From Candidatus Magasanikiibacteriota bacterium (GTDB taxonomy: Bacteria > Patescibacteriota > Patescibacteriia > Magasanikbacterales > UBA922): a stretch of DNA of 64,000 nt. Every line of letters begins with the position of its first letter. Position 1 is the stretch's first letter. This document shows positions 1 through 64,000 of this stretch, piece by piece. Location of the stretch: positions 1,559 to 65,558 of the forward strand of contig JBDRSF010000015.1 of NCBI GenBank assembly GCA_043825135.1. Direction: 5' to 3'. The translations under genes and the position numbers were made by a program. Under the pieces are notes generated by a model. That model had not been told where the DNA came from and made no database searches. It worked only from the letters and a program-made list of their open reading frames with translations.

Positions 1-63
1 TGTAGAAAAGATTATTTATTAATTTGTCATTCTGAACTCGGAATGACATTGTGAAAAAAAAAT

Positions 64-804
64 ATGAAATACGTATTTGGAAATTGGAAAATGTATCTTG
101 ACTTTGACGAGTCAAATATTTTGATAAATGGTTTGTTACAAGAAAAATTTGATAGTGAAAAAGTTAATTTAGCTGTTTTTCCTTCTACTTTAGCTCTGCG
201 TGAGGTCATTATGGCTACAGAAAATACCGAATTTGATATTGGTGCCCAAAATGTAGCCTGGGTAGAGAAGGGTGCTTATACCGGAGCTGTTTCAGCGCAA
301 ATGTTTGGTGATGTTGGTTGTAGGTATGCGTTAGTTGGACATTCTGAACGCCGTTATATTTTTGGTGAAACAAATAATGATGTTAGAAAAAAGATTGAAG
401 CTTGTCTGACAGCAAATATTATTCCAGTGGTTTGTATTGGTGAGACAGAAGAGGATTTAGAAGCAGGTAAACGAGAATATAGACTAAAAAAACAGTTGAT
501 GAAAGCTTTTGAAGATTTAGAATTAAATGGTGGTAAAGTAATAGTGGCCTATGAGCCAGTATGGGCCATTGGCACAGGTAAGGCCTGTGATCCTGCCACC
601 GCAGAAGAGATGCATGTTTGGATAAAATCAGAATTAAAGCAATATTTTGATGGTGATATTCCAGTTTTATATGGTGGTAGCGTAAGTCCAGAAAATGTGT
701 TATCATATGTAGCACTTGATGTAATAGATGGTGTATTGGTCGGAGGCGCATCGGCAAAATTAGATAGTTTTATTAGCTTGATTAAAGCTGTAGAAGAAGT
801 ATAA
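64..804 (+). CDS. tpiA: triosephosphate isomerase
   Basis: 246 aa; TIM motifs GHSERR, AYEPVWAIGTG and a C-terminal GGASLK-like segment. Confidence 0.93.
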   Translation: MKYVFGNWKMYLDFDESNILINGLLQEKFDSEKVNLAVFPSTLALREVIMATENTEFDIGAQNVAWVEKGAYTGAVSAQMFGDVGCRYALVGHSERRYIFGETNNDVRKKIEACLTANIIPVVCIGETEEDLEAGKREYRLKKQLMKAFEDLELNGGKVIVAYEPVWAIGTGKACDPATAEEMHVWIKSELKQYFDGDIPVLYGGSVSPENVLSYVALDVIDGVLVGGASAKLDSFISLIKAVEEV

Positions 805-912
805 TCCTAATCTACTAATTTTTATCCGAATCTACTAATGTCCGAATAATAACGAATATTTGTAGTATTAGGATAATAGTAGATTCGGATAGTATTAGTA
901 AATTCGGACTAT

Positions 913-1833
913 ATGTATAGTATCTTACCATTCATTCTTATACTATTTTCACTTACAGTGATCGTTATTGTAATTGTACGAAAATTTCCTCAACTTACTT
1001 TATTAGATGTGGAATCAATACCAGTCATCAAAATGAATAAGAAAAAAGATGAATTTTTAAAGAAAAAAGCCGAAAAAAAAGCTGAAGTAGTTACAAAAAA
1101 ACAAAAAGAAATGATAAAACCACTTTTCAGGAAGTTAAAAGATTTTCAATCTTGGTTTAGAAAAGTTGTTTTGGATGTTTATCATAAAACACAAGAAAAG
1201 AAGGTTAGTAAAAAAAATATAATAGTAAATAATTCTATTGATAAAGTTGAGACAGATAGTTTGACTAACAAAGAGGATGATATAAAAAAATTGATAATTG
1301 ACGGTGAGAGAGCTCTACAAGATAAAGATTTAGAACTCGCTGAGAATAAGTTTATTGAAGCCATAAGGATTGATTCCAAAAATAAGGGAGCTTATTTTGG
1401 TCTAGCAAATGTTTATATTGAAAAGGAAGAATGGGATGATGCAGGAGGAACTTTGGAATTTTTATTAAAAATAGATCCAGAAAACGCCAAAGTTTTACTT
1501 TCTTTGGCGCAGATTTTTGAGAAAAAAGATGATTTGGAAAAAGCAGTGGAGTATTACGAAAGAGCAGCCATTGCTGATGACAGTAGAGCTGAGACTTTTG
1601 ATAGAATAGGGGATTTATTATTGGACATTAATCAATGTGAGAGCGCTCTTGAAGCAATGCGTCAAGCCAATGAATTGGAACCTGAAAATCAGACATATCT
1701 TGACAAAATCATAGATATTAGTGTAAAATGTGGTAATAAACAATTGGCTGATGAATATTATCAAAAATTACGTATGTTAGATCCTGATAACAATAGGCTA
1801 ACTGTTTTACGAGGAAAGATTGACTCAGATTAA
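913..1833 (+). CDS. TPR-repeat protein with N-terminal membrane anchor
   Basis: N-terminal hydrophobic helix, lysine-rich linker, then several tetratricopeptide-like repeats (AYFGLANVY..., KVLLSLAQIF..., AVEYYERAA...). Confidence 0.6.
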   Translation: MYSILPFILILFSLTVIVIVIVRKFPQLTLLDVESIPVIKMNKKKDEFLKKKAEKKAEVVTKKQKEMIKPLFRKLKDFQSWFRKVVLDVYHKTQEKKVSKKNIIVNNSIDKVETDSLTNKEDDIKKLIIDGERALQDKDLELAENKFIEAIRIDSKNKGAYFGLANVYIEKEEWDDAGGTLEFLLKIDPENAKVLLSLAQIFEKKDDLEKAVEYYERAAIADDSRAETFDRIGDLLLDINQCESALEAMRQANELEPENQTYLDKIIDISVKCGNKQLADEYYQKLRMLDPDNNRLTVLRGKIDSD

Positions 1834-1886
1834 AATCTAGTATATAATGTTCGTACTCTTTAAAAAAATATAGGTAATAATATTAT

Positions 1887-1962
1887 GCCAACTTAGCTCA
1901 GCTGGTAGAGCAACGGTTTTGTAAACCGTCGGTCCGGGGTTCGAGTCCCCGAGTTGGCTCCA
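1887..1962 (+). tRNA. tRNA-Thr(UGU), CCA encoded
   Basis: Cloverleaf by eye: acceptor GCCAACT/AGTTGGC, D-arm GCTC-AGCTGGTA-GAGC, anticodon stem ACGGT/ACCGT with loop TTTGTAA (anticodon TGT), T-arm CGGGG-TTCGAGT-CCCCG, 3' CCA. Confidence 0.8.
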
Positions 1963-2120
1963 CGAAAAATGGCGTTAGCCATTTTGAGTGGTCACGTGAT
2001 AACCGGTAGGTTATTTTACGTGACAAGGTTTGTGGTAATACAAAGGCGCCATCTCGTGGTGCCACCAGTATGAGGTGGTTCATTACAAAACAAAGTAAGT
2101 AGTTTACATGTACTGCTAGC

Positions 2121-2131
2121 TGTGATATAAT
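2121..2131 (+). promoter_or_regulatory. extended -10 promoter (TGTGATATAAT)
   Basis: TGnTATAAT-type element 7 nt upstream of the ATG at 2138. Confidence 0.45.
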
Positions 2132-2137
2132 ATATTC

Positions 2138-2752
2138 ATGGCAAAAGTAGATGAAAAAAATTTAGAAGTTATTAGTGGATTATATAAATTAGGATTGAGT
2201 ATTAGAGAGATAGCTTGTAAATATAGCGTTTCAGTCGATGCGATGTTTTATTTTTTCCGTAAGCATAAAATAAAAAGAAGAACCGCTAAAGAAAGTAATA
2301 AATTTTTGTTTGAGAGGAAAAAAGCTTCTTTTTATATAAAGAAAAAACTAAGCATTAAAGAAGAGAGTCTAAAAACAGCTGGTATAATGTTATACTGGGC
2401 TGAAGGTTCTAAATGGGATGGTGAGAAAATTGTTGATTTTGCGAATAGTGATTCGGACATGATAAAGACTTTTTTAGTTTTTCTTAGAGAGATATGTGGT
2501 GTTGACGAGAGTAAATTGCGAGTTTATCTGTATTGTTTTTCCAATCAGGATGTGGATAGATTAAAAAAGTTTTGGTCGAAAGAGACCGATATAAATTTGA
2601 ATCAATTTACAAAACCGTATATAAAAAAAGATTATAATTTGTCCAAAACAAGTAAAATGAAGCACGGTCTTATTCACATAAGATATAATGATAAAAAATT
2701 ACTACAACAAATTAGGAATTGGATTGAAGAATATAAAAATAAGTATAATTAA
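2138..2752 (+). CDS. HTH-domain protein with degenerate LAGLIDADG-like homing-endonuclease region (free-standing)
   Basis: N-terminal helix-turn-helix (LGLSIREIACKYSVS). Central IMLYWAEGSKWDGE resembles a degenerate LAGLIDADG motif. Basic, Lys-rich. Lies between tRNA-Thr and the intron-containing tRNA-Tyr. Confidence 0.35.
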   Translation: MAKVDEKNLEVISGLYKLGLSIREIACKYSVSVDAMFYFFRKHKIKRRTAKESNKFLFERKKASFYIKKKLSIKEESLKTAGIMLYWAEGSKWDGEKIVDFANSDSDMIKTFLVFLREICGVDESKLRVYLYCFSNQDVDRLKKFWSKETDINLNQFTKPYIKKDYNLSKTSKMKHGLIHIRYNDKKLLQQIRNWIEEYKNKYN

Positions 2753-3049
2753 GGGTGGGTTCCCGAGCGGTCAAAGGGGACAGACTGTAAGTTAAATTGC
2801 AGCCCTTAGAGGAAACTCTAAGGTGAACTCTCTGGGATAACGGTGAAAGCTAAGTTTGCTAATTAGTAGATATGCTAATACCGTGGGAACCCTGACATAA
2901 GTCGGGGAGCGCCGTAGAGACTAGATACCAGAGTACCTAAATTTATTTTATAAATAAGGTAAAGATATAGTCCACACCAAAAGGAAACTTTTGGGTTAGT
3001 GAAATCTGTTGGCTCCGCCTTCGGAGGTTCGAATCCTCCCCCACCCACA
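2753..3049 (+). tRNA. tRNA-Tyr(GUA) interrupted by a group I intron in the anticodon loop
   Basis: Exon 1 GGGTGGGTTCCCGAGCGGTCAAAGGGGACAGACTGT is near-identical to E. coli tRNA-Tyr. Exon 2 AAATCTGTTGG-CTCCGCCTTCGGAG (long variable arm)-GTTCGAATCCTCC-CCCACCC-A. Spliced loop is CUGUAAA. Acceptor GGGTGGG/CCCACCC. Confidence 0.75.
2789..3001 (+). ncRNA. group I intron (~213 nt) within tRNA-Tyr anticodon loop
   Basis: Contains the canonical group I S element AAGATATAGTCC (2961-2972) and P7-type GTAGAGACTAGA (compare the Azoarcus tRNA-Ile intron). 5' exon ends in U. Intron ends in G (omega-G). P-like AAATTGCAGCCC near the 5' end. No ORF inside. Confidence 0.7.
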
Positions 3050-3106
3050 AAAAAACTAATCAATAAAAATGATTAGTTTTTTGTTTTATTAAAAAATAAG
3101 CATTAG

Positions 3107-3227
3107 ACCAGCGGTCAAAGGGGACAGACTGCCCCGCCTGAAAGGACGGGGTCCCGTCCAGGCAGAGCCTGGCGGGATAAATCTGTTGGCTCCGTCTTCG
3201 GAGGTTCGAATCCTCCCCTGCCCGCCA
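3107..3227 (+). pseudogene. degenerate second tRNA-Tyr-like copy with a 46-nt structured insertion in the anticodon loop and mismatched acceptor strands
   Basis: CCAGCGGTCAAAGGGGACAGACTG, a 46-nt insert of two hairpins (CCCCG..CGGGG; TCCCG-CCAGGC..GCCTGG-CGGGA), then TAAATCTGTTGGCTCCGTCTTCGGAGGTTCGAATCCTCC-CCTGCCCG-CCA. D-arm, anticodon stem, variable arm and T-arm match the upstream tRNA-Tyr. The 5' acceptor strand is not complementary to the 3' end. Confidence 0.4.
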
Positions 3228-3267
3228 ATTTGGTAAATTAGTAATTTTGTTTATTATTTTATTGGTT

Positions 3268-3297
3268 AAAAACGGCTTTGACGCCGTTTTTTTGTTT
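3268..3297 (+). terminator. rho-independent terminator
   Basis: AAAAACGGC-TTTGAC-GCCGTTTTTTTGTTTTTTT hairpin plus T-tract after the tRNA cluster. Confidence 0.6.
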
Positions 3298-3361
3298 TTT
3301 TATTATTTTTATATTATACTAAAATTATCTAATCTTTTAGTAATTCATTATATTAACCCTC

Positions 3362-3412
3362 CGAAAGATCCCTCGTCGCTCTTCGCTACGCTCGGACTCA
3401 CTCGGGATTGCG
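3362..3412. repeat. family C short palindromic element (GAAAGATCCCTCGTCG...CTCGGGATT), copy 1 of 3, immediately upstream of mutM
   Basis: The same ~55-nt element with conserved ends recurs at 45805-45861 (before metK) and 61593-61647 (before dnaK), each ending 10-14 nt before the start codon. Confidence 0.7.
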
Positions 3413-3421
3413 ATTGAAAAT

Positions 3422-4279
3422 ATGCCAGAACTTCCAGAAGTAGAGACAATCAGACAAGATTTGAAAAAGAAAATAGTGAATAAGAAAATCACTAATGTTT
3501 TGATCACAACAAAAGCCAGAACTAATCTATCCCGAAATAAATTTGCCAGTGAGTTGAAAGGTGAGACTGTAAAAGATGTTGATCGTGTTGGTAAATTGTT
3601 GATTTTTGTTTTACCTGATGAAAAGTATTTACTAATCCACTTAAAAATGACAGGTCAGTTAATCTATCAAAAAGGCAAAAAAATTATACCTGGTGGACAT
3701 CATGATTTATCTACTGTTAGTGATTTACCAAATAAATTTACTAGAATCACTTTTGAATTTTCAGATGGCGGAAGATTATTTTTTAACGACATGCGTCGGT
3801 TTGGTTATTTAAAAATTGTAGACAGTAAAGAGCTGGAGAAAGTTAAGTCAAAATTCGGCATAGAACCATTAGCAAAAGATTTTACAATAGATAATTTTAA
3901 AAAAGCTTTGCAGGGAAGAAAAACTAATATTAAAGCATTGCTCTTAAATCAGCAAATATTTGCCGGAATTGGTAATATTTATGCTGATGAGGCTTGTTTT
4001 GATGCGGGAATAAGACCCGATACACAAGTTAGTGAGTTATCAAGTGTACAGGTAAATAAGTTATACAAGTCAGTTCAAAAAATAATTAAAAAAGCGATTG
4101 AGATGCGGGGGACCACTTTTAATAATTATAGAGATAGCGATGGTAATCAAGGTAATTTTGTTCAACATCTTAAAGTTTATGGCCGAGCCGGGTTGAAATG
4201 TAAGCGGTGTTCAGGTATAATAGAGAAGACTAGGGTTGCAGGGCGGGGGACACATCATTGTTCGAAATGTCAAAAATAA
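3422..4279 (+). CDS. mutM: formamidopyrimidine-DNA glycosylase
   Basis: 285 aa; N-terminal MPELPEVE (catalytic Pro2/Glu3), H2TH region, C-terminal zinc finger CKRCSG...HHCSKC. Confidence 0.9.
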   Translation: MPELPEVETIRQDLKKKIVNKKITNVLITTKARTNLSRNKFASELKGETVKDVDRVGKLLIFVLPDEKYLLIHLKMTGQLIYQKGKKIIPGGHHDLSTVSDLPNKFTRITFEFSDGGRLFFNDMRRFGYLKIVDSKELEKVKSKFGIEPLAKDFTIDNFKKALQGRKTNIKALLLNQQIFAGIGNIYADEACFDAGIRPDTQVSELSSVQVNKLYKSVQKIIKKAIEMRGTTFNNYRDSDGNQGNFVQHLKVYGRAGLKCKRCSGIIEKTRVAGRGTHHCSKCQK

Positions 4280-4320
4280 AGATTTTTAAATAAAATAACC
4301 TTTTTGGGGTTATTTTATTC

Positions 4321-4395
4321 GGAGCCGTCATCCAGGATTGAACTGGAGACCTCAGCCTTACCATGGCTGCGCTCTACCAACTGAGCTATGACGGC
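4321..4395 (-). tRNA. tRNA-Thr(GGU)
   Basis: Reverse complement folds as GCCGTCA-TA-GCTC-AGTTGGTA-GAGC-G-CAGCC-ATGGTAA-GGCTG-AGGTC-TCCAG-TTCAATC-CTGGA-TGACGGC; anticodon GGT. Confidence 0.75.
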
Positions 4396-4475
4396 ACGTC
4401 TTCGCCCTTCGTTTCATTCAGGGCTACGCCGTGCAAGCTTATCTGATAATTAGTTTCTCACGACGACGTATTTAA

Positions 4476-5030
4476 GTGGTAGAATTATATAACAAATTGT
4501 TTTTATTGTCAATTATAATTATTAACACTTTCTTCTGTATGTTTAAGAAAAAACCAAATTATAAAAAATTAATTATAGCTCTTCTTATTCCGCAATTAGC
4601 TGGATTTTTGGGTTCAATTGCTAATTTTACTTCGCTTGATATTTGGTATGAAGGAATAGTAAAACCAAGCTTTAATCCACCAAATTGGATTTTTGGTCCG
4701 GTTTGGACTACCTTGTTTTTATTAATGGGTATTGCACTATATTTAATATGGCAGAAAAAACCAAGGTGGGGGACGGACAAAAAAGTTAGTTTTGCTCTGC
4801 TTGCCTTTTATACTCAGCTTGGCTTTAATGTTATCTGGTCTTATTTGTTTTTTGGCTTACAAAATCCTTTGTTTGCCTTTGGAGAAATACTAGTATTGTG
4901 GGTTGCCATTGCTTTGAATATCATTCTTTTTTGGCGTCTGGACAAAAGGGCGGGTTTATTGCTTATTCCTTACATTTTGTGGGTAAGTTTTGCAGTTTTG
5001 CTAAATTATGCTATTTTTATGCTCAATTAA
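4476..5030 (+). CDS. tspO: TspO/MBR family tryptophan-rich sensory protein (true start probably an internal Met near 4539)
   Basis: Five TM helices; motifs WYEGIVKPSFNPPNWIFGPVWTTLFLLMGIALYLIW and C-terminal LLIPYILWVSFAVLLNYAI typical of TspO. Confidence 0.8.
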   Translation: MVELYNKLFLLSIIIINTFFCMFKKKPNYKKLIIALLIPQLAGFLGSIANFTSLDIWYEGIVKPSFNPPNWIFGPVWTTLFLLMGIALYLIWQKKPRWGTDKKVSFALLAFYTQLGFNVIWSYLFFGLQNPLFAFGEILVLWVAIALNIILFWRLDKRAGLLLIPYILWVSFAVLLNYAIFMLN

Positions 5031-5040
5031 CACCTTGCTA

Positions 5041-5069
5041 TTGACTTTTTTTAAATAATGCTGTATTCT
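5041..5069 (+). promoter_or_regulatory. sigma70-like promoter for rpmG (TTGACT-17-TATTCT)
   Basis: -35 TTGACT at 5041, 17-nt spacer, -10 TATTCT at 5064. Confidence 0.4.
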
Positions 5070-5107
5070 GTAGGTACTAATAAATTAATAATCTATTAAA
5101 CAATTAT

Positions 5108-5275
5108 ATGGCAAAATCAAGAGAAAGAGAGAATATGATTAAGTTGCAGTGCACAGAGTGTAAGCATACTAATTATTATTCAAGTAAGAATAAAAAGACT
5201 CTGAAAGATAGACTAGAGCTCAAAAAGCACTGTAAATTTTGCAAGGTTCATACTTTGCATAAAGAGACAAAATAG
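5108..5275 (+). CDS. rpmG: 50S ribosomal protein L33
   Basis: 55 aa [55 protein letters not shown]; L33 zinc-ribbon CxxC...CxxC; below the ORF-track size cutoff. Confidence 0.85.
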
Positions 5276-5278
5276 AGT

Positions 5279-5308
5279 ATAATAATCCCGTTAAGTCGGG
5301 ATTATTTT
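5279..5308 (+). terminator. hairpin terminator after rpmG
   Basis: ATAATAATCCCG-TTAAGT-CGGGATTATTTT. Confidence 0.5.
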
Positions 5309-5312
5309 AAAT

Positions 5313-5385
5313 GGGCGCGTGGTGTAGTGGTAACACAGGGGTCTCCAAAACCTCTGACGGGGGTTCAATTCCCTCCGCGCCTGCA
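5313..5385 (+). tRNA. tRNA-Trp(CCA)
   Basis: D-arm GTGT-AGTGGTA-ACAC, anticodon arm GGGGT-CTCCAAA-ACCTC (anticodon CCA), T-arm GACGG...GGGGTTCAATTCCCTC, acceptor GGGCGCG/CGCGCCT; matches the E. coli tRNA-Trp layout; followed by terminator AAACCACC-AATCA-GGTGGTTTTTT. Confidence 0.75.
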
Positions 5386-5462
5386 AAACCACCAATCAGG
5401 TGGTTTTTTGCTTTTTATCTGTTTTTAGGATAAAATACAAGTATTAAATTATCTATAATTTT

Positions 5463-5849
5463 ATGTATAATAGATTCTATATCTTTGTTTCTTTAATTAT
5501 TCTGGGAATATTTTTTAATTTCCATATAGTCAAGGCTGAACAAATAGATAATTTTACAACCGACATAGTAATTAATTCCGACTCATCTTTGCAAGTGACT
5601 GAAACGATTGAATATGATTTTGGTGGTTTACAAAAACACGGGATTTACCGTGATATTACTAGTAAATACAAACGTCAGGCAGGTAATTACAAAATTAGGA
5701 TAAGTGATGTAGAGGTAACCAATGAGTTGGGTGAAAAATATAATTTTAAAGTCTCTGTTGAAGGTGTATATACTCGAATAAAAATTGGTGATGCTAATAA
5801 ATATATTACTGGCAAAAAAATTTATAAAATTAGATATACTGTGAGATGA
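5463..5849 (+). CDS. DUF2207-like membrane protein, N-terminal part (signal peptide plus extracellular domain), ending at an in-frame TGA
   Basis: 128 aa with N-terminal signal/TM; same reading frame as 5922-7178 across a single TGA (AGA TGA GCA); downstream frame continues AINYFSDHDELYWNATGDEW without a Met. Confidence 0.55.
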   Translation: MYNRFYIFVSLIILGIFFNFHIVKAEQIDNFTTDIVINSDSSLQVTETIEYDFGGLQKHGIYRDITSKYKRQAGNYKIRISDVEVTNELGEKYNFKVSVEGVYTRIKIGDANKYITGKKIYKIRYTVR

Positions 5850-5921
5850 GCAATTAATTATTTTTCTGACCACGATGAACTATATTGGAATGCGACTGGC
5901 GATGAATGGGAAGTACCTATT

Positions 5922-7178
5922 ATGTTTAGTCAAGCAACGGTTCATTTGCCTGATAATTTTTTTACTCAACAAATAGATTATACGTGTTTTAGTGGTTTTA
6001 AAGGTTCTACTAAGGGGTGTTTAGAATCTAATTTTGAAGCTGGTACAGATAAGAAGGGTAATTTAATTGTTTTTAATCAAGACAGGCTTAATTCCAGAGA
6101 AGGGCTGACAGTCGTAGTCGGCATGCCAGCTGGTACTTTGACCAAACCAAGTTTGCTAGAAAAATTTTGGTCATTTTTGCAGGATAATTATATTTTATTC
6201 TTGCCTATTTTAGTTTTTGTAATCATGTTTTATCTGTGGTGGACTCGTGGTCGTGATCCAGAAGGTCGTGGTACCGTCATTACTCAATTTGATGCACCAG
6301 ATAAATTATCTCCGCTTGAAATTGGTACATTGATAGATGAAAAAGCTAATGATGGGGATTTGTCGGCTCAATTAATTTACTTGGCCACCACAGGTTATCT
6401 TGATATTACAAAAGTTGATAGTAGAAAAGATTATATTTTGCTCAAGAAAAAAGACCTACCTGATTCAGCCAAGGAGTTTGATAAGGAATTTTTTCAAAAA
6501 TTATTTTCTAATGGCAAGACTCAGGTTCAATTGTCTACTTTAAAATATAAATTTGCTGATACTGCTAACAAGGTAAGAAAATTGGCTTATGAAGCTTTAA
6601 CAAAAGAAGGTTATTTTGCGGGCAATCCTAAGAAAGTAAGGGATTTTTATATAGTGTTGGCAATAATTATTTGGATCGGGTCAATGATTGTAGCTTTCAA
6701 AATTCAAAATATTCCTTTGGTAATAAGTAGTTTTATTGGTTGTTTGATTATCTTTATTTTTGGTTTTTTTATGCCAGCTAGAACTAAAAAAGGTGTTTTG
6801 GCTCGCGAACATATCTTAGGTTTAAAAACTTATTTAAATGTGGCTGAAAAAGATAGAATTAATTTTCACAACGCTCCAGAAAAGGAACCAAAATTATTTG
6901 AAAAGCTTTTGCCATTTGCCATGGTGTTGGGTGTAGAGGAAGTTTGGGCTAAACAGTTTACCGGAATTTATGACCAAGAACCAAATTGGTATCATAGCGA
7001 TATAAAATCTTATTCAGCCGTAGCTTTGGCCAATAGGTTGATTGATTTTAAATCTGTAAGTACAAATAATTTAACTGCCGTACGTTCTAGTGGTGGTGCT
7101 GGTGTTGGTAGAAGTGGTTTTGGTGGTGGCGGATTTTCTGGTGGAGGTTTTGGCGGTGGGGGAGGAGGGAGTTGGTGA
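5922..7178 (+). CDS. DUF2207-like membrane protein, C-terminal part with Gly-rich tail (most likely one 571-aa protein with 5463-5849)
   Basis: Three TM helices flanking a large soluble domain; C-terminal tail GGAGVGRSGFGGGGFSGGGFGGGGGGSW typical of DUF2207 proteins; in frame with the upstream ORF across one TGA. Confidence 0.55.
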   Translation: MFSQATVHLPDNFFTQQIDYTCFSGFKGSTKGCLESNFEAGTDKKGNLIVFNQDRLNSREGLTVVVGMPAGTLTKPSLLEKFWSFLQDNYILFLPILVFVIMFYLWWTRGRDPEGRGTVITQFDAPDKLSPLEIGTLIDEKANDGDLSAQLIYLATTGYLDITKVDSRKDYILLKKKDLPDSAKEFDKEFFQKLFSNGKTQVQLSTLKYKFADTANKVRKLAYEALTKEGYFAGNPKKVRDFYIVLAIIIWIGSMIVAFKIQNIPLVISSFIGCLIIFIFGFFMPARTKKGVLAREHILGLKTYLNVAEKDRINFHNAPEKEPKLFEKLLPFAMVLGVEEVWAKQFTGIYDQEPNWYHSDIKSYSAVALANRLIDFKSVSTNNLTAVRSSGGAGVGRSGFGGGGFSGGGFGGGGGGSW

Positions 7179-7183
7179 TTTTT

Positions 7184-8428
7184 ATGATAAATACTTACGA
7201 TCTAATAGTAATTGGCGGTGGCCCAGCTGGAATAATGGCCGCTGGGATAGCAGGCTCAAGAGGTTTGCGAGTTTTATTGTTGGAAAAAAATAAAGATCTT
7301 GGCAAGAAAATTTTGATTACAGGCAAAGGCAGGTGCAATGTCACTCAAGCAGAGTTTAATTTACGTAAATTAGTTGAAACTTATGGTAAAGATGGAAAAT
7401 TTTTGTTTTCCTCTTTTCATCAATTTGGACCACGGGAAATAATGGATTTTTTTGAAAGCCGTGATGTTGAGTTAAAAATTGAGAGAGGTGGACGCGTATT
7501 TCCAGTTAGTGACAATGCTCGTGATGTGGTGAGTGCTTTGAAAAAGTTTTTAAAAGAAAGCAAAGTTGAAATTATGTATAATGCTAGTGTTAAGGGTTTT
7601 GATCATGAGGATGGCGAAATAAAATCAGTAAAACTTGCCGGTAACAAGAAAATAAAAACAAAAAATTTATTAATTGCCACCGGAGGATTATCTTATCCAG
7701 TAACTGGATCAACTGGTGATGGTTTTAAATGGGCCAAAGATTTTGGTCATACTATTGTGGACACAGATCCGGCTTTGGTTCCTTTAAAAATAAAAGAATC
7801 TTGGACAAAGAAATTACAAGGATTAACAATGAAAAATGTAAGTCTAACCGCCTGGCAAGGCAAGAAAAAAATTACTAGCCGACAGGGTGATATGTTGTTT
7901 ACTCATTTTGGTATTAGTGGTCCAATAGTTCTTGATATGAGTAAAGAAATTATTTCAGCAGAGAAAAAAGGGCAGGTTGAATTATCTTTAAATTTAAAAC
8001 CAGCTTTATCGCGCGAGCAGTTGGATGATAGGATCCAAAGAGATTTTAAAAAATATAATAACAAAGTTTTCAAAAATGCTTTATCAGATCTAGTTGCCAA
8101 AAAAATGATTCCAATAATAATTGAGCAGTCAGGAATTGATCCAGAAGAGAAAGTTAATAGTATTACTAAGGCAGAGCGTTTAAAATTTCTTGAGTTATTA
8201 CAGAATGTAAAAATGACAGTGACAGGCAATACCGGATATATTCAAGCCATAGTAACGAGCGGGGGAGTAAGTTTAAAAGAAATTGATCCCAAAACCATGC
8301 GATCTAAAATAATACCAAATTTATATTTCGCTGGTGAAGTACTAGATATTGACGGCCCGACCGGGGGTTATAATTTACAAGTGGCGTGGGGGACAGGATA
8401 CACTGTGGGGGAGTCTGTGGAGTGGTGA
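7184..8428 (+). CDS. HI0933/YhiN(BaiN)-family FAD-dependent flavoprotein
   Basis: YDLIVIGGGPAG dinucleotide-binding motif, TGKGRCNVTQ and GFDHEDGEIKSVKL signatures of the HI0933-like family; start overlaps the end of the previous ORF. Confidence 0.8.
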   Translation: MINTYDLIVIGGGPAGIMAAGIAGSRGLRVLLLEKNKDLGKKILITGKGRCNVTQAEFNLRKLVETYGKDGKFLFSSFHQFGPREIMDFFESRDVELKIERGGRVFPVSDNARDVVSALKKFLKESKVEIMYNASVKGFDHEDGEIKSVKLAGNKKIKTKNLLIATGGLSYPVTGSTGDGFKWAKDFGHTIVDTDPALVPLKIKESWTKKLQGLTMKNVSLTAWQGKKKITSRQGDMLFTHFGISGPIVLDMSKEIISAEKKGQVELSLNLKPALSREQLDDRIQRDFKKYNNKVFKNALSDLVAKKMIPIIIEQSGIDPEEKVNSITKAERLKFLELLQNVKMTVTGNTGYIQAIVTSGGVSLKEIDPKTMRSKIIPNLYFAGEVLDIDGPTGGYNLQVAWGTGYTVGESVEW

Positions 8429-8433
8429 TAGCC

Positions 8434-8637
8434 GTGTCATTGCGAGGAGTGAGAATACGGAGCCTGTCCTGAACGAAGTGAGAGGAACGTGGCAATCCCA
8501 TTCATAGTATTAATAATTATGATTATATAATGTAAAAAAGATAACCCTAATTTGGAAGATTTATGAGAAAGGTTTTGAGCGTTGATGTTTGGGATTGCTT
8601 CGTCAGTCGATGCGAATCAACCTCCTCGCAATGACAC
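8434..8637. repeat. family A MITE-like element (TIR GTGTCATTGCGAGG / CCTCGCAATGACAC; internal GGGATTGCTTCG...GATGCGAATC)
   Basis: Terminal inverted repeats seen directly; related copies at 9259-9353 and 60265-60381. Confidence 0.7.
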
Positions 8638-8676
8638 TTTAGAAATTTTAATAAATAATTAACTTAGAATAAAAAT

Positions 8677-9189
8677 ATGGACAAAAAATTAATTCTATTG
8701 ACAATTACAATAATATCACTAGTTGTCGTGTCCGGTTGTGGGCAAAAAAGTCTGACAGAAAAACAAATTGAGAAAGCAATGGAGGATCAAATGGGTCAAG
8801 ATGTTAATGTTGATTTAGACAGTGGTGCAGTAAAAATTGAAACTGCAGATGGTGTTAGTTTAGAAACAGGTGAGGATGTTTCTTTGCCAACTGATTTTCC
8901 CACAGATGTCTATGTTGTGGATGGTCAGGTTATTTCGGTAATGAAAAATGTTATGGGAGCAGATTATCAGGTGACTATTAAGACCGATAAATCAGTACCA
9001 GAAGTAAAAGATTTGTATGAAGAAAAATTAGTAGATGATAGTTGGGAAATTGGCCAATCTTTTGCTATGGCTGATGTGGTAATGCTGTCTGCCAGCAAAG
9101 ATGATCGTACAGTTTCGATTTCTGTGAGTGATGATGAAGATAGTGATGGTGTATTGGTTATTATAAACATAATAGAAGGTTTAAATTAA
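8677..9189 (+). CDS. lipoprotein (hypothetical)
   Basis: Signal peptide with lipobox VVSGC; acidic secreted domain. Confidence 0.6.
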   Translation: MDKKLILLTITIISLVVVSGCGQKSLTEKQIEKAMEDQMGQDVNVDLDSGAVKIETADGVSLETGEDVSLPTDFPTDVYVVDGQVISVMKNVMGADYQVTIKTDKSVPEVKDLYEEKLVDDSWEIGQSFAMADVVMLSASKDDRTVSISVSDDEDSDGVLVIINIIEGLN

Positions 9190-9209
9190 TTTTGTTCAAT
9201 AATATTGAC

Positions 9210-9253
9210 TAAAATAAATTACCTACTGAGATATCTCAGTAGGTAATTTATTA
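9210..9253. repeat. ~44-nt perfect palindrome with 20-bp core CTACTGAGATATCTCAGTAG (copy 1 of 3); probable bidirectional terminator/operator
   Basis: AATAAATTACCTACTGAGATATCTCAGTAGGTAATTTATT; core recurs at 18108-18127 and 58298-58317. Confidence 0.7.
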
Positions 9254-9258
9254 TTGAT

Positions 9259-9353
9259 GTGTCATTGCGAGCGTAGCGAAGCAATCCCATGCTTTGACGC
9301 TTTAAAGATTGGGATTGCTTCGCCCCGATGCGAATCGGTGCTCGCAATGACAC
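9259..9353. repeat. family A MITE-like element (compact copy)
   Basis: GTGTCATTGCGAGCGTAGCGAAGCAATCCC...GGGATTGCTTCGCCCCGATGCGAATCGGTGCTCGCAATGACAC. Confidence 0.7.
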
Positions 9354-9355
9354 AG

Positions 9356-11506
9356 TTAATCATACCTAATCACCCCACGTTCATTATTAACCCGATAATG
9401 CGCAATGGCTAGTTTTAATTTATGGTAATCAAATTTACCATTGAATCTGTTGTAAAGGATAGTTAACTTGTTTGGAATTCCGTTTGTTTTTATGTCTTCA
9501 AGAATTTTTTTCAAATCTGGTTTACTGATAAATTTGGCGATATCAATATCATAGCCTTTTTCATAAAGTTCTGCTAGGTGAGAATAAATAGTTTGTTCTT
9601 TTAGGTTTCTCTCTCGAGCAATTTGGGCGACGGGCATGCCTTTTTGATAATAAACATAAGTTAATTCTTGGGTGGTGCCTTGAGTTTTTTGACCCTCTTT
9701 GTCGCGGGCTTGTACAAAGTCAGCAATGGCAGTAATAAACAATTTACCATAAGTTTGAAATTTTTTGTCACCAACACCACTGATTTGTTTCATGGCTTTT
9801 TCAGTCATTGGTTTGTTATCAATCATCTGATTTAGGGTCGCATCATTAAATACTAGATAAGGTGGAATATTTTGTTTTTGTGCTAGACCTCTTCTTAGTT
9901 CACGCAAAATATCAAATAATTCTTCATCAGCAGTTTGGCGAGCTGATTTTGGTCGGGCTTCTTCGGTGCGTTCTTGTGCTCTTTGTTCAATAGATTGAAT
10001 AGTGACAAATTCAATTTTTTTGTTACCTAGCAAAACTTCTTTGCCAAGCGGAGTAATTTTTAAATTATAATTTTGATCATAGGCAATATCAACCAGGCCC
10101 ATGTTGAGCATTTGCAATAAATAATGTTGCCAGTCTGGTGGAGTAATATCTTTTCCAGCTCCGTAGGTTTTTATTTTATTAAAACCGCGTGTTAAAATTT
10201 CCTGCCGGTTTGATCCGCGCAAAATATCAATTAACAAATTAGTACCCACATTTTCATTTACCCGATAAATAGCTGACAAAGCTTTTTGTGCAATCTCTGT
10301 GCCATTCATTATTTCCGGAGGATTTTTGCAAACATCGCAGTTGCCACAATTATCTTCTTTATGTTCGCTAAAATATGATAATAAAATACGACGACGACAA
10401 ATAAGAGCATCGGCATATTGTTGCATGCGTTCTAGTTTAGCTAGTTGTAGAGTCGGCTGACCGCTTTCCATGGCAAATCTGCGTAGTAATATTACATCAG
10501 CCATGGTATAAAAAAGAATTGTTTCGCTTGGTAGACCGTCTCGTCCTGCACGCCCAATTTCTTGATAATAACCTTCTATGTTTTTTGGTAAATTATGATG
10601 AATGACAAAACGCACATTTGATTTATCAATTCCCATACCAAAAGCAATTGTTGCCACAATAATATTGGTTCGGCCGTGAATAAAATTTTCTTGAGTTTTT
10701 GATCTGGTGTGAGAATCAAGCCCAGCGTGATAATGTGAAGCTTTGATATTTTCTCGGTTTAAAGCCGAGGCAACTTTTTCGGTTTGCTTGCGACTAAGAC
10801 AATAAATAATGCCAGATTCATTTTTACGTTTTTTTATAAAATCAATAATAACATCCAAGCGTTTACGAGCCGGTAAAACTGTTAGGGATAAATTTGGTCG
10901 GTCAAATGAAGAGATGAAAATTTTGGGATTTCTTAAATGTAATTGGGTAACAATATCTTTGCGCGTAATTTTGTCAGCTGTGGCTGTGAGGGCGATGATA
11001 GGTGTTTTTGGAAACCTGTCTTTCAATTGTCCGAGCTGGGTATATTCCTGCCGAAAGTCATGACCCCAAGATGAAATACAATGTGCTTCATCAATGGCAA
11101 ATAAAGACACCTCAATTTGATTAAGTAAATTTTGAAAACTAGCCGTAACTAATTTTTCCGGTGATACATAGAGTAATTTTAATTCATTATTTAACAGCGC
11201 CTGTTCCACTTCGCGCGCTTCATCTTGTTCAAGTGAACTATTTAAAAAATTTGCCGCCACGCCATTTTCAATCAAGCCCTCAACCTGATCCTTCATCAAA
11301 GCAATAAGAGGGGATACTACGATTGTCACGCCCGGTAGAAGTGTGGCTGGTAATTGAAAACACAAAGACTTGCCCCCGCCGGTGGGCATCAAAACCAAAC
11401 AATCCTGACCTTCTAACACAGTCTCAACAATTTCTTTTTGATCAGACTGAAACTCATTAAAGCCAAAATTGTGTTTAAGTGATTTGTGGATTAGTTCTGG
11501 GGTCAT
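9356..11506 (-). CDS. recQ: ATP-dependent DNA helicase RecQ
   Basis: 716 aa; helicase motif I PTGGGKSLCFQLPA, motif II DEAHCISSWGHDFR, RQC zinc-binding Cys cluster, HRDC-like C-terminus. Confidence 0.9.
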   Translation of the reverse strand: MTPELIHKSLKHNFGFNEFQSDQKEIVETVLEGQDCLVLMPTGGGKSLCFQLPATLLPGVTIVVSPLIALMKDQVEGLIENGVAANFLNSSLEQDEAREVEQALLNNELKLLYVSPEKLVTASFQNLLNQIEVSLFAIDEAHCISSWGHDFRQEYTQLGQLKDRFPKTPIIALTATADKITRKDIVTQLHLRNPKIFISSFDRPNLSLTVLPARKRLDVIIDFIKKRKNESGIIYCLSRKQTEKVASALNRENIKASHYHAGLDSHTRSKTQENFIHGRTNIIVATIAFGMGIDKSNVRFVIHHNLPKNIEGYYQEIGRAGRDGLPSETILFYTMADVILLRRFAMESGQPTLQLAKLERMQQYADALICRRRILLSYFSEHKEDNCGNCDVCKNPPEIMNGTEIAQKALSAIYRVNENVGTNLLIDILRGSNRQEILTRGFNKIKTYGAGKDITPPDWQHYLLQMLNMGLVDIAYDQNYNLKITPLGKEVLLGNKKIEFVTIQSIEQRAQERTEEARPKSARQTADEELFDILRELRRGLAQKQNIPPYLVFNDATLNQMIDNKPMTEKAMKQISGVGDKKFQTYGKLFITAIADFVQARDKEGQKTQGTTQELTYVYYQKGMPVAQIARERNLKEQTIYSHLAELYEKGYDIDIAKFISKPDLKKILEDIKTNGIPNKLTILYNRFNGKFDYHKLKLAIAHYRVNNERGVIRYD

Positions 11507-11519
11507 AAATTAGGTGAAG

Positions 11520-11630
11520 CAGAATAAATTTCCAAATAACAATTTCCAAATAGCTTGATAAGAATGCAATATTTGATATTTGAAAATTGATATTTATTTG
11601 GAAATTGTATTTTGGAACTTGTCAGAATAA
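11520..11630. promoter_or_regulatory. intergenic region with four copies of a TTTCCAAAT motif (two direct, two inverted) upstream of recQ
   Basis: AAATTTCCAAATAACAATTTCCAAATAG ... ATATTTATTTGGAAATTGTATTTTGGAAC. Confidence 0.35.
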
Positions 11631-11633
11631 TTT

Positions 11634-12017
11634 TTAAAATAGTTTTAATTTCTGTGATCTCGTCATCTTCTTTATTTCCATCTCTCGCTTAGTCGCTAGG
11701 CTTCGGTTCTTATGTTTTTCAGTATAGACTAATTTAAATGGAAGTCGAGTGCGAACATACTTGGATCCAGTTCCTTGGCGATGACTTTCCAGCCTTCGCT
11801 CCAAATTAGTAGCAATGCCAGCATAAAGCGATCCATCAGCGCATTGTATTATATAAAGGGTGTACATACGAGCAGTATTATAGCACCTATTGACAAAATC
11901 CTCAAAATATGTTATACTATTGTCATCAAATTCAGTATTGTTAAACAAACATAGTCGAGTTTGCCTTTGTCCATTCTGGATAAAAGCACTATGCTGAGAT
12001 TGATTATTCCGCTTCAT
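11634..12017 (-). CDS. GIY-YIG nuclease family protein (UPF0213/YhbQ-like); true start probably internal (MYTLYII...)
   Basis: YTLYIIQCADGSLYAGIATNLERRLESHRQG...KYVRTRLPFKLVY matches the GIY-YIG motif. Confidence 0.7.
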   Translation of the reverse strand: MKRNNQSQHSAFIQNGQRQTRLCLFNNTEFDDNSITYFEDFVNRCYNTARMYTLYIIQCADGSLYAGIATNLERRLESHRQGTGSKYVRTRLPFKLVYTEKHKNRSLATKREMEIKKMTRSQKLKLF

Positions 12018-12050
12018 GCGGATAGATTACTCATGTTGTTTTACAATATT

Positions 12051-12251
12051 ATGCCACAAGGTACTATTGCCAGACTTACCGACAAGGGGTTTGGTTTCAT
12101 TTCTCGCGAAGGTGAAGAAAAAGATCTTTTCTTTCACTCAAACGAGCTTGTAGACGTAGCTTACAACGATCTTCGCGAAGGCGATACCGTTGAATTCGAA
12201 GTCGAAGAAGGTCCAAAAGGTTTGAACGCTGTTCAAGTTAAAAAGGTCTAA
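12051..12251 (+). CDS. cold-shock protein (CspA family)
   Basis: 66 aa MPQGTIARLTDKGFGFISREGEEKDLFFHSNEL... with RNP1 motif KGFGFI; followed by terminator hairpin 12270-12298. Confidence 0.85.
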   Translation: MPQGTIARLTDKGFGFISREGEEKDLFFHSNELVDVAYNDLREGDTVEFEVEEGPKGLNAVQVKKV

Positions 12252-12269
12252 CTTTTTACAAGTTTAAAG

Positions 12270-12298
12270 ACATCCTCGGAAACGGGGATGTTTTTTTT
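12270..12298 (+). terminator. rho-independent terminator after csp
   Basis: ACATCCTCGGAAACGGGGATGTTTTTTTTT. Confidence 0.6.
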
Positions 12299-12311
12299 AT
12301 TTTTTTATAGG

Positions 12312-12353
12312 TTGACTGGATGGTTAGCGGAATGGTAAAATAGGTGTGATAAT
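12312..12353 (+). promoter_or_regulatory. promoter(s): TTGACT-18-TAAAAT plus extended -10 TGTGATAAT
   Basis: Shares the AGGTTGAC...GGAATGGTA architecture with promoters at 13946 and 15525. Confidence 0.4.
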
Positions 12354-12369
12354 ATTTAATTTTTTAAAT

Positions 12370-13206
12370 ATGGAGGAATCAAAAAATAAACTCGTTATTT
12401 TTCAAGATAAACAAATTCGTCGTATTTGGTATAACGATGAATGGTTTTTTTCAGTCGTGGATATTGTAGAAGTGTTGACGGAAAGTCCTTATCCAAGGCA
12501 ATATTGGGAAAAAGTAAAGCAAAGGGAATTTATAGAACTTCAGTTGTCCCCAATTTGGTTACAACTGAAATTACCGAGTGCTGATGGCAAAAAATACGCT
12601 ACAGATTGTGTTAATACAGAAAATGCTTTTCGTATAATTCAATCTATTCCATCACCAAAAGCCGAACCTTTTAAGAGATGGTTGGCAATGGTAGGTAAGG
12701 AAAGACTTGATGAAATCGAAGATCCTGAATTAGCACAAGAACGAATGAAAAAATTGTATGAGCAAAAAGGGTATCCAAAAGATTGGGTTGATAAGCGATT
12801 GCGGGGAATAGCTATTCGTCAGAATTTGACTGACGAGTGGCAAGATCGAGGCATTACCAATCAAAAAGATTATGCAATTTTGACGGCAGAAATATCAAAA
12901 GCGACTTTTGGAATGACTCCCAGTGAGTATAAAAATTTTAAAAATATTTCTGACAAGTCAAAAGCAAATTTAAGAGATAATATGACAGATCTAGAGTTAA
13001 TTTTTACCATGTTAGGTGAAAAGGTTACGACAGAAATTTCTAAAAAAGAAAAACCAAAAACTATGCCGGCAAATAAAAAAGTGGCCAAACGAGGTGGTGG
13101 AGTGGCCGGCAAGGCGAGAAAAGATACAGAGGGGGAATTAGGCAGGAGTGTCATGAGTAAAAAGAATTATTTAAAAAGCAGAGTGAAAAACAAAAAATTG
13201 AAATAA
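12370..13206 (+). CDS. Bro-N domain protein, DinD-like (DNA-damage-inducible protein D family)
   Basis: N-terminal Bro-N-like IRRIWYNDEWFFSVVDIVEVL; C-terminal ELIFTMLGEKVTTEI...KKVAKRGGGVAGKARKD resembles E. coli DinD; paralog at 43212-44075; ORF-track start 12346 is GTG, ATG at 12370 preferred. Confidence 0.55.
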   Translation: MEESKNKLVIFQDKQIRRIWYNDEWFFSVVDIVEVLTESPYPRQYWEKVKQREFIELQLSPIWLQLKLPSADGKKYATDCVNTENAFRIIQSIPSPKAEPFKRWLAMVGKERLDEIEDPELAQERMKKLYEQKGYPKDWVDKRLRGIAIRQNLTDEWQDRGITNQKDYAILTAEISKATFGMTPSEYKNFKNISDKSKANLRDNMTDLELIFTMLGEKVTTEISKKEKPKTMPANKKVAKRGGGVAGKARKDTEGELGRSVMSKKNYLKSRVKNKKLK

Positions 13207-13218
13207 ATTTAAAGTTTT

Positions 13219-13830
13219 ATGAACATAATTTTCCGAAAACTATTTAAAAGTATCCCGCCTGAAAAAGAGGGTAAAGAGCTTTTACTACGAGCCAATGCGT
13301 CGGCTTTTCGGGTATTTCAAGACGAAGGTTTTCGCAAGCTGATGGGTTTTGACAAGCAATCACAAGTTGAGCAAGATCGGATTTTTAATGAGTTGTGTGT
13401 GACGGCAATTGTTTATCTGATGTTTATGATAGAAGGTAAGCTATATTTTGAAAAAGTTGTGCCAGAGAGAATCAGGTTTTGGAATAGCTTGCATGATATG
13501 GTTCCTGATCTACATGTCAATTATCTAAAATCGCTCGGCATTGATGAACAAAACGCCAGCATCTGGAAAAAGCTAATTCAAATGCGCCGTCGTGAATACA
13601 AAGACAACCGCCGACTAACCCGAAGTGCTTGGGCCAAAGAACTGGCCACGAGTAAAGCTAGCCCTGAATTTGACGAGTTGGCAGTCCGGCTTGAAACACT
13701 TACCATTGGCGCACTTGATCACATCACCCGCGGACAAGCCAGTCCTGATTTCCAAGACCCTCTACGCCGTCACCTCCGCACCTGGCTCAGCACCCTAGAG
13801 GCGAGGCTGTATAAGAGGGTGGGGTGGTGA
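13219..13830 (+). CDS. hypothetical protein
   Basis: 203-aa ORF, no recognisable motif; 3' third noticeably GC-richer than surroundings. Confidence 0.4.
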   Translation: MNIIFRKLFKSIPPEKEGKELLLRANASAFRVFQDEGFRKLMGFDKQSQVEQDRIFNELCVTAIVYLMFMIEGKLYFEKVVPERIRFWNSLHDMVPDLHVNYLKSLGIDEQNASIWKKLIQMRRREYKDNRRLTRSAWAKELATSKASPEFDELAVRLETLTIGALDHITRGQASPDFQDPLRRHLRTWLSTLEARLYKRVGW

Positions 13831-13874
13831 TATACTACATAGTGTCGATATGGGTGGGGTGGTTGACACACTAG

Positions 13875-13899
13875 AGACACTTTCTTAAGGTGTCTTTTT
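13875..13899 (+). terminator. rho-independent terminator
   Basis: AGACACTTTCTTAAGGTGTCTTTTT. Confidence 0.55.
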
Positions 13900-13945
13900 A
13901 TTTTATACTATAAAAAATAGTATATACTATTTTAATATCTGTAGG

Positions 13946-13975
13946 TTGACCAAAAGGGTTGGGAAGTGGTATGAT
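13946..13975 (+). promoter_or_regulatory. promoter TTGACC-18-TATGAT with conserved GGGAAGTGG spacer
   Basis: GGTTGACCAAAAGGGTTGGGAAGTGGTATGAT; near-identical spacer/-10 at 15525-15555. Confidence 0.45.
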
Positions 13976-14004
13976 AGATATATATAAAAAAATAAATTAA
14001 AACT

Positions 14005-15462
14005 ATGAAAAAAATATTATTTTTATTTTCAACAATCTCTATCTTTGCATTTTTTTTATTTGTTCCTAAATTATTTGCCACCACCTGTCCTTTAACTTTG
14101 CAAAAATCCTATAAATCACCAGACTCAAGTTCAGTTTATTACATTACTAAAGATTGTACTAAAAAGGCCTTTAAAAAAGCTGATGTATTTTTTACATATT
14201 TTGATTCGTGGAAAGATGTTAGTGTTGTTTCGAATGCTGTTTTATATTCTATTACTTACGATGATATTATTTTTATGCCTTGGGGGCCAAAGTATGATCC
14301 TAAGTATGGTGCTTTGACAAAAACCATTAATGACTCAAAAGTGTATTTGCTCTTGGGTGGTAAAAAATACTGGATAAATTCGGCAGATGTTTTTAATGGT
14401 CTTAATTATTCTTGGAATTGGATAGAAGATGTGGATCAAAGACTATTGGATAAATACCAAGTTGGTAGTGAAATTAATTATACTGACCACCACCCTAATT
14501 ACACAGTAATTAAATATGCTAATGATCCAAAGGTTTATAAGCTTCAACCTGATGCCCAAGATCCAACCAAACAGGTTGAAATTTACATTCAAAATGAAGC
14601 TGAATTTAATGCTTTGGGGTTTAGATGGGATAGAATTGTAACAATTGAAAATGGCAAAACTTATAAAGAGCCAGATGATATTGCTGATAATGCGCGTTCT
14701 TTCAATATGCTGGTGTTTATAGATGAAAATTCTTTCACTATTTCCGACCAGGAACTGGCTGACTATTTTGAATTTAGTGACGAATTATTTTATGACCGTA
14801 CCCAAACTCACCTCGCGCTCATTCCCAGCGGAGTCTGGCGGGTGAAGCTCGACGAAATGGAAGATATTGAAAAAACATTAATTGACACACTTGTCTCCAA
14901 TAAAGAAACTTTTAAAAATGCCAATGGTTTTGTTTTTTTTAGTACTGTCAGTCCTCTAGCCAAGATAGCCGGTGGTCATACCATGTCTTTTTATCCTGTA
15001 CACAATGGATTAGGAGATTACTGTAACACTTTTTCTTCATACGATGAAACTGATTTCTTATACGGAAGCATAATAGATTGGGGTCATAAATACGGTATCT
15101 GTGGGTATAATGAAGATGGTGAGTATGTAAGTAATACTTCTATCAATGGTCAGTGTCGTGGTCAAGCTGGAATTGAATGCGTACTTAAATATGATTATTA
15201 TATGTGCAAAAATTTAGTAGATGAATATTATGCGACTGACCCACGCTTGATGTCAGTTTCTACAATAATTCATGAAATAATGCACTTTTTTGGCGAGAAT
15301 GGTACAATGGACCACTATGGAACAGCTGACTGCCAAAATTATCCTGTACCAGAAAAGACCTTTAATTGTTCTTCAGCAGATATGTCTGGTTGTTATTTTG
15401 GAATGTGTCCTTATACCTATCTAAATTTTCAAAATTCAACAAATAAATGTGATAATAATTAA
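14005..15462 (+). CDS. secreted Cys-rich protein with HExxH zinc-metallopeptidase motif
   Basis: Signal peptide; IIHEIMHFFGENGTMDHYG (HEIMH); many C-terminal Cys; terminator hairpin GTACGTATAATAATACGTAC plus T-tract follows. Confidence 0.5.
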   Translation: MKKILFLFSTISIFAFFLFVPKLFATTCPLTLQKSYKSPDSSSVYYITKDCTKKAFKKADVFFTYFDSWKDVSVVSNAVLYSITYDDIIFMPWGPKYDPKYGALTKTINDSKVYLLLGGKKYWINSADVFNGLNYSWNWIEDVDQRLLDKYQVGSEINYTDHHPNYTVIKYANDPKVYKLQPDAQDPTKQVEIYIQNEAEFNALGFRWDRIVTIENGKTYKEPDDIADNARSFNMLVFIDENSFTISDQELADYFEFSDELFYDRTQTHLALIPSGVWRVKLDEMEDIEKTLIDTLVSNKETFKNANGFVFFSTVSPLAKIAGGHTMSFYPVHNGLGDYCNTFSSYDETDFLYGSIIDWGHKYGICGYNEDGEYVSNTSINGQCRGQAGIECVLKYDYYMCKNLVDEYYATDPRLMSVSTIIHEIMHFFGENGTMDHYGTADCQNYPVPEKTFNCSSADMSGCYFGMCPYTYLNFQNSTNKCDNN

Positions 15463-15524
15463 ATTGTAAGGAATATTTTTTAATTTAGTACGTATAATAA
15501 TACGTACTATTTTTATTTACCTAG

Positions 15525-15555
15525 TTTGACTGGAGGGGTGGGGAAGTGGTATGAT
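15525..15555 (+). promoter_or_regulatory. promoter TTTGAC-19-TATGAT (GGGGAAGTGG spacer)
   Basis: TTTGACTGGAGGGGTGGGGAAGTGGTATGAT. Confidence 0.4.
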
Positions 15556-15572
15556 GGGTGTATAAAATAAAC

Positions 15573-15789
15573 GCACAACATTCTAATTATTAATGAAAAT
15601 ATCTGGCTTACACAAAAAAGAATAGCCGAGCTTTTCGGGGTTGATGTGAGGACCATTAGCGAACACCTGCAAAATATCTTTAAAAACGGTGAATTGGAAG
15701 AAAATTCAGTTATCCGGAATTTCCGGACAACTGCTTCTGATAATAAAAAACATGAAGTTATTACTAACATCCGCTGGTTGGGAAAATAG
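15573..15789 (+). pseudogene. RhuM-family N-terminal fragment (no start codon; truncated)
   Basis: Frame encodes ...NIWLTQKRIAELFGVDVRTISEHLQNIFKNGELEENSVIRNFRTTASDNKKHEVITNIRWLGK*, homologous to the N-terminus of the intact RhuM/Fic gene at 16411; overlapped by the S51 peptidase ORF in another frame. Confidence 0.5.
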
Positions 15790-16402
15790 TCTTGTCATCG
15801 GAAAAGAATTTATAAAACTTGTCAATAAAAAACCTTCTGATATTAGGATACTTTTTGTTGTCACTCCGCTTAAATATCCGAAAAGAAACAAATATGTTAA
15901 ATGGCTCTTTGAAAAATTAAAAGTGGTTAATATACCAGAAAAAAATATTACTTTTTTTAAATTGGATAGAAAAGTCAAACCAGATGATTTGAAAAATATT
16001 GACGTTATCTTTGTTTTTGGAGGAAATACCTTTGATTATTTGGATAGAATTCGAAAAACAGGCCTTGATAAAATGATAAAAAGCTTTGTAAAAAAGGGTG
16101 GAGTTTATCTTGGGCTCAGTGCTGGCAGTTATGTTGCTTGTCCAACGATTGAAACCGCCACTTGGAAGCATGCAGATAGAAATAAAATAGGGCTTAAAAA
16201 TCTAACCGGCTTGAATCTTGTGCCTTTCTTAATAACATCTCACTTTGAAGAAAATTTACGCCCATCTATTGAAAAATCTGCCAAATGTACAAAACACCAA
16301 GTCATTGTTTTGACCGATGAACAGGCAGTGTTGATTAACGGCAAAAGTATGAAAATTATAGGAAAAGGTAAGAAGAATGTTTTTAATTTGAAGAAGAGAT
16401 AA
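15752..16402 (+). CDS. peptidase S51 (dipeptidase E / cyanophycinase-like) family protein
   Basis: MKLLLTSAG..., VIFVFGGNTFDYLDRIRKTGLD, GVYLGLSAGSYVACPTIE (Ser nucleophile) motifs; start taken at internal Met 15752. Confidence 0.7.
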   Translation: MKLLLTSAGWENSLVIGKEFIKLVNKKPSDIRILFVVTPLKYPKRNKYVKWLFEKLKVVNIPEKNITFFKLDRKVKPDDLKNIDVIFVFGGNTFDYLDRIRKTGLDKMIKSFVKKGGVYLGLSAGSYVACPTIETATWKHADRNKIGLKNLTGLNLVPFLITSHFEENLRPSIEKSAKCTKHQVIVLTDEQAVLINGKSMKIIGKGKKNVFNLKKR

Positions 16403-16410
16403 AGATTACT

Positions 16411-17457
16411 ATGATACTCCTTACACCTAAAGATAGAATAAGAAAAATTATATTAAAAAACACTATGGAGGAAAAAAACAAAAACAATCAAATAATAATT
16501 TACAGCACCAAAAAGGGCGGTGCTGATGTTGAGGTACAGGTAAAAAATGAAAGTATTTGGCTAGATGCGCACAAAATAGCAGTTATTTTTGGGGTTAATC
16601 GGCCAGCTATAGTAAAACATATACAAAATATATATAAAACAAAAGAATTGGACGAAAAATCAACATGTTCCAAAATGGAACAGGTTGCTGCTGATGGCAA
16701 AATTCGTAAAATGAACTTATATAATTTAGATATGATAATTTCTGTTGGTTACCGTGTAAATTCTAGACGAGCAACACAATTTCGTATCTGGGCCACCAAG
16801 ACTTTGAAGCAGTATTTAATACAAGGATATGCAATAAACAAAAAGCGACTATTAGAGGTAAAAGGCAAGTTTAATCAATTGCAACAAACGATTGATTTTT
16901 TGCAAAAACAGTCTAAAAAAGAATTATTGCACGGTCAAGAAGCAGAAATTTTGAGTTTGTTGAAAGATTATTCTAAGACGTTATCTCTACTTGAACAATA
17001 TGATAAAGGAGAATTGAAGGGCAAGGCAGGTAAAAAATCAAAATTTGTTTTGGATTATAAAACTTGTAAAAATATAATTGTTGAGGTAAAGAAAGAATTG
17101 ATGGCAAAAAAAGAGGCTGGAGATTTGTTTGGGTGTGAAAAGCAGGAAGAGATGGAAGGTATTGTAAAAGGTCTTTATCAGACGTTTGTTAAAAAGGAAT
17201 TGTATAAATCTATTGAGGATAAGTCAGCTCATTTATTGTATTTTGTCATAAAAGATCATCCTTTTGTAGATGGTAATAAACGAATTGCTTCGTTTTTGTT
17301 TGTCTATTTCTTGGATAAAAATAATTATCTGTATCGTGAAAATGGAGAAAAGAAGATTAATGATAATGCTTTGACTGCGTTGTCATTGTTAGTGGTCGAG
17401 AGTAATCCAAAAGAAAAGGATCATATTATAGATTTAATTAAGCAATTATTAGCATAA
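16411..17457 (+). CDS. RhuM-family virulence protein with C-terminal Fic/DOC domain
   Basis: N-terminal IWLDAHKIAVIFGVNRPAIVKHIQNIYKTKELD...NLDMIISVGYRVNSRRATQFRIWATKTL (RhuM); C-terminal HPFVDGNKRIASFLF (Fic motif HPFx[DE]GN[GK]R). Confidence 0.75.
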   Translation: MILLTPKDRIRKIILKNTMEEKNKNNQIIIYSTKKGGADVEVQVKNESIWLDAHKIAVIFGVNRPAIVKHIQNIYKTKELDEKSTCSKMEQVAADGKIRKMNLYNLDMIISVGYRVNSRRATQFRIWATKTLKQYLIQGYAINKKRLLEVKGKFNQLQQTIDFLQKQSKKELLHGQEAEILSLLKDYSKTLSLLEQYDKGELKGKAGKKSKFVLDYKTCKNIIVEVKKELMAKKEAGDLFGCEKQEEMEGIVKGLYQTFVKKELYKSIEDKSAHLLYFVIKDHPFVDGNKRIASFLFVYFLDKNNYLYRENGEKKINDNALTALSLLVVESNPKEKDHIIDLIKQLLA

Positions 17458-17491
17458 GTGTTTATTTAACTTAGGTCTAAAATTTCTAAAT

Positions 17492-18043
17492 ATGCCACAT
17501 GGTATTAGTTACAATATAAAAGAAAGCAAAAGGGCTAAGAGTGTGCGTGTTGTGGTAAATTGCGATGCCAATGTTTCTATTGTGACACCAAAAGGATTTG
17601 ATAAAAATCTGGTAGATGTTTTTATTGCCCAAAAAGAAGCGTGGATAAAAGAAAAGATAGAATATTTTAAATCTCGTAAAAAAATAGAAACACCAAAAAG
17701 TATTGTTCAGGGGAGTTATTATACCTGCAGTGCGCGGGCAAAAAAGATGATAAAGGAGCGGGTGGAATATTATAATTCTTTTTATAATTTCAAATATACT
17801 AGAATTAGCATAAAAAAACAAAGCACCAGATGGGGGAGTTGTTCGGGAAAGAAAAATTTAAATTTTAATTATAAGTTGTTATTTTTACCTCAGGAGATGG
17901 CTGATTATGTGGTGGTTCATGAGCTCTGTCATCTGCAGGAAATGAACCATTCAAAAAAGTTTTGGGATCTAGTTGCAAAAGTCTTTCCAGATTTTAAAGA
18001 GATTAGAAAAGAGATGAGGGGGATTGGGTTGTCCCGCCTTTAG
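17492..18043 (+). CDS. YgjP-like metal-dependent hydrolase (M48/DUF45 family)
   Basis: WGSCS...ADYVVVHELCHLQEMNHSKKFW; HExxH...H zinc signature of the YgjP family. Confidence 0.75.
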   Translation: MPHGISYNIKESKRAKSVRVVVNCDANVSIVTPKGFDKNLVDVFIAQKEAWIKEKIEYFKSRKKIETPKSIVQGSYYTCSARAKKMIKERVEYYNSFYNFKYTRISIKKQSTRWGSCSGKKNLNFNYKLLFLPQEMADYVVVHELCHLQEMNHSKKFWDLVAKVFPDFKEIRKEMRGIGLSRL

Positions 18044-18045
18044 CA

Positions 18046-18072
18046 GGGATCCCGCCCAAAGGCGGGATAGTT
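18046..18072 (+). terminator. hairpin CCCGCCCAAAGGCGGG (family F) after ygjP-like gene
   Basis: GGGATCCCGCCCAAAGGCGGGATAGTTTTAT; related hairpins at 22126-22150 and 57150-57195. Confidence 0.5.
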
Positions 18073-18093
18073 TTATAGTTATTATTATATTTG

Positions 18094-18129
18094 TGTTATA
18101 ATATGATCTACTGAGATATCTCAGTAGAT
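18094..18129 (+). promoter_or_regulatory. extended -10 (TGTTATAAT) followed 4 nt later by the 24-nt palindrome ATCTACTGAGATATCTCAGTAGAT
   Basis: Second copy of the CTACTGAGATATCTCAGTAG palindrome, here overlapping the predicted transcription start of the exonuclease gene. Confidence 0.5.
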
Positions 18130-18147
18130 AATTATTAATAAAATTTT

Positions 18148-18855
18148 ATGCCAATAATCATACTAGACACCGAAACAACTGATCGCGAAGAGAGTAAGCG
18201 TTTAATTCAGCTGGCTTACAAAAATTTGGAAACTGGGGAAGTGGTGAATGAGTATTTTAAACCGCCTGTGCCGATTACCTTTGGTGCTATGGCCGTGCAC
18301 CATGTGACAAATCAGATGGTGGCGGATAAAAAATCATTTGCTGATAGTGAACGTCGGGCAATTTTGACTGAGTTGTTGCCACAGAGTATTTTAGTGGCCC
18401 ATAACGCGCCATTTGATATTCAAGTTTTAAAAAATGAAGGTCTTGAAATTGGGCAAAGTTTAGATACTTTACGATTAGCTAGACACTTGTTTGAAAGTGA
18501 ACAATACAGCTTGCAGTTTTTGCGCTATTCTTTGGGATTAAATATTGATGCTTCGGCTCATGATGCTCTGGGAGATGTGTTGGTGTTGGAAGCCTTGTTT
18601 CATTATTTGAAAAATCAAGCGCAGGAACAATTTAAATTATCTAGCGAAGAAGAAGTGATTGCAAAATTATTAGAACTAAGTGCCATGCCGGTATTGATGA
18701 ATATTATTAATTTTGGGAAATATAAAGGAAAAACTTTTGAAGATGTTGTGAAGGAAGACAGGTCATATTTACAGTGGCTGTTCGGTAGTGAAACTAGTAA
18801 ACCCGAGACAGAGCAAAATGAGGAGATGGTTTATACTTTGAAGCATTGGCTCTAG
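18148..18855 (+). CDS. DEDDh 3'-5' exonuclease (DnaQ/epsilon-like)
   Basis: Exo I ILDTETTD, Exo II LVAHNAPFDIQVL, Exo III SAHDALGDVLV; extra C-terminal KYKGKTFEDV domain. Confidence 0.75.
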   Translation: MPIIILDTETTDREESKRLIQLAYKNLETGEVVNEYFKPPVPITFGAMAVHHVTNQMVADKKSFADSERRAILTELLPQSILVAHNAPFDIQVLKNEGLEIGQSLDTLRLARHLFESEQYSLQFLRYSLGLNIDASAHDALGDVLVLEALFHYLKNQAQEQFKLSSEEEVIAKLLELSAMPVLMNIINFGKYKGKTFEDVVKEDRSYLQWLFGSETSKPETEQNEEMVYTLKHWL

Positions 18856-18900
18856 CACGATACACGACTCACGACTCACATAACACGACACAATGACAGG
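18856..18900. repeat. short tandem repeats (CACGAC/CACATAA units)
   Basis: CACGATACACGACTCACGACTCACATAACACGACACAATGAC; related 14-mer array at 59289-59362. Confidence 0.5.
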
Positions 18901-18927
18901 CATTCTGAGTGAGGGTGTCTTTTGTTT

Positions 18928-19096
18928 GACCTCCCCTTGCTAAGGGGAGGAACACACGAGTTCGCCGTAGCTTTAGCGAAGGTGGACGAAGTGGGGTGGG
19001 GTCGGTTCGCGTAAATGCGATATTAAATATCCACAGACGAGACCCCCTAGCCCCTGATGCGAATCGGGGTGCATTCCCCCTTGGTAAGGGGGAACT
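18928..19096. repeat. family D MITE-like element, 'empty' copy (GACCTCCCCTTGCTAAGGGGAGGAACAC ... GATGCGAATCGGGGTGCATTCCCCCTTGGTAAGGGGGAAC)
   Basis: Same terminal hairpins flank the DUF559 gene at 33266-33745; internal GCTTTAGCGA and CCCCCTAGCC blocks shared with other families. Confidence 0.65.
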
Positions 19097-19198
19097 AAAC
19101 AACCATCACCACAAAGGAGGAGCTCAAGCAGTAAAATCGCTTTTTCTGGCGATTTTTGGTATACTGAATATAGTCAAATAAGTCTTAGTTATAATAAT

Positions 19199-19504
19199 AT
19201 GTCCAAAAAACCTTGGTTCATTGGTTTGGCACAGGCCTTGGGGGTAGTGATTTATTGTATTTTAGTTAGTGGGGTGTTTCAACTTATGCAAAAAGTAGAT
19301 GCTCAACCACCAGCGTTTTTTGCTGCGGCTTTTATGCTTTTGTTTTTAGTTTTCTCTGTCGCTACGGTTGGTTCTTTGGTATTTGGCTATTTTGCATATT
19401 TACTAGTTAATAAAAAAATTAAACCAGCTGTGCAAGTTTTGCTTTCAACTTTAGGATTTTGTTTGTTGTTTGTAATACTTATTATTAGTGTGTTGATGAT
19501 TTAA
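19199..19504 (+). CDS. small membrane protein (3 TM), hypothetical
   Basis: 101 aa, three hydrophobic helices. Confidence 0.5.
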   Translation: MSKKPWFIGLAQALGVVIYCILVSGVFQLMQKVDAQPPAFFAAAFMLLFLVFSVATVGSLVFGYFAYLLVNKKIKPAVQVLLSTLGFCLLFVILIISVLMI

Positions 19505-19518
19505 AAAAATATTAATTT

Positions 19519-20832
19519 ATGATAAAAAATACAACTAAAAAAAGGGAGACGATTTTTGATACCACTGATTTGGAAATAACTGAGGAAATAGAAAAAGCCT
19601 TGGAAATAATGGAGAATACACACGATACTGTGTATGTAACTGGAAAAGCGGGGACTGGGAAATCAACTTTACTAAAACATTTTTGTAATAATACGACAAA
19701 AAAAATCGCCATTGTGGCACCGACTGGGGTGGCGGCGATAAATGTGGGCGGAATGACAATTCATTCTTTTTTTAAATTTCCATTTGGAATTTTGGAAGAA
19801 GGTGATGTGGAGTTTTTGTTTTTCAAAAAGGAATTATTTGAAAATTTAGAAACATTAGTTATTGATGAAGTTTCAATGGTACGGGCAGATTTGATGAATG
19901 CGATTGATGTGTCACTGCGAAAAAATACTGGTAATAAAAATCTACCATTTGGCGGAGTGCAGGTGATTATGTTTGGTGATCTTTATCAGTTGCCACCAGT
20001 TGTGACTAGTATTGAGGAAAGGGATTATTTGCAAGAAAATTATGGTGGTTTGTATTTTTTTAATGCGCCAGTTTTTAAAGAAGTAAAACTTAGAAAAATT
20101 GATTTGAATAAAATCTTTCGTCAAAAGAATGATGAGATTTTTGTAAATGTTTTAAATAATATTAGAGAGTGTCGGGTTACTCAAACTGATTTGATGGCAT
20201 TAAATCAGCGGGTAAAAATTTATGATGAAAAATCAGGGCCAGCAATTGTGTTGGCAACGACAAATAATATTGTGGATTCCATAAATGAATCTGAGTTGAA
20301 AAAGATAAGGGAGAGAGAGTTTATATTTAAATATAATGCAAGCGGAGATTTTGATATAAAAAAATCCCCAGCTGAATTAAAATTAAAATTAAAAATTGGC
20401 GCGCAAGTAATGATGATAAAAAATGATAATCAAGTACCTAGGCGTTGGGCCAATGGTACCTTGGGGACAGTGGTCGGATTAAAAAAAGATAAAATTATTA
20501 TAAATATTGGCCGAGAGAATCATGCAATTGAAAAAGCGACTTGGGATGATTTTGAATATGAATATGATCGTGAACAGGAGACTGTGGAACGGTTTTCCAA
20601 AGGTTCGTTTATGCAATACCCAATCAAGTTAGCTTGGGCAGTGACAATCCACAAAAGCCAGGGCAAAACCTTTGAGCGAGTGATTATTGATCTTGGTCGC
20701 GGTGCTTTTGCTCATGGTCAAACCTATGTGGCGCTTAGTCGGTGTACTACGCTGAAGGAAATTTATATGAAAAAGCCAGTGCGATTATCTGATATTATTT
20801 TGGATCAGGAAGTGGTGGATTTTCATGCTTAG
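19519..20832 (+). CDS. Pif1/RecD-family (SF1B) DNA helicase
   Basis: Walker A TGKAGTGKSTLLK, Walker B LVIDEVSMV, FGDLYQLPPV, C-terminal TIHKSQGKTFERVIIDL and YVALSRCTTL (UvrD_C_2-like). Confidence 0.8.
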   Translation: MIKNTTKKRETIFDTTDLEITEEIEKALEIMENTHDTVYVTGKAGTGKSTLLKHFCNNTTKKIAIVAPTGVAAINVGGMTIHSFFKFPFGILEEGDVEFLFFKKELFENLETLVIDEVSMVRADLMNAIDVSLRKNTGNKNLPFGGVQVIMFGDLYQLPPVVTSIEERDYLQENYGGLYFFNAPVFKEVKLRKIDLNKIFRQKNDEIFVNVLNNIRECRVTQTDLMALNQRVKIYDEKSGPAIVLATTNNIVDSINESELKKIREREFIFKYNASGDFDIKKSPAELKLKLKIGAQVMMIKNDNQVPRRWANGTLGTVVGLKKDKIIINIGRENHAIEKATWDDFEYEYDREQETVERFSKGSFMQYPIKLAWAVTIHKSQGKTFERVIIDLGRGAFAHGQTYVALSRCTTLKEIYMKKPVRLSDIILDQEVVDFHA

Positions 20833-20852
20833 ATTTTTCTTATTTTATATTT

Positions 20853-21185
20853 ATGCGTATCTGGGACATTCATCCAAAATATTTATGTAGGAAGCATTTG
20901 CTAGCTGAACATCGTGAATTGCATGGGCTGTGGAATATTTTGACTAAACATAAAGCCAAGGGTGGTTATTCACGTCATCCTGAGACTTTGCGCTGGGTCG
21001 GCAAGACGCGAGCGCTTTTTGACAGGCACGAGGCGCTTACCAAGGAGTTTACCAGGCGTGGTTACAATCATCACACTCCACTTGATAAGAAATTAGCCAA
21101 AGGCAAAACCAAACAAGACGTTTTTGTTAATACTGTTGCCGAACAAAAAATTATTCTAAAAAATAAATCTTGTGATTGTTTTTAG
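20853..21185 (+). CDS. pyrimidine-dimer DNA glycosylase (T4 endonuclease V/DenV family)
   Basis: MRIWDIHPKYLCRKHLLAEHRELHGLW parallels T4 endoV LSELADQHLMAEHRELPRVF. Confidence 0.65.
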   Translation: MRIWDIHPKYLCRKHLLAEHRELHGLWNILTKHKAKGGYSRHPETLRWVGKTRALFDRHEALTKEFTRRGYNHHTPLDKKLAKGKTKQDVFVNTVAEQKIILKNKSCDCF

Positions 21186-21253
21186 TCTTTGTTTGGGGCA
21201 AAGTAATATTTATATATGTATTTAAAAAGTTTTTAATATGCTAAAATATAGTC

Positions 21254-21934
21254 ATGTTTGTCAATAAAAAAACAATTCATGATTTGCCGAGTTTCGAGCG
21301 TCCGCGAGAGAAATTGATTCATTATGGCCCAGAAAAATTAAGCACAACTGAACTCTTAGCCATTCTTTTGCGTTCCGGAAAAAAGGGAGAGAATGTTTTA
21401 ATAATGGCAGAAAAAATTATCAAGAAATTTTCCGAAAAGGGTTTGCAAAATGCTAATTTTGAAGAACTAAATTATTATTCCGGCCTAGGTCCGGCCAAGT
21501 CTTGTGAAATTATAGCTTGTTTTGAATTGGGACGACGATTTTTACAAAATAAAAAAGCGGTTTTGATTATGTCGCCGGAAGATGTGTGGGGGCAAATGGC
21601 TGATTTACGGGATAATAAAAAGGAACATTTCGTTGTTTTTTTTCTAGATATTCGCAATCAAAAAATAAAACGGCAAGTTGTGTCTATTGGTACGCTTAAT
21701 ACTAGTCTGGTACATCCTCGTGAAGTTTTTGAAGAAGCTATCCGCTATAACTCCGCTCAAATTATTGTGGCACACAATCATCCTTCAGGCGATACTGAGC
21801 CTTCGGATGAAGATTTACAAATTACTCACCGTCTCAAAAAAGCCGGAGAGATTTTGGGGATTGAATTACTGGATCATGTGATTGTGGCGGGGGAGGGATG
21901 GCTAAGTTTGAAGGAATCAAATAACTTGCTTTAA
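21254..21934 (+). CDS. radC: RadC-like JAB/MPN domain protein (UPF0758)
   Basis: Helix-hairpin-helix-like N-terminus; C-terminal JAMM motif HNHPSGDTEPSDEDLQITHRL. Confidence 0.8.
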   Translation: MFVNKKTIHDLPSFERPREKLIHYGPEKLSTTELLAILLRSGKKGENVLIMAEKIIKKFSEKGLQNANFEELNYYSGLGPAKSCEIIACFELGRRFLQNKKAVLIMSPEDVWGQMADLRDNKKEHFVVFFLDIRNQKIKRQVVSIGTLNTSLVHPREVFEEAIRYNSAQIIVAHNHPSGDTEPSDEDLQITHRLKKAGEILGIELLDHVIVAGEGWLSLKESNNLL

Positions 21935-21943
21935 TGTTGAATT

Positions 21944-22123
21944 ATGAGTAAAATAAGGGTTATAAACAAGAGATTAAAGAAAACCTGTGCCTGTTGTGGC
22001 AAAGAGGTTAATGTTATTGTTTATAGTGACAGAACTTACCGCGGAGGACACTATTTTTTCAAGATTCCTGTAAAAGGAGAGCAGATTGAGTATTGGGAAT
22101 GTCCGAAGTGTTATTGGGGGTAG
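21944..22123 (+). CDS. small zinc-ribbon protein (59 aa)
   Basis: MSKIRVINKRLKKTCACCGK...EYWECPKCYWG, two CxxC pairs; below ORF-track cutoff; followed by hairpin ATCCGCCCAAGGCGGAT. Confidence 0.4.
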   Translation: MSKIRVINKRLKKTCACCGKEVNVIVYSDRTYRGGHYFFKIPVKGEQIEYWECPKCYWG

Positions 22124-22286
22124 GTTTTAATCCGCCCAAGGCGGATGAAAGGGTTTAATTCCCCGAAGCTTGCTTCGAAACTTCTTATTCATACTCCGTC
22201 AGCTTGCTGCGGAGAAGTTGATTTAAAGATAAAAATATGATAGAAAATGATGCAGAGATTGTTATTATTAATATAGAGAAAATAAT

Positions 22287-22613
22287 ATGAATGATCTTAT
22301 AAATATAAAAGTAATTCAAAAAGATTTTAATGGTGAGAAGAAGAGGTTTGTTAATGCTAGGGAATTGCATCAGTGGTTGGGTGTGGGCAGAGACTTTTCA
22401 AACTGGATAAAAGACCGCATTGAAAAGTATGATTTTGTTGAAGATTTAGACTATTTTATAGCCTTCGCCAAATTTGGCGATGGACAAAAAGCCCATAACT
22501 CAGGCAAAATTATTGATGCCAAAACTGGTAAAATTTTACCAAAGGAGTATGTCCTTTCTGTGGATATGGCAAAAGAATTTAGCCAAGAAGATATTCAAAA
22601 ACTTATTGGATGA
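22287..22613 (+). CDS. phage antirepressor-like protein (AntA/KilAC-type)
   Basis: DFNGEKKRFVNARELHQWLGVGRDFSNWIKDRIEKYDFVEDLDYF resembles AntA/AntB N-terminal domain. Confidence 0.5.
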   Translation: MNDLINIKVIQKDFNGEKKRFVNARELHQWLGVGRDFSNWIKDRIEKYDFVEDLDYFIAFAKFGDGQKAHNSGKIIDAKTGKILPKEYVLSVDMAKEFSQEDIQKLIG

Positions 22614-22626
22614 GGAAAGTATAGAG

Positions 22627-22995
22627 ATGTTTAATATTATCAAAAAAACAGAATTGATTGTTTTGGTGGTTGAATTTGGTCATAGGCAGGGGGTTTATAA
22701 AGATAAATATAAAATGAAAATTATTGATAAATTAAAATTTATTTGGAAGATATTATTGAAAGCTGAAAATATAGAGAATAATCAGCGAATTTTGGATTGC
22801 CAAGAAAAGCTTTTTGAAAAAGAGGAAAAACTAAGAGATAAGCAGAAAATTATAGACGATTTGAAGACAAAAAATCAGGAATTAGAGAATGAAAATAAAG
22901 AATTAAAGAATGGACAAAATAATCAAATTAAAGATTCGCAGCGAAGAAATTTTGAAGAAACAAAAAGAAATTTGAGGGAAGATTCAAATAAATAA
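22627..22995 (+). CDS. coiled-coil protein (hypothetical)
   Basis: Start at first ATG after the upstream stop; long heptad-like K/E-rich region KLFEKEEKLRDKQKIIDDLKTKNQELENENKELK. Confidence 0.4.
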   Translation: MFNIIKKTELIVLVVEFGHRQGVYKDKYKMKIIDKLKFIWKILLKAENIENNQRILDCQEKLFEKEEKLRDKQKIIDDLKTKNQELENENKELKNGQNNQIKDSQRRNFEETKRNLREDSNK

Positions 22996-22998
22996 TTT

Positions 22999-25167
22999 AT
23001 GTCCAAATACGAAAAATTTTCAAAAGAGGAATTGATTATGTTGGCTGAAAAGCAGGATAGTGAATTAGCGTCCAAGAAATATGGATTGGTTTGGGATGCA
23101 GAACGTGAGCCGGAGCAGGTGGTTTTGGATTGTGCTGAGAATTTACCTGTGTTAAAACGGGTTAAGGGCAAAGAAATTCGCACAAACGACGACGAAGATA
23201 ATATTTTAATAGAAGGCGACAATTATCACGCTTTAACTGTTTTAAATTATACTCATAAAGAAAAAATTGATGTTATTTATATTGATCCGCCATATAATAC
23301 GGGGAATCAGGATTTTAAATACAACGACCGATTTGTGGATAAAACTGACGGTTTTCGTCACAGCAAATGGCTCAATTTCATGGCAAAACGTCTCGTTCTC
23401 GCCCACGACCTGTTGAAAGATACTGGTGTGATTTTTATTTCTATTGATGATAATGAACAAGCACAGTTGAAAATGTTGTGTGATAAGGTCTTTGGACAGG
23501 ATAATTTTGTTGGTCTTTTGCCGAGATTGATAAAAAAAAGTGGAAAATCTACGGAAAGTGTTTCAAAAAACAATGATTATGTTCTGATTTATTTTAAAGG
23601 TGGTAGTGCAAAATTAAGTAGTATAGAACATAATGATGCTGGATTTAAGTACAAGGATGAATTTTTTGAAGAAAGAGGATTTTATAAATTAAACCAGACT
23701 CTTGACTATGATTCTATTCAATATTCAAAATCATTAGATTACAAAATAATCATTGAAGGCGAAGAAATTTTACCGGGAGGAGTTTCCGAAAAGAAAATGA
23801 ATGAAAGGATTCAAAATAATCCAATGCGTGATTTTTGTTGGAGATGGTCAAGAAAATTATTTGATTTCGGTCTAAAAAATGATTTTATTGTTGTTAAAAA
23901 ATACAAAAATAAACCTAGCAGAATTTATACAAAGACATATCAAAATGCCACAATTTCAAAAAAAGAAAATGGTGAATATTTTGTAGAAATAGTGCAACGC
24001 TCAAAACCAATGACCACTATTGATCTGATTGAAAATGAATATTCAAATGATGGGGCAAAAAAAGAATTAAAAAACATTTTCGGAGAAGTACAATTTGATT
24101 ATCCAAAACCAACAAGTTTAATTAAGCAACTATTGAGAGTTTCATCTGAGCAGCATTCCTTAATTCTTGATTTCATGGCTGGTTCTGGCACAACTGGTCA
24201 TGCAGTTTTGGACTTGAACAAAGAAGATGGTGGGAGTAGAAAATTTATTTTATGCACCAACAATGAGGTGAATGGTCTTGAAAAGGAGTTGAAAGAAAAA
24301 GGTTTAAGTGAAAAAGAGATTGAAAAGTATGGAATTTGTCAGAAAGTTACTTATCCCCGTTTAGAAAAAGTTATCAAAGGCTACAAGAAAAATGGCAATG
24401 GAGAGAAGGTGGAAGGTTTAGGTGGAAATTTGCAGTACTTTAGGACGGCTTTGGTGAAAAAAACATCAGCGGTAAATACAAAAATAGATATTACATCTAA
24501 ATGTACGGAAATGTTGTGCGTGAAGGAAAACATTTTTAATTTTGAAAAAGAGAGGGAGGATTATAAGATCTTTTCTTCAAACAAAAAGGATAAATTTCTT
24601 TGTATTTATTATAATTTTCTTGAAAAAAGCTTTGAAGAATTTTTGTCTGAGTTAAAAAAAATAAAAGAAGAAAAAGCAGTCTATATTTTCTCTTTGAAGG
24701 ACGAAATTGATAAGAAAATTACTTCTAGCGTTGAAAATGCTAGATTTGAAGCTATTCCGCATAAGATTTTGAAGGTTTATGAAGAGTGGGTCAAGAAAAA
24801 CATACCAATGAGGAGCGATTTGATTCTTTTGGAATTTGCGAGAGCTAAGGATAAAGTCTTTGAGCAAAAAGATAAAGACGAAAGCGCTAGACTATTAAGA
24901 ATAGTTTTGGAAAAAGTAATAGTCAAAATTTCACAAAAAAATAATGTTGAATTTTTAAAAGAAAATTCTAAACAAGAAAAAGCGTCAATTTTGAACGATA
25001 AGTTGAAAAGTGAAAATATTTTTTCCAAAGTGGATTGGGAAGAAAACAAAACTTATTTGGCAATTGGAAACAATGCTTCGCATGGGGAATATGGAGATTA
25101 TAATATAAAACAAGTTGAAAATTTTTATAGGCATATTCAAATACTTTTAAATAAATTTGGGGTATAA
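22999..25167 (+). CDS. mod: Type III restriction-modification methyltransferase (Mod; N6-adenine)
   Basis: Motif IV IYIDPPYNTGN, motif I DFMAGSGTTGHAV; 722 aa with C-terminal extension. Confidence 0.85.
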   Translation: MSKYEKFSKEELIMLAEKQDSELASKKYGLVWDAEREPEQVVLDCAENLPVLKRVKGKEIRTNDDEDNILIEGDNYHALTVLNYTHKEKIDVIYIDPPYNTGNQDFKYNDRFVDKTDGFRHSKWLNFMAKRLVLAHDLLKDTGVIFISIDDNEQAQLKMLCDKVFGQDNFVGLLPRLIKKSGKSTESVSKNNDYVLIYFKGGSAKLSSIEHNDAGFKYKDEFFEERGFYKLNQTLDYDSIQYSKSLDYKIIIEGEEILPGGVSEKKMNERIQNNPMRDFCWRWSRKLFDFGLKNDFIVVKKYKNKPSRIYTKTYQNATISKKENGEYFVEIVQRSKPMTTIDLIENEYSNDGAKKELKNIFGEVQFDYPKPTSLIKQLLRVSSEQHSLILDFMAGSGTTGHAVLDLNKEDGGSRKFILCTNNEVNGLEKELKEKGLSEKEIEKYGICQKVTYPRLEKVIKGYKKNGNGEKVEGLGGNLQYFRTALVKKTSAVNTKIDITSKCTEMLCVKENIFNFEKEREDYKIFSSNKKDKFLCIYYNFLEKSFEEFLSELKKIKEEKAVYIFSLKDEIDKKITSSVENARFEAIPHKILKVYEEWVKKNIPMRSDLILLEFARAKDKVFEQKDKDESARLLRIVLEKVIVKISQKNNVEFLKENSKQEKASILNDKLKSENIFSKVDWEENKTYLAIGNNASHGEYGDYNIKQVENFYRHIQILLNKFGV

Positions 25168-25176
25168 TATAAATAT

Positions 25177-27573
25177 ATGGCTATCAACGAACTAAAAAAA
25201 TATCAAGAAGATGCGATTGAGAAAATCATTGTTAAAACCAAGGATATTCTTAAGCTTAGCGAGACACTTAGTTGCGATGAAAAGGTTATAATTTTCAAGG
25301 CTCCGACGGGAAGTGGAAAAACTTTTACAATGGCGGAATATATCTACCAACTTATAAAAGATTTTGAAGACAAAAGAGAGTCGGAGATGTGTTTCCTTTG
25401 GATTAGTATTGGTAAGGGAGAATTACATAAACAAAGTTATCGGGCAATAAAGAAAATTTTTGGTCCTTTTCCAAGCGTATGTTTGTTGGAGGAAAAATAT
25501 TTCGGTTCGCGAAGAACGATTGAAGATAACAATGTAGTTGTGATTAATTGGGAAAAATTAAGAGCCAAAGATAATCAAACAGGAGAATGGAAAAATATTT
25601 TAATGAAAGACAAGGAGACGGTTAATTTTAGGGAATTGATAGCTAACACTAAAAAAAGCGGTTCAAAAATAATAATGATTATTGACGAAAGTCATTCCGG
25701 AGCGACAAGTGAAAGAGCGATTGAGATTCGTGAAATTATTGACGCTGATTTAACGATAGAAATGAGTGCGACACCTGTTTTGATTGAGGGCAAACATGAT
25801 AGTCGGTTAGTTGAAGTGCCCGCAAGCGAAGTGATTGATCAAGGAATGATAAAAAAAGAAATTATTGTAAATGAAAATATAGATGAGATTGCCGATGATG
25901 ATATAACTTCGCAGGATTTAGTTTTGGAGGCTAGTTATCAAAAAAGATTAGAACTCGCAAAAATGTATAAGAAAGAAAATGCAGACGTTAATCCATTGGT
26001 TTTAATTCAAATTCCGACAGGAGAACAGGGGAATGAAAAAAGAAAAAGAATTGAGAAATTTTTAGCTGAAAAGGACATAGCGTTGGATAATGGAAAGTTG
26101 GCAGTATGGTTGAGCGAAGAAAAAGTAAATTTAGAAGTTTTGGAAAATAATGTTAGTGAGGTGGAATTTTTAATCTTTAAACAAGCCATTGATACTGGCT
26201 GGGATTGTCCTCGAGCACAAATTTTGGTGAAATTTAGGGAATCTCATAGCGAAACTTTTGAATTGCAAACAGTTGGGAGAATTTTAAGAATGGCTGAAGC
26301 TAAACATTATGAAAATGATAATTTGAATAAAGCATTTATTTATACAAATATCAATCCTGATAATCTTGGTTTTAAAGGGGGAGATCTGACAATTAAAAAT
26401 GCTATAAAATCAATTCCAATGAAACGTTGGGATATATATAAGAATTTAAAATTGCGGTCTTATTATCGTAATAGGGTTGATTTTGGAGATTTGACGCTTA
26501 ATTTTCCCGAAACATTAGAAGATGTTTTTTGCGATAAATTTGAAATAGAAAAAAATAAATTTGATTTTAATTTTGCCGAAAAAAATAAGAAAAAACTAGG
26601 CAAAATAATCAACCTTGATGGTTTAGAAAAAAAGGAAGAAATAATCCTAAATAATAAAATTGATGCTAAATTATTTGATGGGTTGGATATGGAAGATATG
26701 ATCGCGAGTGATAATTTTCAGGCATATTTATCCGAAGACGACAAGGACGCGCTTTTTGAAAATTTATTTAAAAGAAATCTTAATGGTTTTGCCTACAAAA
26801 GATCAATTTCTATTTTTATGGGAGCAGTATTTAGTTGGTTTAAAAAATATTTGGGCATAACTAGGGCTGATTATGGAATAATTTATATTCAAAATATTAT
26901 ATTAAATAATATTGGTGTGTTTGATATATTGCTTGAAGATTCAGTTATTAGATATAAGCCAGTAAAGGATAAAGAAATAGAAAAGAAAATTAAAGAAATA
27001 GAACAATGGGATGAAGGTTGGGAAGTTGTGGAAAGTAGGAATTTTAATCCGGAGACCCACAAGCCTTTTAAGTATATTTTGTCGTTATACAAGAGACCTG
27101 TTGAAAATAGAGCCTATCTTAATTTTGATAGCGAGATTGAAAAAGAATTTATTGATTTTCTTGAAGAGCATAAAGAAAAGATTTTATGGTGGTGGCAGAA
27201 TGGCAACGAACACATGGCTTTGAATTTTGGCATTAAATATAATGGAGGATCAACTTTTCAGCCGGATTTTTTGGTAATGTTTAAGAATGGTAAGCTCGGC
27301 GTATTTGATACAAAAGCGAGTGGGCAGAGAGAAGATGAAAACAAATTAAAAGCAGAAGCGTTGCAGAAATATATTAAAGAAGAAAACAAAAGAAAGAAAA
27401 AAGAAATTATTTTTGGTGGGTTGGTGATTAAAGAGGGTGAACATTTTAGAATCAACAGTGATGAAAAATATATACCATTTAAATTATCAACAGAAGCTAG
27501 AGAAAAAAAGGCAAAATATAAAACAAGTTCTGTCTCTGCAAAGCAAGAAGGATGGAAGTATTTTGAATTGTAA
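25177..27573 (+). CDS. res: Type III restriction enzyme Res subunit (helicase plus endonuclease)
   Basis: Walker A APTGSGKTFT, DEAH-like MIIDESHSG, helicase motif VI QTVGRILR; C-terminal PD-(D/E)xK-like FQPDFLVMFKNGKLGVFDTKASG. Confidence 0.85.
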   Translation: MAINELKKYQEDAIEKIIVKTKDILKLSETLSCDEKVIIFKAPTGSGKTFTMAEYIYQLIKDFEDKRESEMCFLWISIGKGELHKQSYRAIKKIFGPFPSVCLLEEKYFGSRRTIEDNNVVVINWEKLRAKDNQTGEWKNILMKDKETVNFRELIANTKKSGSKIIMIIDESHSGATSERAIEIREIIDADLTIEMSATPVLIEGKHDSRLVEVPASEVIDQGMIKKEIIVNENIDEIADDDITSQDLVLEASYQKRLELAKMYKKENADVNPLVLIQIPTGEQGNEKRKRIEKFLAEKDIALDNGKLAVWLSEEKVNLEVLENNVSEVEFLIFKQAIDTGWDCPRAQILVKFRESHSETFELQTVGRILRMAEAKHYENDNLNKAFIYTNINPDNLGFKGGDLTIKNAIKSIPMKRWDIYKNLKLRSYYRNRVDFGDLTLNFPETLEDVFCDKFEIEKNKFDFNFAEKNKKKLGKIINLDGLEKKEEIILNNKIDAKLFDGLDMEDMIASDNFQAYLSEDDKDALFENLFKRNLNGFAYKRSISIFMGAVFSWFKKYLGITRADYGIIYIQNIILNNIGVFDILLEDSVIRYKPVKDKEIEKKIKEIEQWDEGWEVVESRNFNPETHKPFKYILSLYKRPVENRAYLNFDSEIEKEFIDFLEEHKEKILWWWQNGNEHMALNFGIKYNGGSTFQPDFLVMFKNGKLGVFDTKASGQREDENKLKAEALQKYIKEENKRKKKEIIFGGLVIKEGEHFRINSDEKYIPFKLSTEAREKKAKYKTSSVSAKQEGWKYFEL

Positions 27574-27604
27574 AATAATCATACTATTTTCAATACATCA
27601 TATT

Positions 27605-28213
27605 ATGTCGAACATATATCAATTCAAAATCACCCTTCAAGATAGTAAGCCACCAATTTGGCGACGGATTCAGGTATCGGAGAACTATACATTCTGGGAT
27701 TTGCATGTAGCCATAAATGAAGCCATGGGCTGGTATGATTGTCATTTGCATGCTTTTGTTAGAAGAAATCTCAAAACACTGAGAGAAGAATTGCGTATTC
27801 ATACAGATTTGGCAGACGAACCATGGGATTTGTCTGATGAAGTCAAGGAGGAAAGAGAAACGTTGATTAAAGATGTTTTAACCTTAGAAAAGCCACGGAT
27901 TAAGTATGATTATGATTTTGGAGATAGTTGGCAACATTATGTGGTGTTGGAAAAGATTTTGCCAGCAGAAAAGGGTGTAGAATATCCTAGGTGTGTGGCT
28001 GGCAAGCGGGCTTGCCCACCAGAAGATGTGGGCGCTATTTGGGGGTATTATGATTTTGTAAAGATTATGAATAATCCTCAGCATTCAGAATATAAAGAAA
28101 TGGTCGAATGGATTGGCGAAGATTCTTGGGATCCTGATGAATTTAATCCAGATGAGGTGTTTTTTGATGATCCCGAAGAAATTTGGGATGAGATGCAGAA
28201 GTCTTCTTTTTAG
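27605..28213 (+). CDS. plasmid pRiA4b ORF-3 family protein
   Basis: IYQFKITLQDSKPPIWRRIQV...FWDLHVAINEAMGWYDCHLHAF matches the pRiA4b ORF-3 domain hallmark; start at internal Met. Confidence 0.7.
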   Translation: MSNIYQFKITLQDSKPPIWRRIQVSENYTFWDLHVAINEAMGWYDCHLHAFVRRNLKTLREELRIHTDLADEPWDLSDEVKEERETLIKDVLTLEKPRIKYDYDFGDSWQHYVVLEKILPAEKGVEYPRCVAGKRACPPEDVGAIWGYYDFVKIMNNPQHSEYKEMVEWIGEDSWDPDEFNPDEVFFDDPEEIWDEMQKSSF

Positions 28214-28222
28214 ATAATCAAT

Positions 28223-28259
28223 ATCTATACATATATTTATACATGTATCTATATATAAA
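28223..28259 (+). promoter_or_regulatory. 37-bp cis element ATCTATACATATATTTATACATGTATCTATATATAAA (copy 1), ends 3 nt before the AbrB-like gene start
   Basis: Identical 37-mer recurs at 29641-29677 immediately upstream of the 29683 operon; contains dyad ATACATGTAT. Confidence 0.6.
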
Positions 28260-28262
28260 CAT

Positions 28263-28436
28263 ATGCGAAAAATAATAAATAGACAAATAAGAAAAATATT
28301 TAAATCTGGACCAAGTTATGTTATCACTTTACCAGTTGAATTAGTCCAAGAGCTCAAGTGGAAAGAAAGACAAAAATTGGAATTGGTGATTGATGAGAAG
28401 AATCAGACGATTAAAATTAGTGATTGGAAGGAATAA
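28263..28436 (+). CDS. AbrB/MazE/SpoVT-family DNA-binding protein (57 aa)
   Basis: SGPSYVITLPVELVQELKWKERQKLELVIDEKNQTIKI is a swapped-hairpin AbrB-like domain; below ORF-track cutoff; terminator 28453-28478 follows. Confidence 0.6.
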   Translation: MRKIINRQIRKIFKSGPSYVITLPVELVQELKWKERQKLELVIDEKNQTIKISDWKE

Positions 28437-28452
28437 ATTATGAAAACAGAAA

Positions 28453-28478
28453 ACAAGCCCCTCTTCGGGCTTGTTTTT
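28453..28478 (+). terminator. rho-independent terminator
   Basis: ACAAGCCCCTCTTCGGGCTTGTTTTT. Confidence 0.6.
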
Positions 28479-28485
28479 ATACTTG

Positions 28486-28560
28486 TCAATAGTAACAAGT
28501 TATTAACATATTTTTGTCAATAAACTTGACAAGTTTTTTACGCTAGTATATACTATAAGT
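28486..28560 (+). promoter_or_regulatory. promoter (TTGACA-17-TATATACT) embedded in inverted repeats CTTGTCAA/TTGACAAG
   Basis: ACTTGTCAATAGTAACAAGT ... TTGTCAATAAACTTGACAAGT; likely autoregulatory operator for the HTH antitoxin. Confidence 0.45.
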
Positions 28561-28581
28561 AGCTAAATTAACATAAATATT

Positions 28582-29301
28582 ATGTCTAAAAAACAGCTTG
28601 ACTTACGTGTTTTGCGTAAACAATTTAATATGTCGCAGGAAGATTTGGCGCGCCGACTGGGGATGTCTCGCCCTACTTTGATGAAGGTAGAAAAAGGAGA
28701 AAGAGTCCTCTCTCTTGCTGAAAGAGATAAAGTGAGAGATATTTTTGATTTGGTAAAAGATACAGAGTCAGTTGATACTAACATACGAATTAGTATTCCA
28801 CAGAAAAATTTGGATAAGTTTAAGCAGGTTTTGTTGTATATTTTAGAACGTGTTGGTAATAAACCCAATGTTGGCATGACTGTATTATATAAACTTTTGT
28901 ATTTTATTGATTTTGATTATTATGAAAAATATGAAGAACAGTTGATGGGGTTGACTTATATCAAAAATCATCATGGCCCCACACCAAAAGAATTTATTAA
29001 AGTTGTAGAGCAAATGAAACAGGTTGGTGAATTGGAAGAGATAAAAAGCAAGTATTTTACTTATGAGCAAAAAAAGTTTTTACCAGTAATGGAAAATGAT
29101 TTATCCCTTATTTCTGGTCGTGAGTTGGAACATATAGATTGGGAATTAGGGAGGCTGGCTAATTTGAGCGCTAAGCAAATATCAGATTTGTCACATATAG
29201 ATACTCCGTGGGCAGTAACTGATGATGGTGGGCAGATAGATTATGAATTTGTTTTTTACCGTCCGGAAGAAACATCAGTGAGGGAATATGAATCGCTTTG
29301 A
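28582..29301 (+). CDS. HTH (Xre)-Panacea(DUF4065/SocA-like) domain antitoxin
   Basis: N-terminal Xre-type HTH (FNMSQEDLARRLGMSRPTLMKVEKGER); C-terminal TVLYKLLYFIDFDYYEKYEEQLMGLTYIKNHHGPTPKEF matches Panacea-domain antitoxins. Confidence 0.6.
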   Translation: MSKKQLDLRVLRKQFNMSQEDLARRLGMSRPTLMKVEKGERVLSLAERDKVRDIFDLVKDTESVDTNIRISIPQKNLDKFKQVLLYILERVGNKPNVGMTVLYKLLYFIDFDYYEKYEEQLMGLTYIKNHHGPTPKEFIKVVEQMKQVGELEEIKSKYFTYEQKKFLPVMENDLSLISGRELEHIDWELGRLANLSAKQISDLSHIDTPWAVTDDGGQIDYEFVFYRPEETSVREYESL

Positions 29302-29635
29302 TTATTCTCCACAATTTAAAAAAGATTTAAAGCGTCTGACAAAAAAATACAATAGTCTTCCTAAAGATTTGCGTCGATTGGAGATTTTTCTTGAACAATA
29401 TCCTAATGGTATTGGTGCTTCATTTGCAGTTTTGCATCACCGGCCATCTGTTTGTATAATTAAAGCTCGTTTGGCTTGTGAGTCATTAAGAGCAAGGTCT
29501 TTGCGTGTTATTTATGCTTACAAAGAGAGTGAAAAAAGAATAGAATTTATTGAATTATATTTTAAGGGTGATAAATTAAGGGAGGATGAATTACGGATTA
29601 GGGACTATTTAAATGATTTAGATAATCTTAGTTAG
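29288..29635 (+). CDS. putative type II toxin, RelE/ParE-superfamily-like
   Basis: Overlaps antitoxin by 14 nt; RVIYAYKESEKRIEFIELYFKGD resembles the conserved C-terminal RelE/ParE strand; assignment tentative. Confidence 0.4.
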   Translation: MNRFDYSPQFKKDLKRLTKKYNSLPKDLRRLEIFLEQYPNGIGASFAVLHHRPSVCIIKARLACESLRARSLRVIYAYKESEKRIEFIELYFKGDKLREDELRIRDYLNDLDNLS

Positions 29636-29640
29636 AACAA

Positions 29641-29677
29641 TATCTATACATATATTTATACATGTATCTATATATAA
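29641..29677 (+). promoter_or_regulatory. 37-bp cis element (copy 2) immediately upstream of the 29683-32648 operon
   Basis: Identical to 28223-28259. Confidence 0.6.
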
Positions 29678-29682
29678 AAAAT

Positions 29683-30621
29683 ATGCAAAATACTTTAAAA
29701 AAGTTATTGGAGACAATTAAAAATGGATCCCCCACAGAAGTTAAAAGCGCCCAAAAAGAAGTGGAAAAATTTTGGCATAATGTATATATACCTGAGCGTG
29801 AGAAGGGTCGGGAGGCTTTTAAAATTTTTCTAGAAGAACTAAAGAATTTTGAAAGTATAAAAGACATTGATCATCAATGCTACTTTATCAACACTCTTAA
29901 GTGTCCACTTTATGCCATAGGTGAAGAATATTTTGGGAAGTGGGCGGATTTTTTCTTGCATTATATTCAACACCCATCTGGTAAAATTCGTCAGGCTGTT
30001 ATCAGTGCTGTGGATTATTTGTTAATGGACATAGCAGAAGGACTTGACTCGTACGACAAAAAAGTGGTATATGACAAACACAACAAAAATATGAATTATT
30101 TTTGTAATTTTGTTTGTATTGTTGAAAATTTATTAGCAAAATATGATGAGCCAAGGTTTAGGAAATTTAAATATGTTAGCAGTATGCCAGCATCGGTTTA
30201 CAAGAGTTTGCAAATATTGATAACTCAAAAATTATTTAGAAGCGAGTATTATGAAAAATTATATGAGGAATTTTTAAAAAATATATCCAATGAACAGGAC
30301 AAAAGACGTGTAAAAATTAACAAAAAAGATTTAGCTATTAAACGACGGGAGATTGAGCAAAAAATGCGGGCTGCTATAATTTATTATGAATTAGAAGATG
30401 TTTTGAGTTTTGATGAACTTAAAAGAATCGTAAAAACAGAACAAATCAATAAAGATAATAATCCAATTACCCCCATTGGGAAAAAATTATTAGACAATAT
30501 AGACAATATGGAAGAAGCACAGAAAGTGTTAAATATCATTGTTGAGATGTGGAATCATTTTCCCCATGATTATTTAAATGGTTTGTCTCCGCGTGAGATG
30601 GGTGATAAAATTTATAATTAA
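29683..30621 (+). CDS. hypothetical alpha-helical protein
   Basis: ~313 aa, start at internal ATG after the repeat (coordinate +/-1); no recognisable motif. Confidence 0.45.
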   Translation: MQNTLKKLLETIKNGSPTEVKSAQKEVEKFWHNVYIPEREKGREAFKIFLEELKNFESIKDIDHQCYFINTLKCPLYAIGEEYFGKWADFFLHYIQHPSGKIRQAVISAVDYLLMDIAEGLDSYDKKVVYDKHNKNMNYFCNFVCIVENLLAKYDEPRFRKFKYVSSMPASVYKSLQILITQKLFRSEYYEKLYEEFLKNISNEQDKRRVKINKKDLAIKRREIEQKMRAAIIYYELEDVLSFDELKRIVKTEQINKDNNPITPIGKKLLDNIDNMEEAQKVLNIIVEMWNHFPHDYLNGLSPREMGDKIYN

Positions 30622-30654
30622 AATTATGGCATGATGCTGTGGAGAAATTGTTTT

Positions 30655-31062
30655 ATGTCTATTCAGATTCCAAAAAGTGAAATAAAAATAACTTTTGCGC
30701 GGTCATCTGGTGCGGGTGGGCAAAATGTTAATAAGACTTCAACCAAAGCGATTGTACACTGGTCAGTTGGGAAGTCACAGGTTTTGACTACCGAAGAAAA
30801 AGCTCGGGTGCGATTAAAATTGGCCAATAGAATAAATAATAATGATGAGGTGGTTATATTAGCAGAAGAAGAACGATCACAACCTCAGAATCGTATATCG
30901 GCGGTTTCACGATTGCAAGCACTGGTAAAGCGCGCCTTACATATTCCAAAAAAACGCCGGCCGACTCGACCAACCAAGGCTTCTAAAATAAAACGGTTGG
31001 AATCTAAAAAAAGACAGTCTTTATTGAAAGCGGGAAGACGGAGTATTGAGAAAGTGGTATAA
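30655..31062 (+). CDS. arfB: alternative ribosome-rescue factor ArfB (peptidyl-tRNA hydrolase, GGQ)
   Basis: ITFARSSGAGGQNVNKTSTKA (GGQ motif) and basic C-terminal tail KRRPTRPTKASKIKRLESKKR. Confidence 0.8.
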   Translation: MSIQIPKSEIKITFARSSGAGGQNVNKTSTKAIVHWSVGKSQVLTTEEKARVRLKLANRINNNDEVVILAEEERSQPQNRISAVSRLQALVKRALHIPKKRRPTRPTKASKIKRLESKKRQSLLKAGRRSIEKVV

Positions 31063-31082
31063 TATAATTATTAACAATTTTT

Positions 31083-31817
31083 ATGTCTAAGCCGATTTTT
31101 GATCTTAAAAAAATAAAATTCTCCATTGATCCTGGTACTTATGAGCGAGCGGTTGATTTGTATGAAAAAAAGAAAATCAAAGAGTTTAGCGATGATGATT
31201 ATGTTGGTTATTCTGCTATTGTCCAAGGCACGCAAGCTTATGAAGTATATGTACATGCTCGTTCTTTTGATTTAGGTAATTGTGATTGTTATTTAGGTCA
31301 AAATAATAAATTGTGTAAACATATGGTGGCAGTGGCGATTTATGCAGTTATGGACGGAAAACCACTTAAAGAAGAAGATAAAAAAAATGAAACAGAAGTT
31401 TCTTGTAGCGGTAAAATAGGAGAATTAAGTAAAGAAAGACTTAAAACAGTAAAAGCTGATATTTCAGGAGCTATGCGATATATTAAGTCGTATAACGGCC
31501 CTTCGCGTCTTTGGTTTGCCTATCAAGATTCGCTGTCAGAAGGGTGTGCTCGGTTATCAGCTATAATATCTGAATTACCAGTGAGCTTGCAGACAGCTAA
31601 ATTATTGATAAATTTACTTTTACGCTTAGATAAAAAATTGTGTAATGCGGTGGATGACTCAGATGGTACAGTTGGTGGTTTTATGATGGAAGTGGTTGGT
31701 GTAATAAAAGAATATATTGAGATTGATCCGGTTTGTGCCGAGTCAATTACATTGTTGGTAGGCAAAGAAACTTGCTTTGAATGGGGTGATCCGTTGTGGA
31801 ATTTGATTGAAGAATAA
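31083..31817 (+). CDS. SWIM zinc-finger domain protein
   Basis: CDCYLGQNNKLCKHMVAV fits SWIM CxCxnCxH. Confidence 0.55.
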   Translation: MSKPIFDLKKIKFSIDPGTYERAVDLYEKKKIKEFSDDDYVGYSAIVQGTQAYEVYVHARSFDLGNCDCYLGQNNKLCKHMVAVAIYAVMDGKPLKEEDKKNETEVSCSGKIGELSKERLKTVKADISGAMRYIKSYNGPSRLWFAYQDSLSEGCARLSAIISELPVSLQTAKLLINLLLRLDKKLCNAVDDSDGTVGGFMMEVVGVIKEYIEIDPVCAESITLLVGKETCFEWGDPLWNLIEE

Positions 31818-31859
31818 TTTATGTTATAATAGACGAAATTAATTTTAATTATAAATATT

Positions 31860-32648
31860 ATGACTAAGAAAAAAACTACGAGTAAAGTATTATCTGTCAA
31901 AAAAAAGGATGTTGGGTCAAAAGTCAGTTTATTGAATGGGTCAGAGGCCATTCATACTCAATTACAGCAGTGGGCTCATACTGGCAATGAAGAATCTTTA
32001 AAAAAATTGGAAAATTTTATTGCTAAAGAAGAAAATAAAGATCTGCGTTTTTATGCTACCTTGGCTTATGGTGAGGCGCAGTATTTTTACTATGGTCCAC
32101 AAAATGAAAAGGAAGAAAGAGAATTTGAATTAGCACGCCTGATAAAAAAAGAAGATGAATATTTGTGGAAATTAATAAATGAGTCTGAGCGATTAGAATG
32201 TAAAATTGGTAAACAAAAAATAGAAGAAGCAGTCTTCAAGCGTTTACTGAAAAAACAAAATGAAAAGATGAAAACAGCTTGGCAACATCGTTATATAGGG
32301 GATGTTATGGGGTTGGAAAGACGATTACAAAAAGTAAAAGAAGATATTGAATATCAAATTGCTTGGCTAAAAGAAGCTAGGGCTATGATAACAACCAAGC
32401 GTTACCAAAACATTCCTGATGATGTTTTTGAACATATGCATACTGATTTTGGAGAAGGTGCTTGCTGGACTGATGATATGAGTTGTTGTGGTTCAAATTA
32501 CTGTGATTGCGATGATGATTGTTGTGACTGTGACGAAGAAGATTGTTGCTGTCCTCATTGTGGATCAGATGATGCAGTGGAAATAGATGATGAAATATAT
32601 CCAGTTGGTAATTATGAAGAATTTAGTATTGACGATATCCCTTTTTAA
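31860..32648 (+). CDS. hypothetical protein with acidic Cys-rich C-terminus
   Basis: C-terminus CWTDDMSCCGSNYCDCDDDCCDCDEEDCCCPHCGSDD, a metal-binding-like cluster. Confidence 0.45.
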   Translation: MTKKKTTSKVLSVKKKDVGSKVSLLNGSEAIHTQLQQWAHTGNEESLKKLENFIAKEENKDLRFYATLAYGEAQYFYYGPQNEKEEREFELARLIKKEDEYLWKLINESERLECKIGKQKIEEAVFKRLLKKQNEKMKTAWQHRYIGDVMGLERRLQKVKEDIEYQIAWLKEARAMITTKRYQNIPDDVFEHMHTDFGEGACWTDDMSCCGSNYCDCDDDCCDCDEEDCCCPHCGSDDAVEIDDEIYPVGNYEEFSIDDIPF

Positions 32649-32917
32649 AGCATTTTTATCTGTTTAAAATTAAAACAAAGTTATCCACACTAAAATTTAA
32701 TTATTAAAAATTTTGTGTTATAATATTTTTATAATTTTTTTAATTAAAATATATGACAAAAAAAGGTTGAGGTATTACTGCAATAGTTGTATTAGCAGTT
32801 TTTTTATTTATAATTTTCACCTACTCGTTTGTTTACGATCGGCTGGAATTAGTCAGCGAAGGTCTGGCCAGTCCCAAGTTTCCATTTAGTAAATATTCGC
32901 AGGAAGAATTAAATACC

Positions 32918-33262
32918 ATGTTTCCGCAGTATGTAAATGAAAACGTAGAAACAACACAGACGCCAGAACAAACTCACGCGATTTTTTTGAATAATCTAAA
33001 AGCTGGCAATATTGACGAGGCTGTGGAGTGTTGTTTTATGAAAGGGGATTGGGAAAAGATGAAAGAGGGTTTAAAAAAAGTGGAAGATCAGGGTGAATTG
33101 CAGATCATGATTAAAGATTTAGATACAGAAATTACAAAAGATTTGGATTTAGGCAATAAGGCAACATATACTTATTCGGTTGAGAGGAATGGAGAGTCAT
33201 TAGGTACGGGTATAGAATTTATAAAAAATTCAGCTGGGGTTTGGTTGATTGAGAGTTTGTAA
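32918..33262 (+). CDS. hypothetical protein; frame stays open upstream to an in-frame TGA at 32768, preceded by ATG 32753
   Basis: Upstream in-frame segment GITAIVVLAVFLFIIFTYSFVYDRLELVSEG encodes a TM helix; MTKKG-TGA-GITAIVV... Confidence 0.45.
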   Translation: MFPQYVNENVETTQTPEQTHAIFLNNLKAGNIDEAVECCFMKGDWEKMKEGLKKVEDQGELQIMIKDLDTEITKDLDLGNKATYTYSVERNGESLGTGIEFIKNSAGVWLIESL

Positions 33263-33265
33263 TTT

Positions 33266-33745
33266 GACCTCCCCTTACGAAGGGGAGGAACACCTGATTC
33301 GCATCAGGGGGAGGGGTTTTTCTATGGAAAAAATATTTAATCAGTCTAAGCACAAAGATCTAAGAAAGATATTGAGAGAAGATTGTACTAAAAGTGAAGC
33401 GGTGTTGTGGAAATATTTAAAAGGAAAACAAATGGGATATAGATTCCGTCGTCAACACGGTATAGGTAGATATATAGTAGATTTTTATTGTCCGAAATTA
33501 AAGCTGATTATAGAAGTGGATGGTTATACGCATATAGATCATGATCAATATATATACGATATGGAGAGAGAAAATTATTTGCGTAGTTTAGGTCTGGTGG
33601 TTAAGAGATATACAGGTGAACAGATTTTTAAACATATTAGGGAAGTCTATCTTGATTTGCAGAATATTTGTGAAGAGTTGAGTAAGGGTTAATGCAAAAA
33701 CCCCCTAGCCACTTCGTGTGCATTCCCCCTTGAAAAGGGGGAACC
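33266..33745. mobile_element. family D MITE-like element carrying a DUF559 endonuclease gene
   Basis: Left end GACCTCCCCTTACGAAGGGGAGGAACAC-CTGATTCGCATCAGGGGG; right end CCCCCTAGCC...GCATTCCCCCTTGAAAAGGGGGAACC; same ends as the cargo-less element at 18928-19096. Confidence 0.55.
33324..33692 (+). CDS. DUF559 (Vsr/MutH-like) endonuclease-domain protein
   Basis: RFRRQHGIGRYIVDFYCPKLKLIIEVDGYTH...RENYLRSLGLVVKRY matches the DUF559 signature; start at ATG after the terminal repeat. Confidence 0.7.
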   Translation: MEKIFNQSKHKDLRKILREDCTKSEAVLWKYLKGKQMGYRFRRQHGIGRYIVDFYCPKLKLIIEVDGYTHIDHDQYIYDMERENYLRSLGLVVKRYTGEQIFKHIREVYLDLQNICEELSKG

Positions 33746-33772
33746 AAACAAAGTTTTTTTTAAAAAAATTCT

Positions 33773-44179: not shown

Positions 44180-45376
44180 ATGTTTGGAAGGTATAAATAT
44201 AAAAGATTAGATAATGAAGAGCCTCTGGTAAGACATTTGGGTATATTTCGTCGTAAAATGACACTATTTCAAGCAGTGGCTTTGATAATTAGTGCCACCA
44301 TTGGTGCTGGGGTTTTGGGTATTCCATATGCAGTTGCCAAAATTGGAATTTGGCCTGGCTTAGCCTATGTGGTGATTTTGGGTTGTCTTATGATGGCACT
44401 CAATCTTATGATTGGCGAAGTCATGGTCAGAACTAAGGGCAATTTACAGATTGTAGGTTTGGCTGGTAAATATCTGGGTAGATGGGGTGAAATTCTACTT
44501 AGTATTTTTGTTTATATAATGTTGTTGGGGACGTTAGTTATTTATACAATTGGTTCGGGTGAAGCTTTGTCCGCCCTTTTCGGTGGCACAGCTTTTAATT
44601 GGAGTCTTATATTTATGACAGTTGGTGCTTTTTTTATTTTTCTGGGTATGAAGAGTATAAAGGTGGTAGAATTTCTTTTGAGTATAGGAATTTTGTTTGT
44701 GATAATTTTGATAATTTTGGTAAGTGCCCCTCATGTAAATTATAGTCATTTTGCTCACTATGATTGGGCACATCTTTTGTTTCCTTATGGTGTAATCTTA
44801 TTTGCTTTTCATGCTACCACTTCAATTCCCGAAGCTCATTCTTTGTTAGGCAAAAAAAATGTTGATTTCAAATTGGCAATTTTGATAGCTGGAATAATTT
44901 CTATTATTGTTTATGCGTTATTTGCAGTTTTTGTGGTGGCCGTGACTGGACCAGAAACTACTGAAATAGCCACAATTGGTTTGGGGCAAAAAGTTGGTCG
45001 TTCTATATTTTTATTTGGTAATATTTTTGCAGTTTTGGCTATGGGTACCAGCTTTCTTATCAACGGCATGGCTCTAAAAGACTCTCTTTGTTGGGATTAC
45101 AAATTACCAAACTGGTTATCCTATAGTTTGGTTATTGGCTTGCCATTGGTAATATTTATTGCTGGTATAAGAAATTTTATTGCCGCAATTGATATTGTGG
45201 GTGGTGTTTTTGTAAGTCTTGAGATGTTAATGATATTGCTTATCTATTGGCGCGCTAAACAAAAAGGGGATTTAAGTCCTGGCAAATATAAATTGCATCA
45301 CACTGCTTTGCTCGGAGTTTTGTTATTTTTGGCTTTGGCGGTTGGTGCGGTGTATAGTGTGGTGAAGTTGTTTTAG
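44180..45376 (+). CDS. amino-acid permease (APC/aromatic amino acid transporter-like)
   Basis: 11 TM; N-terminal TLFQAVALIISATIGAGVLGIPYAVAKIG typical of Trp/Tyr permease-like transporters. Confidence 0.6.
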   Translation: MFGRYKYKRLDNEEPLVRHLGIFRRKMTLFQAVALIISATIGAGVLGIPYAVAKIGIWPGLAYVVILGCLMMALNLMIGEVMVRTKGNLQIVGLAGKYLGRWGEILLSIFVYIMLLGTLVIYTIGSGEALSALFGGTAFNWSLIFMTVGAFFIFLGMKSIKVVEFLLSIGILFVIILIILVSAPHVNYSHFAHYDWAHLLFPYGVILFAFHATTSIPEAHSLLGKKNVDFKLAILIAGIISIIVYALFAVFVVAVTGPETTEIATIGLGQKVGRSIFLFGNIFAVLAMGTSFLINGMALKDSLCWDYKLPNWLSYSLVIGLPLVIFIAGIRNFIAAIDIVGGVFVSLEMLMILLIYWRAKQKGDLSPGKYKLHHTALLGVLLFLALAVGAVYSVVKLF

Positions 45377-45496
45377 TGGCCAAGTTTATCTCGAAACTAC
45401 ACGAAGTGAGTGAGAGATCTTTCGGAGAGGTTGGTGAGGGGTTAAATCTATAAGTGGAGATAAATTGAGATAGATAGAGATAATATATATAGAATA

Positions 45497-45526
45497 TTTA
45501 TTGACAGATTTAAGGATTAATAGTAA
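45497..45526 (+). promoter_or_regulatory. promoter TTGACA-17-TAAAAT upstream of the metK leader
   Basis: TTATTGACAGATTTAAGGATTAATAGTAAAATACAAT. Confidence 0.4.
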
Positions 45527-45535
45527 AATACAATT

Positions 45536-45586
45536 ACGTATTTAAATACGTAATTAAATACGTAATACATTACGTAATAAGTTTTC
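45536..45586 (+). promoter_or_regulatory. array of four TACGTA palindromes spaced ~12 bp
   Basis: ATTACGTATTTAAATACGTAATTAAATACGTAATACATTACGTAATAAG directly downstream of the -10. Confidence 0.4.
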
Positions 45587-45594
45587 AAGAAAAT

Positions 45595-45740
45595 GGTGCT
45601 CGTTGTTGGTTGGTTTTATCGTGCTTGAGGTCGGTAGGCACGATTACTGTCCAACAACGTTCCCGAGCTTCGCTCTGCTCCGTCGGGCAAGCTCTTCTAT
45701 CTTCTTGAGACAACCGTTATTTTTAAGGTTGTTTTTTAGT
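45595..45740 (+). ncRNA. candidate structured leader RNA/riboswitch-like element upstream of metK, ending in a terminator-like hairpin
   Basis: Long hairpin GCTCGTTGTTGG...CCAACAACG-ttcc-CGAGC with inner stem ATCGTGC/GCACGAT; terminal CAACC-GTTATTTTTAA-GGTTGTTTTTT; GC-richer than flanks, no ORF >11 codons; no canonical S-box seen. Confidence 0.3.
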
Positions 45741-45804
45741 ATATTAATTTACTAGAAACAACTCAGTAGTCCTGCGACTACAATTACTAAATTTTAATTT
45801 TTAA

Positions 45805-45861
45805 GAAAGATCCCTCGTCGTCCAGATTTTTTGCGAAAAAAATCTTTCCTCGCTCGGGATT
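45805..45861. repeat. family C element, copy 2, immediately upstream of metK
   Basis: GAAAGATCCCTCGTCG-TCCAGATTTTTTGCGAAAAAAATCTTTCC-TCGCTCGGGATT, ends 12 nt before the ATG. Confidence 0.7.
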
Positions 45862-45872
45862 AACCAAACCAT

Positions 45873-47054
45873 ATGGAAAAACATTATTTTACCTCAGAAT
45901 CAGTTACCGAAGGACATCCGGACAAAATTTGTGATCAAATCTCTGATGGAGTTTTGGATGCAGTTTTAACAGATGATCCTGATGGGGCATGCTGTTGTGA
46001 GGTGTTTACTACGACTGGACTAGTCGTAGTTGGTGGAGAAATATCTACAAAAACTTATGTAGATATTCCAAAAATAGTTAGACAAACTTTGCAAGAAATT
46101 GGCTATACAGATGCTGATTATGGTATTGATTATAAATCTTGTGGTGTTATGGTTGCAGTTGATGAACAAAGTCAAGATATTGCCCAGGGTGAAAAAGAAG
46201 ATGCTGGTCATCCTCACCAAGCTCAAGGGGCAGGGGATCAGGGAATGATGTTTGGATTTGCTTGCAAAGAAACTCCAGAGTTGATGCCACTGCCAATTAT
46301 GTTGGCCCATGGTCTGACTCGCAAATTGGCAGAAGTTAGAAAAAATAAAACTTTAGGTTATTTACGTCCTGATGGCAAATCACAGGTTACAGTTGAATAT
46401 ATTGATGGAAAACCCGTTAGGGCTGATGCGGTTGTAATTGCTGCTCAACATAATCCAGAGATTGAATTATCACAATTGCGTGAAGATATTTTACGCGAAG
46501 TTATCAAGCCAGTTTGTGGGGAATATTTAGATGAGAATACCAAATTTTATATCAATGAAACTGGAAGATTCGTCGTTGGTGGTCCACAGGGAGACACTGG
46601 TGTGACTGGCAGGAAAATCATTGTAGATACTTATGGTGGAAAAGGCAGACATGGTGGCGGAGCATTTTCTGGCAAAGTACCAAACAAGCAAGACAGATCT
46701 GGCGCCTACATGGCACGTTATATTGCAAAAAATATTGTAGCAGCTGATTTGGCAGACGAGTGCGAAGTTCAATTGTCCTATGCCATCGGTTATCCCGAAC
46801 CAACCAGTGTTTTAGTAGATACTTTTGGAGCTGGAAAAGTTGATAGTGAAAAATTAACCAAAGCAGTTAGAGAGGTATTTGATCTCACTCCAGCTGGTAT
46901 TATTAAAACTCTTGATTTAAAGCGTCCTATTTATAAAGCTACTGCTTCTTACGGACATTTTGGTCGTGAAGTGGTTGGTTCAGATGTTGGCGAATTGTTT
47001 ACATGGGAGAAGATTGATAAGGTTGAGGATCTGAAAAGCAGATTAAGTATGTAG
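45873..47054 (+). CDS. metK: S-adenosylmethionine synthetase
   Basis: [38 protein letters not shown] motifs; terminator 47079-47107 follows. Confidence 0.93.
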
Positions 47055-47078
47055 GTAAAATAAGCATATTAAGTAACA

Positions 47079-47107
47079 AAAAATCCACCGAATTGGTGGA
47101 TTTTTTA
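47079..47107 (+). terminator. rho-independent terminator after metK
   Basis: AAAAAATCCACCGAATTGGTGGATTTTTTAAT. Confidence 0.65.
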
Positions 47108-47270
47108 ATATTCTCTATTACAAATTTTTAGTAACAAAGAAAGGGGGGGGTGGAACGGCGTCGGGTGTAAATCGACGCCGTCCCATAAAGCGGAAAGGAG
47201 AGGTGAACCCACCTAGATCACTTCGGATGAAGTGGCGTTTGGATGGTAAGTCCTCTCCTGGAGGGACACT

Positions 47271-47540
47271 CTAGGGGATATGGACTCCCATCCATCCCTG
47301 GGTTTTTGGATCCCAGGTGTAGGCATCCACCTCCTTGTGGAGGTTACGCTTTTGACGGCTTGACCACCAGGAGATGATGCTTACGGTGGTGAAGAGACCA
47401 CCGAGAGCTATTGAAACGAACCCTAGCGTTCTAGGAATCGCATTCTCACCCTCTGTCATCTCTGGATAGAGGATCCAGAGCGTCGCGCCTGCAACCACCA
47501 ACAGGGTGACCACGATGATGGTCAGAAAAAACTTCTTCAT
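47271..47540 (-). CDS. small 2-TM membrane protein encoded in a GC-rich islet (possible horizontal acquisition)
   Basis: 89 aa; strong SD GAAGGAGAGGGACAG-ATG; region ~47140-47560 is much GC-richer than surroundings. Confidence 0.4.
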   Translation of the reverse strand: MKKFFLTIIVVTLLVVAGATLWILYPEMTEGENAIPRTLGFVSIALGGLFTTVSIISWWSSRQKRNLHKEVDAYTWDPKTQGWMGVHIP

Positions 47541-47682
47541 CTGTCCCTCTCCTTCAATTTATGCCCAAAATTGGGCAGTTTTTATTAAAGAGCAATAATA
47601 TATTATAGCATAATTTTACCATTTTGTCAAGGGGGTGTCCAGAATCTGACTTTTTTAGGGTTTTCTGGTATAATATAAGTAT

Positions 47683-48690
47683 ATGATAAAACAAAAACAA
47701 ACAATCGCCGTTCTCGGCGCGGGTAACATGGGCACAGCTGTTGCTCAAGTTTTGGCCGATAATGGTCATGAGGTTCGGATTTGGAATTGGGAGGGGGAGC
47801 ATTTACCATTAAAACAAATTGAGAAATATGGCGAGAATAAAAAATATTTACCAAGAGTAAAACTTTCAAAAAATATTATTCCCAAATTTGAATTAAAAGA
47901 AGCTTTGAGTGAGGCAGAAATAGTATTTTTTGTAGTGCCATCTGGTGCTATGGAGCATACTATATCTTTTGCTTCTCGTAGTATAGAACACAAGACTATT
48001 TTGGTTGACGTATCAAAAGGTGTAGAACCGCAGTCATTACGTCTTATTCCACATATCATAATAAAGCACGTACGACCGGAGCTAAGAAAAAATGTAGTAA
48101 CAATTTCCGGTCCGGCAGTAGCGGGACAGATGGTTAAAAAACAATTTACTGCCATGAACATTGCGTCAAAAAATAAAAAGGCGATAAAAAAAGTAGTGGA
48201 AGCAATGAATAATGAATATATAAAACTTATTCCAACTAATGATGTAATTGGTGTAGAAATTGGTGGGTCATTTAAAAATGTTTACGCTATCGTGGTGGGT
48301 ATGTGTGACGGAATGGGTTATGGTCTTAATACCAAGGCTGCGCTTCTTACCAAATCATTGGAAGAAATTGCTAATTTAATTCAAGCAATGGGAGGAAGAA
48401 AGCATACTGCCTATGAATTGGCCGGACTTGGTGATTTGATTGGGACAGCACTTTGTCCAGAAAGTCGTAATCGGACTTTGGGTGAATATTTGGGCAAGGG
48501 GATGAAGGGTCCTCAGGCACAAAAAAAGATGAGACAAACAGTAGAAGGGGTATCTGCTACGCTTTGTTTACTTAAATTGGCTAGAAAACATAAAGTTAGG
48601 GTCCCGCTAGCTGAGATGGTAAATGAGTGTTTATCAACCAAAGGCGACCCAAGGAAGATATTTCACAATTTTTTGTTAAAGGGTTGGTAA
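47683..48690 (+). CDS. gpsA: NAD(P)H-dependent glycerol-3-phosphate dehydrogenase
   Basis: N-terminal IAVLGAGNMGTAVAQVLA Rossmann fold; GpsA-like central and C-terminal regions. Confidence 0.8.
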   Translation: MIKQKQTIAVLGAGNMGTAVAQVLADNGHEVRIWNWEGEHLPLKQIEKYGENKKYLPRVKLSKNIIPKFELKEALSEAEIVFFVVPSGAMEHTISFASRSIEHKTILVDVSKGVEPQSLRLIPHIIIKHVRPELRKNVVTISGPAVAGQMVKKQFTAMNIASKNKKAIKKVVEAMNNEYIKLIPTNDVIGVEIGGSFKNVYAIVVGMCDGMGYGLNTKAALLTKSLEEIANLIQAMGGRKHTAYELAGLGDLIGTALCPESRNRTLGEYLGKGMKGPQAQKKMRQTVEGVSATLCLLKLARKHKVRVPLAEMVNECLSTKGDPRKIFHNFLLKGW

Positions 48691-48774
48691 TGGCCAATAG
48701 TTATCAACATTTGTAAATGTTCACTATAAGTGGTATGATAAGTATGATAAATCATACTTATTTAAAATTATAAT

Positions 48775-49008
48775 ATGACTAAAAAAGATTGTTTTAGTGG
48801 ACATGCTGGTGATTTCTTTGGCACCACTTCAATTGGGGAAAGGGGTCAGATAGTTATGCCAAAAAAATTACGAGATAAATTAAAATTAAAAAAAGGTGAT
48901 AGTTTTGTTGTAATGCAAAAAGGTCCCGGTATTGTTTTTATGCCAACAGAAGTTATGGAAGATTTTATTAGTGATATGACTTTACAAATTAAAAATATTA
49001 AAAAATAA
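48775..49008 (+). CDS. AbrB/MazE/SpoVT-family transcriptional regulator
   Basis: GERGQIVMPKKLRDKLKLKKGDSFVV matches the SpoVT-AbrB swapped-hairpin domain. Confidence 0.7.
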   Translation: MTKKDCFSGHAGDFFGTTSIGERGQIVMPKKLRDKLKLKKGDSFVVMQKGPGIVFMPTEVMEDFISDMTLQIKNIKK

Positions 49009-49131
49009 AATAATTACATAAACAAGCCTAGATGAGAGTCTCGGGTGATACTAATAATCGAGGTATTATTAAAAATAATACTTCGACAGATCCTTCAGTC
49101 GCTTGAGCTCCCTCAGGATATTTAAAAAAAT

Positions 49132-50940
49132 ATGAACGAAGAAATAATCATAACAAAAAAGAAAAAATGGTATAAGAGAAAAATGCTATATTTTTTGATA
49201 GTAGTTTTTTTGTTGGTTGGCAGTGGTATTTATGCCAAATTTTTTAAGCCTGAGCCACCCATTGAATATGAAACGGTAAAAGTAAAAAAGGGGTTTTTGG
49301 AACAAACAGTGGATGCGACAGGTAATATTGAATCAGCCAATGAAATTAGCCTCCGTTTTGAAGTTACAGGAAAAGTTGCCAGTGTTTTAAAAAATATTGG
49401 TGACGAAGTAAAAAAAGATGATATTATTGCCAATTTAGAGTTAGATGTATTAAATGCTCAGGTCAGCCAAGCTAGTGCTAGTGTAGAAAAAGCCAAAGCA
49501 GATGTAGAAAAAGCCAAGGCTGGTAATACGGAAGAATATCTTAATAGCATAAAAGCCAAGGTTGATCAGGCGAAAGCTACTTTAGATCAAACCAAAGCAG
49601 GTTATGTTGATAGTATTTTCAACGTTGAATCATCTATAGAAACAGCGAAAAATAATTTAAAACTCGCTGAAGGTGGAGAAGATAGTGAAATAGTGCAGGA
49701 CTCTTACTTTGACATGGTTACTTTGCTATTTTCAATTCAAACGACTTTATCCAAAAGCCTAACTGAGGCCGACAATATCTTGGGTATTGATAATACCTTG
49801 TCTAACGTTGACTTTGAAGATGTGTTGTCAGCTCTAGATAGTTCAAAATTAAATTTGGCTAATAGTAAATACCAGGTGGCCAAGGGTGCAAAAAATGAGG
49901 CTGATTTACAGATCAATCCCTTGTCTCCAAGTTCACCTCACGATATAATTGATTGGACAGCTGATGTTACTGAAGAAGCGCTTGTGACTATGAAAGAATT
50001 ATTGTTTACTCTTTCTGAAGTTTTAAATAATACTGTGCCAATTGGCGATTTGAGCCAAAGTGAATTAAACACGCTTAAAACCAATATTCAGACTGCAAGG
50101 ACTGAAGTGTCTACTCAATATACTGCTCTTATCAACCAAACTCAATCAATCAAGAGTGCTAAAAATAGTTACAGCTCTTATTTAATTACTTTTAATAAAG
50201 CTGTTAGTAATTTAGCAAATCTAAAAATAAAAAGAGATGCTGATATTATGGTTTATGAGGCACTTTTGGCTCAAGCTGACGCTAATTATGAAGATGCTAA
50301 AAATCCACCACGTCAAGTTGATCTCGCTAGTTTGGAAGCTGGTGTCGCAGTAGCTCAGGCTAGTTTGGCTCAGGCAGTAGCCAATCGTGATAAAGCAATT
50401 TTGAAGGCCCCTGTTGACGGTATAATTGGCAAAATTGATATGAAGGTGGGCGAATATGTAAGTTTACAAAACGAGATAGTTAAAATTATCAGTCCTTTGT
50501 TTGAAGTAAAAGTTGATATTCCAGAAACTGATATTGTAAAAGTTAAAAAAGGTCATTTAGCTAAGGTAACTCTTGATGCTTATAATGAGGATATACAATT
50601 TCAAGCCGAGGTAATTGAAATAGAAAAAGGTGAAACAGTTATTCAAGATGTGGTGTATTATATAGTTACTTTAATATTGAAAGATAGGAGCGATGAATAT
50701 GAGGTTTTAAATGGAATGACAGCTAATGTAGTATTTTTTACCAACAAAAAAGACGATGTTCTCTTTGTGCCTAATCGGACTATTATTTCTGATGGCAGTA
50801 GAAAATATGTTAGGGTCTTGGAAAATAATGAAGTAAAAGAAATTGATGTTACCACAGGATTAAAGGGTAATAATGGTTTGATTGAAGTTATATCAGGATT
50901 AAAAGAGGGGCAAGAGATTGTTATCAAGGTTATCGAGTAG
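49132..50940 (+). CDS. HlyD-family periplasmic adaptor (membrane fusion protein) of a MacAB-like efflux system
   Basis: N-terminal TM, long coiled-coil (repeated KAKA...QAKA segments), C-terminal beta-barrel/lipoyl-like domains; ABC ATPase and FtsX-like permeases downstream. Confidence 0.7.
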   Translation: MNEEIIITKKKKWYKRKMLYFLIVVFLLVGSGIYAKFFKPEPPIEYETVKVKKGFLEQTVDATGNIESANEISLRFEVTGKVASVLKNIGDEVKKDDIIANLELDVLNAQVSQASASVEKAKADVEKAKAGNTEEYLNSIKAKVDQAKATLDQTKAGYVDSIFNVESSIETAKNNLKLAEGGEDSEIVQDSYFDMVTLLFSIQTTLSKSLTEADNILGIDNTLSNVDFEDVLSALDSSKLNLANSKYQVAKGAKNEADLQINPLSPSSPHDIIDWTADVTEEALVTMKELLFTLSEVLNNTVPIGDLSQSELNTLKTNIQTARTEVSTQYTALINQTQSIKSAKNSYSSYLITFNKAVSNLANLKIKRDADIMVYEALLAQADANYEDAKNPPRQVDLASLEAGVAVAQASLAQAVANRDKAILKAPVDGIIGKIDMKVGEYVSLQNEIVKIISPLFEVKVDIPETDIVKVKKGHLAKVTLDAYNEDIQFQAEVIEIEKGETVIQDVVYYIVTLILKDRSDEYEVLNGMTANVVFFTNKKDDVLFVPNRTIISDGSRKYVRVLENNEVKEIDVTTGLKGNNGLIEVISGLKEGQEIVIKVIE

Positions 50941-51010
50941 AGACGCATTGAATGCGTCTTCGTTATGGCAAAAACGCATTGAATACGTCTTTAATATAGG
51001 AAAATTCATT
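50941..51010 (+). repeat. two to three copies of near-palindromic ACGCATTGAATRCGTCT directly after the HlyD gene
   Basis: AGACGCATTGAATGCGTCTTCG...AAAAACGCATTGAATACGTCTTT...AAATTCATTGAATGA; hairpin-forming, terminator/operator candidates. Confidence 0.45.
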
Positions 51011-51012
51011 GA

Positions 51013-52545
51013 ATGATTATAATTATGAATGTAAACAAAATTTTAAAAACAATTTGCAAATTATCCAAAAAAGAAAAGGTAGAAGTGTATGTTGTTGGGG
51101 GTTATGTTCGTGACCAACTGCTTGAATCGAAAGCCGAAAGCCGTACCCACAGGGCATCAGTATCCTCTGAAAAGCCGAAGGCTAATACTGATATTGATTT
51201 TGTGGTTATTGGCAGTGGTTTGGAATTTGCTCAGAAATTGGATAATGAATTAAAGCAAGAAGGATCTTTGGTAGAGTTTCCTGATTTTGATACAGCGAGA
51301 TATATTATAAAAGGAATAAGGAATAAGGGAAAAGCCATGCCTGCCGGCAGGCAGGGAGTAAGCGATTTGGTGATTGAATTGGAATTTGCTGGGGCAAGGA
51401 CTGAGAGTTATGATAAAAAATCAAGAAAGCCAAAGGTTGTGGTTACTAGTTTGGAAGAAGATTTAAAACGTCGCGATTTTACGGTCAATGCTATGGCCCA
51501 ACAGGTGATTGCTACTGGTATTAGCAAAAAAATAATTGATTTGTTTGGTGGACAGGCAGATTTGAAAAATAAGATTTTGAGAACCCCACTTGATCCAGAT
51601 GAAACTTTTTCAGAAGATCCTTTGCGAATGCTTCGGGCTGCAAGATTTGCGTCTCAGCTCGGGTTTTCTATTGAAAAAAGTGCATTGGAAGCTATGGAAC
51701 GCAATCACAAACGTTTAAAAATTATTTCCGCTGAGCGAATTCAAGAAGAATTATTTAAATTATTAAAAACAGATAGGCCGTCAGTTGGTTTTCAGATTTT
51801 GTATGCGACAAAATTATTAGACGAATTTTTGCCAGAAGTAGCAAATTTACAAGGTGTGGAAGAAGTATATGGCCATGGTCACAAAAATAATTTTGAACAT
51901 ACTTTGAAAGTGGTAGATAATATTGCTTTACGATCAGATAAAGTTGTTTTACGTTTAGCTGGGCTTTTACACGATATTGGCAAACCCGGAACCAAGAAAT
52001 TTGTTAAAGGTCGGGGTTGGGCTTTTGATATGCACGAACATTTAGGATTAAAATTAGTGCGTCAAATTGGTAAGCGTTTGCGTTTGTCAAAAGACGATAC
52101 TGAATATATTGGTAAATTAGTCCGTTGGCATCAACAACCAATTCAACTGATGGATGAGAAAATTACTGACAGCGCAATTCGTCGCTTGTTTGTGACTATG
52201 GGCGAAGAGTTTGAAGATCTGTTGATTTTATGCAAAAGCGATATTACCACTGGTAATCCGACTAAAAAAGTTAGACGTCTAAAAAATTATGACTATTTGG
52301 AAGAGAGGGTGGAAGAAATTATTGAAAAAGATAAAATGCGCGCCTTCCAGTCGCCAGTTCGTGGTGAAGAGATTATGAAAGAGTGTGGTCTCAAGCCTGG
52401 TCCAACTGTGGGTAAAATAAAAACCGCTATTGAAGATGCGATTTTGGATGGGAAGATTGAAAATGAGTATGAGGCATCATTTACGTACTTCGAAAAAATA
52501 AAGGCTGAATATTTGAGTATGGCGGAGGAGTGGGAGAGGGTTTAA
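51013..52545 (+). CDS. cca: CCA-adding tRNA nucleotidyltransferase with HD domain
   Basis: N-terminal nucleotidyltransferase GGYVRDQLL...DIDF, RRDFTVNAMA, C-terminal HD region (HxxxH...DIGK); large insertion after the head motif. Confidence 0.8.
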   Translation: MIIIMNVNKILKTICKLSKKEKVEVYVVGGYVRDQLLESKAESRTHRASVSSEKPKANTDIDFVVIGSGLEFAQKLDNELKQEGSLVEFPDFDTARYIIKGIRNKGKAMPAGRQGVSDLVIELEFAGARTESYDKKSRKPKVVVTSLEEDLKRRDFTVNAMAQQVIATGISKKIIDLFGGQADLKNKILRTPLDPDETFSEDPLRMLRAARFASQLGFSIEKSALEAMERNHKRLKIISAERIQEELFKLLKTDRPSVGFQILYATKLLDEFLPEVANLQGVEEVYGHGHKNNFEHTLKVVDNIALRSDKVVLRLAGLLHDIGKPGTKKFVKGRGWAFDMHEHLGLKLVRQIGKRLRLSKDDTEYIGKLVRWHQQPIQLMDEKITDSAIRRLFVTMGEEFEDLLILCKSDITTGNPTKKVRRLKNYDYLEERVEEIIEKDKMRAFQSPVRGEEIMKECGLKPGPTVGKIKTAIEDAILDGKIENEYEASFTYFEKIKAEYLSMAEEWERV

Positions 52546-52549
52546 CCCC

Positions 52550-52730
52550 CTGTCATTCCGACCGAAACCCCGATGAAATACGGGGTGGAGTGGAGGAATC
52601 CCTTTTCTTTACACTATATTTAGTATTAAATAAAATTTTCCTTGATGCATTTGTTGGTGCATTAAAAAGGGATCCCTGCGCCACCGCTAAAGCTTTAGCG
52701 ACACGCGGTCGACTACGCTCGGGATGACAA
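52550..52730. repeat. family B MITE-like element (second full copy)
   Basis: CCTGTCATTCCGACCGAAACCCCGATGAAATACGGGGTGGAGTGGAGGAATCCCTTTTC...GGGATCCCTGCGCCACCGCTAAAGCTTTAGCGACACGCGGTCGACTACGCTCGGGATGACAAC. Confidence 0.75.
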
Positions 52731-52775
52731 CGGAAACATATATCCACAGCGTAAAATGACCTGTAAAGGTCATCG

Positions 52776-52804
52776 TGTTCCTTACTCCTTACTCCTTACT
52801 CCTT
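52776..52804. repeat. tandem heptamer repeat (CCTTACT x4)
   Basis: TTCCTTACTCCTTACTCCTTACTCCTTACAATT just upstream of the ABC ATPase start. Confidence 0.6.
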
Positions 52805-52810
52805 ACAATT

Positions 52811-53536
52811 ATGAATTTAATAAAAGTAGAAAATTTGAAAAAACAATTTGAGAATGAAGAAGTAATTACCAAAGTCCTACATGGGTTTGAATTTGAAATT
52901 AAAAAAGGGGAATTTGTGGCAATTATGGGGCCTTCTGGGTCAGGCAAGTCAACCTTGATGCATATCTTAAGCTTTTTAGATAAGCCGAGTTCTGGTAAAT
53001 ATTTTTTTGACGGTGTTGATGTGGGCGAGCTTGATGATGATCAGTTGGCCGATATGAGACTAGAAAAAATTGGTTTTGTATTTCAGGCATTTAATTTGCT
53101 CCCTAGAACAAGTGTGCTTGATAATGTGCTTTTACCCATGCTTTATATGAAAATGAGCAAACCCGAAAGACTAGAAGAAGCCAAGCGAGTAATTGAGGCG
53201 GTTGGACTAGGTCATAGAATAAATAATTTATCCAATCAATTGTCAGGTGGTGAAAAACAAAGGGTAGCAATTGCCCGCGCTTTAGTTAATAATCCTTCAG
53301 TTATTTTTGCTGATGAACCAACTGGAAATCTTGATTCTAAATCTGGTTTGCAAGTAATGAAGATTATTCAAGATTTGAATCTAAAGCAAGGTCATACAAT
53401 TATTCTGGTTACTCATGAAAAATATACAGCTGAGCACGCTGAGAGGGTAATATATATGCGCGATGGTCTGATTGAATCTGATAAAAAAGTTGAAAATAGA
53501 ATTTTTGCGGATGGGCAGGAGGAACTTTTAAAATAG
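52811..53536 (+). CDS. ABC transporter ATP-binding protein (MacB/LolD-type)
   Basis: Walker [10 protein letters not shown], signature [15 protein letters not shown], Walker [13 protein letters not shown]. Confidence 0.88.
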
Positions 53537-53539
53537 TCT

Positions 53540-53695
53540 CTAAAGTCCATAAAGTCGTAAAGTCAAAAGTCTGAAAGTTAATATTTATAAAGATCGATAG
53601 AAGTGTCGAAGTTGACATTAGGTTTTATAAAGAGACTGAACTAATGGATAGACTTTATAAACTTTATGACTTTATAGACTTTCGACTATTATATT
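53540..53695. repeat. long imperfect inverted repeat (AAAGTC direct repeats vs GACTTTAT inverted repeats) between ABC ATPase and permease genes
   Basis: TAAAGTCCATAAAGTCGTAAAGTCAAAAGTCTGAAAG ... AGACTTTATAAACTTTATGACTTTATAGACTTTCGACT. Confidence 0.5.
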
Positions 53696-54934
53696 ATGAA
53701 CATCCTTGAAAATATCAACAGTGCCTATCATTTAATAATGAACAGTAAAATCCGTTCATTTTTGACTATGCTCGGAATTATTATTGGTGTGATGGCGGTG
53801 ATTATTGTGATGTCGGTCGGGGCTGGAGCCCAGAGTTTAATTTTGAATCAAATAAAAAGTGTGGGATCAAATTTAATAGGCGTTATGCCGGGAGCGTCCG
53901 AAGAAGATGGTCCACCGGCATCTGTTATGGGAATTATTATTACAACTTTGAAATATGAAGATGGAGAAGAAATATTAAAAAGAGGTTGTGACTGTATTGA
54001 GTCTTTGACTATGTACGTGAGTGGTAATGACACAATTAATTTTGAAGACAATACTGTTAATACTAATTTTACCGGCACGACGGCAAGTTATTTGGATGTT
54101 GAAGAGACGGAAGTAGAAGAGGGAAGATTTTTTTCTAAAGATGAAGAAATTACCAATGCCCGAGTAGTGGTTTTGGGGGATGAGGTGAAAAATAATTTAT
54201 TTGGTGATCAAGATCCAATTGGGCGAAAAATAAAAATAAAAAAGACCAATTTCACAGTGATTGGTGTAATGAAGAAAAGAGGCGTCAGTGGTTTTCAAAA
54301 TCAAGATGCTCAGATTTTTGTACCTATTAGTACCTCTCAAAAGCTTCTTTTGGGAATTGATCATATCAGCATGATTCGGGCCAAGGTTGATAGTGCTGAG
54401 AATATTGACCGTGCGACTGAGAGTATGAGAGTAATTTTGCGCGAACGTCATAATATTGATGCGGGTGAAGCGGATGATTTTGTAGTTAGGTCCATGGCAC
54501 AAGGTCTTGAGGCAATATCTACTATTACTGATGCTCTAAAATATTTTTTAGTAGCAATTTCTGCCATTGCTCTAGTTGTTGGTGGGTTTGGTATTATGAA
54601 TATAATGCTTGCCACTGTCCAAGAAAGAACGCGAGAGATTGGTCTGCGTAAAGCTGTTGGTGCGAGATCAAATCAAATTACCATACAATTTTTGATAGAA
54701 TCAGTTTTAATTACTTTTTTGGGAGGACTACTGGGAATTATTTTGGGAGTTTTGATTTCTATATTAGTTGCCAAAGTTGCTCAATTTTTGGGTTATAAAT
54801 GGGATTTAGTCATAACTCTCAGTTCAATTTTACTTGGTTGCGGAGTGTCAGTAGGAATTGGGCTTTTGTTTGGAATAGTTCCAGCTCGTAGGGCATCGAA
54901 GCTTGATGCTATAGAGGCATTGAGATATGAATAG
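53696..54934 (+). CDS. ABC transporter permease, FtsX/MacB-like (paralog 1)
   Basis: TM1, large periplasmic domain, three C-terminal TM helices with the FtsX-like segment. Confidence 0.8.
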   Translation: MNILENINSAYHLIMNSKIRSFLTMLGIIIGVMAVIIVMSVGAGAQSLILNQIKSVGSNLIGVMPGASEEDGPPASVMGIIITTLKYEDGEEILKRGCDCIESLTMYVSGNDTINFEDNTVNTNFTGTTASYLDVEETEVEEGRFFSKDEEITNARVVVLGDEVKNNLFGDQDPIGRKIKIKKTNFTVIGVMKKRGVSGFQNQDAQIFVPISTSQKLLLGIDHISMIRAKVDSAENIDRATESMRVILRERHNIDAGEADDFVVRSMAQGLEAISTITDALKYFLVAISAIALVVGGFGIMNIMLATVQERTREIGLRKAVGARSNQITIQFLIESVLITFLGGLLGIILGVLISILVAKVAQFLGYKWDLVITLSSILLGCGVSVGIGLLFGIVPARRASKLDAIEALRYE

Positions 54935-54943
54935 TTGTCGCAA

Positions 54944-55088
54944 TGTCATCCCGACCGAAACGAGTGAGCCCTCGCGGGCGAGTGAGTGTAGTGGAGGGAT
55001 CCCTTTCTTAAAATAAATAATTTCTAAGAAAGGGATTCCTCCGCTTTGTTCATCCTTCGCGAGAAGGATTCACGTCGGTCGGAATGAC
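54944..55088. repeat. family B-variant MITE-like element with TIRs TGTCATCCCGACCG / CGGTCGGAATGACA
   Basis: Inverted terminal repeats seen directly; internal GAGGGATCCCTTT / AAAGGGATTCCTCC. Confidence 0.65.
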
Positions 55089-55104
55089 ACCGTGATAAAA
55101 TATT

Positions 55105-56346
55105 ATGCATTTAATCGACAGAATACAACTCTCCTACAAAGCTCTAATGCGTCAGAAATTACGTACGCTTTTGACTATGATAGCATTGAGTATCGGAATT
55201 GCTTCAGTGATAATTATTATGTCAGCTGGTAATGGTATGAAAGGGTTAGTTTTGGGTGAGCTTGATATTTATAATCCAAATTCATTGAATATTGAAGTTA
55301 GAATTCCAGGTAAGGGTGAAACAGGTAGCGCGACTGGTATGGCCACTGGTGTGACCATTACAACTTTAAAAAATACTGACTCCGAAGAAATTGCGAAACA
55401 TTCAAATATAGATATAACCTATGATTATGTTACTGGACAAGAAGTAATTAAATATCAGGGAGAAAATAAAACAGTAATCTTGTTTGGTTATGGTGCTAAT
55501 GCTGTTAAGACAGAAAAAATGAATTTTTTTGAGGGAAGATTTTATGATAATAATGAAGAGAATTCATTGGCTCAGGTTTTGGTTTTGGGTTATGCTGTCA
55601 AAGATGATTTGTTTGGAGAAGATTCAGCTGTCGGTAAAAATGTTTTTTTAGGTGGTAAATCATATAAGGTCGTCGGTGTGATGGCTGAGCGCGGGGCATC
55701 GTTTGGTTTTGATTATGATAGTATTGTGTATATTCCGACAAGAACTTTACAAAAAAGATTTTTAGGTACTGATTATGTTATGGGTATAATGGCCAGAATG
55801 ATTGATATGAATAAGGTAGACAGTACTAAAGAAGATATAGAAATGCTATTGCGTGAACGTCATGATATTACTGATCCAGATAAAGATGATTTTAAAGTTA
55901 CGACCATGGATGAGATGAGGGAAATGCTTGATACGATCGTCGGCGGTATCACCTTGCTTTTGATTGCTTTGGTATGTATATCGCTTTTGGTTGGTGGAGT
56001 TGGTATTACCAACATAATGTATGTGACAGTGGCTGAGCGAACTTTTGAAATTGGTTTGCGTAAATCTCTAGGAGCTAAAAATGGCGATATAATGTGGCAG
56101 TTTTTATTGGAAGCAATGTTTTTAACTTTTGCCGGTGGGGTGATGGGTACAGTTTTGGGAATATTAATTTCTTGGGGGGTCTATTATGGGGCAGTTAGCT
56201 ATGGTTTGAATTGGACTTTTTCAATTTCTTTATTCTCAATAATTTTGGCAATTGGATTTTCAACTCTGGTGGGCTTGTTTTTTGGAGTGTATCCTGCCCG
56301 CAAGGCTTCGAAGTTGGATCCAATAACTGCACTGCGTAAAGAATAA
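55105..56346 (+). CDS. ABC transporter permease, FtsX/MacB-like (paralog 2)
   Basis: Same architecture as 53696-54934; conserved ERTREIGLRKAVGA / ERTFEIGLRKSLGA. Confidence 0.8.
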   Translation: MHLIDRIQLSYKALMRQKLRTLLTMIALSIGIASVIIIMSAGNGMKGLVLGELDIYNPNSLNIEVRIPGKGETGSATGMATGVTITTLKNTDSEEIAKHSNIDITYDYVTGQEVIKYQGENKTVILFGYGANAVKTEKMNFFEGRFYDNNEENSLAQVLVLGYAVKDDLFGEDSAVGKNVFLGGKSYKVVGVMAERGASFGFDYDSIVYIPTRTLQKRFLGTDYVMGIMARMIDMNKVDSTKEDIEMLLRERHDITDPDKDDFKVTTMDEMREMLDTIVGGITLLLIALVCISLLVGGVGITNIMYVTVAERTFEIGLRKSLGAKNGDIMWQFLLEAMFLTFAGGVMGTVLGILISWGVYYGAVSYGLNWTFSISLFSIILAIGFSTLVGLFFGVYPARKASKLDPITALRKE

Positions 56347-56400
56347 TCTACTTGTGTTTTATTGTTAAATTTGGTATTATATTAATACTAATATCTATTT

Positions 56401-57126
56401 ATGCTGTTAATTATTTGGCACGATTTTTTATACCAACCAGTTTTCAATTTTTTGATTTGGATATATAATGGTTGGGCAAATGAAAATTTAGGTTGGGCAA
56501 TAGTTTATTTGACTATAATTTTGCGAGTGGTATTATTACCATTTACTTTAGTTACCGAAAAAGGACGTACCAAAGGTAAGGATGTTAGTAGGGAAATGGC
56601 TCAAATAAATAAAGATTTTAGCAATGATGAGCAATTAAAAAAAGAAGAGATGCGTAAGGTTTTGAGAAAGAAAAAAGTGAGCCCTTGGAGCAAGACAATA
56701 GTATTAGGCATTCAAGGTTTGGTCTTAGTTTTACTCTATCAGGTCTTTTTACGGGGTATTACGGGTGAAAAAATACTGAAAATACTCTATCCTTTTATAG
56801 ACTTTCCTGGAAAAATTAATACTATATTCTATGGATATGATTTAGGCGGAAGATATGATATTGTTTGGGCTGGTGCAGTTGCAATTTTTCTACTTATTGA
56901 AATATATTGGAGTTATAGAAAGCAAAAATATGGCTTAACAAAGGCAGATTTGTCCTATTTTATACTATTTCCAGCAGCAACTTTTGTAGTATTACTTATA
57001 CTGCCAATGGCAAAATCTCTGTTTATCTTGACATCTTTGATTTTTTCTGCTATAATTCACCAGTTTAGTAGACTAATATTTAGATTACCGAAGGTTGAGG
57101 AAGTAAAGAAGGATAGTGGTAAATAG
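56401..57126 (+). CDS. yidC: short-form YidC/Oxa1-family membrane insertase
   Basis: GWAIVYLTIILRVVLLPFTLVTEKG, coiled basic loop, then three C-terminal TM helices; size typical of short YidC. Confidence 0.5.
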   Translation: MLLIIWHDFLYQPVFNFLIWIYNGWANENLGWAIVYLTIILRVVLLPFTLVTEKGRTKGKDVSREMAQINKDFSNDEQLKKEEMRKVLRKKKVSPWSKTIVLGIQGLVLVLLYQVFLRGITGEKILKILYPFIDFPGKINTIFYGYDLGGRYDIVWAGAVAIFLLIEIYWSYRKQKYGLTKADLSYFILFPAATFVVLLILPMAKSLFILTSLIFSAIIHQFSRLIFRLPKVEEVKKDSGK

Positions 57127-57149
57127 GCGGTTTAAGTATTAAATTTGTA

Positions 57150-57195
57150 ATAATATAATCCGCCCAAGGCGGATCCGCCTTGGGCGGACAATATA
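57150..57195. repeat. composite palindrome ATCCGCCCAAGGCGGATCCGCCTTGGGCGGAC (family F hairpin duplicated in inverted orientation)
   Basis: Follows the yidC stop; same CCGCCCAAGGCGG hairpin at 18046 and 22126. Confidence 0.55.
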
Positions 57196-57797
57196 ATCAT
57201 AATTTTATGGCCGATTCTTTGGACAAATTAATGTATTCATTTGTAATGGAAGACGTTTTGAAAGGTGTTTTTATTTATGTCCCACCTGGGTATGTGGCTT
57301 GTGTTTATGATTTGGGTAGGGGTGTATTAAAAAAAGTTTTAACTCCAGGTTTACACCTCAAGATTCCATTTTGGCAAAAGGCAAAACTCTTTAATACTCA
57401 GACTTTGGAATATAGTATTTCTCGTGAGTTTAATCCTCAAAATGAAAAAGCCATGGGAGATATTCCAATTGCAGCTGTTACCCAGGATGATAAGCGAATT
57501 GGCGTGGAGGGTACAGTACTACTTAGATTAGACATTCACCAGATTCCAGCGATTTGGCAGACTATTGGTGAGGATTTTGTAGCGAAAATTATTCGTCCAA
57601 CTGTAAGATCTAGAATAAGAATGGTAATGAGTCGTTTTGATAAGGCTGAAATTGTTGGTCCAAAACGTGATGCTGTAGAGACAGAGTTAAAAAATGAATT
57701 AGAACGCATTTTCTATTCTCGAGGTATTTATGTAGAAAATATTCTACTTTCAGAGATTGCTGATGTTCAGGAGTTCAAACGTACAGCTGAAGAGTAA
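57180..57797 (+). CDS. SPFH/band-7 (prohibitin-like) domain protein
   Basis: ACVYDLGRGVLKKVLTPGLHLKIPFWQKAKLFNTQTLEY... typical SPFH beta-sheet core; real start may be the Met at 57207. Confidence 0.6.
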   Translation: MGGQYNHNFMADSLDKLMYSFVMEDVLKGVFIYVPPGYVACVYDLGRGVLKKVLTPGLHLKIPFWQKAKLFNTQTLEYSISREFNPQNEKAMGDIPIAAVTQDDKRIGVEGTVLLRLDIHQIPAIWQTIGEDFVAKIIRPTVRSRIRMVMSRFDKAEIVGPKRDAVETELKNELERIFYSRGIYVENILLSEIADVQEFKRTAEE

Positions 57798-57818
57798 TAA
57801 AATTGATTAGATATAAAT

Positions 57819-57851
57819 AAACCCGCTCCAATATACATCGGAGCGGGTTTT
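57819..57851. terminator. bidirectional rho-independent terminator between convergent genes
   Basis: AACCCGCTCCAATATACATCGGAGCGGGTTTTTATTT. Confidence 0.6.
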
Positions 57852-57903
57852 TATTTGTGTGTTGGGAACCGTCCTCCTCCCAAAATGGACGGTTCCGAGT
57901 TTG

Positions 57904-58164
57904 TCAGCGTACGCTTCTCAGAAGCTTTCGCAAGGCGGGTTTTAGGTCTAGATCTACTAATGGATAACCCTTTTGAATTGGTCGTAGAACATGGGCGATC
58001 ACCACATATTCATTACCGCGACTCATGGTTTGGAAGGTGGCACCAGCTTTTTTTGCTGAATTCGCAATTTCGGTTGCTATTTCGGGCTTATCTCCTTCCT
58101 CTAGAAGAAAAGCTCTCTTTACGCCTTTTACCTGAAATTCTCTACTCGCTTCAACAATCATCAT
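57904..58164 (-). CDS. hypothetical small protein (86 aa) in a GC-richer segment
   Basis: Convergent with the SPFH gene across a bidirectional terminator; SD AAGGGG upstream; preferred over the overlapping + strand ORF 57855-58193. Confidence 0.35.
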   Translation of the reverse strand: MMIVEASREFQVKGVKRAFLLEEGDKPEIATEIANSAKKAGATFQTMSRGNEYVVIAHVLRPIQKGYPLVDLDLKPALRKLLRSVR

Positions 58165-58295
58165 CTTTTGATTATCCCCTTGTTTATGTTTAAGTATTTA
58201 CTGACTATGTGGAGGATAACATAAAAAAAATTAAAAATCAAATTTTAGTCGTCCATATTCCCCCAGAGGTGGGCAGACATGGTATGGTCTAAGTT

Positions 58296-58317
58296 ATCTA
58301 CTGAAATATCTCAGTAG
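58296..58317. repeat. third copy of the CTACTGAGATATCTCAGTAG palindrome (one mismatch)
   Basis: ATCTACTGAAATATCTCAGTAGGT, preceded by a -10-like TGGTATGGT. Confidence 0.6.
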
Positions 58318-58345
58318 GTAAAGTGGTAGTATTTATCCACAGTTT

Positions 58346-58357
58346 TTAGCACTTGAC
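58346..58357 (+). promoter_or_regulatory. CIRCE half-site-like TTAGCACTTGAC
   Basis: Duplicate of the left arm of the CIRCE-like element at 58481. Confidence 0.3.
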
Positions 58358-58448
58358 CCCGCCTAATATCCTCTCTAGCTCGCTGTGGCTTCGCTATGTA
58401 GCGATATTAAGCGGGGCAGGCCCCGCCAATAGGATAGCCTCGCCACTA

Positions 58449-58507
58449 TAATGAGGTAGGCATTTTTCATTGTGGATAACTTAGCACTTGACATGTCAGA
58501 GTGATAA
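58449..58507 (+). promoter_or_regulatory. -10 (TATAAT) plus CIRCE-like HrcA operator TTAGCACTT-N9-GAGTGATAA upstream of hrcA
   Basis: Canonical CIRCE is TTAGCACTC-N9-GAGTGCTAA; here TTAGCACTTGACATGTCAGAGTGATAA, with a further GAGTGCTAG right arm at 58524. Confidence 0.6.
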
Positions 58508-58607
58508 TGGTAGAATTATCACTGTAAATGATAGAGTGCTAGCATTGATTCAAACTGATTTATACAGATTTGAGCAAAATCTGTTTTAATCTGTCTTAAT
58601 CAATGCT

Positions 58608-59285
58608 ATGAATAGTCGTCAAGAGCAACTCCTAAAATTAGTCGTAGAGTCATATATAGAGAGGGCTGAACCAGTTGGGTCTAATTTTTTGGTGGAAAAT
58701 ACTGATTTGGGAGTGAGTGGGGCGACTATTAGAAATGAAATGAGAGAGTTGGAAGAACAAGGTTACTTGACTCATCCTCATACTTCTTCTGGGCGTATTC
58801 CGACAGAGCTGGGATATCGTCACTATGTAGAAAATTTGATGAATCCTGTTAATATTAAAGATAGTCATAAAGAAGAAATTCAAATTTGTTTTTCAAGTGC
58901 AGAAGGGAAGCAGGCAGTAAAAAACATTGCCAAATACATTGCTGAAAAAACAAATAATGCAGTAATAGTTGCGTTTGGTACAGATGCTTTGTATTACACT
59001 GGCATGAGCCAACTGTTTACCCAGCCAGAATTTCGCGATTATGCTTTTATGGTTAAAGCTTCTACTATTTTTGATCAATGTGAGGAAAGAATTGAAGAGA
59101 TTATTGATTTGTTTGTTGATAAAGAACCAAAAGTCTTGATAGGGGCTGACAATCCTTTTGGGCAGATGACTAGTATGGTTGGTGTTCGGATTGGGGAAGT
59201 ATTTTTTACTATTTTGGGTCCCATGAGAATGGATTATAGTAAGGCCTATTCTTTTGTGGATTATTTACGGGGCGAGGTTAGATAA
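58608..59285 (+). CDS. hrcA: heat-inducible transcription repressor HrcA (short form)
   Basis: N-terminal winged helix EPVGSNFLVENTDLGVSGATIRNEMRELEEQGYLTHPHTSSGRIPTELGYRHYV; 225 aa, shorter than typical HrcA. Confidence 0.8.
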   Translation: MNSRQEQLLKLVVESYIERAEPVGSNFLVENTDLGVSGATIRNEMRELEEQGYLTHPHTSSGRIPTELGYRHYVENLMNPVNIKDSHKEEIQICFSSAEGKQAVKNIAKYIAEKTNNAVIVAFGTDALYYTGMSQLFTQPEFRDYAFMVKASTIFDQCEERIEEIIDLFVDKEPKVLIGADNPFGQMTSMVGVRIGEVFFTILGPMRMDYSKAYSFVDYLRGEVR

Positions 59286-59288
59286 CAA

Positions 59289-59362
59289 AAATCACGTAAC
59301 ACATAACATTATACACGTAACACATAACACGTAACACATAACACGTAACACGTAACAAATTT
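59289..59362. repeat. tandem array of ~14-nt units (CACGTAACACATAA) x4-5
   Basis: ATCACGTAACACATAACATTATACACGTAACACATAACACGTAACACATAACACGTAACACGTAACAAA directly upstream of the Nudix-grpE ORF. Confidence 0.65.
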
Positions 59363-59363
59363 T

Positions 59364-60254
59364 ATGACAGAAGAAAAAAAATATCCAAGTTTGACTGTTG
59401 GTGTTTATATTTTTAACAAAAAGGGAGAAATGTTTTTGATGAGAGCTCCCCATTGGTCTGATAAGTTAGTTATACCTGGCGGGCATGTTGATTATGGTGA
59501 ATCGGTAAGTAATACGGTAATAAGAGAGACGAAAGAGGAAACTGGTTTAGATGTTGAGAATTTAGATTTTTTAAAAGTAGAGGAAATAAAAGATTCAAAA
59601 GATTATACAAAAAATAAACATATTGTTTCTCTAGCTTACAAAGCAACACTCAAAGATGATAAACAAGAACCAAAATTGGACGGCAGAGAGGCGACAGAGT
59701 TCTTTTGGATTAAGCCTAAAGATATCTTGAAAAGAGATGATATTGAAGAGCATACTTACAATGCTACTGAAGAATTATTTGTAAAGAAAAAGAAAAGAGG
59801 TTTTTTAAAAAAATGTAAAAATTGTGAAAAAACCGATGAATATAAATCAGGTTGGGCACGAGCGCAGGCAGATTATCAGAATTTGGTAAAAGAGACTGAA
59901 AAGAAACGAAGTGAGTGGGCGGAATATTCAGAAAGACAGATTTTGGAAGAGTTTATTCCAGTATATGACAATTTCAAGACAGCTTTCAGTCATCAGACTT
60001 CAGACTCCAGCCCCGAATTGGATAATTGGAAGAAAGGAATTGAATATATTATGAAGCAATTTAATAAAGTTTTAGAAGATCACGGTGTGATAGAAATTAG
60101 AACAGTTGGAGAAATTTTTGATCCTGAGCGTTACGAAGCAGTTAGCGAAGAAGAAAGTGATGAAGAATCCGGTAAGATTATCAGAGAGATGGTGTCTGGA
60201 TATGAGATGAGAGGGAAAGTTATTCGCGTGGCGAAAGTAGTAGTAAGTAAATAA
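59364..60254 (+). CDS. grpE: NUDIX hydrolase - GrpE fusion protein
   Basis: Residues 1-140 carry a Nudix box GGHVDYGESVSNTVIRETKEETGL; residues ~165-296 are GrpE-like (ILEEFIPVYDNF..., GVIEIRTVGEIFDPERYEAV..., KVIRVAKVVV); one continuous ORF. Confidence 0.7.
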   Translation: MTEEKKYPSLTVGVYIFNKKGEMFLMRAPHWSDKLVIPGGHVDYGESVSNTVIRETKEETGLDVENLDFLKVEEIKDSKDYTKNKHIVSLAYKATLKDDKQEPKLDGREATEFFWIKPKDILKRDDIEEHTYNATEELFVKKKKRGFLKKCKNCEKTDEYKSGWARAQADYQNLVKETEKKRSEWAEYSERQILEEFIPVYDNFKTAFSHQTSDSSPELDNWKKGIEYIMKQFNKVLEDHGVIEIRTVGEIFDPERYEAVSEEESDEESGKIIREMVSGYEMRGKVIRVAKVVVSK

Positions 60255-60264
60255 TTTTAAAACC

Positions 60265-60381
60265 AGTCATTGCGAGGAATGCGTAGCAATGACGAAGCAA
60301 TCCCATCCATAAATACCACTGCTAGTGTATTAAAGACTGGGATTGCCACGTCCCGATGCGAATCGGGACTCGCAATGACAC
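60265..60381. repeat. family A MITE-like element (copy 3) upstream of hsp20
   Basis: AGTCATTGCGAGGAATGCGTAGCAATGACGAAGCAATCCC...GGGATTGCCACGTCCCGATGCGAATCGGGACTCGCAATGACAC. Confidence 0.7.
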
Positions 60382-60449
60382 AAAAACAATTTCAAATTGT
60401 AAATTAATACCCACGGGGCATCAGTGTCCCCTGATAATTCAAAAAAAAT

Positions 60450-60890
60450 ATGTTACCAAGAATATATGATCCCTTTGAGGAGATGGAAGAAATGATGAGA
60501 CATCTTCCTTCCGTTCGTAATACCAATGCTATTCAACCAAGGGGTTTTGTGCCAGCTTTAGACGTATACGAGACTAAGACCTCTGTTATGGTAGAAACAC
60601 CTCTGGCTGGAATTAATCCCAAGGATGTTGAGGTCAGTGTTGAAAAAGGAATTCTCACAATCCAAGGTGAAAGTAAAAAAGAACACGAAGTAGAAGAAAA
60701 AAACTATTATCGCAAAGAAGTTCGCTCTGGTTCATTTTATCGTAAAGTTGATTTACCAAAACCTGTAAAAGAAGACGAAGTAACTGCCGAGTTTGAAGAT
60801 GGAATTTTGAAGATTACTTGTCCTAAGGCTGAGCCGAGTGTTAGTAAGAAAGTTGCGGTGAAGGTGGTGAAGAAGGGGAAGCGGGTGTAG
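60450..60890 (+). CDS. Hsp20/alpha-crystallin family small heat-shock protein
   Basis: Alpha-crystallin domain PALDVYETKTSVMVETPLAGINPKDVEVSVEKGILTIQGE...AEFEDGILKI. Confidence 0.88.
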   Translation: MLPRIYDPFEEMEEMMRHLPSVRNTNAIQPRGFVPALDVYETKTSVMVETPLAGINPKDVEVSVEKGILTIQGESKKEHEVEEKNYYRKEVRSGSFYRKVDLPKPVKEDEVTAEFEDGILKITCPKAEPSVSKKVAVKVVKKGKRV

Positions 60891-60896
60891 ACGCGT

Positions 60897-60958
60897 TGTC
60901 ATCCCGAGTGGATTCACCGTATCTTTAGCGGAGGTGAAGAAGTCGAGGGATCCCTTTC
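60897..60958. repeat. family B-related short element (TGTCATCCCGAGTGG...GTCGAGGGATCCCTTTCG)
   Basis: Shares TGTCATCCCGAG and GGGATCCCTTT blocks with family B. Confidence 0.5.
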
Positions 60959-60973
60959 GTAAGTCATATATTT

Positions 60974-61531
60974 ATGAAAAATTTTGAAGAAATAAAAAAA
61001 GAAATAGAAAATATTATTATAAGTTATGATGGTAAAAATGAATTACCACATGCTATTGGCACATTGAATTGGGTTTTAAAAATCAGGCCAGATGCAGATG
61101 ATGCTTTGAAAATTTCTGCGTTTGCCCATGATATTGAAAGGTGTGTTGTTAAACATGAAAAGAGCTCAGATTATTTAATTGTTAACGAGTTTGATAAGTA
61201 CCAGATTTTAAAGCAGGAACATGCTGATAAAGGTGCGGAAATAGTAGTAAATATTTTGGGGAAATATGATGTTAGTGAAGCAGAAAAACAGCGAGTAAAA
61301 TATTTAATTAGCCATCACGAAGTTGGTGGTAATAATGATGCGGATGTTTTGTGCGATGCTGACAGCCTGTCTTATCTACTTGATAATTTTATAGGTTATC
61401 TTGATAAATATGGTACGGACAGGGCAAAAGTTAAGCTGGAGTGGATGTACGGGCGTATGTCTGAGAGAGGAAAAGAATTAGGATTGGAATTTTATAATGA
61501 AGCGTTGAGAAAATTAGGTGATAGTGGATAA
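60974..61531 (+). CDS. HD-domain phosphohydrolase-like protein
   Basis: FAHDIERC..., HADKGAEIV..., LISHHEVGGNNDADVLCDADSLSYL consistent with an HD metal-binding arrangement. Confidence 0.45.
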   Translation: MKNFEEIKKEIENIIISYDGKNELPHAIGTLNWVLKIRPDADDALKISAFAHDIERCVVKHEKSSDYLIVNEFDKYQILKQEHADKGAEIVVNILGKYDVSEAEKQRVKYLISHHEVGGNNDADVLCDADSLSYLLDNFIGYLDKYGTDRAKVKLEWMYGRMSERGKELGLEFYNEALRKLGDSG

Positions 61532-61592
61532 AATAATATAATGGCGTAACAATTAAACCAATAAACTAATTAACTAATAAACATTAACTTAA

Positions 61593-61647
61593 GAAAGATC
61601 CCTCGTCGTTCACCTGCGCTCACGCTTGGTGACCTCGCTCGGGATTA
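61593..61647. repeat. family C element, copy 3, immediately upstream of dnaK
   Basis: GAAAGATCCCTCGTCG-TTCACCTGCGCTCACGCTTGGTGACCTCG-CTCGGGATT ends 13 nt before the ATG. Confidence 0.7.
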
Positions 61648-61660
61648 ACGAAAAAATTCT

Positions 61661-63637
61661 ATGTCAAAAATATTAGGAATAGACTTGGGGACAACTAATT
61701 CATGTATGGCTATCACCGAGGGTGGTCAGCCAAAAGTGCTTGAAAATAAAGAGGGGAATAGAACTACTCCGTCTGTAATTGCAATGTCAAAGACAGGGGA
61801 ACGTCTGGTAGGTCAGCTGGCCAAGCGTCAAGCTGTTACTAATCCGACAAATACACTTCATTCAATCAAACGTCTAATCGGACGCCGTTATGAGGATGCC
61901 GTGGTACAAGAAATGAAAAAACATGCTCCATTTGAAATTTTGAAAGATGGTGATCGTATCAAAATTAAAATGCAAGACAAGGAGTATGCTTTGCCAGAAA
62001 TCTCTGCTATGGTTTTGCAGAAATTAAAAGCTGACGCGGAAGAAAAAATTGGTGAAAAAATTGAAGAAGCTGTGATCACTGTTCCAGCCTATTTTGATGA
62101 TGCTCAACGCCAAGCTACAAAAGCTGCCGGTGAAATTGCAGGTTTGAAAGTGAGTCGTATTATTAACGAGCCAACTGCAGCCGCTTTTGCTTATGGATTT
62201 GATAAAGCAAAAGATCAACAAGTGGCTGTTTATGATCTTGGTGGTGGTACTTTTGATATCTCTATTTTAGATATTTCACATGATGGTGATCAATCTACTG
62301 TAGAAGTAAAATCTACTAATGGTGATACCCATCTTGGTGGTGATGACTTTGATCAAAAGATTATTGAATGGATTTTGGATGAATTTAAGAAAGTAGAAGG
62401 AATGGATTTAAGCAAAGACCCATTATCTCTACAACGCGTTAAGGATGCCGCTGAGAAGGCCAAAATTGAGCTTTCTAGCACTCCTGAGAGTGAAATCAAT
62501 GAACCATTCATTACTTCTGGTGCCGAGGGTCCAAAGCACTTAAATATGAAATTAACTCGCGCCAAATTAGAAGAGCTTGTAGGTGAGTTAGTAGAAAAGA
62601 CAATGGTTCCAGTTAAAAAAGCTTTAGACGACGCTGGATTCAAAAAAGAAGATATTGAAGAAGTTATTTTAGTTGGTGGTATGACTCGTATGCCTTTGGT
62701 ACAAAAAAAGGTAGAAGAATTTTTTGGCAAGAAACCTCATGTGGGAGTAAATCCAGATGAAGTTGTTGCTATAGGTGCTGCTATTCAAGCTGGGCAACTT
62801 CAAGGTGATCTTGGTAAAGATATTTTGCTTTTAGATGTTACACCTTTGTCACTTGGACTTGAAACTTTAGGCGGTGTTTCTACAAAATTAATTGAACGCA
62901 ACACTACAATTCCAACAAGCAAATCACAAGTATTTTCAACTGCTGCTGACAACCAGCCCAGTGTTGAAATCCATGTGCTTCAAGGTGAGCGTGAAATGGC
63001 AACTGACAATAAATCTCTTGGTCGTTTCATGTTGGATGGTATTCCACCAGCTCCACGTGGTGTGCCACAAGTAGAAGTGACTTTTGATATTGATGCCAAT
63101 GGTATTGTAAGTGTAAAAGCCAAAGATAAGGCAACTGGCAAAGAACAATCAATTCGTATTGAAGCATCTTCAGGATTATCAGATGAGGAAATTGAAAAAA
63201 TGAAAAAAGATGGTGAAGCTCATGCTGAAGAAGATAAGAAAAAACGCGAGATGATTGATATCAAGAATACCGCGGATACTATGATTTATACTACAGAAAA
63301 AATGATGAAAGATGTGGAAGAAAAAAAGATTGAAGTTACTGATGAAGAAAAAAAGAAAGTAGAAGAAGGTGTAGAAGCCTTGAAAAAAGCTTTAAAAGGG
63401 AGTGATGACCCTTCGGCAGACTCAGGGCAAGCTATAGAGGAAATCAAAAAGGTTTCTGAAGAATTATCAACCGCAGCTCAAGCAATTGGTATGAAAATGT
63501 ATGCTACAGAGCAGAAGGAAACAAGTGACAAGAAACAAGATACAAATAATCCTGATGCAGAAGCTGGTGAAGCAAAAAAGAAAGACGAAGGTGAAGCAGT
63601 AGAGGGTGAAGTGGTTGATGAGGAAGAGAAAAAATAA
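61661..63637 (+). CDS. dnaK: molecular chaperone DnaK (Hsp70)
   Basis: [40 protein letters not shown] signatures; acidic C-terminal tail; terminator 63657-63690. Confidence 0.95.
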
Positions 63638-63656
63638 AATATTGAAAATGGATAAT

Positions 63657-64000: not shown

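What the first reader, a model, noticed from the sequence alone, without database searches (positions are those of the whole stretch)
9210..9253. Perfect 20-44-nt palindrome CTACTGAGATATCTCAGTAG recurs three times next to -10-like hexamers
Copies at 9223-9242 (embedded in a 44-nt perfect palindrome), 18108-18127 and 58298-58317 each lie 4-10 nt downstream of an AT-rich -10-like element (TAAAAT, TGTTATAAT, TGGTATGGT). The position is operator-like rather than simply terminator-like. One copy also sits between convergent genes, where it could act as a bidirectional terminator.
Basis: seen in the sequence. Interest (0 to 1): 0.5.

Follow-up and report, generated by a model that had tools for sequence, protein, structure and literature searches.

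The report
Operator for a small AbrB-type regulator
The repeated palindrome is most likely the DNA binding site of a small AbrB-type regulatory protein found in many ultra-small (Patescibacteria/CPR) bacteria; it sits at a DNA-repair promoter, upstream of the heat-shock operon, and at the tip of a transcription terminator.

Summary
The repeat is real and not chance, with two corrections. The third copy has one mismatch. The long perfect palindrome at copy 1 is 40 nt, not 44.

The 20-mer is the core of a 24-bp site, ATCTACTGAGAT|ATCTCAGTAGAT, made of two 12-bp units. Exact copies occur in about 83 distinct contexts in public DNA, almost all in low-GC Patescibacteria-like contigs.

The commonest neighbouring gene encodes a ~62-aa SpoVT/AbrB-fold protein that starts 13-53 nt downstream of the site. 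In the reverse test, all 11 homologues chosen by protein alone have an array of 12-bp units upstream. Four carry the window's motif. The others carry variants that track changes in one loop of the protein.

- Copy 2 lies 5 nt after an extended -10 and 20 nt before an exoX-like DNA-repair operon, so it is in an operator position.
- Copy 3 lies upstream of the CIRCE-controlled hrcA-grpE-dnaK promoter, as in three other genomes.
- Copy 1 caps a bidirectional terminator hairpin.

About a third of all sites look like terminators yet keep the flanking bases expected for protein binding. The cognate regulator gene is not in the window, but a 91-98% identical relative has it. This is a new member of a known kind, and no binding has been tested.

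The parts
9213..9252 (.). Copy 1: a 40-nt perfect palindrome whose apex is the 20-mer (9223-9242; 24-mer ACCTACTGAGATATCTCAGTAGGT at 9221-9244). It lies between the 3' ends of a 170-aa putative lipoprotein gene with no Pfam match (stop 9189, +) and recQ (stop 9356, -). It is a terminator-class site.
   Evidence: extension 10. RNA hairpin of -24.6 / -24.1 kcal/mol on the two strands, z -9.5 / -8.8. T-rich tails of 5/7 and 6/7. Near-identical extended stems sit next to tRNA genes in L025 and L107.
18106..18129 (.). Copy 2: a perfect 24-bp palindrome, ATCTACTGAGAT|ATCTCAGTAGAT, made of two complete 12-bp units. It is in an operator position over the predicted transcription start.
   Evidence: It is the only place in the window with two full ATCT[AC][AC][GT][GT]AGAT units (0.11 expected). 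The 18-mer core is conserved in orthologous loci L100 and L076, which are about 80-84% identical.
18094..18102 (+). Extended -10 element TGTTATAAT, 5 nt upstream of the 20-mer of copy 2.
   Evidence: Across 83 sites, strong -10 elements concentrate at gaps of 4-6 nt.
18148..21934 (+). Putative regulated operon: an ExoX-like 3'-5' exonuclease (18148-18855), a 101-aa ORF with no Pfam match, a PIF1 helicase, a pyrimidine-dimer glycosylase (Pyr_excise) and RadC.
   Evidence: In relative L110 the site sits at the head of a longer ygjP...exoX operon instead.
58296..58319 (.). Copy 3: ATCTACTGAAATATCTCAGTAGGT (20-mer 58298-58317, one mismatch), upstream of the hrcA promoter.
   Evidence: The exact 20-mer occupies the same position upstream of CIRCE/hrcA in L041, L061/L081 and L090, where the flanks have otherwise diverged.
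58481..58516 (+). CIRCE (TTAGCACTT-N9-GAGTGATAA, 58481-58507) overlapping the TTGACA-17-TAGAAT promoter of hrcA-grpE-dnaK (hrcA 58608-59285).
28263..28436 (+). The only member of the regulator family encoded in the window. It is a 57-aa paralogue (type 2: MRKIINRQIRKIFKSGPSYVITLP...) with its own, different upstream boxes, so it is probably not the cognate binder of the 20-mer.
   Evidence: PF04014, 30.5 bits; E 1e-22; no other hit in the window.

Best explanation
The 20-mer is the core of a 24-26-bp double-stranded DNA operator, TAT-CTACTGAGATATCTCAGTAG-ATA. The operator is built from two abutting 12-bp units of the form ATCT-N4-AGAT, with half-sites ATCTAC and ATCTCA.

The protein that binds it is a ~62-aa single-domain SpoVT/AbrB (swapped-hairpin) protein, consensus MKTRRK..E.NIRKITK.AGGSSY.ITLPI..IRR..W.ERQKV. 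It is widespread in Patescibacteria and has no partner toxin. By analogy with AbrB, MazE and VapB, one dimer would sit on each 12-bp unit, which makes a dimer of dimers on the 24-mer.

- At its own gene and at copy 2, the site begins 4-6 nt after the -10 hexamer. Bound protein would therefore occlude RNA polymerase at the transcription start and repress. At copy 2 this would repress the exoX-pif1-pyrimidine-dimer glycosylase-radC repair operon.
- At copy 3 the site lies upstream of the CIRCE-controlled hrcA-grpE-dnaK promoter. The direction of its effect there is unknown.
- At copy 1 the same site forms the tip of a long A/T-flanked hairpin that works as a bidirectional intrinsic terminator. 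The protein-contact flanks are kept, so it is probably still bound.

Shown here: the sequence family, its genomic association with the regulator gene, the co-variation between protein and boxes, and the positional statistics. Inferred: the binding itself, the stoichiometry and the sign of regulation. The cognate regulator gene is not in this 64-kb window.
For: (1) Neighbour ORFs around 82 distinct sites were clustered without prior assumptions. The top recurring neighbour was the small protein, starting 13-53 nt downstream of the site in L017, L020, L031, L035, L037, L060 and L065. About 0.2 such cases would be expected by chance.

(2) Reverse test. Eleven homologues were chosen by protein sequence only, and all have a 12-bp-period array within 75 nt upstream of the start codon.
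- P0045 has the exact 20-mer.
- P0020 has one mismatch plus an extra CTACGTAG unit.
- P0055 has CTACTGAGAT|ATCTACATAGAT|ATCTCAGTAGAT.
- P0061 has ATCTACGTAGAT|ATCTCAGTAG.
- The others carry variants: GTCTACGTAGAC, CTACGTAGAT, ATCTCATGAGAT x3 (in two proteins), CTAGAGAGATATCTCTCTAG, ATGTACGTAAAC|ATTTACGTACAT, and AATTACAGCATT x3.

(3) The box type tracks the loop between strands 1 and 2 of the protein. [AG]GG[SA]S goes with CTACTGAG/CTACGTAG boxes in 11 of 11 cases. ASG[SQ]S goes with CTCATGAG in 2 of 2. GRESS, AKHS, SGGKS and SGPS each go with their own box.

(4) The protein scores 24-35 bits against PF04014 (cut-off 24.7), above the cut-off for three of the four tested, including the window's paralogue. 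The AlphaFold2 model has pLDDT 85. The top Foldseek hits are SpoVT, the AbrB N-domain (including its DNA-bound form), Sso7c4, MazE and VapB.

(5) Flanking positions that were not part of the search pattern are conserved: -2 is A in 87% and -1 is T or C in 98% of half-flanks. In terminator-class sites these figures are 57/58 and 58/58, against a background A frequency of 31%.

(6) Direct-repeat units such as L022, L096 and L083, and self-palindromic single units, cannot form one RNA hairpin. This argues for recognition of duplex DNA.

(7) Strong -10 elements are enriched 4-6 nt upstream of the site.

(8) The position is conserved upstream of hrcA in 4 genomes and at the ygjP/exoX cluster in 4 loci.

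(9) L060, which is 91-98% identical in nucleotide sequence to parts of the window, carries the type-1 regulator with TATAAT-5 nt-site-24 nt-ATG.
Against: - No binding experiment exists.
- The window has no type-1 regulator gene, so the presence of the binder in this genome is only inferred from relatives.
- Genes next to the sites are functionally heterogeneous, so no coherent regulon emerges beyond the regulator itself, hrcA and the repair cluster.
- Thirteen sites lie between convergent genes and 29 of 83 have T-tracts. A plain repressor-operator model does not predict this.
- Copy 3 is not at a canonical repression position.
- PDB sequence matches and Foldseek E-values are weak (0.04-0.2) because the domain is tiny.
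Confidence: 0.7

Rival explanations
1. The copies are plain intrinsic terminators or RNA-stabilising hairpins with no specific protein partner. The sequence recurs only because it makes a good stem-loop.
For: Copy 1 folds at -24.6 kcal/mol with U-rich tails on both strands. The scan flags copy 2 as terminator-like. Many sites lie less than 35 nt after a stop codon, and convergent contexts outnumber divergent ones 13 to 4. T-tracts are enriched 41/166 against 12/166 in the control. The basal stems co-vary between loci.
Against: A structure-only element has no reason to keep 20-24 identical bases, loop included, across Saccharibacteria, Paceibacterota, Parcubacteria and other lineages. It also would not keep A and Y at positions -2 and -1 while the rest of the stem varies. 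Fifty-four of 83 sites have no T-tract. Direct-repeat units and single 12-bp units cannot fold into one hairpin. The link to the regulator gene and the -10 spacing are left unexplained. In L041 a canonical terminator immediately precedes the site.
Confidence: 0.08
2. The AbrB-like protein, or another factor, recognises the transcribed hairpin as RNA. It would act at the 5' ends of leaders and the 3' ends of messages to control attenuation, termination or stability.
For: With the -10 element 4-6 nt upstream, the hairpin would be the first thing transcribed. The same element also sits at 3' ends. A perfect palindrome gives the same hairpin on either strand.
Against: From general knowledge, the swapped-hairpin fold is a duplex-DNA binder in all characterised members. 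The closest structures found here are AbrB, SpoVT, MazE, VapB and Sso7c4. Variant operators such as ATCTCATGAGAT x3 and AATTACAGCATT x3 would form only trivial RNA stems. The arrays have a 12-bp period made of direct and inverted units.
Confidence: 0.1
3. The palindrome is a REP-like or MITE-like mobile repeat spread by an IS200/RAYT-type Y1 transposase. The GTAG/CTAC tetranucleotides recall REP elements.
For: L009 has an IS200-like Y1_Tnp gene 92 nt from a site. In MAG Bin_050 the two sites share a longer flank. The extended 40-nt version of copy 1 recurs next to tRNA genes in L025 and L107. Sites tend to lie in intergenic regions at 3' ends.
Against: The Y1 transposase is next to 1 of 82 sites and does not recur in the neighbour clustering. 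Beyond 24-26 bp the flanks are unrelated in most loci. The position is conserved in orthologous loci. The 20-mer has no hits in 2.9 million viral contigs.
Confidence: 0.05
4. The palindrome is a divergent LexA/SOS box (compare E. coli TACTG-N10-CAGTA) controlling DNA-damage genes such as exoX, or alternatively a DNA-uptake sequence.
For: The arms TACTG/CAGTA are identical to the E. coli SOS-box arms (consensus CTGT-N8-ACAG, PMC8565304). Copy 2 heads a repair operon, and copy 1 lies next to recQ. From general knowledge, uptake sequences often pair up inside terminators.
Against: The spacer is 8 nt, not 10. No lexA or recA gene is among the recurring neighbours. The Patescibacteria LexA motif is cited as a direct-repeat motif (PMC7739468; the original paper is not held). 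Copy 1 is at the 3' end of recQ. The density of 3 per 64 kb is far below that of uptake sequences, which is about 1 per kb from general knowledge. The box variants co-vary with the AbrB-type protein.
Confidence: 0.03

Closest known systems
AbrB / Abh / SpoVT transition-state regulators of Bacillus (SpoVT-AbrB swapped-hairpin DNA-binding domain)
   Same: The domain is the same (PF04014). The predicted fold is closest to SpoVT 2w1t and the AbrB N-domain 1yfb/2k1n. The predicted mode is a dimer-of-dimers repressor sitting over promoters, including its own.
   Different: The protein is only about 62 aa. It has a basic N-terminal tail and no C-terminal multimerisation or GAF domain. From general knowledge, AbrB has no sharp consensus site, whereas this protein would have a near-invariant 24-bp palindrome of 12-bp units. 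The family is restricted to CPR lineages in the hits obtained. Some sites are embedded in terminators.
AbrB-fold type II antitoxins (MazE, VapB, PrlF), which autoregulate through palindromic operators
   Same: These are also small AbrB-fold proteins that bind inverted repeats overlapping their own promoter. JGI labels some homologues 'antitoxin component of YhaV-PrlF'.
   Different: No conserved toxin gene follows the regulator. The downstream genes vary: an FAD oxidoreductase, VIT1, IF-1, EamA, NUDIX, RadC-methylase, and convergent ClpB or RmuC. The protein has no C-terminal toxin-binding tail. Its sites also occur at unrelated genes.
Sso7c4 and other archaeal or viral AbrB-like small DNA-binding proteins (PDB 5itj, 5itm, 2l66; C68/C56)
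   Same: These are the best sequence-level PDB matches (E 0.04). They are the same size, about 50-60 aa, and are stand-alone single-domain proteins.
   Different: The entries describe Sso7c4 as histone-like. The protein here is tied to one specific operator sequence.
MetJ met-boxes and MraZ repeat operators (arrays of short units bound cooperatively)
   Same: The operator is a tandem array of 2-4 short units, here 12 bp each. Each unit is presumably bound by one dimer, and the number of units varies between promoters.
   Different: MetJ has a different fold (ribbon-helix-helix). The unit length, period and sequence differ. The comparison rests on general knowledge and was not tested here.
HrcA/CIRCE
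   Same: It is also a long palindrome that is nearly invariant across phyla, and it lies upstream of the same hrcA-grpE-dnaK operon.
   Different: CIRCE is a separate element, present at 58481-58507. The 20-mer lies upstream of it and has a different sequence.

Membership tests
SpoVT/AbrB-type transcription factor with its operator | The associated protein carries the SpoVT-AbrB (MazE_antitoxin, PF04014) domain. | tested here: met
   scores of 30.1, 34.7 and 30.5 bits against a cut-off of 24.7; one member scores 23.8. PF04014 is precomputed for most of the 62 homologues.
SpoVT/AbrB-type transcription factor with its operator | The protein has the swapped-hairpin beta-barrel fold. | tested here: met
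   The AlphaFold2 model has pLDDT 85 with a beta-beta-alpha-beta-beta layout. Sixteen of the top 17 and 19 of the top 20 Foldseek PDB hits are SpoVT, AbrB-N, Sso7c4, MazE, VapB or viral AbrB-like C56/C68 proteins, with TM about 0.5-0.64 and probability up to 1.0. E-values are only 0.2-1 because the domain is small.
SpoVT/AbrB-type transcription factor with its operator | The operator lies at the regulator's own promoter (autoregulation). | tested here: met
   Seven motif-selected and 11 protein-selected loci have the site or a variant array 3-75 nt upstream of the start codon. A -10 element lies 4-6 nt upstream of the site in L060, L123 and L037.
SpoVT/AbrB-type transcription factor with its operator | The protein physically binds the 24-mer. 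| not testable with these tools
   This needs EMSA, DAP-seq or a reporter assay.
SpoVT/AbrB-type transcription factor with its operator | The cognate regulator is encoded in the same genome as the window's three sites. | tested here: inconclusive
   The window has only the type-2 paralogue. The type-1 gene is present in L060, which is 91-98% identical to window segments. The rest of the genome is not available.
Type II toxin-antitoxin operator (MazE/VapB/PrlF) | A cognate toxin gene lies adjacent, in the same operon. | tested here: not met
   The downstream genes differ in every locus and none is a MazF, PIN, YhaV or Doc family member.
Rho-independent (intrinsic) terminator | A stable stem-loop is followed by a U-tract just downstream of a gene's 3' end. 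| tested here: met
   This holds for copy 1 only: -24.6 / -24.1 kcal/mol, starting 23 nt after the stop at 9189, with T-rich tails of 5/7 and 6/7. Copy 2 is flagged by the consensus scan but sits 20 nt before an ATG. Copy 3 has no T-tract.
REP element with RAYT | A Y1 (IS200-like) transposase gene is associated and flanked by the repeats. | tested here: not met
   This is seen at only 1 of 82 sites (L009) and does not recur in the neighbour clustering.
LexA SOS box | The site matches a known LexA motif and lies upstream of lexA, recA or translesion-polymerase genes. | tested here: not met
   The site is TACTG-N8-CAGTA, whereas E. coli has CTGT-N8-ACAG, i.e. TACTG-N10-CAGTA. No lexA or recA gene is among the neighbours. 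The Patescibacteria motif is cited as a direct repeat.
DNA uptake sequence (DUS/USS) | The sequence is highly over-represented, at about one copy per kb of genome. | tested here: not met
   There are 3 copies in 64 kb. Each 9-20-kb locus that encodes the regulator together with this motif holds one site.
Known RNA families (Rfam 15) | The sequence scores at or above a family's gathering threshold. | tested here: not met
   The whole window yields only tRNAs. Around the copies, only generic hairpin hits appear, far below threshold.

The most novel reading that the evidence does not exclude
A Patescibacteria-wide family of minimal AbrB-fold regulators uses modular 12-bp-unit operators whose specificity is set by one loop of the protein. 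The main type-1 operator would have been co-opted as the conserved tip of bidirectional intrinsic terminators. Occupancy by the regulator would then tune both initiation (at its own gene, the exoX repair operon and hrcA-dnaK) and termination or read-through at gene ends. This would amount to a protein-gated terminator network in genomes that have very few transcription factors.
Probability: 0.2. Interest if true: 0.7.

Novelty: new member of a known kind. Interest (0 to 1): 0.5.

Why it matters
Very little is known about transcription regulation in Patescibacteria/CPR. In the held literature I found only LexA work, nothing linking AbrB-type proteins to these lineages, and no occurrence of the 20-mer itself.

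This finding pairs a compact protein family with a precisely defined DNA site. The family comprises 144 clusters at 50% identity with E<=1e-10 and 459 with E<=1e-3. The data also give a readable co-variation between one protein loop and the box sequence, which makes a specificity code directly testable in vitro.

The site links the heat-shock operon and a DNA-repair operon to a second regulator besides HrcA. It also raises the question of why about a third of the sites are built into terminators.

Tried and rejected
- **SOS/LexA box.** I was attracted by the TACTG/CAGTA arms and the repair genes at copy 2. I rejected it on spacing, on the absence of lexA or recA neighbours, and on the heterogeneous flanking genes. 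The key Patescibacteria LexA paper (PMID 28618189) is not held.
- **parS-like centromere.** The window has no canonical parS. The motif's link to promoters and to the regulator explains it better.
- **REP/RAYT element.** Only one adjacent Y1 transposase was found, in L009.
- **Phage or mobile origin.** The 20-mer has no hits in viral contigs.
- **Known RNA family.** None was found.
- **The 86-aa minus-strand ORF (57904-58164) as the autoregulated binder.** It has no Pfam domain and no homologue in any other locus.
- **The neighbouring GGTATGGTC palindrome (L084, L090) as a shared second motif.** It is absent from the window as a palindrome.
- **Finding the window's own genome to look for the type-1 regulator.** Only a 10-kb Logan contig that duplicates the window was found.
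- **Measuring T-tracts after maximal palindrome extension.** This was misleading, because A-runs and T-runs pair with each other and become part of the stem. I redid it with fixed windows.

Full report
**1. The observation**

The 20-mer CTACTGAGATATCTCAGTAG is exact at 9223-9242 and 18108-18127. At 58298-58317 it reads CTACTGAAATATCTCAGTAG, with one mismatch, so that copy is not a perfect palindrome. Shuffled sequence gives no match even with 3 mismatches allowed. The next best match in the window has 7 mismatches. The perfect palindrome around copy 1 is 40 nt (9213-9252), not 44 (extension of 10 per side).

The window has about 35% GC, almost all genes are on the + strand, and the gene content is typical of Patescibacteria.

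**2. Local context**

- Copy 1 lies between the 3' ends of a 170-aa gene (stop 9189) and recQ (stop 9356). A GC-rich inverted-repeat element separates it from recQ.
- Copy 2 lies 5 nt after TGTTATAAT and 20 nt before the ATG of an ExoX-like exonuclease. That gene is followed by a PIF1 helicase, a pyrimidine-dimer glycosylase and RadC.
- Copy 3 lies about 290 nt before hrcA-grpE-dnaK. The operon's real promoter, TTGACA-17-TAGAAT, overlaps a CIRCE element at 58481-58507.

**3. Distribution elsewhere**

A scan of one genome per species found 23 loci. Fourteen of them have exactly GAGATATCTC at the centre. Most carry Patescibacteria, Saccharibacteria, Parcubacteria, Paceibacterota or Kazan labels, and the rest are generic or Gammaproteobacteria-labelled low-GC MAGs.

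A metagenome scan for the 18-mer gave 96 more loci. Two unrelated classes were set aside: a human-gut locus with GCGCT...AGCGC flanks, and long inverted repeats from termite gut. That leaves 83 distinct contexts.

Positions outside the search pattern are conserved: -1 is T (72%) or C (26%), -2 is A (87%) and -3 is T (72%). The site is therefore TAT-CTACTGAGATATCTCAGTAG-ATA, which reads as two 12-bp units, ATCTACTGAGAT|ATCTCAGTAGAT.

Many loci add further units at a 12-nt period. These are CTACGTAG, CTACATAG, or a repeated CTCAGTAG or CTACTGAG, placed as direct repeats as well as inverted ones. One hairpin cannot accommodate such arrays.

**4. What is next to the sites**

The flanking genes are functionally mixed. 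They include SIMPL, pilins, enolase, TsaD, rpoC, a P-type ATPase and tRNA synthetases. There is no simple regulon.

An all-against-all clustering of the neighbour ORFs gave one clear leader. It is a ~62-aa protein, MKTRRK..E.NIRKITK.AGGSSY.ITLPI..IRR..WKERQKV, that starts 13-53 nt downstream of the site in seven loci.

This protein matches PF04014 (SpoVT-AbrB/MazE), above the cut-off for three of the four proteins tested. Its AlphaFold2 model has pLDDT 85 and is closest to SpoVT, the AbrB N-domain, Sso7c4, MazE and VapB (PDB sequence search).

The second recurring neighbour is hrcA-grpE. The exact 20-mer lies upstream of CIRCE and the hrcA promoter in L041, L061/L081 and L090 as well as in the window, among flanks that have otherwise diverged.

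**5. Reverse test**

I chose homologues by protein sequence only (62 found) and fetched their contigs. All 11 proteins examined have a 12-bp-period array within 75 nt upstream of the start codon.

Four carry the window's motif:
- P0045 has the exact 20-mer, 20 nt before the ATG.
- P0020 has TGTGATATAAT-ttat-CTACTGAGgTATCTCAGTAG-ATATCTACGTAG.
- P0055 has three units.
- P0061 has ATCTACGTAGAT|ATCTCAGTAG.

The others carry variants: GTCTACGTAGAC, CTACGTAGAT, ATCTCATGAGAT x3 (two proteins), CTAGAGAGATATCTCTCTAG, ATGTACGTAAAC|ATTTACGTACAT, and AATTACAGCATT x3.

The box type follows the loop between the first two strands of the protein. [AG]GG[SA]S goes with CTACTGAG/CTACGTAG boxes in 11 of 11 cases. 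ASG[SQ]S goes with CTCATGAG in 2 of 2 cases. GRESS, AKHS, SGGKS and SGPS each have their own box. Co-variation of this kind is expected for a regulator and its operator.

No toxin gene follows these genes, so they are not antitoxins.

The family is compact but diverse. It has 144 clusters at 50% identity with E<=1e-10 and 459 with E<=1e-3, among 1.84 billion representatives.

**6. Promoter-class and terminator-class sites**

Strong -10 elements (TATAAT, or TGn-extended) are concentrated 4-6 nt upstream of the 20-mer. Eight of 17 such elements fall in 3 of 54 distance bins, where about 0.9 would be expected. They include window copy 2, L060, L110, L123 and L037. The predicted transcription start therefore falls on the first bases of the site, which is a classical occlusion position.

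Other features point to terminators:
- Convergent contexts outnumber divergent ones 13 to 4, and many sites lie less than 35 nt after a stop codon or a tRNA gene.
- The stems are often extended by sequences that differ between loci but stay complementary.
- T-rich tracts follow the hairpin in 41 of 166 oriented flanks, against 12 of 166 in a control window. Twelve sites have them on both sides, 17 on one side and 54 on neither.
- Copy 1 belongs to this class, at -24.6 / -24.1 kcal/mol.

Even in the terminator class, the flanks keep A at -2 in 57 of 58 half-flanks and a pyrimidine at -1 in 58 of 58. The protein-recognition consensus is therefore retained there. I take this as evidence that terminator-class sites are still binding sites. 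Why they are built into terminators is not explained.

**7. The window's own regulator gene**

The only family member in the window is a 57-aa paralogue at 28263-28436. Its DNA-binding half differs (KSGPSY loop), and it has different upstream boxes of the ATCTATA type. The 41-nt box segment at 28219-28259 is repeated exactly at 29638-29678.

Locus L060 is 91-98% identical to several window segments. It carries a type-1 regulator with TATAAT-5 nt-site-24 nt-ATG and also has type-2 boxes. Close relatives therefore have both types. The window's genome probably encodes type 1 outside these 64 kb, but this is not shown.

In relative L110 the site heads a ygjP...exoX operon instead of sitting directly before exoX. 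In L100 and L076 it sits before exoX, with the 18-mer intact and the immediate flanks changed.

**8. Alternatives**

I considered and rate as unlikely the following: a pure terminator, an RNA-level target, a REP/RAYT element, a LexA box, an uptake sequence, parS, a phage element and a known RNA family. The reasons are given under the rival explanations and under what was tried and rejected.

**9. Verdict**

The finding is real. Its best reading is the operator of a small, orphan AbrB-fold regulator family of Patescibacteria.
- Copy 2 is a promoter-overlapping operator of a DNA-repair operon.
- Copy 3 is a conserved upstream site of the heat-shock operon.
- Copy 1 is an operator-tipped bidirectional terminator.

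The mechanism is classical, so this is a new member of a known kind. The protein-operator pair, its apparent specificity code and its use inside terminators do not appear in the literature I could search. Binding, stoichiometry and the sign of regulation are inferred, not shown.

Noticed in passing
window 28219-28259 and 29638-29678; gene 28263-28436 (+): An exact 41-nt repeat, CAATATCTATACATATATTTATACATGTATCTATATATAAA, precedes both the 57-aa AbrB-type paralogue and the 319-aa gene at 29662. It is probably that paralogue's own operator. Similar ATCTATATA direct repeats precede its orthologue in L110 and the 29662 homologue in L060.
   Followed up: partly
window 58346-58492: The 12-nt TTAGCACTTGAC (left arm of CIRCE plus the -35) occurs twice, at 58346-58357 and 58481-58492, flanking a GC-rich 123-nt segment. 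L041 has the uninterrupted arrangement. It looks like an insertion of a GC-rich element into the hrcA control region with a target duplication.
   Followed up: partly
window 9254-9356, 60330-60382, 41019-41097, 52665-52743, 18020-18070: Families of GC-rich inverted-repeat elements (for example TGTCATTGCGAGC...GCTCGCAATGACA, 89-91% identical copies) sit in AT-rich intergenic regions, often beside the palindrome copies. They are MITE-like, and their nature was not studied.
   Followed up: no
window 45530-45585: An array of ATTACGTA/TACGTAAT boxes lies upstream of a metK-like gene (45873-47054, [12 protein letters not shown] motif). It resembles the TACGTA-type operator upstream of the AbrB-type homologue P0039 (L128). 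A GC-rich structured stretch at 45590-45700 follows, with no Rfam hit at gathering threshold.
   Followed up: no
window 59283-59366 and 18856-18892: Tandem 14-nt repeats, CACGTAACACATAA, lie between hrcA and grpE. A related CACGA-rich repeat follows the exoX-like gene.
   Followed up: no
window 13896-13991 and 15476-15571: A 96-nt promoter module is duplicated at 71% identity. It has an upstream TAGTAC/GTACTA-type palindrome followed by TTGAC-N18-TATGAT with a TG extension. TAGTAC-type palindromes also occur beside the 20-mer in L038, L051, L057 and L065.
   Followed up: no
window 59364-60254: GrpE is fused to an N-terminal NUDIX domain. The same fusion is seen in L041.
   Followed up: no
L084 1378-1403, L090 about 4930-4990, window 58274-58292: A second palindrome, GACCATACCATGGTATGGTC (or repeated TAGTATGGTCTA), abuts the 20-mer in two relatives. 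The window keeps only ...ACATGGTATGGTCTAA.
   Followed up: partly
window 57904-58164 (-): An 86-aa ORF has a good ribosome-binding site and its own terminator hairpin (57860-57900), but no Pfam domain and no homologue in any fetched locus.
   Followed up: partly
L021 1995-2014 (same as L078), Kazan genome CP011216: One exact 20-mer lies inside the coding region of methionyl-tRNA formyltransferase, in the linker between the N and C domains, where it encodes LLRYLSRY. This may be chance or an intragenic site.
   Followed up: no
L030, L040, L042, L068, L069, L085, L104, L105; and L033, L066, L092, L093, L101 and others: The 18-mer also occurs outside Patescibacteria-like DNA. One case is a conserved human-gut locus, GCGCT-18mer-AGCGC, at about 47% GC. 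The other is at the centre of long inverted repeats in termite-gut metagenomes. Neither has the C...G / AT flanks.
   Followed up: no

What the first reader, a model, noticed from the sequence alone, without database searches (positions are those of the whole stretch)
18928..19096. MITE-like family D element exists as an empty copy and as a copy carrying a DUF559 endonuclease gene
The hairpin ends GACCTCCCCTT(GC/AC)NAAGGGGAGGAACAC and GCATTCCCCCTTGNNAAGGGGGAAC, with the GATGCGAATC core, bound a ~170-bp cargo-less element at 18928-19096. They also bound a ~480-bp element at 33266-33745 whose only cargo is a 122-aa DUF559 (Vsr-like) nuclease. This is consistent with DUF559 being the mobilising nuclease of a small autonomous element that generates non-autonomous derivatives. 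A similar hairpin-ended element is at 39773-39977.
Basis: partly seen in the sequence, partly recalled or inferred. Interest (0 to 1): 0.65.

Follow-up and report, generated by a model that had tools for sequence, protein, structure and literature searches.

The report
Palindrome-armed repeat partnered with DUF559 nuclease
The 170-bp sequence is a gene-less copy of a small palindrome-ended repeat whose gene-carrying version holds a DUF559 (Vsr-like) nuclease, and the same nuclease-plus-palindrome pairing recurs across many bacterial phyla, which suggests a REP/RAYT-like repeat system run by a different enzyme.

Summary
Window 18928-19096, 33266-33745 and 39773-39977 are three two-armed elements. 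They contain the only six pyrimidine-first perfect hairpins in the 64 kb. Each arm is a 21-bp palindrome, then optional small hairpins, then a G-box (GGGGNGGGGT). The two arms face each other. They enclose either about 40 nt of AT-rich interior or, at 33324-33692, a 122-aa DUF559 gene.

Two corrections. The 'GATGCGAATC core' is an optional nested hairpin, sitting in opposite arms and orientations in e1 and e2. No target-site duplication exists.

The main new result is that this pairing is general. In 80 DUF559 loci from many phyla, 144 of 211 such hairpins lie within 200 nt of the gene, which is 5.7% of the sequence.

In Magasanikbacteria relatives the DUF559 gene stays at one locus and diverges in step with its neighbours. 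Gene-less doublets come and go between genomes and are homogenised within each genome.

Best reading: a REPIN/BIME-like repeat family with a resident DUF559 nuclease in the position RAYT holds among REPs. The association is shown; the enzymology is inferred. I found no paper describing it.

The parts
18925..19103 (.). e1: gene-less two-armed element (the finding). The arms face inward around a 39-nt interior.
   Evidence: Sequence. Boundaries come from the alignment of seven gene-less copies. DNA fold z-score is -4.9. An element with a homologous interior and right flank occupies the orthologous ExoX|PIF1 site in L101.
18930..18950 (.). e1 left terminal palindrome, CCTCCCCTT-GCT-AAGGGGAGG.
18956..18992 (.). 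Optional nested hairpin module in the e1 left arm (GTTCGCCGTAGCTTTAGCGAAGGTGGAC).
   Evidence: It is absent from the other copies. Its reverse complement lies in the right arm of L086 and L087.
18993..19002 (.). e1 G-box, GGGGTGGGGT.
   Evidence: It pairs with the C-box in the predicted fold.
19003..19041 (.). e1 interior. It takes the place that the DUF559 ORF holds in e2.
   Evidence: GTTCGC.TAATGCGAT...CACAGA is conserved in relatives.
19042..19050 (.). e1 C-box, ACCCCCTAG.
19051..19069 (.). Optional small hairpin CCCCTGAT-GCGA-ATCGGGG.
   Evidence: The same module lies inverted in the e2 left arm and also in repeat D11.
19074..19094 (.). e1 right terminal palindrome, TTCCCCCTT-GGT-AAGGGGGAA.
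33265..33752 (+). e2: the same element carrying the DUF559 gene between the G-box and the C-box.
   Evidence: Orthologous loci are L090, L100 and L102.
33268..33288 (.). e2 left terminal palindrome.
33293..33308 (.). e2 small hairpin CCTGAT-TCGC-ATCAGG, the reverse complement of the e1 module.
33308..33317 (.). e2 G-box, GGGGAGGGGT. It ends 6 nt before the ATG and probably doubles as the Shine-Dalgarno site (inference).
   Evidence: A G-box lies between the hairpin and the start codon in 39 of 49 loci.
33324..33692 (+). DUF559 (Vsr-like PD-(D/E)XK) nuclease gene, 122 aa.
   Evidence: Pfam PF04480 at E=3e-27. PDB 3HRL at E=4e-20. D53, E64, D66 and H70 are invariant in 20 homologues. It is 100% identical to an NCBI protein from a Candidatus Magasanikbacteria MAG.
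33700..33708 (.). e2 C-box, ACCCCCTAG.
33710..33718 (.). e2 small hairpin CAC-TTCG-GTG.
   Evidence: It is conserved in the ortholog L102.
33723..33743 (.). e2 right terminal palindrome.
39773..39977 (.). e3: a gene-less element of a diverged subfamily with the same layout. Hairpins lie at 39776-39794 and 39955-39973. Small hairpins lie at 39799-39810 and 39940-39950. The G-box is at 39810-39821 and the C-box at 39923-39931.
   Evidence: DNA fold z-score is -4.3.

Best explanation
Family D is a REPIN/BIME-like family of short palindromic 'arms'. Each arm has an outer extension of about 10 nt, a 21-bp perfect palindrome (pyrimidine half first, 3-nt spacer), optional small hairpins and a 10-nt G-box.

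Arms mostly occur as inward-facing pairs, in which the G-box of one arm is complementary to the C-box of the other. Window 18928-19096 is such a pair around a 39-nt interior. It is non-coding and was copied as a unit.

One pair in the genome (33266-33745) holds a DUF559 nuclease gene exactly where the interior would be. That gene is a stable, vertically inherited resident and not a hopping insertion sequence.

I infer that its product is the trans-acting enzyme of the family. It would recognise the palindromes, as a duplex site for a symmetric dimer or as an extruded hairpin, and nick or cut there. Repair by recombination with other copies would then homogenise the arms within a genome. It would also occasionally copy gene-less pairs to new places, typically just after the T-tract of an intrinsic terminator.

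Shown: the anatomy, the cross-phylum gene-palindrome association, the fixed locus of the gene, the turnover and concerted evolution of gene-less copies, and the intact catalytic residues.

Inferred: that DUF559 binds or cuts the arms, and how new insertions arise.
For: 1. Association. In 80 DUF559 loci from Patescibacteria, Nitrospirota, Gammaproteobacteria, Bacteroidota, Planctomycetota, Chloroflexota and others, there are 211 pyrimidine-first perfect hairpins in 558 kb. Of these, 144 lie within 200 nt of the gene, which is 5.7% of the sequence. Purine-first hairpins number 4. Other GC-rich hairpins are spread evenly. Using the inferred ORF limits, 65 of 80 loci have at least one hairpin and 40 have one on both sides. 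Loops are 3 nt in 92 of 137 hairpins. There are 63 distinct stems, all self-complementary.

2. Shared layout. The order hairpin, G-box, ATG...stop, C-box, hairpin recurs across phyla. Upstream and downstream flanks match within a locus better than between loci: p=4e-9 for inverted matches and p=5e-6 for direct matches.

3. Specificity control. Among DUF559 relatives in viral contigs, hairpins flank the gene in several of the closer ones (L112, L113 and L117, at 32-39% identity). Of 32 relatives at or below 40% identity, 27 have none.

4. Gene-less pairs with the same ends as the local gene-bearing copy occur on the same contigs in other phyla: L002, L043, L051 and L059.

5. The gene is resident. 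The order 169-aa gene, DUF559, LTD is kept in the window, L090, L100 and L102, and divergence matches the neighbours.

6. Gene-less pairs are dynamic.
   - An extra pair lies next to the gene only in L100.
   - A pair lies between RecQ and GIY-YIG only in L101.
   - A pair lies downstream of RecQ in L100 and L101 but not in the window.
   - L100 has no pair immediately after ExoX.

7. Concerted evolution. The L101 element at the e1 site shares e1's interior and right flank. Its hairpins differ by five compensated double changes. It is 89-91% identical to its paralogues in the same genome but 78% to e1.

8. Gene-less copies share a conserved interior at unrelated sites, so they are copied as such.

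9. The catalytic D, E, D and H residues are invariant. A DUF559 protein (Caulobacter VsrA) is required for the DNA-damage response seen when YGCCGGCR motifs lack ScmA methylation (PMC12907096).
Against: No biochemical or genetic evidence ties DUF559 to the palindromes. The link rests on genomic association alone.

A PD-(D/E)XK nuclease on its own cannot explain insertion at new sites that lack homology.

Whole-genome copy numbers could not be obtained. The claims 'one gene, many arms' and 'arms need the gene' are therefore untested for this organism.

L100 carries two hairpin classes (CCTCCCCTT and CCCCTCCTT) but only one DUF559 gene is seen in the 20 kb held.

All E. coli genomes keep copies of the related repeat, including those in which ycjD is replaced.

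The arms could be spread by an enzyme that I did not see.
Confidence: 0.55

Rival explanations
1. The 480-bp copy is a small autonomous transposable element whose DUF559 protein acts as its transposase. The gene-less copies are MITEs made from it by internal deletion and mobilised in trans.
For: - Terminal inverted repeats bracket the gene. In L090 they are perfect: 27 nt plus GGGGTGGGGT/ACCCCACCCC.
- Gene-less copies have the same ends.
- In L059 the gene-less copy keeps only ATGAAATAATAA between the boxes, which looks like an ORF deletion.
- More distant homologues sit in other contexts: L093, and hosts across phyla.
Against: - The gene stays at one locus down to 57% protein identity and diverges in step with its neighbours.
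- The top 80 genomic hits come from 80 different genome records, so there is no sign of multiple copies per genome.
- There is no target-site duplication.
- Arms also occur singly and back to back.
- No PD-(D/E)XK protein is known to carry out transposition alone. TnsA needs TnsB (established knowledge).
Confidence: 0.15
2. DUF559 is a free-standing homing-endonuclease gene that invaded a pre-existing palindromic repeat. It cuts the centre of gene-less pairs and is copied in by repair. The arms themselves would be spread by something else.
For: - The ORF replaces the interior precisely between the G-box and the C-box.
- A Vsr-fold homing endonuclease is known: PDB 3r3p, listed with Vsr and DUF559 in PMC3424549.
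- The family is spread across phyla at 40-55% identity.
- In E. coli, ycjD stands in place of eefRABCD in several lineages (PMC12817139).
Against: - Only one of three pairs in the window is occupied.
- In L100 an empty pair sits 15 nt from the gene-bearing one yet stays empty.
- The gene shows long-term synteny and no recent spread.
- This model leaves unexplained why the arms are homogenised within a genome and always travel with this gene.
Confidence: 0.15
3. There is no mobility link. DUF559 is a solitary Vsr-type repair or restriction-like nuclease. The palindromes are cis-acting RNA or DNA signals (insulating hairpins, mRNA stabilisers, Shine-Dalgarno sequestration) that travel with the gene, and similar hairpins elsewhere are ordinary intergenic structures.
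For: - Caulobacter VsrA (DUF559) behaves as a methylation-sensitive, SOS-induced nuclease (PMC12907096).
- The stems are Shine-Dalgarno/anti-Shine-Dalgarno-like (AAGGAGG / CCTCCTT).
- The G-box sits at Shine-Dalgarno distance from the ATG.
Against: - Gene-less copies have defined ends, conserved interiors and 89-95% identity at unrelated sites. They also vary in presence between relatives.
- The hairpins are not followed by T-runs.
- There is no Rfam match, even at E<=1.
- No cytosine methyltransferase lies near the gene.
- The hairpin enrichment applies to this hairpin class and not to GC-rich hairpins in general.
Confidence: 0.1

Closest known systems
REP/REPIN sequences and their RAYT (TnpA-REP) genes (PMC3116915, PMC2817692, PMC3333891)
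   Same: - Both have short GC-rich palindromes in intergenic DNA.
- Inverted doublets are the replicating unit.
- The repeat sequences are genome-specific.
- One low-copy, vertically inherited gene is flanked by the repeats in inverted orientation.
   Different: - The gene here is a DUF559 PD-(D/E)XK nuclease and not an HUH/Y1 transposase.
- There is no GTAG or CGTC tag.
- The palindromes are pyrimidine-first with a 3-nt spacer and carry an adjacent G-box.
- The gene lies inside a doublet, between its two arms.
BIMEs of enterobacteria
   Same: Both are mosaics of palindromic units in alternating orientation. They use two kinds of conserved linker. Here the head-to-head linker is the interior of about 40 nt. 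The tail-to-tail linker is the 13-nt CAAACACACACTT, seen in L085 and as its reverse complement in L100.
   Different: The unit sequences are different. Nested optional hairpin modules are present here. Binding by IHF, gyrase or Pol I was not examined.
E. coli BoxC repeats next to ycjD
   Same: E. coli's DUF559 gene, ycjD, is followed by a hairpin plus G-box arm (CCCCTCT-GGGG-AGAGGG TTAGGGTGAGGGG). That arm is a repeat with a median of 18 and up to 32 places per genome. This fits the published 22-32 BoxC copies of about 56 bp (PMC2267715).
   Different: I could not obtain the BoxC consensus, so the identification rests on copy number and my recollection. The arm upstream of ycjD is degenerate.
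MITEs derived from insertion sequences
   Same: Both are small, non-coding and carry terminal inverted repeats. Copies occur in several contexts, and a longer relative with the same ends carries one gene.
   Different: There is no target-site duplication. The gene is not a known transposase and does not move on the timescale examined. Arms also exist singly and back to back.
Free-standing and intron-borne homing endonucleases of the Vsr fold (I-Bth0305I, PDB 3r3p)
   Same: Both involve a small nuclease of the Vsr/EDxHD fold whose gene is present in some alleles and absent from others.
   Different: There is no intron and no N-terminal DNA-binding extension. There is also no evidence of recent invasion of the adjacent empty sites.
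Vsr very-short-patch repair endonuclease and Caulobacter VsrA
   Same: They share the same fold and catalytic residues. VsrA carries a DUF559 domain and is needed for the DNA-damage response in vivo.
   Different: Vsr matches this protein only weakly: Pfam E=0.0016 and TIGR00632 at 17.9 bits against a 97.85-bit cut-off. No Dcm-type methyltransferase lies nearby.

Membership tests
MITE (non-autonomous derivative of an IS) | Terminal inverted repeats | tested here: met
   TTTGACCTCCCCTT... pairs with ...AAGGGGGAACYAAA. In L090 the inverted repeat is perfect: 27 nt plus 10 nt.
MITE (non-autonomous derivative of an IS) | Target-site duplication flanking each copy | tested here: not met
   No direct repeat flanks e1, e2, e3 or the seven aligned metagenome copies.
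MITE (non-autonomous derivative of an IS) | A parent element with the same ends that encodes a transposase | tested here: not met
   The gene-bearing copy encodes DUF559 only. That gene is syntenic in four lineages and not mobile on that timescale.
MITE (non-autonomous derivative of an IS) | Several copies in different genomic contexts, with presence/absence polymorphism | tested here: met
REPIN/RAYT system | Short palindromes arranged as inverted doublets that replicate as a unit | tested here: met
   Doublets share conserved interiors at unrelated sites and are 89-95% identical within one genome.
REPIN/RAYT system | The associated gene encodes an HUH/Y1 tyrosine transposase | tested here: not met
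   The gene matches Pfam DUF559/Vsr-like families and no Y1_Tnp family.
REPIN/RAYT system | The gene is low-copy, vertically inherited and flanked by the repeats | tested here: met
   Whole-genome copy number was not available.
REPIN/RAYT system | High copy number of repeats per genome (tens to hundreds) | not testable with these tools
   Only 64 kb of this genome is held, with 3 doublets. L101 has 4 doublets in 20 kb.
Homing endonuclease gene | A nuclease ORF occupies a site that also exists as an intact gene-less allele | tested here: met
   e1, L100, L002, L051 and L059 carry gene-less pairs with the same boxes.
Homing endonuclease gene | The nuclease cleaves the gene-less allele and is copied into it | not testable with these tools
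   This needs cleavage and conversion assays. Indirect evidence is against recent homing: the adjacent empty pair in L100 remains unfilled.
Vsr very-short-patch repair system | Protein reaches the Vsr family score | tested here: not met
   Pfam Vsr gives 18.7 bits against a 27-bit cut-off. TIGR00632 gives 17.9 bits against 97.85.
Vsr very-short-patch repair system | Linked cytosine-5 methyltransferase gene | tested here: not met
   The ORFs scanned on either side of the gene encode SocA/HTH, RF-1, SWIM, hypothetical and LTD proteins. The Caulobacter case shows that linkage is not obligatory.
Intrinsic terminator | GC-rich hairpin followed by a T-run | tested here: not met
   None of the element's hairpins is called as a terminator. 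Instead, e1 sits just after a separate terminator-like hairpin at 18898-18920.
Known structured RNA (Rfam) | Match to a curated covariance model | tested here: not met
   There is no match at gathering score in the window, and none at E<=1 in 18800-19250.
E. coli BoxC | Match to the published 56-bp BoxC consensus | not testable with these tools
   The consensus is not in the papers held. Copy number (median 18, maximum 32) agrees with the published 22-32.

The most novel reading that the evidence does not exclude
YcjD-like DUF559 nucleases may be the trans-acting enzymes of a second class of REP-like palindromic repeats, independent of RAYT. This class would be present from CPR bacteria to Proteobacteria, probably including the unexplained BoxC repeats of E. 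coli. The nuclease would recognise a 9+3+9 pyrimidine-first palindrome, and its breaks would drive recombination-dependent copying and genome-wide homogenisation of the repeats.
Probability: 0.35. Interest if true: 0.85.

Novelty: new variant of a known kind. Interest (0 to 1): 0.7.

Why it matters
DUF559 (COG2852) is one of the most widespread uncharacterised bacterial protein families. Many short palindromic intergenic repeats have no known origin or mobilising enzyme.

A specific, cross-phylum pairing of the two gives both a testable function. It suggests a substrate for the nuclease, namely the flanking palindrome. It also suggests an enzyme for a class of repeats that RAYT does not explain.

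The pairing also accounts for a common annotation artefact. DUF559 proteins often carry tails such as PPLL.KEG, which are translated repeat. It offers E. coli ycjD and its neighbouring repeat as a tractable experimental system.

For CPR genomes, it shows that small reduced genomes still carry actively turning-over repeat families.

Tried and rejected
1. I first read L082 as showing the DUF559 gene inverted relative to its arm. tblastx showed that L082 is simply the orthologous locus on the other strand. I withdrew that claim.

2. Target-site duplications: none found.

3. Terminator function: the hairpins lack T-runs.

4. Known RNA families: no match.

5. Integron attC cassettes: considered because some loci have whole modules as direct repeats on both sides of the gene (L070, L036, L008). 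Rejected because the hairpins show no GTTRRRY-type core and inverted arrangements are at least as common. I did not search for an integrase.

6. Exact-sequence look-ups of the window's DUF559 and its 114-aa neighbour found nothing. The ExoX look-up returned only an identical Logan contig.

7. Phage carriage: only 38 distant relatives turned up in 2.9 million viral contigs, and most lack hairpins. Phages are therefore not the main vehicle.

8. Defence-system and named-family searches gave nothing useful. PADLOC and PHROGs hits were weak, and NCBIfam hit only the YcjD model below its cut-off.

9. I looked for remnants of the ORF inside the gene-less interiors. Similarity stops within about 8 nt of the G-box and C-box. 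The ATG seen in several interiors is not consistent across copies.

10. Literature: seven searches found no paper linking DUF559 or YcjD with repeats.

11. The E. coli copy-number contrast (15-29 against 1-15 places) is confounded by phylogroup and by the BLAST threshold, so I use it only as a lead.
Full report
**Source and setting**

The window is about 35% GC, and almost all of its genes lie on the + strand. Its DUF559 protein and ExoX-like protein are 100% identical to NCBI proteins from a Candidatus Magasanikbacteria (Patescibacteria/CPR) MAG contig of 67,292 nt.

**Checking the observation**

A scan for perfect GC-rich hairpins finds six of the type pyrimidine arm, 3-nt loop, purine arm. 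They fall in three pairs: 18930-18950 with 19074-19094, 33268-33288 with 33723-33743, and 39776-39794 with 39955-39973. Allowing one mismatch adds only two hits with unrelated stems (22462-22483 and 47450-47472), so no further palindrome of this family. The pattern CCCCTTNNNAAGGGG has 4 matches against 0.16 expected.

The ORF 33324-33692 encodes 122 aa. It matches Pfam DUF559 at E=3e-27 and the Neisseria 'endonuclease-like protein' 3HRL at E=4e-20. D53, E64, D66 and H70 are invariant among 20 homologues, including E. coli YcjD.

Each end is an 'arm' with four parts:
- a short outer extension (TTTG... / ...CAAAC);
- the 21-bp palindrome;
- zero to two small hairpins;
- a 10-nt G-box (GGGGNGGGGT).

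The two arms face inward, so one shows the G-box and the other its near-complement, the C-box.

In e1 the boxes bracket a 39-nt AT-rich interior. In e2 they bracket the DUF559 ORF, with the G-box ending 6 nt before the ATG and the C-box starting 7 nt after the stop. e3 has the same order of parts with different sequences. Single-strand folds give the two terminal hairpins plus a central long-range stem, with z-scores of -4.9 and -4.3.

It is in the right arm of e1 and, reverse-complemented, in the left arm of e2. It also occurs in an unrelated repeat family.

**Close relatives of the element**

One metagenome scan with the left palindrome returned seven loci. Aligned with e1, the gene-less copies share everything from TTGACCTCCCC to GGGGGAAYYAA, including an interior of about 40 nt. 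Their flanks are unrelated, and optional hairpin modules appear in either arm. The element therefore has defined ends, and gene-less copies are copied as gene-less copies.

No direct repeat flanks any copy. Many copies abut the T-tract of a host terminator-like hairpin. This holds for e1, for L083, L086 and L088, and for three of the L101 copies and one L100 copy.

Arms also occur back to back. In L085 the module C-box, small hairpin, R-palindrome, 13 nt, L-palindrome, small hairpin, G-box fills the gap between the glyA stop and the tsaE start. The same 13-nt linker occurs, reverse-complemented, in L100. This mosaic of alternating units with two kinds of linker is what BIMEs look like.

**The gene does not move on the timescale examined**

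The closest homologues are P0002 (79% identity) and P0008 (57%). Together with the FLOH01000887.1 copy, they all lie between the same 169-aa gene and the same LTD-domain gene as in the window. Protein identities to the window run in parallel:

| Gene | L090 | L100 | L102 |
|---|---|---|---|
| DUF559 | 79% | 79% | 57% |
| LTD gene | 79% | 78% | 63% |
| Upstream gene | 61% | 92% | 61% |

The arms at this fixed locus differ between lineages:

| Lineage | Left palindrome | Right palindrome |
|---|---|---|
| Window | CCTCCCCTT type | TTCCCCCTT type |
| L090 and L100 | CCTCCCCTT type | CCTCCCCTT type (a perfect inverted repeat of the left) |
| L102 | CCCCTCCT type | CCCCTCCT type |

A 59% homologue (P0006) lies in a different context, with its own inverted palindromes. 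I first misread L082 as an inverted gene. Synteny showed that it is the same locus on the other strand.

**Gene-less pairs do move, and they are homogenised**

Two relatives, L100 and L101, are syntenic with the window from RecQ to RF-1. Occupancy differs between the three genomes:

| Site | Window | L100 | L101 |
|---|---|---|---|
| Between the DUF559 element and LTD | no pair | extra pair | locus not syntenic |
| Between RecQ and GIY-YIG | no pair | no pair | pair |
| Downstream of RecQ | no pair | pair | pair |
| Downstream of ExoX | e1 | no pair immediately after ExoX, where the downstream genes differ; a degenerate copy lies further on at about 11465-11640 | pair |

The L101 element at the ExoX|PIF1 site is co-linear with e1. 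It shares the interior (GTTCGC.T.AATGCGAT...CACAGA) and the right flank up to the downstream promoter-like TTTTTGGTATAATG. Its two palindromes differ from e1's by five position pairs changed on both sides, and pairing is kept.

That element is 89-91% identical to the three other pairs in the same 20 kb of L101, but only 78% identical to e1. All seven palindromes in that stretch share one stem type. The arms therefore evolve in concert within a genome.

**The association is general**

A scan of one genome per species returned 582 relatives of the protein. The best 80 (39-55% identity) come from 80 different genome records spread over many phyla.

- Within 200 nt of the gene, nearly all loci carry palindromes such as CCCCTCCTT-NNN-AAGGAGGGG or CCTCCCCTT-NNN-AAGGGGAGG.
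- Of 211 pyrimidine-first perfect hairpins in 558 kb, 144 lie in the 5.7% of sequence next to the gene.
- Only 4 purine-first hairpins exist, and other GC-rich hairpins are evenly spread.
- The order hairpin, G-box, ATG...stop, C-box, hairpin recurs.
- A G-box lies between hairpin and start in 39 of 49 loci. A C-box lies before the downstream hairpin in 40 of 56.
- Loops are 3 nt in 92 of 137 hairpins, and there are 63 different self-complementary stems.
- Flanks match within a locus better than between loci, either as inverted repeats (p=4e-9) or as direct repeats of whole modules (p=5e-6).
- Gene-less pairs with the local ends occur on the same contigs in other phyla.
- In viral contigs, hairpins flank the gene in several of the closer relatives (L112, L113 and L117, at 32-39% identity). 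Of 32 relatives at or below 40% identity, 27 have none. This serves as a specificity control.

**E. coli**

ycjD (DUF559) is followed by an imperfect palindrome, then a partial duplicate of its own 3' end, and then a hairpin plus G-box arm. That arm is a repeat with a median of 18 and up to 32 places per genome in 5,426 genomes. This fits the published BoxC family of 22-32 copies of about 56 bp (PMC2267715). I could not check the BoxC consensus.

ycjD stands in place of the eefRABCD operon in phylogroups A, B1 and C and in two further sequence types (PMC12817139). Strains without ycjD show fewer matches to the arm (1-15 against 15-29). This contrast is confounded by phylogeny and by the score threshold.

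**What it most likely is**

These features match the REP/REPIN-RAYT arrangement in every respect except the enzyme: palindromic doublets that multiply and are genome-specific, and one resident, vertically inherited gene embedded among them. The enzyme here is a Vsr-fold PD-(D/E)XK nuclease.

I therefore read 18928-19096 as a gene-less doublet of such a family, and the DUF559 protein as its probable trans-acting nuclease. The perfect 9+3+9 symmetry, with a free spacer sequence and a fixed spacer length, suits either a symmetric dimer on duplex DNA or an extruded hairpin. Breaks there, repaired from other copies, would explain the homogenisation. How copies reach new sites, often just after terminators, is unknown.

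That a DUF559 protein is active in vivo is supported by Caulobacter VsrA, which is required for the DNA-damage response seen when a palindromic motif is unmethylated (PMC12907096). The same work supports the rival view that these proteins are repair nucleases.

**Rivals**

- Autonomous transposon plus MITEs. This conflicts with the fixed locus, the low copy number, the missing target duplication and the known chemistry of the fold.
- Homing endonuclease gene in a pre-existing repeat. This fits the precise ORF-for-interior replacement. It conflicts with neighbouring empty pairs that stay empty, and it does not explain why the arms always accompany this gene.
- Purely cis-regulatory hairpins. 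This conflicts with gene-less copies that have defined ends, conserved interiors and presence/absence variation. It also conflicts with the absence of T-runs and of any Rfam match.

**Novelty**

Seven full-text searches found no paper connecting DUF559 or YcjD with repeats. NCBIfam, PADLOC and PHROGs give the protein no functional name. I rate this a new variant of a known kind: a repeat family with a dedicated nuclease gene. The association is shown and the mechanism is inferred.

Noticed in passing
window 2749-2791, 3002-3051 and 3120-3228: These sequences look like tRNA halves: acceptor plus D-arm GGGTGGGTTCCCGAGCGGTCAAAGGGG...ACTGTAA, and ...AAATCTGTTGGCTCCGCCTTCGGAGGTTCGAATCCTCCCCCACCCA. 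They are separated by about 210 nt, and a second interrupted copy follows. Neither ARAGORN nor Rfam calls them. They may be intron-containing tRNA genes.
   Followed up: no
window 9215-9246, 18100-18131, 58290-58321: A 28-nt perfect palindrome, TTACCTACTGAGATATCTCAGTAGGTAA, occurs three times. It is also found downstream of RecQ in the relative L100. Its function is unknown.
   Followed up: no
window 9262-9354, 60330-60382, 40900-41097, 42085-42223, 52542-52743, 54935-55083, 60880-60973, 61595-61650, 3356-3414: There are other GC-rich palindromic intergenic repeat families, of the GTCATTGCGAG...CTCGCAATGAC and GTCATCCCGA.../GGGATCCC module types. They share small hairpin modules, for example CCCGATGCGAATCGGG, with family D.
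   Followed up: partly
window 18856-18892 and 59283-59366: Tandem heptamer-like repeats (ACACGAC / TAACACG) lie immediately after gene ends. One lies directly upstream of e1.
   Followed up: no
L089 (E. coli K-12 NC_000913.3 1351040-1351830) and L099 (UPEC 536): E. coli ycjD (DUF559) is followed by a partial duplicate of its own 3' end and by a hairpin plus G-box repeat with about 18 places per genome, probably BoxC. Strains in which eefRABCD replaces ycjD show fewer matches, 1-15 against 15-29.
   Followed up: partly
proteins P0006, P0008, P0010, P0016, P0019, P0102: Annotated DUF559 proteins often end in tails such as PPLLRKEGTT or TPPCPLLERGGGQ. These are translations of the C-box and the palindrome, so gene callers are reading through into the repeat.
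   Followed up: partly
L101 4918-5150, 7516-7700, 10768-10941, 13193-13412: A nested hairpin, CCTGCCCGCC...GGCAGGCGG, is inserted inside the G-box or C-box of several elements in different genomes (also L083 and L086). This suggests palindromic modules that insert into one another.
   Followed up: partly

What the first reader, a model, noticed from the sequence alone, without database searches (positions are those of the whole stretch)
19199..33745. Accessory/defence island between two family D repeats
This ~14.5-kb same-strand block contains a Pif1-like helicase, a T4 DenV-like pyrimidine-dimer glycosylase, RadC, an AntA-like antirepressor, a Type III R-M system, a pRiA4b ORF-3 protein, an AbrB-like regulator, an HTH-Panacea/RelE-like TA pair, arfB, a SWIM zinc-finger protein, an acidic Cys-rich protein and a DUF559 nuclease. 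It has several phage/plasmid-associated genes, no integrase, and is bounded by homologous repeats (18928-19096 and 33266-33745).
Basis: inference. Interest (0 to 1): 0.6.

Follow-up and report, generated by a model that had tools for sequence, protein, structure and literature searches.

The report
Mosaic defence hotspot, not one island
The flagged 14.5-kb block in this Candidatus Magasanikbacteria (CPR) chromosome is conserved DNA-repair genes interrupted by two strain-specific insertions carrying a Type III restriction system and toxin-antitoxin genes, and the repeats said to bound it are small hairpin elements scattered through the lineage, so it is an ordinary variable defence region.

Summary
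The gene calls are confirmed and the two family D copies lie at the stated coordinates. They share only their hairpin termini. The interpretation of one accessory island bounded by repeats fails.

Related Magasanikbacteria contigs keep a backbone in order: YgjP, exonuclease, Pif1, DenV, ArfB, orf169, DUF559 and the LTD protein. About 24% of the interval is this backbone.

The rest is window-specific:
- Insertion A (21184-30652, 9.47 kb) lies exactly between the DenV stop and the ArfB start. It carries RadC, AntA, Type III Mod-Res, pRiA4b-ORF3, an AbrB/MazE gene, a Panacea TA pair and orf312.
- Insertion B (about 31.07-32.70 kb) carries the SWIM and Cys-rich proteins.

Insertion A is a mosaic. 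RadC-AntA recurs at 92.7% nt identity in front of a Type I R-M system. Mod-Res recurs (Res 87-88% aa) downstream of divergent RadC genes in unrelated contexts.

D-left is inserted into an exonuclease/orf101 spacer that is otherwise conserved. D-right contains the DUF559 gene, which sits next to orf169 and LTD in relatives down to 57% identity. D copies occur at other sites and orientations in relatives.

No integrase, att sites or prophage genes were found. The region is a new member of a known kind, an integrase-less defence hotspot.

The parts
18924..19102 (+). D-left: solo family D element (177 nt, no ORF). It has a 5' hairpin CCTCCCCTT-GCT-AAGGGGAGG and a 3' hairpin TTCCCCCTT-GGT-AAGGGGGAA.
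   Evidence: Absent from the same spacer in L002/L013. Folds strongly as ssDNA (z -4.5).
19199..19504 (+). orf101, a small hydrophobic membrane protein. It occupies the variable slot between the exonuclease and Pif1.
   Evidence: Translation. Present next to the exonuclease in L002/L013 (84% aa) and absent in L011, L012 and L015.
19519..20832 (+). Pif1-like helicase (backbone gene).
   Evidence: PF05970 E 4e-30. 85-95% aa identical in L011-L016, in conserved order.
20853..21185 (+). DenV-like pyrimidine-dimer glycosylase (backbone gene). Its last 4 codons were replaced at the insertion junction.
   Evidence: PF03013. Relatives end ...CDCFLDKK* and the window ends ...CDCF*.
21184..30652 (+). 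Insertion A: a 9.47-kb window-specific mosaic lying exactly between the DenV stop and the ArfB start.
   Evidence: blastn against L011, L015, L018 and L013. An 8-bp direct repeat ATTGTTTT sits at both junctions (21175-21182 and 30647-30654), with one copy in the empty sites.
21254..21934 (+). RadC (UPF0758_N + JAB), first gene of the RadC-AntA module. Module homology spans 21216-22701.
   Evidence: 92.7% nt identical to L037, where a Type I R-M system follows instead.
21944..22123 (+). orf59, a zinc-ribbon-like protein with CxxC...CxxC.
   Evidence: Conserved in L037.
22287..22613 (+). AntA-domain protein (108 aa).
   Evidence: PF08346. PHROG anti-repressor families. 95% aa identical in L037.
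22999..25167 (+). Type III R-M methyltransferase (Mod). Its central target-recognition region, about 23511-24162, has diverged.
   Evidence: PADLOC MTase_III E 3.9e-85. The nt homology to L026/L028 is interrupted in the centre.
25177..27573 (+). Type III R-M restriction subunit (Res).
   Evidence: PF04851 and PADLOC REase_III. Homologues at 87-88% aa lie in unrelated contexts.
27605..28213 (+). pRiA4b ORF-3-like protein.
   Evidence: PF07929 E 1.1e-65. Start codon checked.
28219..28259 (+). 41-nt box, copy 1, made of three 12-nt units (ATATCTATACAT-like). It sits just upstream of the AbrB/MazE start codon.
28263..28436 (+). AbrB/MazE-family small DNA-binding protein (57 aa).
   Evidence: PF04014 30.5 bits. 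The homologous gene plus box follows YgjP in L014, L015 and L016.
28582..29301 (+). HTH-Panacea (SocA-like) antitoxin.
   Evidence: PF13274 and PF01381.
29288..29635 (+). Putative cognate toxin (115 aa), overlapping the antitoxin gene by 14 nt.
   Evidence: Weak RelE_StbE hit. A homologue lies at another slot in L012. The structure model was uninformative.
29638..29678 (+). 41-nt box, copy 2 (identical to copy 1), just upstream of orf312.
29683..30621 (+). orf312, with no family assignment.
30655..31062 (+). ArfB ribosome-rescue hydrolase (backbone gene).
   Evidence: NF006718 133 bits against a cutoff of 100. It directly follows DenV, or Pif1, in the relatives.
31070..32700 (+). Insertion B (approximate limits): SWIM zinc-finger protein 31083-31817 and acidic Cys-rich protein 31860-32648.
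   Evidence: Absent between ArfB and orf169 in L011 and L018/19. SWIM matches PADLOC PDC-S62, E 7.9e-14.
32753..33262 (+). orf169 homologue (backbone gene) with an in-frame TGA at codon 6 (32768-32770).
33263..33749 (+). D-right: the D termini enclosing the DUF559 (Vsr-like) nuclease gene 33324-33692.
   Evidence: DUF559 stays in synteny with orf169 and LTD in L011 and L018-L025.
33773..37798 (+). LTD-domain surface protein (1341 aa), a backbone gene to the right.
   Evidence: 59-80% aa identical and syntenic in L011 and L018-L025.

Best explanation
The interval is part of a chromosomal, integrase-less hypervariable neighbourhood of DNA-repair and defence genes in a Candidatus Magasanikbacteria (CPR) genome.

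BACKBONE. A vertically inherited backbone runs RecQ, GIY-YIG, YgjP, ExoX-like exonuclease, Pif1, DenV, ArfB, orf169, DUF559, LTD protein. It provides several intergenic slots into which small cassettes are gained, lost and swapped.

INSERTIONS. In this lineage a 9.47-kb mosaic (RadC-AntA module, Type III Mod-Res, pRiA4b-ORF3, AbrB/MazE with its repeat box, HTH-Panacea plus toxin, orf312) landed precisely between DenV and ArfB. A 1.6-kb SWIM/Cys-rich pair landed between ArfB and orf169.

FUNCTION (inferred from the families).
- The Type III system methylates self DNA and cuts unmodified incoming DNA.
- The TA pairs stabilise the region or abort infection.

MECHANISM OF GAIN (inferred).
- Incoming DNA recombines through conserved neighbours such as RadC-AntA.
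- For the DenV|ArfB event, recombination probably used microhomology, because an 8-bp ATTGTTTT sits at both junctions.

THE D REPEATS. They are unrelated to the gain. They are a lineage-specific REP/MITE-like hairpin element. Its long form brackets the resident DUF559 gene, and its 140-177-nt solo forms sit in intergenic spacers.
For: SHOWN.
- Backbone order is conserved in L011, L012, L013/L002, L015 and L018-20, with DenV (or Pif1) abutting ArfB.
- An NJ tree of YgjP+exo+Pif1 nests the window among lineages with the empty site.
- The DenV C-terminus is truncated only in the window.
- The insertion is a mosaic. RadC-AntA is 92.7% nt identical to L037, where Type I R-M follows.
- Res is 87-88% aa identical in L026-L031, whose RadC is only 51-57% identical. 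In L026/27, the only one of these contigs with other genes shared with the window, the ABC-transporter genes are 44-65% identical.
- Relative L032 has RadC at 64% but Res at 63%, so the two gene histories are incongruent.
- The AbrB gene plus box follows YgjP in L014, L015 and L016. The toxin homologue lies upstream of RhuM/Fic in L012.
- Only Mod-Res is compositionally atypical.
- No integrase was found, and only AntA matches a phage family.
- D element behaviour is documented.
Against: - Only one genome shows the DenV|ArfB slot filled, so different cargo in the same slot is shown directly only for the position downstream of RadC-AntA (Type III here, Type I in L037).
- The tree is star-like, so loss in a common ancestor of the relatives is not excluded.
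- A distant Magasanikbacteria contig (L032) also has RadC...Mod-Res...Pif1...ArfB close together. This could mean the neighbourhood is old.
- The right junction (orf312|ArfB) has no independent assembly support.
- The recombination mechanism is inferred. The 8-bp junction repeat was found post hoc (10 copies of the 8-mer in 64 kb).
Confidence: 0.8

Rival explanations
1. 19199-33745 is a single mobile or accessory island whose ends are the two D repeats, acting as att-like or recombination boundaries.
For: Two direct-orientation copies of the D termini flank the block. Most of the enclosed DNA is accessory.
Against: - Pif1, DenV, ArfB, orf169 and DUF559 inside the block are conserved in order in the relatives.
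- L002/L013 have the exonuclease and orf101 adjacent without D-left.
- DUF559 within D-right stays in synteny with LTD down to 57% identity.
- D copies occur at other sites and orientations.
- No integrase was found.
Confidence: 0.03
2. The RadC/Type III R-M block is ancestral at this locus. The close relatives lost it by deletion between DenV and ArfB, so the polarity is the reverse of a gain.
For: - Distant relatives L032 and L033 keep RadC, Mod-Res and Pif1 within a few kb of each other, and ArfB as well in L032.
- The tree of close relatives has short internal branches.
Against: - The window is nested among four lineages with the empty site.
- All empty sites share the same DenV C-terminus and spacer, whereas the window's DenV end is truncated at the junction.
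- The parts of the block have very different identity levels to different donor-like genomes (92.7% nt RadC-AntA with L037; 82-85% nt Mod-Res with lineages whose RadC is 51-57% aa identical and, in L026/27, whose ABC-transporter genes are 44-65%). This indicates separate acquisitions.
Confidence: 0.12
3. The block is a decayed prophage or integrative/conjugative element, suggested by AntA, DenV, Pif1, RadC and pRiA4b ORF-3.
For: AntA matches phage anti-repressor PHROGs. Several of the families are common on mobile elements (Pfam names).
Against: - There are no structural, packaging, lysis, integrase, relaxase or T4SS genes.
- Pif1 and DenV are backbone genes.
- No close RadC or Res relatives occur on IMG/VR contigs.
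Confidence: 0.03
4. The arrangement is a metagenome-assembly chimera that joins contigs from different strains at repeated sequence.
For: The source is a MAG contig. The region contains repeats (D elements and the 41-nt boxes).
Against: - An independent Logan assembly is 100% identical over 12084-22213, across D-left and the DenV|RadC junction.
- The junctions fall at gene ends with intact ORFs.
- The right junction is untested.
Confidence: 0.03

Closest known systems
Defence islands and integrase-less chromosomal defence hotspots (Makarova et al., PMC3632139; core-gene-flanked hotspots described in Pseudomonas and E. coli, from my own knowledge)
   Same: R-M, TA and candidate defence genes are clustered between conserved chromosomal genes. 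Content is variable among close relatives. There is no recombinase. Cassettes are swapped at fixed positions (Type III versus Type I R-M after RadC-AntA).
   Different: - The host is an ultra-small CPR bacterium.
- The backbone is a set of DNA-repair genes plus the ribosome-rescue gene arfB.
- The slots are very small intergenic gaps, and DenV and ArfB overlap or abut in the empty state.
- Only a handful of genomes were sampled.
Genomic islands with R-M systems reported in Patescibacteria (PMC12455944)
   Same: Horizontally acquired regions carrying complete R-M systems in CPR genomes, with exchange mostly among Patescibacteria.
   Different: That study used composition-based island prediction and described a Type I system. 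Here the borders come from direct empty-site comparison, and the cargo is a Type III system with a RadC-AntA leader module.
Type III R-M loci with a conserved res gene and a hypervariable central region in mod (Haemophilus influenzae, PMC1557822)
   Same: Res is highly conserved (87-88% aa). The centre of Mod (about 23511-24162) has diverged while its ends stay 75-85% nt identical.
   Different: No simple-sequence repeat for phase variation was looked for or noticed. The comparison here is between different CPR lineages, not between strains.
REP/REPIN elements with a flanked single-copy RAYT gene, and MITEs (from my own knowledge: Nunvar 2010; Bertels & Rainey 2011)
   Same: - The D elements are short, strongly folding, hairpin-ended intergenic repeats.
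- One locus holds a single-copy, vertically inherited nuclease gene bracketed by the same hairpins in inverted orientation.
   Different: - The enclosed gene is a DUF559/Vsr-like PD-(D/E)xK protein, not a Y1 (IS200/IS605-type) transposase.
- No target-site duplication was seen.
- Copy number in the whole genome is unknown.
- No evidence links DUF559 to the movement of D elements.
PanA/PanT (Panacea-domain antitoxin) type II TA pairs (from my own knowledge: Kurata et al. 2022)
   Same: An HTH + Panacea antitoxin gene overlaps a small downstream ORF by 14 nt.
   Different: The toxin family is unresolved: weak RelE/StbE similarity below the cutoff and an uninformative model.

Membership tests
Site-specific integrative genomic island (att-bounded) | An integrase or recombinase is encoded at one end. 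| tested here: not met
   No integrase or transposase domain in any ORF of 19199-33745 at E<=0.01, nor in the flanks that were scanned.
Site-specific integrative genomic island (att-bounded) | The flanking direct repeats were created by, or used for, insertion of the unit. | tested here: not met
   D-left is an independent insertion in the exo/orf101 spacer. D-right encloses a conserved resident gene. D copies occur elsewhere in relatives.
Site-specific integrative genomic island (att-bounded) | The whole unit is absent from relatives, leaving the flanks joined. | tested here: not met
   Relatives retain Pif1, DenV, ArfB, orf169 and DUF559. Only 21184-30652 and about 31.07-32.70 kb are missing.
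Defence island / integrase-less hotspot | Conserved flanking genes with presence/absence or replacement of the intervening cargo among relatives. | tested here: met
   - The DenV|ArfB slot is empty in 5 lineages and filled here.
- The GIY-YIG|YgjP slot holds 5 genes here, a Y-family polymerase plus a LexA-like gene in L011, and nothing in L015.
- The exo|Pif1 slot holds different cargo in the window, L011 and L014.

Defence island / integrase-less hotspot | The cargo is enriched in recognised defence systems. | tested here: met
   Type III R-M (PADLOC), a Panacea TA pair and an AbrB/MazE gene, and a SWIM protein matching candidate family PDC-S62. In L037 the same position holds a Type I R-M system.
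Type III restriction-modification system | A Mod subunit with an N6/N4 methyltransferase domain of the Type III class. | tested here: met
   PF01555 E 4.9e-31. PADLOC MTase_III E 3.9e-85.
Type III restriction-modification system | A Res subunit with an SF2 helicase/ResIII domain, encoded immediately downstream on the same strand. | tested here: met
   PF04851 E 1e-18. PADLOC REase_III E 4.4e-19. There is a 9-nt gap after mod.
Type III restriction-modification system | A catalytic endonuclease motif in Res, plus methylation and restriction activity. | not tested
   The motif was not inspected. Activity needs a methylome analysis or biochemistry.
Panacea (PanA/PanT) toxin-antitoxin pair | An antitoxin carrying the SocA/Panacea domain. 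| tested here: met
   PF13274 59.7 bits against a cutoff of 25.7.
Panacea (PanA/PanT) toxin-antitoxin pair | An adjacent gene encoding a recognisable toxin. | tested here: inconclusive
   - Overlapping 115-aa ORF.
- TIGR02385 20.5 bits, below the cutoff of 27.9.
- No PDB sequence hit.
- AF2 pLDDT 56, with helix-helix-4 strands-helix order.
- Foldseek returned nothing significant.
REP/REPIN-RAYT system | Dispersed short hairpin repeats in intergenic DNA. | tested here: met
   2 copies in the window and 1-3 per 10-20 kb locus in close relatives. All copies checked against gene calls lie in intergenic spacers. z -4.5 to -5.2 as ssDNA.
REP/REPIN-RAYT system | A cognate Y1 (RAYT) transposase flanked by the repeats. 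| tested here: not met
   The flanked gene is DUF559/Vsr-like (PF04480), not Y1_Tnp.
MITE | Terminal inverted repeats plus a target-site duplication. | tested here: inconclusive
   The ends are hairpins and can pair with each other. No duplication is evident when the filled window site is compared with the empty L002/L013 site.

The most novel reading that the evidence does not exclude
The DUF559 (Vsr-like PD-(D/E)xK) gene and the D elements may form a REP/RAYT-like partnership built on a different nuclease fold. DUF559 would be a single-copy, vertically inherited nuclease bracketed by inverted hairpin repeats. It would recognise those hairpins and disperse or maintain the 140-177-nt solo D elements across Magasanikbacteria genomes.

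Two observations fit this reading:
- The solo D sequence equals the upstream plus downstream flank of DUF559 with the gene removed.
- Distant relatives keep a hairpin of different sequence at the same position next to their DUF559 gene.

A weaker second reading is that RadC-AntA is a dedicated leader module next to which whole R-M systems (Type I or Type III) are exchanged.
Probability: 0.12. Interest if true: 0.65.

Novelty: new member of a known kind. Interest (0 to 1): 0.3.

Why it matters
The case gives a base-pair-resolved example of how a streamlined CPR genome, with no integrase or transposase in the region, gains and swaps defence cassettes between tightly packed core genes. The empty and filled sites are both in hand. 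It shows that repeat pairs seen in a single genome are poor evidence for island borders where REP/MITE-like elements are abundant.

Two leads are testable. First, R-M systems of different types sit behind the same RadC-AntA module. Second, a conserved DUF559 nuclease gene is bracketed by the same hairpins that are dispersed as solo elements. Neither lead changes the verdict on the finding itself, which is ordinary.

Tried and rejected
- Exact-protein look-ups for the LTD protein, ArfB and DUF559 found nothing on record. The window's own contig was only identified through P0001 and P0121 (NCBI MAG, 67,292 bp).
- The genome-contig scan anchored on the exonuclease gave one useful close relative (L002). 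The relatives at 70% identity (L003, L004, L006) share almost no synteny, so they say nothing about the island.
- Codon usage and GC3 per gene do not separate the block from its flanks.
- Rfam found only the four tRNAs and no family for the D elements.
- Literature searches for DUF559 with repeats, and for RadC with Type III R-M, found no prior description.
- For the putative toxin, the PDB sequence search, a single-sequence AlphaFold model (pLDDT 56) and Foldseek were all uninformative. orf312 had no meaningful PDB hit.
- IMG/VR scans with RadC and Res found no close viral relatives, so a phage vector is not supported.
- I first read the perfect 41-nt direct repeat flanking the AbrB/Panacea cassette as a recombination scar. 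I now favour an operator-like box of 12-nt units, because it recurs upstream of the AbrB-like gene (L014, L015, L016) and upstream of YgjP (L014, L016). A recent duplication is not excluded.
- I considered a frameshifted AntA gene (22287-22613 plus 22474-22995). I rejected this because the 108-aa AntA ORF is conserved at 95% in L037.

Full report
WHAT THE WINDOW IS. The window is a piece of bacterial chromosome. It carries TIM, Fpg, tRNAs, RecQ, MetK, GpsA, the CCA-adding enzyme and YidC. GC is about 35%, nearly all genes are on the + strand, and GC skew is monotonic. Exact matches of its DUF559 and Res proteins are annotated as a Candidatus Magasanikbacteria MAG on a 67,292-bp contig. The closest loci fetched are Magasanikbacteria or mislabelled relatives. 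TGA is used as an ordinary stop codon in 8 of 57 ORFs.

CHECK OF THE OBSERVATION: GENES.
- Pif1, DenV-like Pyr_excise, RadC and AntA.
- A complete Type III Mod-Res pair (PADLOC MTase_III 3.9e-85; REase_III 4.4e-19).
- pRiA4b ORF-3 and an AbrB/MazE protein (PF04014).
- An HTH-Panacea antitoxin.
- ArfB (above the NCBIfam equivalog cutoff).
- A SWIM protein, an acidic protein with 13 Cys and DUF559.

The 'RelE-like' toxin is only weakly supported. A structure model was too poor to decide. No ORF in the interval has an integrase or transposase domain.

CHECK OF THE OBSERVATION: REPEATS. The two D copies are at the stated coordinates, but they share only their termini. These are a 5' end TGACCTCCCCTT-NNN-AAGGGGAGGAACAC and a 3' end GTGCATTCCCCCTT-NNN-AAGGGGGAAC. 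The left copy is a 177-nt element with no gene. The right copy encloses the DUF559 ORF. An independent Logan assembly is 100% identical to window 12084-22213.

I anchored on the exonuclease in GTDB genomes and on Pif1 in JGI metagenomes. This gave seven close relatives with 77-95% aa identity in backbone genes. tblastn and blastn against the window show a conserved order: RecQ(-), GIY-YIG(-), YgjP, exonuclease, Pif1, DenV, ArfB. In L011 and L018-20 the order continues with orf169, DUF559 and the LTD protein.
- In L011, L015, L018/19 and L013/L002, the DenV stop and the ArfB start are 4-19 nt apart or overlap. In L012, Pif1 abuts ArfB.
- Against L011 the window-specific DNA is 21184-30652 (9,469 nt) and about 31.07-32.70 kb.
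- About 24% of the proposed island is therefore conserved backbone and 76% is accessory.

POLARITY: GAIN OR LOSS. Three observations favour gain in the window lineage.
- An NJ tree of concatenated YgjP, exonuclease and Pif1 nucleotides gives (L014,(L015,(L011,(window,L012,L013)))). The window is nested among lineages with the empty site.
- All empty sites share the DenV C-terminus ...CDCFLDKK* (L013...LLHKK*). The window's DenV ends ...CDCF* exactly at the junction.
- An 8-bp ATTGTTTT sits at both junctions (21175-21182 and 30647-30654) and once in the empty sites. The 8-mer occurs 10 times in 64 kb, so this is suggestive but post hoc.

I put gain at roughly 0.7-0.8. The tree is star-like, and the distant contig L032 also has RadC, Mod-Res, Pif1 and ArfB close together.

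INSERTION A IS A MOSAIC, NOT ONE TRANSFERRED UNIT.
- Window 21216-22701 (RadC, a 59-aa zinc-ribbon ORF, AntA) is 92.7% nt identical to L037. Homology stops there, and L037 carries a Type I system (HsdM, HsdS, a DUF4143 ATPase, HsdR) where the window has Type III Mod-Res.
- Res has 87-88% aa homologues in L026/27 (RecJ-RadC-Mod-Res-RNaseH...) and L028-31 (MraZ-RsmH-FtsI-RadC-orf274-Mod-Res). In those contigs RadC is only 51-57% identical to the window's. In L026/27, the only one of them with other genes shared with the window, the ABC-transporter genes are 44-65% identical.
- The Magasanikbacteria contig L032 has RadC at 64% but Res at only 63%. The histories of RadC and Res are therefore incongruent. 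Mod-Res has been exchanged among CPR lineages, yet it lies downstream of a RadC gene in all five contexts where Res was the anchor.
- The centre of Mod (about 23511-24162) has lost nucleotide homology while its ends and Res keep 75-85%. This is the classic target-recognition-domain pattern described for H. influenzae mod (PMC1557822).
- The AbrB/MazE gene with its upstream box recurs after YgjP in L014, L015 and L016. There it is followed by a GNAT gene in L015 (Pfam); L014 has an unannotated 194-aa ORF at the same position.
- The toxin homologue lies upstream of RhuM/Fic in L012.
- Only the Mod-Res stretch is a tetranucleotide outlier (z 2.1-2.5). Codon usage is not discriminating.

OTHER VARIABLE SLOTS IN THE NEIGHBOURHOOD. 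The variable character does not start at 19199.
- Between GIY-YIG and YgjP the window has Bro-N, two unknown ORFs, an S51 peptidase and RhuM/Fic. L011 has a Y-family polymerase plus a LexA/S24 protein there, and L015 has nothing.
- Between the exonuclease and Pif1 the window has D-left and orf101. L011 has two unknown ORFs. L014 has an inverted D element, a Fic protein and a small ORF. L012 and L015 have nothing.
- At greater distance (L021; DUF559 57% identical) an HI0933-like gene lies only 3 kb upstream of orf169-DUF559-LTD, with MsrB, MsrA, VKOR and two small unannotated ORFs between them. In the window about 24 kb separates the HI0933-like gene from orf169. This suggests the whole stretch is a long-standing flexible region. 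Orthology of the HI0933-like genes rests only on the Pfam annotation.

THE D REPEATS.
- L002/L013 have the exonuclease and orf101 adjacent with a 120-nt spacer. The window has 343 nt, and the extra 229 nt (18924-19152) contain D-left.
- L014/L016 carry a 148-nt D in the opposite orientation just downstream of the exonuclease, and another after Pif1. L011 carries extra copies between DUF559 and LTD.
- An nhmmer profile found D copies only in the close clade, in intergenic spacers wherever checked against gene calls, within about 0.5 Mb of held sequence.
- DUF559 homologues from 79% down to 57% identity are always found in the trio orf169-DUF559-LTD. The gene is resident, not cargo.
- In L018-20 and L011 it is bracketed by inverted copies of the 5' hairpin and by GGGGTGGGG/CCCCACCCC tracts. 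A solo D equals the upstream plus downstream flank without the gene. L021 keeps a hairpin of different sequence at the same place.
- Solo D elements fold strongly as single-stranded DNA (z -4.5 to -5.2), and in L014 the two ends pair with each other.
- Rfam has no matching family, and I found no literature on this.
- The D repeats are therefore REP/MITE-like elements. Two of them lying 14.6 kb apart is incidental.

MECHANISM: WHAT IS SHOWN AND WHAT IS INFERRED.
- Shown: the slots, the empty sites, the mosaic origins and the absence of recombinase genes.
- Inferred from family knowledge: the Type III system methylates one strand of its site and cleaves unmodified DNA after Res translocation; the Panacea pair acts as a type II TA module; AbrB/MazE binds the 3 x 12-nt box found upstream of its own gene and of orf312.
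- Inferred: cassette gain by recombination of imported DNA on conserved neighbours, or by microhomology.
- Phage delivery is not supported. Only AntA has PHROG hits, and IMG/VR holds no close RadC or Res relatives.

COMPARISON WITH KNOWN SYSTEMS AND VERDICT. This is a defence island or hotspot in the sense of Makarova et al. (PMC3632139). It is consistent with reports of R-M-bearing genomic islands in Patescibacteria (PMC12455944). It fails every tested criterion for an att-bounded integrative island. Novelty is 'new member of a known kind', with interest about 0.3.

The less ordinary leads are:
- The DUF559/hairpin arrangement, which is a REP/RAYT-like analogy. It fails membership because the gene is not a Y1 transposase.
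- The recurrent placement of different R-M types behind RadC-AntA.
- An unbiased RadC sample (P0330), which showed an identical RadC-Fic pair, preceded by an HTH gene in three of four contigs, in at least three different contexts. RadC-led modules therefore seem to be generally mobile in CPR.

Noticed in passing
window 32753-33262 (TGA at 32768-32770): The conserved membrane-anchored gene orf169, upstream of DUF559, has an in-frame TGA at codon 6 where L011 and L018 have TGG (Trp). The ORF called at 32918-33262 is the downstream remnant. TGA is a normal stop in this genome. The cause is therefore a nonsense mutation or a sequencing error.
   Followed up: partly
window 33263-33749; L018 1117-1624; L011 12674-13331; L021 2900-3485: The DUF559 gene is bracketed by inverted hairpin repeats. 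The solo D element equals its two flanks without the gene. A distant relative keeps a hairpin of different sequence at the same position. This is a possible REP/RAYT-like partnership with a Vsr-like nuclease.
   Followed up: partly
window 28219-28259 and 29638-29678; L014 2256-2304 and 2868-2906; L015 8003-8053: A perfect 41-nt direct repeat built of three 12-nt units (ATATCTATACAT-like) sits just upstream of the AbrB/MazE gene and of orf312. It flanks the 1.4-kb AbrB/Panacea TA cassette. Related boxes precede the AbrB-like gene (L014, L015, L016) and YgjP (L014, L016). It looks like an operator, but it could also be a cassette boundary.
   Followed up: partly
L026, L028, L032, L033, L037 and window 21254-27573: In all five contexts found with Res as the anchor, Type III Mod-Res lies downstream of a RadC gene, with 0-6 variable genes between. 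The RadC and Res identities are incongruent. A 92%-identical RadC-AntA module is followed by a Type I R-M system in L037. Pif1 follows Res in L032 and L033.
   Followed up: partly
L038-L041: An identical RadC protein (P0330) paired with a Fic protein, and preceded by an HTH gene in three of the four contigs, occurs in at least three different flanking contexts. One is next to the EF-G/ribosomal-protein operon and a Transposase_mut fragment. RadC-led modules therefore appear to be mobile in CPR genomes.
   Followed up: no
window 2753-3048: With introns allowed, ARAGORN calls a tRNA-Tyr(GTA) with a 213-nt intron in the anticodon loop. A second tRNA-like 3' half (3179-3228, 90% identical over 50 nt) follows. 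Neither was reported by the default tRNA scan or by Rfam.
   Followed up: partly
window 9302-9354, 41019-41097, 52665-52743, 60330-60382 and many other intergenic GC-rich patches: The genome carries several other families of GC-rich intergenic repeats, with motifs such as GTCATTCCGACCGAAA, CGCAATGACA and GATGCGAATCGG. These contrast with the 35% GC background. The GATGCGAATCGG motif also occurs inside the D elements.
   Followed up: no
L011 4014-6092 (- strand): In the closest relative, the slot between GIY-YIG and YgjP holds a Y-family polymerase (IMS) plus a LexA/S24-like gene, an SOS-mutagenesis-type pair. The window has Bro-N, S51 peptidase and RhuM/Fic there.
   Followed up: no
window 15593-15760 vs L037 10116-10283: A 168-nt stretch upstream of and into the S51 peptidase gene is 98% identical to a segment inside the RhuM-like region of L037. 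This is much higher than the surrounding identity and hints at very recent exchange of small segments.
   Followed up: no
L015 12493-20142, L013 5203-11643, L014 8995-16370: Three relatives share a different conserved gene series downstream of ArfB or Pif1: a 641-657 aa protein, ORFs of 365 aa (all three) and 125-139 aa (L013, L014, L015 respectively 125, 125, 139) on the minus strand, a 120-aa ORF (L014, L015), and proteins of 567-575 aa and 355-363 aa. The window has none of these there. This marks a rearrangement breakpoint after ArfB between two groups of genomes.
   Followed up: no

Follow-up and report, generated by a model that had tools for sequence, protein, structure and literature searches.

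Within the window (the whole 64-kb stretch of DNA analyzed here, from an uncultured member of the Patescibacteria, or candidate phyla radiation, CPR), two identical copies of a short AT-rich element lie in front of two unrelated genes, one encoding a small AbrB-like protein and the other a 312-aa protein, with a toxin-antitoxin (TA) module in between. The features of this locus, by coordinates and strand, are:

28209..28218, + strand: left flank shared with the second copy (10 nt, TTTAGATAAT), overlapping the TAG stop codon of a PRiA4_ORF3 gene
28219..28259, + strand: element copy 1, units starting at 28223, 28235, and 28247, with boxes ATCTATAC, ATTTATAC, and ATCTATAT
28263..28436, + strand: AbrB/MazE/SpoVT-fold protein of 57 aa, DNA-binding domain only
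28450..28477, no strand assigned: GC-rich hairpin AAAACAAGCCCCTCTTCGGGCTTGTTTT followed by a T-run, a likely bidirectional terminator
28481..28554, + strand: TA promoter, TTGACA-17-TATACT, overlapped by inverted repeats and conserved in the related locus L005
28582..29301, + strand: HTH_3 + SocA_Panacea antitoxin of 239 aa
29288..29635, + strand: putative toxin of 115 aa, weak RelE/StbE match
29638..29678, + strand: element copy 2, units starting at 29642, 29654, and 29666, right flank orthologous to L005
29683..30621, + strand: all-helical protein of 312 aa, function unassigned (AF2 model, mean pLDDT 85)
30655..31062, + strand: ArfB, alternative ribosome-rescue peptidyl-tRNA hydrolase (NF006718, 132 bits)
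31083-31817, + strand: SWIM-domain gene with its own TATAAT box upstream
31860-32648, + strand: Cys-rich gene with its own TATAAT box upstream

The gene calls around the repeat made in the initial annotation (AbrB-like, TA pair, ArfB, SWIM) were confirmed. The AbrB-like protein matches PF04014 (MazE/AbrB) with 30.5 bits at a cut-off of 24.7 (E = 3.6e-7), the Pfam domain covering residues 12-52 of 57 in a family whose members measure 55-59 aa. The TA module indeed has a promoter of its own, which the inverted repeats ACTTGTCAA (28481-28489) and TTGACAAGT (28526-28534) overlap as a putative palindromic operator. For the 312-aa protein, the AF2 model is confident but gave only weak matches to HEAT/ARM-like solenoids (E > 0.006, TM <= 0.35), so that no function was assigned; its homologues often adjoin PIF1 helicase genes. 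An alternative start of this gene at ATG 29662, inside the element, was rejected, as the L005 orthologue and database entries start at the equivalent of position 29683 and the counterpart of this ATG in copy 1 meets a stop after 5 codons. An alternative genetic code with TGA as a sense codon, prompted by an in-frame TGA at 32768, was dismissed as well, 7 of the 57 genes ending in TGA. Less certain is the proposal of a four-gene operon spanning 29683-32648: ArfB is a backbone gene that comes after Pif1/Pyr_excise in relatives, which leaves the operon unproven, and the TATAAT boxes of the SWIM and Cys-rich genes do the same for a shared transcript. ArfB itself may be co-transcribed with the 312-aa gene.

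The exact repeat comprises 41 nt (CAATATCTATACATATATTTATACATGTATCTATATATAAA), its copies at 28219-28259 and 29638-29678 being spaced by 1419 nt. It includes the 37-mer originally noticed, which occurs exactly twice, as had been claimed (28223-28259 and 29642-29678); none were expected from 100 shuffles, and no third match was found at up to 3 mismatches. The reported proximity to the start codons was borne out, copy 1 ending 3 nt (CAT) before ATG 28263 and copy 2 ending 4 nt (AAAT) upstream of ATG 29683. To the left of copy 2, TTTAGATAAT recurs at 29617-29626, separated here from the 41-mer by an 11-nt insertion, CTTAGTTAGAA, that is absent at copy 1. This second TTTAGATAAT and the insert fall into the last ~16 codons of the 115-aa toxin gene, a stretch not homologous to the L005 orthologue, with the insert supplying the toxin gene's stop codon. 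The left flank of copy 1 is homologous to that of the single element in L005.

Three units of 12 nt make up the element; in each, 4 nt accompany a pseudo-palindromic box of 8 bp with the consensus RTMTAKAY. The dyad ATACATGTAT highlighted at the outset is present in both copies (28240-28249 and 29659-29668), but it arises as a side effect where box 2 meets box 3 in the window genome and is absent from L009 and L005; the conserved feature is instead the set of three boxes phased by 12 nt. Unit 3 holds a -10-like TATATA that ends 5-8 nt before both ATGs and leaves too little space for a Shine-Dalgarno (SD) sequence. Leaderless-promoter geometry, meaning a -10-like hexamer near the start codon without an SD, is thus seen at both copies and also at other genes of the window, several of which have TATAAT 6-9 nt upstream of their ATG; an SD-like motif is missing from 34 of 56 window genes according to a crude regular-expression test. 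With TATATA so near the ATG, the transcript probably has little or no leader. At both copies, the stop codon of a same-strand upstream gene is within 10 nt and no terminator intervenes, so that read-through transcription is possible. A reading of the element as a structured RNA was discarded: its fold z-score of -1.57 was not significant relative to shuffled sequences, and Rfam gave no match at E <= 1 across 27000-33500.

A homologous three-box element is found directly upstream of an N-type AbrB gene or operon in five more Patescibacteria genomes (L009, L010, L012, L013, and L028), N-type denoting 'MRKIINR'-type AbrB genes encoding 55-59 aa. The L009 element is identical to that of the window at 35 of 41 positions without gaps. 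In L009, L012, L013, and L028 the element ends 2-4 nt upstream of the AbrB ATG, while in L010 it precedes a Fic-AbrB operon. At the regulator loci of all six genomes (the window, L009, L010, L012, L013, and L028), box 1 begins 38-40 nt upstream of the ATG, the fixed-position conservation upstream of orthologous regulators that is expected of an operator. In three genomes the element also stands in front of genes other than AbrB: the 312-aa gene, both in the window and in its close relative L005, and prfB in L025, the latter with no AbrB gene within 6 kb. From L005, where the middle unit has 10 nt rather than 12, and from L025 the element is known at non-AbrB genes alone. More distant 312-aa homologues lack it, indicating that its link to the 312-aa gene is young.

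In the sister subfamily P0087 (MRRKLQNRNIRKIFKRG...), the layout seen in five loci, including L029, L030, L032, and L034, consists of three AATAGCTATT boxes that are likewise spaced by 12 nt and end 8 nt upstream of the ATG. The boxes thus differ while the layout is kept, suggesting that box sequence changes together with the protein N-terminus. M-type and other AbrB genes carry other palindromes upstream. A finer hint of such co-change may lie in residue 17: the Pro17 proteins (window, L009) pair with ATCTATAY (A-type) boxes and the Asn17 proteins (L010, L012, L013, L028) with GTCTATAC/GTATAGAC (G-type) boxes. The covariation of boxes and proteins as a whole spans few independent lineages.

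An element-profile search revealed no copy beyond the two in the 64-kb window and none further in the related loci L001 and L005-L036, so that the objection raised with the initial annotation, a common AT-rich repeat in front of many unrelated genes, does not hold for the loci searched. The exact 26-mer core had no match among GTDB representative genomes, a collection without the source species; its three matches in JGI metagenomes were all in eukaryote-like TA/CA simple-sequence DNA and were taken as chance. The degenerate three-box G-type pattern had no match in viral contigs. The A-type pattern gave more than 120 matches there, of which all that were inspected proved to be (ATCTAT)n or tandem repeats of 12 nt with no relation to the element; this result was rejected because the pattern is too permissive. 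Being AT-rich, the element has low complexity, and unrelated simple repeats elsewhere are matched by degenerate forms of its pattern.

The AbrB gene of the window is a chimera. N-type sequence makes up its 5' ~105 nt (81% identity to L009) and M-type sequence its 3' ~80 nt (90-93% identity to L008/L005), and the N-terminal half of the resulting protein has remained N-type, as has the element in front of the gene. The window AbrB is thus a recombinant and a putative regulator. Two features expected of a type II antitoxin of the AbrB type (MazE/VapB/Phd-like) were looked for. A cognate toxin directly downstream is missing in the window, where the terminator and a 5-nt remnant of the L005 toxin start follow, and there is no toxin-binding C-terminal extension, the domain reaching to residue 52 of the 57 aa in a family of 55-59 aa. 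The N-type genes of L012 and L028 are solo genes in a housekeeping context, a GNAT gene follows the N-type AbrB gene in L009, and a Fic gene precedes it in L010. With a likely terminator behind it, the AbrB gene of the window would be monocistronic; in L005, the same AAAACAAGCCCCTCTTCGGGCTTGTTTT hairpin stands 5' of the Panacea TA promoter.

Taking these observations together, we propose with moderate confidence that the 41-nt repeat is a compact promoter-operator of the AbrB family through which the AbrB-like protein would regulate its own gene and co-regulate the 312-aa gene. Autoregulation combined with co-regulation is in our view the best reading of the locus. The repeat and its architecture, its conservation at N-type AbrB genes, its occurrence at other genes, and the chimeric AbrB gene are observed, while DNA binding, repression, the transcription start site, and the extent of the operon are all inferred. 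The module would go with a family of AbrB/SpoVT-fold proteins of Patescibacteria whose members are very small (55-59 aa) and in most cases stand-alone. Each 8-bp box could accommodate one symmetric AbrB dimer, and the third unit overlaps the -10-like TATATA, which would give rise to a leaderless or near-leaderless mRNA, as predicted for many SD-less genes of this genome. Most likely, the AbrB-like protein occupies the boxes and thereby represses the promoter of its own gene; since an identical module stands in front of it, the 312-aa gene, possibly with ArfB behind it, would be repressed by the same protein.

We consider it rather unlikely, although not negligibly so, that the element is no more than a strong, compact (leaderless) promoter, or else belongs to another, unlinked regulator, and that it was duplicated by recombination and is not bound by the AbrB-like protein. 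The two genes would then share promoter strength rather than AbrB control. The 3' part of the element does resemble the -10-to-ATG region of SD-less genes of the window, for instance GGTATAATATAAATATATG at 25177 and GGTATAATATAAGTATATG at 47683, and the prfB case, with its distance from any AbrB gene, would also fit. A general promoter, however, would be expected at many genes and not at two sites in 64 kb. Moreover, it is specifically at N-type AbrB genes, in six genomes, that three phased boxes upstream of the -10 hexamer are conserved, and in the sister AbrB subfamily the boxes change while the architecture is kept. Both points argue against this reading.

How the two copies came to be identical is a related issue. 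A recent event of recombination or gene conversion, rather than selection on every base, best accounts for their base-perfect identity and for the partly shared left flank, given that the AbrB gene is chimeric and that the flanks of the copies together match one contiguous L005 locus. Specifically, the left flank of copy 1 and the right flank of copy 2 add up to the L005 arrangement AAGTCTT.C.TTTTAGATAAT-element-AAAATATGCAAAAT, and L005 9940-10003 presents the corresponding empty site, composed of AAGTCTTACATTTTAGATAAT, one diverged element, and AAAATATGCAAAAT. The region as a whole is mosaic relative to L005 and L009 and island-like, being rich in restriction-modification (RM) and TA genes. 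The contiguous outer flanks are what an insertion with duplication predicts, and the mosaicism and a Logan k=31 contig that breaks inside the repeat could likewise be cited for the view that the repeats are mere scars (attL/attR-like or from homology-driven duplication), left when a 1.4-kb AbrB + Panacea-TA cassette entered the promoter of the 312-aa gene. Yet we regard it as improbable that the repeats are nothing else. No recombinase, integrase, or transposase associated with the flanked segment was found among the genes at 14 to 34 kb, and the AbrB + Panacea-TA cassette had no match in plasmid and phage collections. Other genomes have a single copy at their AbrB genes, always at a fixed distance to the ATG, which points to a gene-proximal control region and not an insertion site. 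An insertion would explain the origin of the identity and is nonetheless compatible with a regulatory function. That the tandem arrangement is unreal, the contig of this metagenome-assembled genome (MAG) having been mis-joined at the 41-nt repeat R into A-R-B-R-C in place of A-R-C plus another context, at the very point where an independent k=31 assembly of SRR26275509 also breaks, is highly improbable, as any true repeat of at least 31 nt breaks a k=31 assembly, 41 nt is well under read length, reads would resolve the copies by the 11-nt indel that makes their left flanks distinguishable, and both contexts must exist in the sample regardless.

To our knowledge, experiments have so far revealed almost nothing about how transcription is regulated in CPR/Patescibacteria. 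The locus provides a concrete pair that can be tested, consisting of a protein of 57 aa and a DNA site of 36-41 bp in which three boxes are defined. Natural variants are available in the A-type and G-type boxes and in the AATAGCTATT subfamily, as are candidates for target genes. The locus may also exemplify an operator-promoter module copied by recombination within a defence/TA island, thereby wiring a new gene into a circuit. The logic is conventional, an autoregulator sharing its operator with a second promoter, while the group of organisms is poorly known. As a speculative and, at present, doubtful extension, minimal (55-60 aa) stand-alone AbrB-fold transcription factors might be widespread in Patescibacteria, each subfamily having its specific three-box, 12-bp-phased operator and leaderless promoter that spreads by recombination into small regulons. 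If so, these would be among the earliest cases in the candidate phyla radiation of a transcription factor defined along with its operator and regulon, and the regulons seen would include translation-termination and ribosome-rescue functions, namely prfB (L025) and the 312-aa gene followed by ArfB (window); N-type genes themselves adjoin aminoacyl-tRNA synthetase genes in L010, L012, and L028.

Among known systems, B. subtilis AbrB is an autoregulating transition-state regulator of the AbrB fold. E. coli MazE is an autoregulating AbrB/MazE/SpoVT-fold antitoxin that acts at the mazEF promoter (PMC4333400). The protein of the window shares the fold family with both (PF04014 above cut-off). In the MazE/AbrB systems, a dimer of N-terminal swapped hairpins binds repeated or palindromic sites over its own promoter, resulting in negative autoregulation, as is predicted here. 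In contrast to them, the protein of the window is a DNA-binding domain alone, 57 aa in length and devoid of a toxin-binding tail; no cognate toxin follows the AbrB-like gene in the window (terminator), L012, or L028; and the putative operator consists of three 8-bp pseudo-palindromes in strict 12-bp phasing that end 0-5 nt before the ATG.

The closest solved sequences among PDB entries are Sso7c4 chains (2L66, 5ITJ; E = 0.05). Sso7c4 of Sulfolobus/Saccharolobus is likewise a stand-alone SpoVT-AbrB-fold homodimer of ~54 aa with no partner domain; it is described as chromatin-like, bending the DNA to which it binds and showing little preference for particular sequences (PMC3159460, PMC5222340). 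Its arginine pair R11/R22 is not conserved in the window protein, which has Pro17 and Val28 at the aligned positions, residue 17 corresponding to the DNA-contacting Arg11 (PMC5222340). Unlike Sso7c4, the AbrB family described here has subfamily-specific upstream boxes, implying that its members would bind in a sequence-specific manner.

MraZ, an oligomer of ~150-aa subunits with two AbrB-like domains, binds tandem direct repeats in the mra promoter. The resemblance lies in an AbrB-superfamily autoregulator, putative in our case, with three phased repeats beside its own promoter, but the MraZ repeats are phased by ~10 bp, have another sequence, and serve a cell-division regulon, with no sequence relationship beyond the fold. 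Finally, an identical module in front of an unrelated gene after recombination is reminiscent of promoter/operator capture by segmental duplication in genomic islands. The present case differs from generic capture in that one specific family of regulators has this module as its conserved control region, and the duplication has thus probably enlarged the regulon of that regulator.

The 37-mer described in the initial annotation occurs exactly twice in the window, with no further match there at up to three mismatches and no repeated 37-mer seen in 100 dinucleotide-preserving shuffles. The exact repeat extends to 41 nt (spacing 1419 nt), and both copies end close to start codons, as had been claimed:

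28219-28259: copy 1 of the 41-nt repeat (37-mer at 28223-28259), ending 3 nt before the ATG of the 57-aa ORF
28263-28436: AbrB-like gene encoding the 57-aa protein
28450-28477: GC-rich hairpin followed by a T-run (likely terminator)
29638-29678: copy 2 of the 41-nt repeat (37-mer at 29642-29678), ending 4 nt before the 312-aa ORF

Ten more bases on the left side (TTTAGATAAT) are also common to both copies, separated from the 41-mer in copy 2 by an 11-nt insertion from which the upstream toxin gene takes its stop codon. A common AT-rich repeat preceding many genes, the reading named as fatal to the initial proposal, was not found, as a profile built from eight elements, run over the 64-kb window and the related loci L001 and L005-L036, detected nothing further. 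The 26-nt element core is absent from GTDB representative genomes, and its matches in JGI metagenomes lie only in eukaryote-like TA/CA simple-sequence DNA.

The window element consists of three 12-nt units, ATCTATACATAT / ATTTATACATGT / ATCTATATATAA, each opening with an 8-bp box RTMTAKAY; this degenerate consensus reads the same on both strands, which makes each box a pseudo-palindrome. The ATACATGTAT dyad stressed initially does exist, but in this genome it simply arises where unit 2 meets unit 3. A TATATA inside the third unit ends 5-8 nt before the ATG, leaving no space for a Shine-Dalgarno (SD) sequence. Because, in addition, an SD-like motif is missing in 34 of 56 window genes by a crude regular-expression test and several genes carry TATAAT 6-9 nt before the ATG (e.g., 25177, 47683), a leaderless or near-leaderless start at the element is plausible and would not be unusual for this organism. 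Neither an Rfam match nor a significant RNA fold was found for the element region. As a separate observation, a TATAAT-like box lies 3-9 nt before the ATG in many window genes (e.g., 2138, 5463, 25177, 43212, 47683, 57180), pointing to leaderless mRNAs as a widespread feature of this Magasanikbacteria genome.

The 57-aa protein is indeed AbrB-like, with a PF04014 (MazE/AbrB/SpoVT) match above threshold, and comprises the DNA-binding domain alone. Its closest solved relatives are dimers of Sso7c4, a stand-alone dimer (PMC3159460) that it resembles in size and solo status. Its homologues split into subfamilies, and the N-terminal half of the window protein (MRKIINRQIRKIFKSGPSYVITLPVELVQEL) is of the N-type. 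In L012, L028, and L010, the N-type gene lies in a conserved housekeeping neighborhood (HisRS/ArgRS ... AbrB - VF530 - GlyRS), and no adjoining toxin gene was found in these three loci; in L009, a GNAT gene follows. A type II antitoxin identity is not favored because the protein is domain-only, its gene lacks an adjacent toxin in the former three loci, and a likely terminator follows the gene in the window; its features are rather those of a small transcription factor.

The element itself might act just as a promoter, or serve a different factor. The TATATA next to the start codon would suit the former; what speaks against both is that, in every N-type locus fetched, the gene or its operon is directly preceded by a homologous three-unit element.

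Three-box elements upstream of N-type AbrB genes and (last line) of the 312-aa gene in relatives

L009 (GCA_900089805.1): ATCTATATACAT ATCTATATAAGT ATCTATATATAA aaat ATG; 35/41 positions identical to the window element, ungapped
L012: GTCTATACATGT GTATAGACATAT GTATAGACTAAA aat ATG
L013 (Parcubacteria BM507): GTCTATACATAT GTATAGACACAT GTATAGACATTT at ATG
L028: GTCTATATATAT GTATAGACATAT GTCTAGATTAAA at ATG
L010/L011: the same N-type element before a Fic-AbrB pair
L005/L006/L007 (Patescibacteria GCA_018830025.1): ATCCATACACAT GTCTATATAT ATCTATATATAA aaaat ATG; middle unit 10 nt

The sister subfamily P0087 (MRRKLQNRNIRKIFKRG...) shares this architecture but uses another box, the loci read showing three AATAGCTATT boxes at 12-nt spacing that end 8 nt before the ATG. 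Other AbrB subfamilies have different palindromes just 5' of their starts. Within the N-type, Pro17 (window, L009) goes with ATCTATAY boxes and Asn17 (L010, L012, L013, L028) with GTCTATAC/GTATAGAC boxes; the Sso7c4 residue aligned with position 17 is Arg11, one of the arginines through which that protein contacts DNA (PMC5222340). Fixed position and architecture, combined with a box that shifts with the DNA-binding half of the protein, would be the pattern expected of an autoregulatory operator, here across few independent lineages.

Beyond AbrB genes, a diverged copy precedes the 312-aa gene (91% identical) in L005/L006/L007, and a G-type three-box element at 11453-11488 of L025 (GCA_027858235.1) abuts the ATG of prfB, encoding a 368-aa RF2 without need for a frameshift site. 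Together with ArfB behind window copy 2, the prfB element may point to a connection with translation termination and ribosome rescue, though this could be coincidence. Since remoter homologues of the 312-aa gene (L021, L022, L025) have no such element upstream, it is apparently native to AbrB genes and was picked up by other genes in particular lineages, a spread consistent with regulon growth.

The two identical copies lie in a mosaic region. The backbone in L009/L005 reads YgjP - RNase T - PIF1 - (Pyr_excise) - ArfB; Pyr_excise adjoins ArfB in L009, and PIF1 does so in L005, which is without Pyr_excise. The window carries about 9.5 kb extra between Pyr_excise (20853-21185) and ArfB (30655), with island-like content: RadC, AntA, a type III-like methylase/helicase pair (N6/N4 methylase, 722 aa; ResIII helicase, 798 aa), PRiA4_ORF3, the AbrB gene, the Panacea TA pair, and the 312-aa gene. 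The first ~105 nt of the AbrB gene are 81% identical to the L009 N-type and 57% to M-type genes, the last ~80 nt 90-93% identical to the M-type of L005 and L008 (the latter and the window share one MAG) and 58% to the N-type, marking the gene as a recombinant of two paralogue families with a crossover near codon 32 (ELKWKE). In L005, the M-type gene does encode a TA antitoxin, and an overlapping 114-aa gene follows it; in the window, this toxin is deleted to its first five bases (ATGAA at 28441), fused to the terminator preceding the Panacea TA module. As the sequence to the left of copy 1 (AAGTCTT.C.TTTTAGATAAT) and that to the right of copy 2 (AAAATATGCAAAAT...) jointly match one contiguous L005 locus, the AbrB and TA block lies within what used to be one element-312 junction, which now has two copies of the element. 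Because the window and L005 elements have diverged considerably despite 92.6% identity of the adjacent coding DNA, the 100% identity of the copies must be recent, arising by recombination between them or gene conversion, and is by itself uninformative on selection. The repeats might be only a recombination scar, a reading that this history favors and that the elements at the N-type loci speak against. An assembly artefact of the 67-kb MAG contig (Candidatus Magasanikbacteria, Patescibacteria/CPR) is hardly a concern, the start of Logan k=31 contig L001 inside the repeat being expected for any true repeat of at least 31 nt. Being identical, the copies give the AbrB-like and 312-aa genes literally one control region.

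Other repeats were noted as well. A perfect 20-bp palindrome, CTACTGAGATATCTCAGTAG, recurs at 9223-9242, 18108-18127, and 58298-58317, as well as in L005 (11248, 15838), L008 (1599), and L009 (4370). Where it occurs at promoters, it begins ~5 nt past a TATAAT box. It lies upstream of RNase T/ExoX (window, L005), YgjP (L009), and an 'MKTRK'-type AbrB paralogue (L005, L008), parallels the three-box element, and could be either the operator of that paralogue or a 5'-terminal RNA hairpin. GC-rich intergenic families (...GATCCCTCGTCG...CGCTCGGGAT(G/T)AC and TCATTGCGAG...GCAATCCCA hairpins; e.g., 3377-3420, 41040-41090, 45830-45870, 52690-52730, 61610-61650, also 8437, 9262, 60267, and L005 9780-9890 and 12815-12880) often stop 10-25 nt before start codons.

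The gene assignments made initially hold: an HTH + SocA_Panacea antitoxin and a weak RelE-like toxin lie between the copies, under their own TTGACA-17-TATACT promoter with overlapping inverted repeats, and copy 2 is followed by genes for the 312-aa protein (no family match), ArfB (NF006718, 132 bits), a SWIM protein, and a Cys-rich protein. The proposed four-gene operon fared less well. No plus-strand terminator is predicted within 29683-32648, but ArfB is a backbone gene, coming after Pif1/Pyr_excise in relatives, and the SWIM and Cys-rich genes each follow a TATAAT box; co-transcription of the 312-aa gene and ArfB is plausible. The model of the 312-aa protein is confident and all-helical, with only weak HEAT/ARM-like matches, and may represent a HEAT/ARM-like solenoid; PIF1-family helicase genes often adjoin its homologues (L021, L022-L024; window 19519-20832), and N-terminal TPR fusions are found in many members of the family. 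Further downstream, the reading frame of an ORF at 32753-33262 (MTKKG*GITAIVVLAVFLFIIF...) is interrupted by a TGA at 32768, five codons in and shortly ahead of a predicted membrane anchor; beyond it, the same frame leads into a 114-aa ORF at 32918. As TGA stops 7 of 57 window genes, an alternative genetic code was dismissed, and the codon looks like a local oddity (pseudogene, sequencing error, or local recoding).

It is plausible from these comparisons that the AbrB-like protein and the element form a well-delimited transcription factor-operator pair. Protein dimers would occupy the three phased boxes, covering the -10 region and start of a putative leaderless promoter, and the AbrB-like gene would thereby repress itself; through the identical copy 2, the 312-aa gene would be repressed likewise, and possibly ArfB too. 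We found no literature linking AbrB-type proteins with Patescibacteria. The three phased repeats recall MraZ, and the logic would be the same as that of autoregulating AbrB/MazE/SpoVT-type proteins such as MazE (PMC4333400), conventional in itself but operating in a phylum with essentially uncharted regulation.
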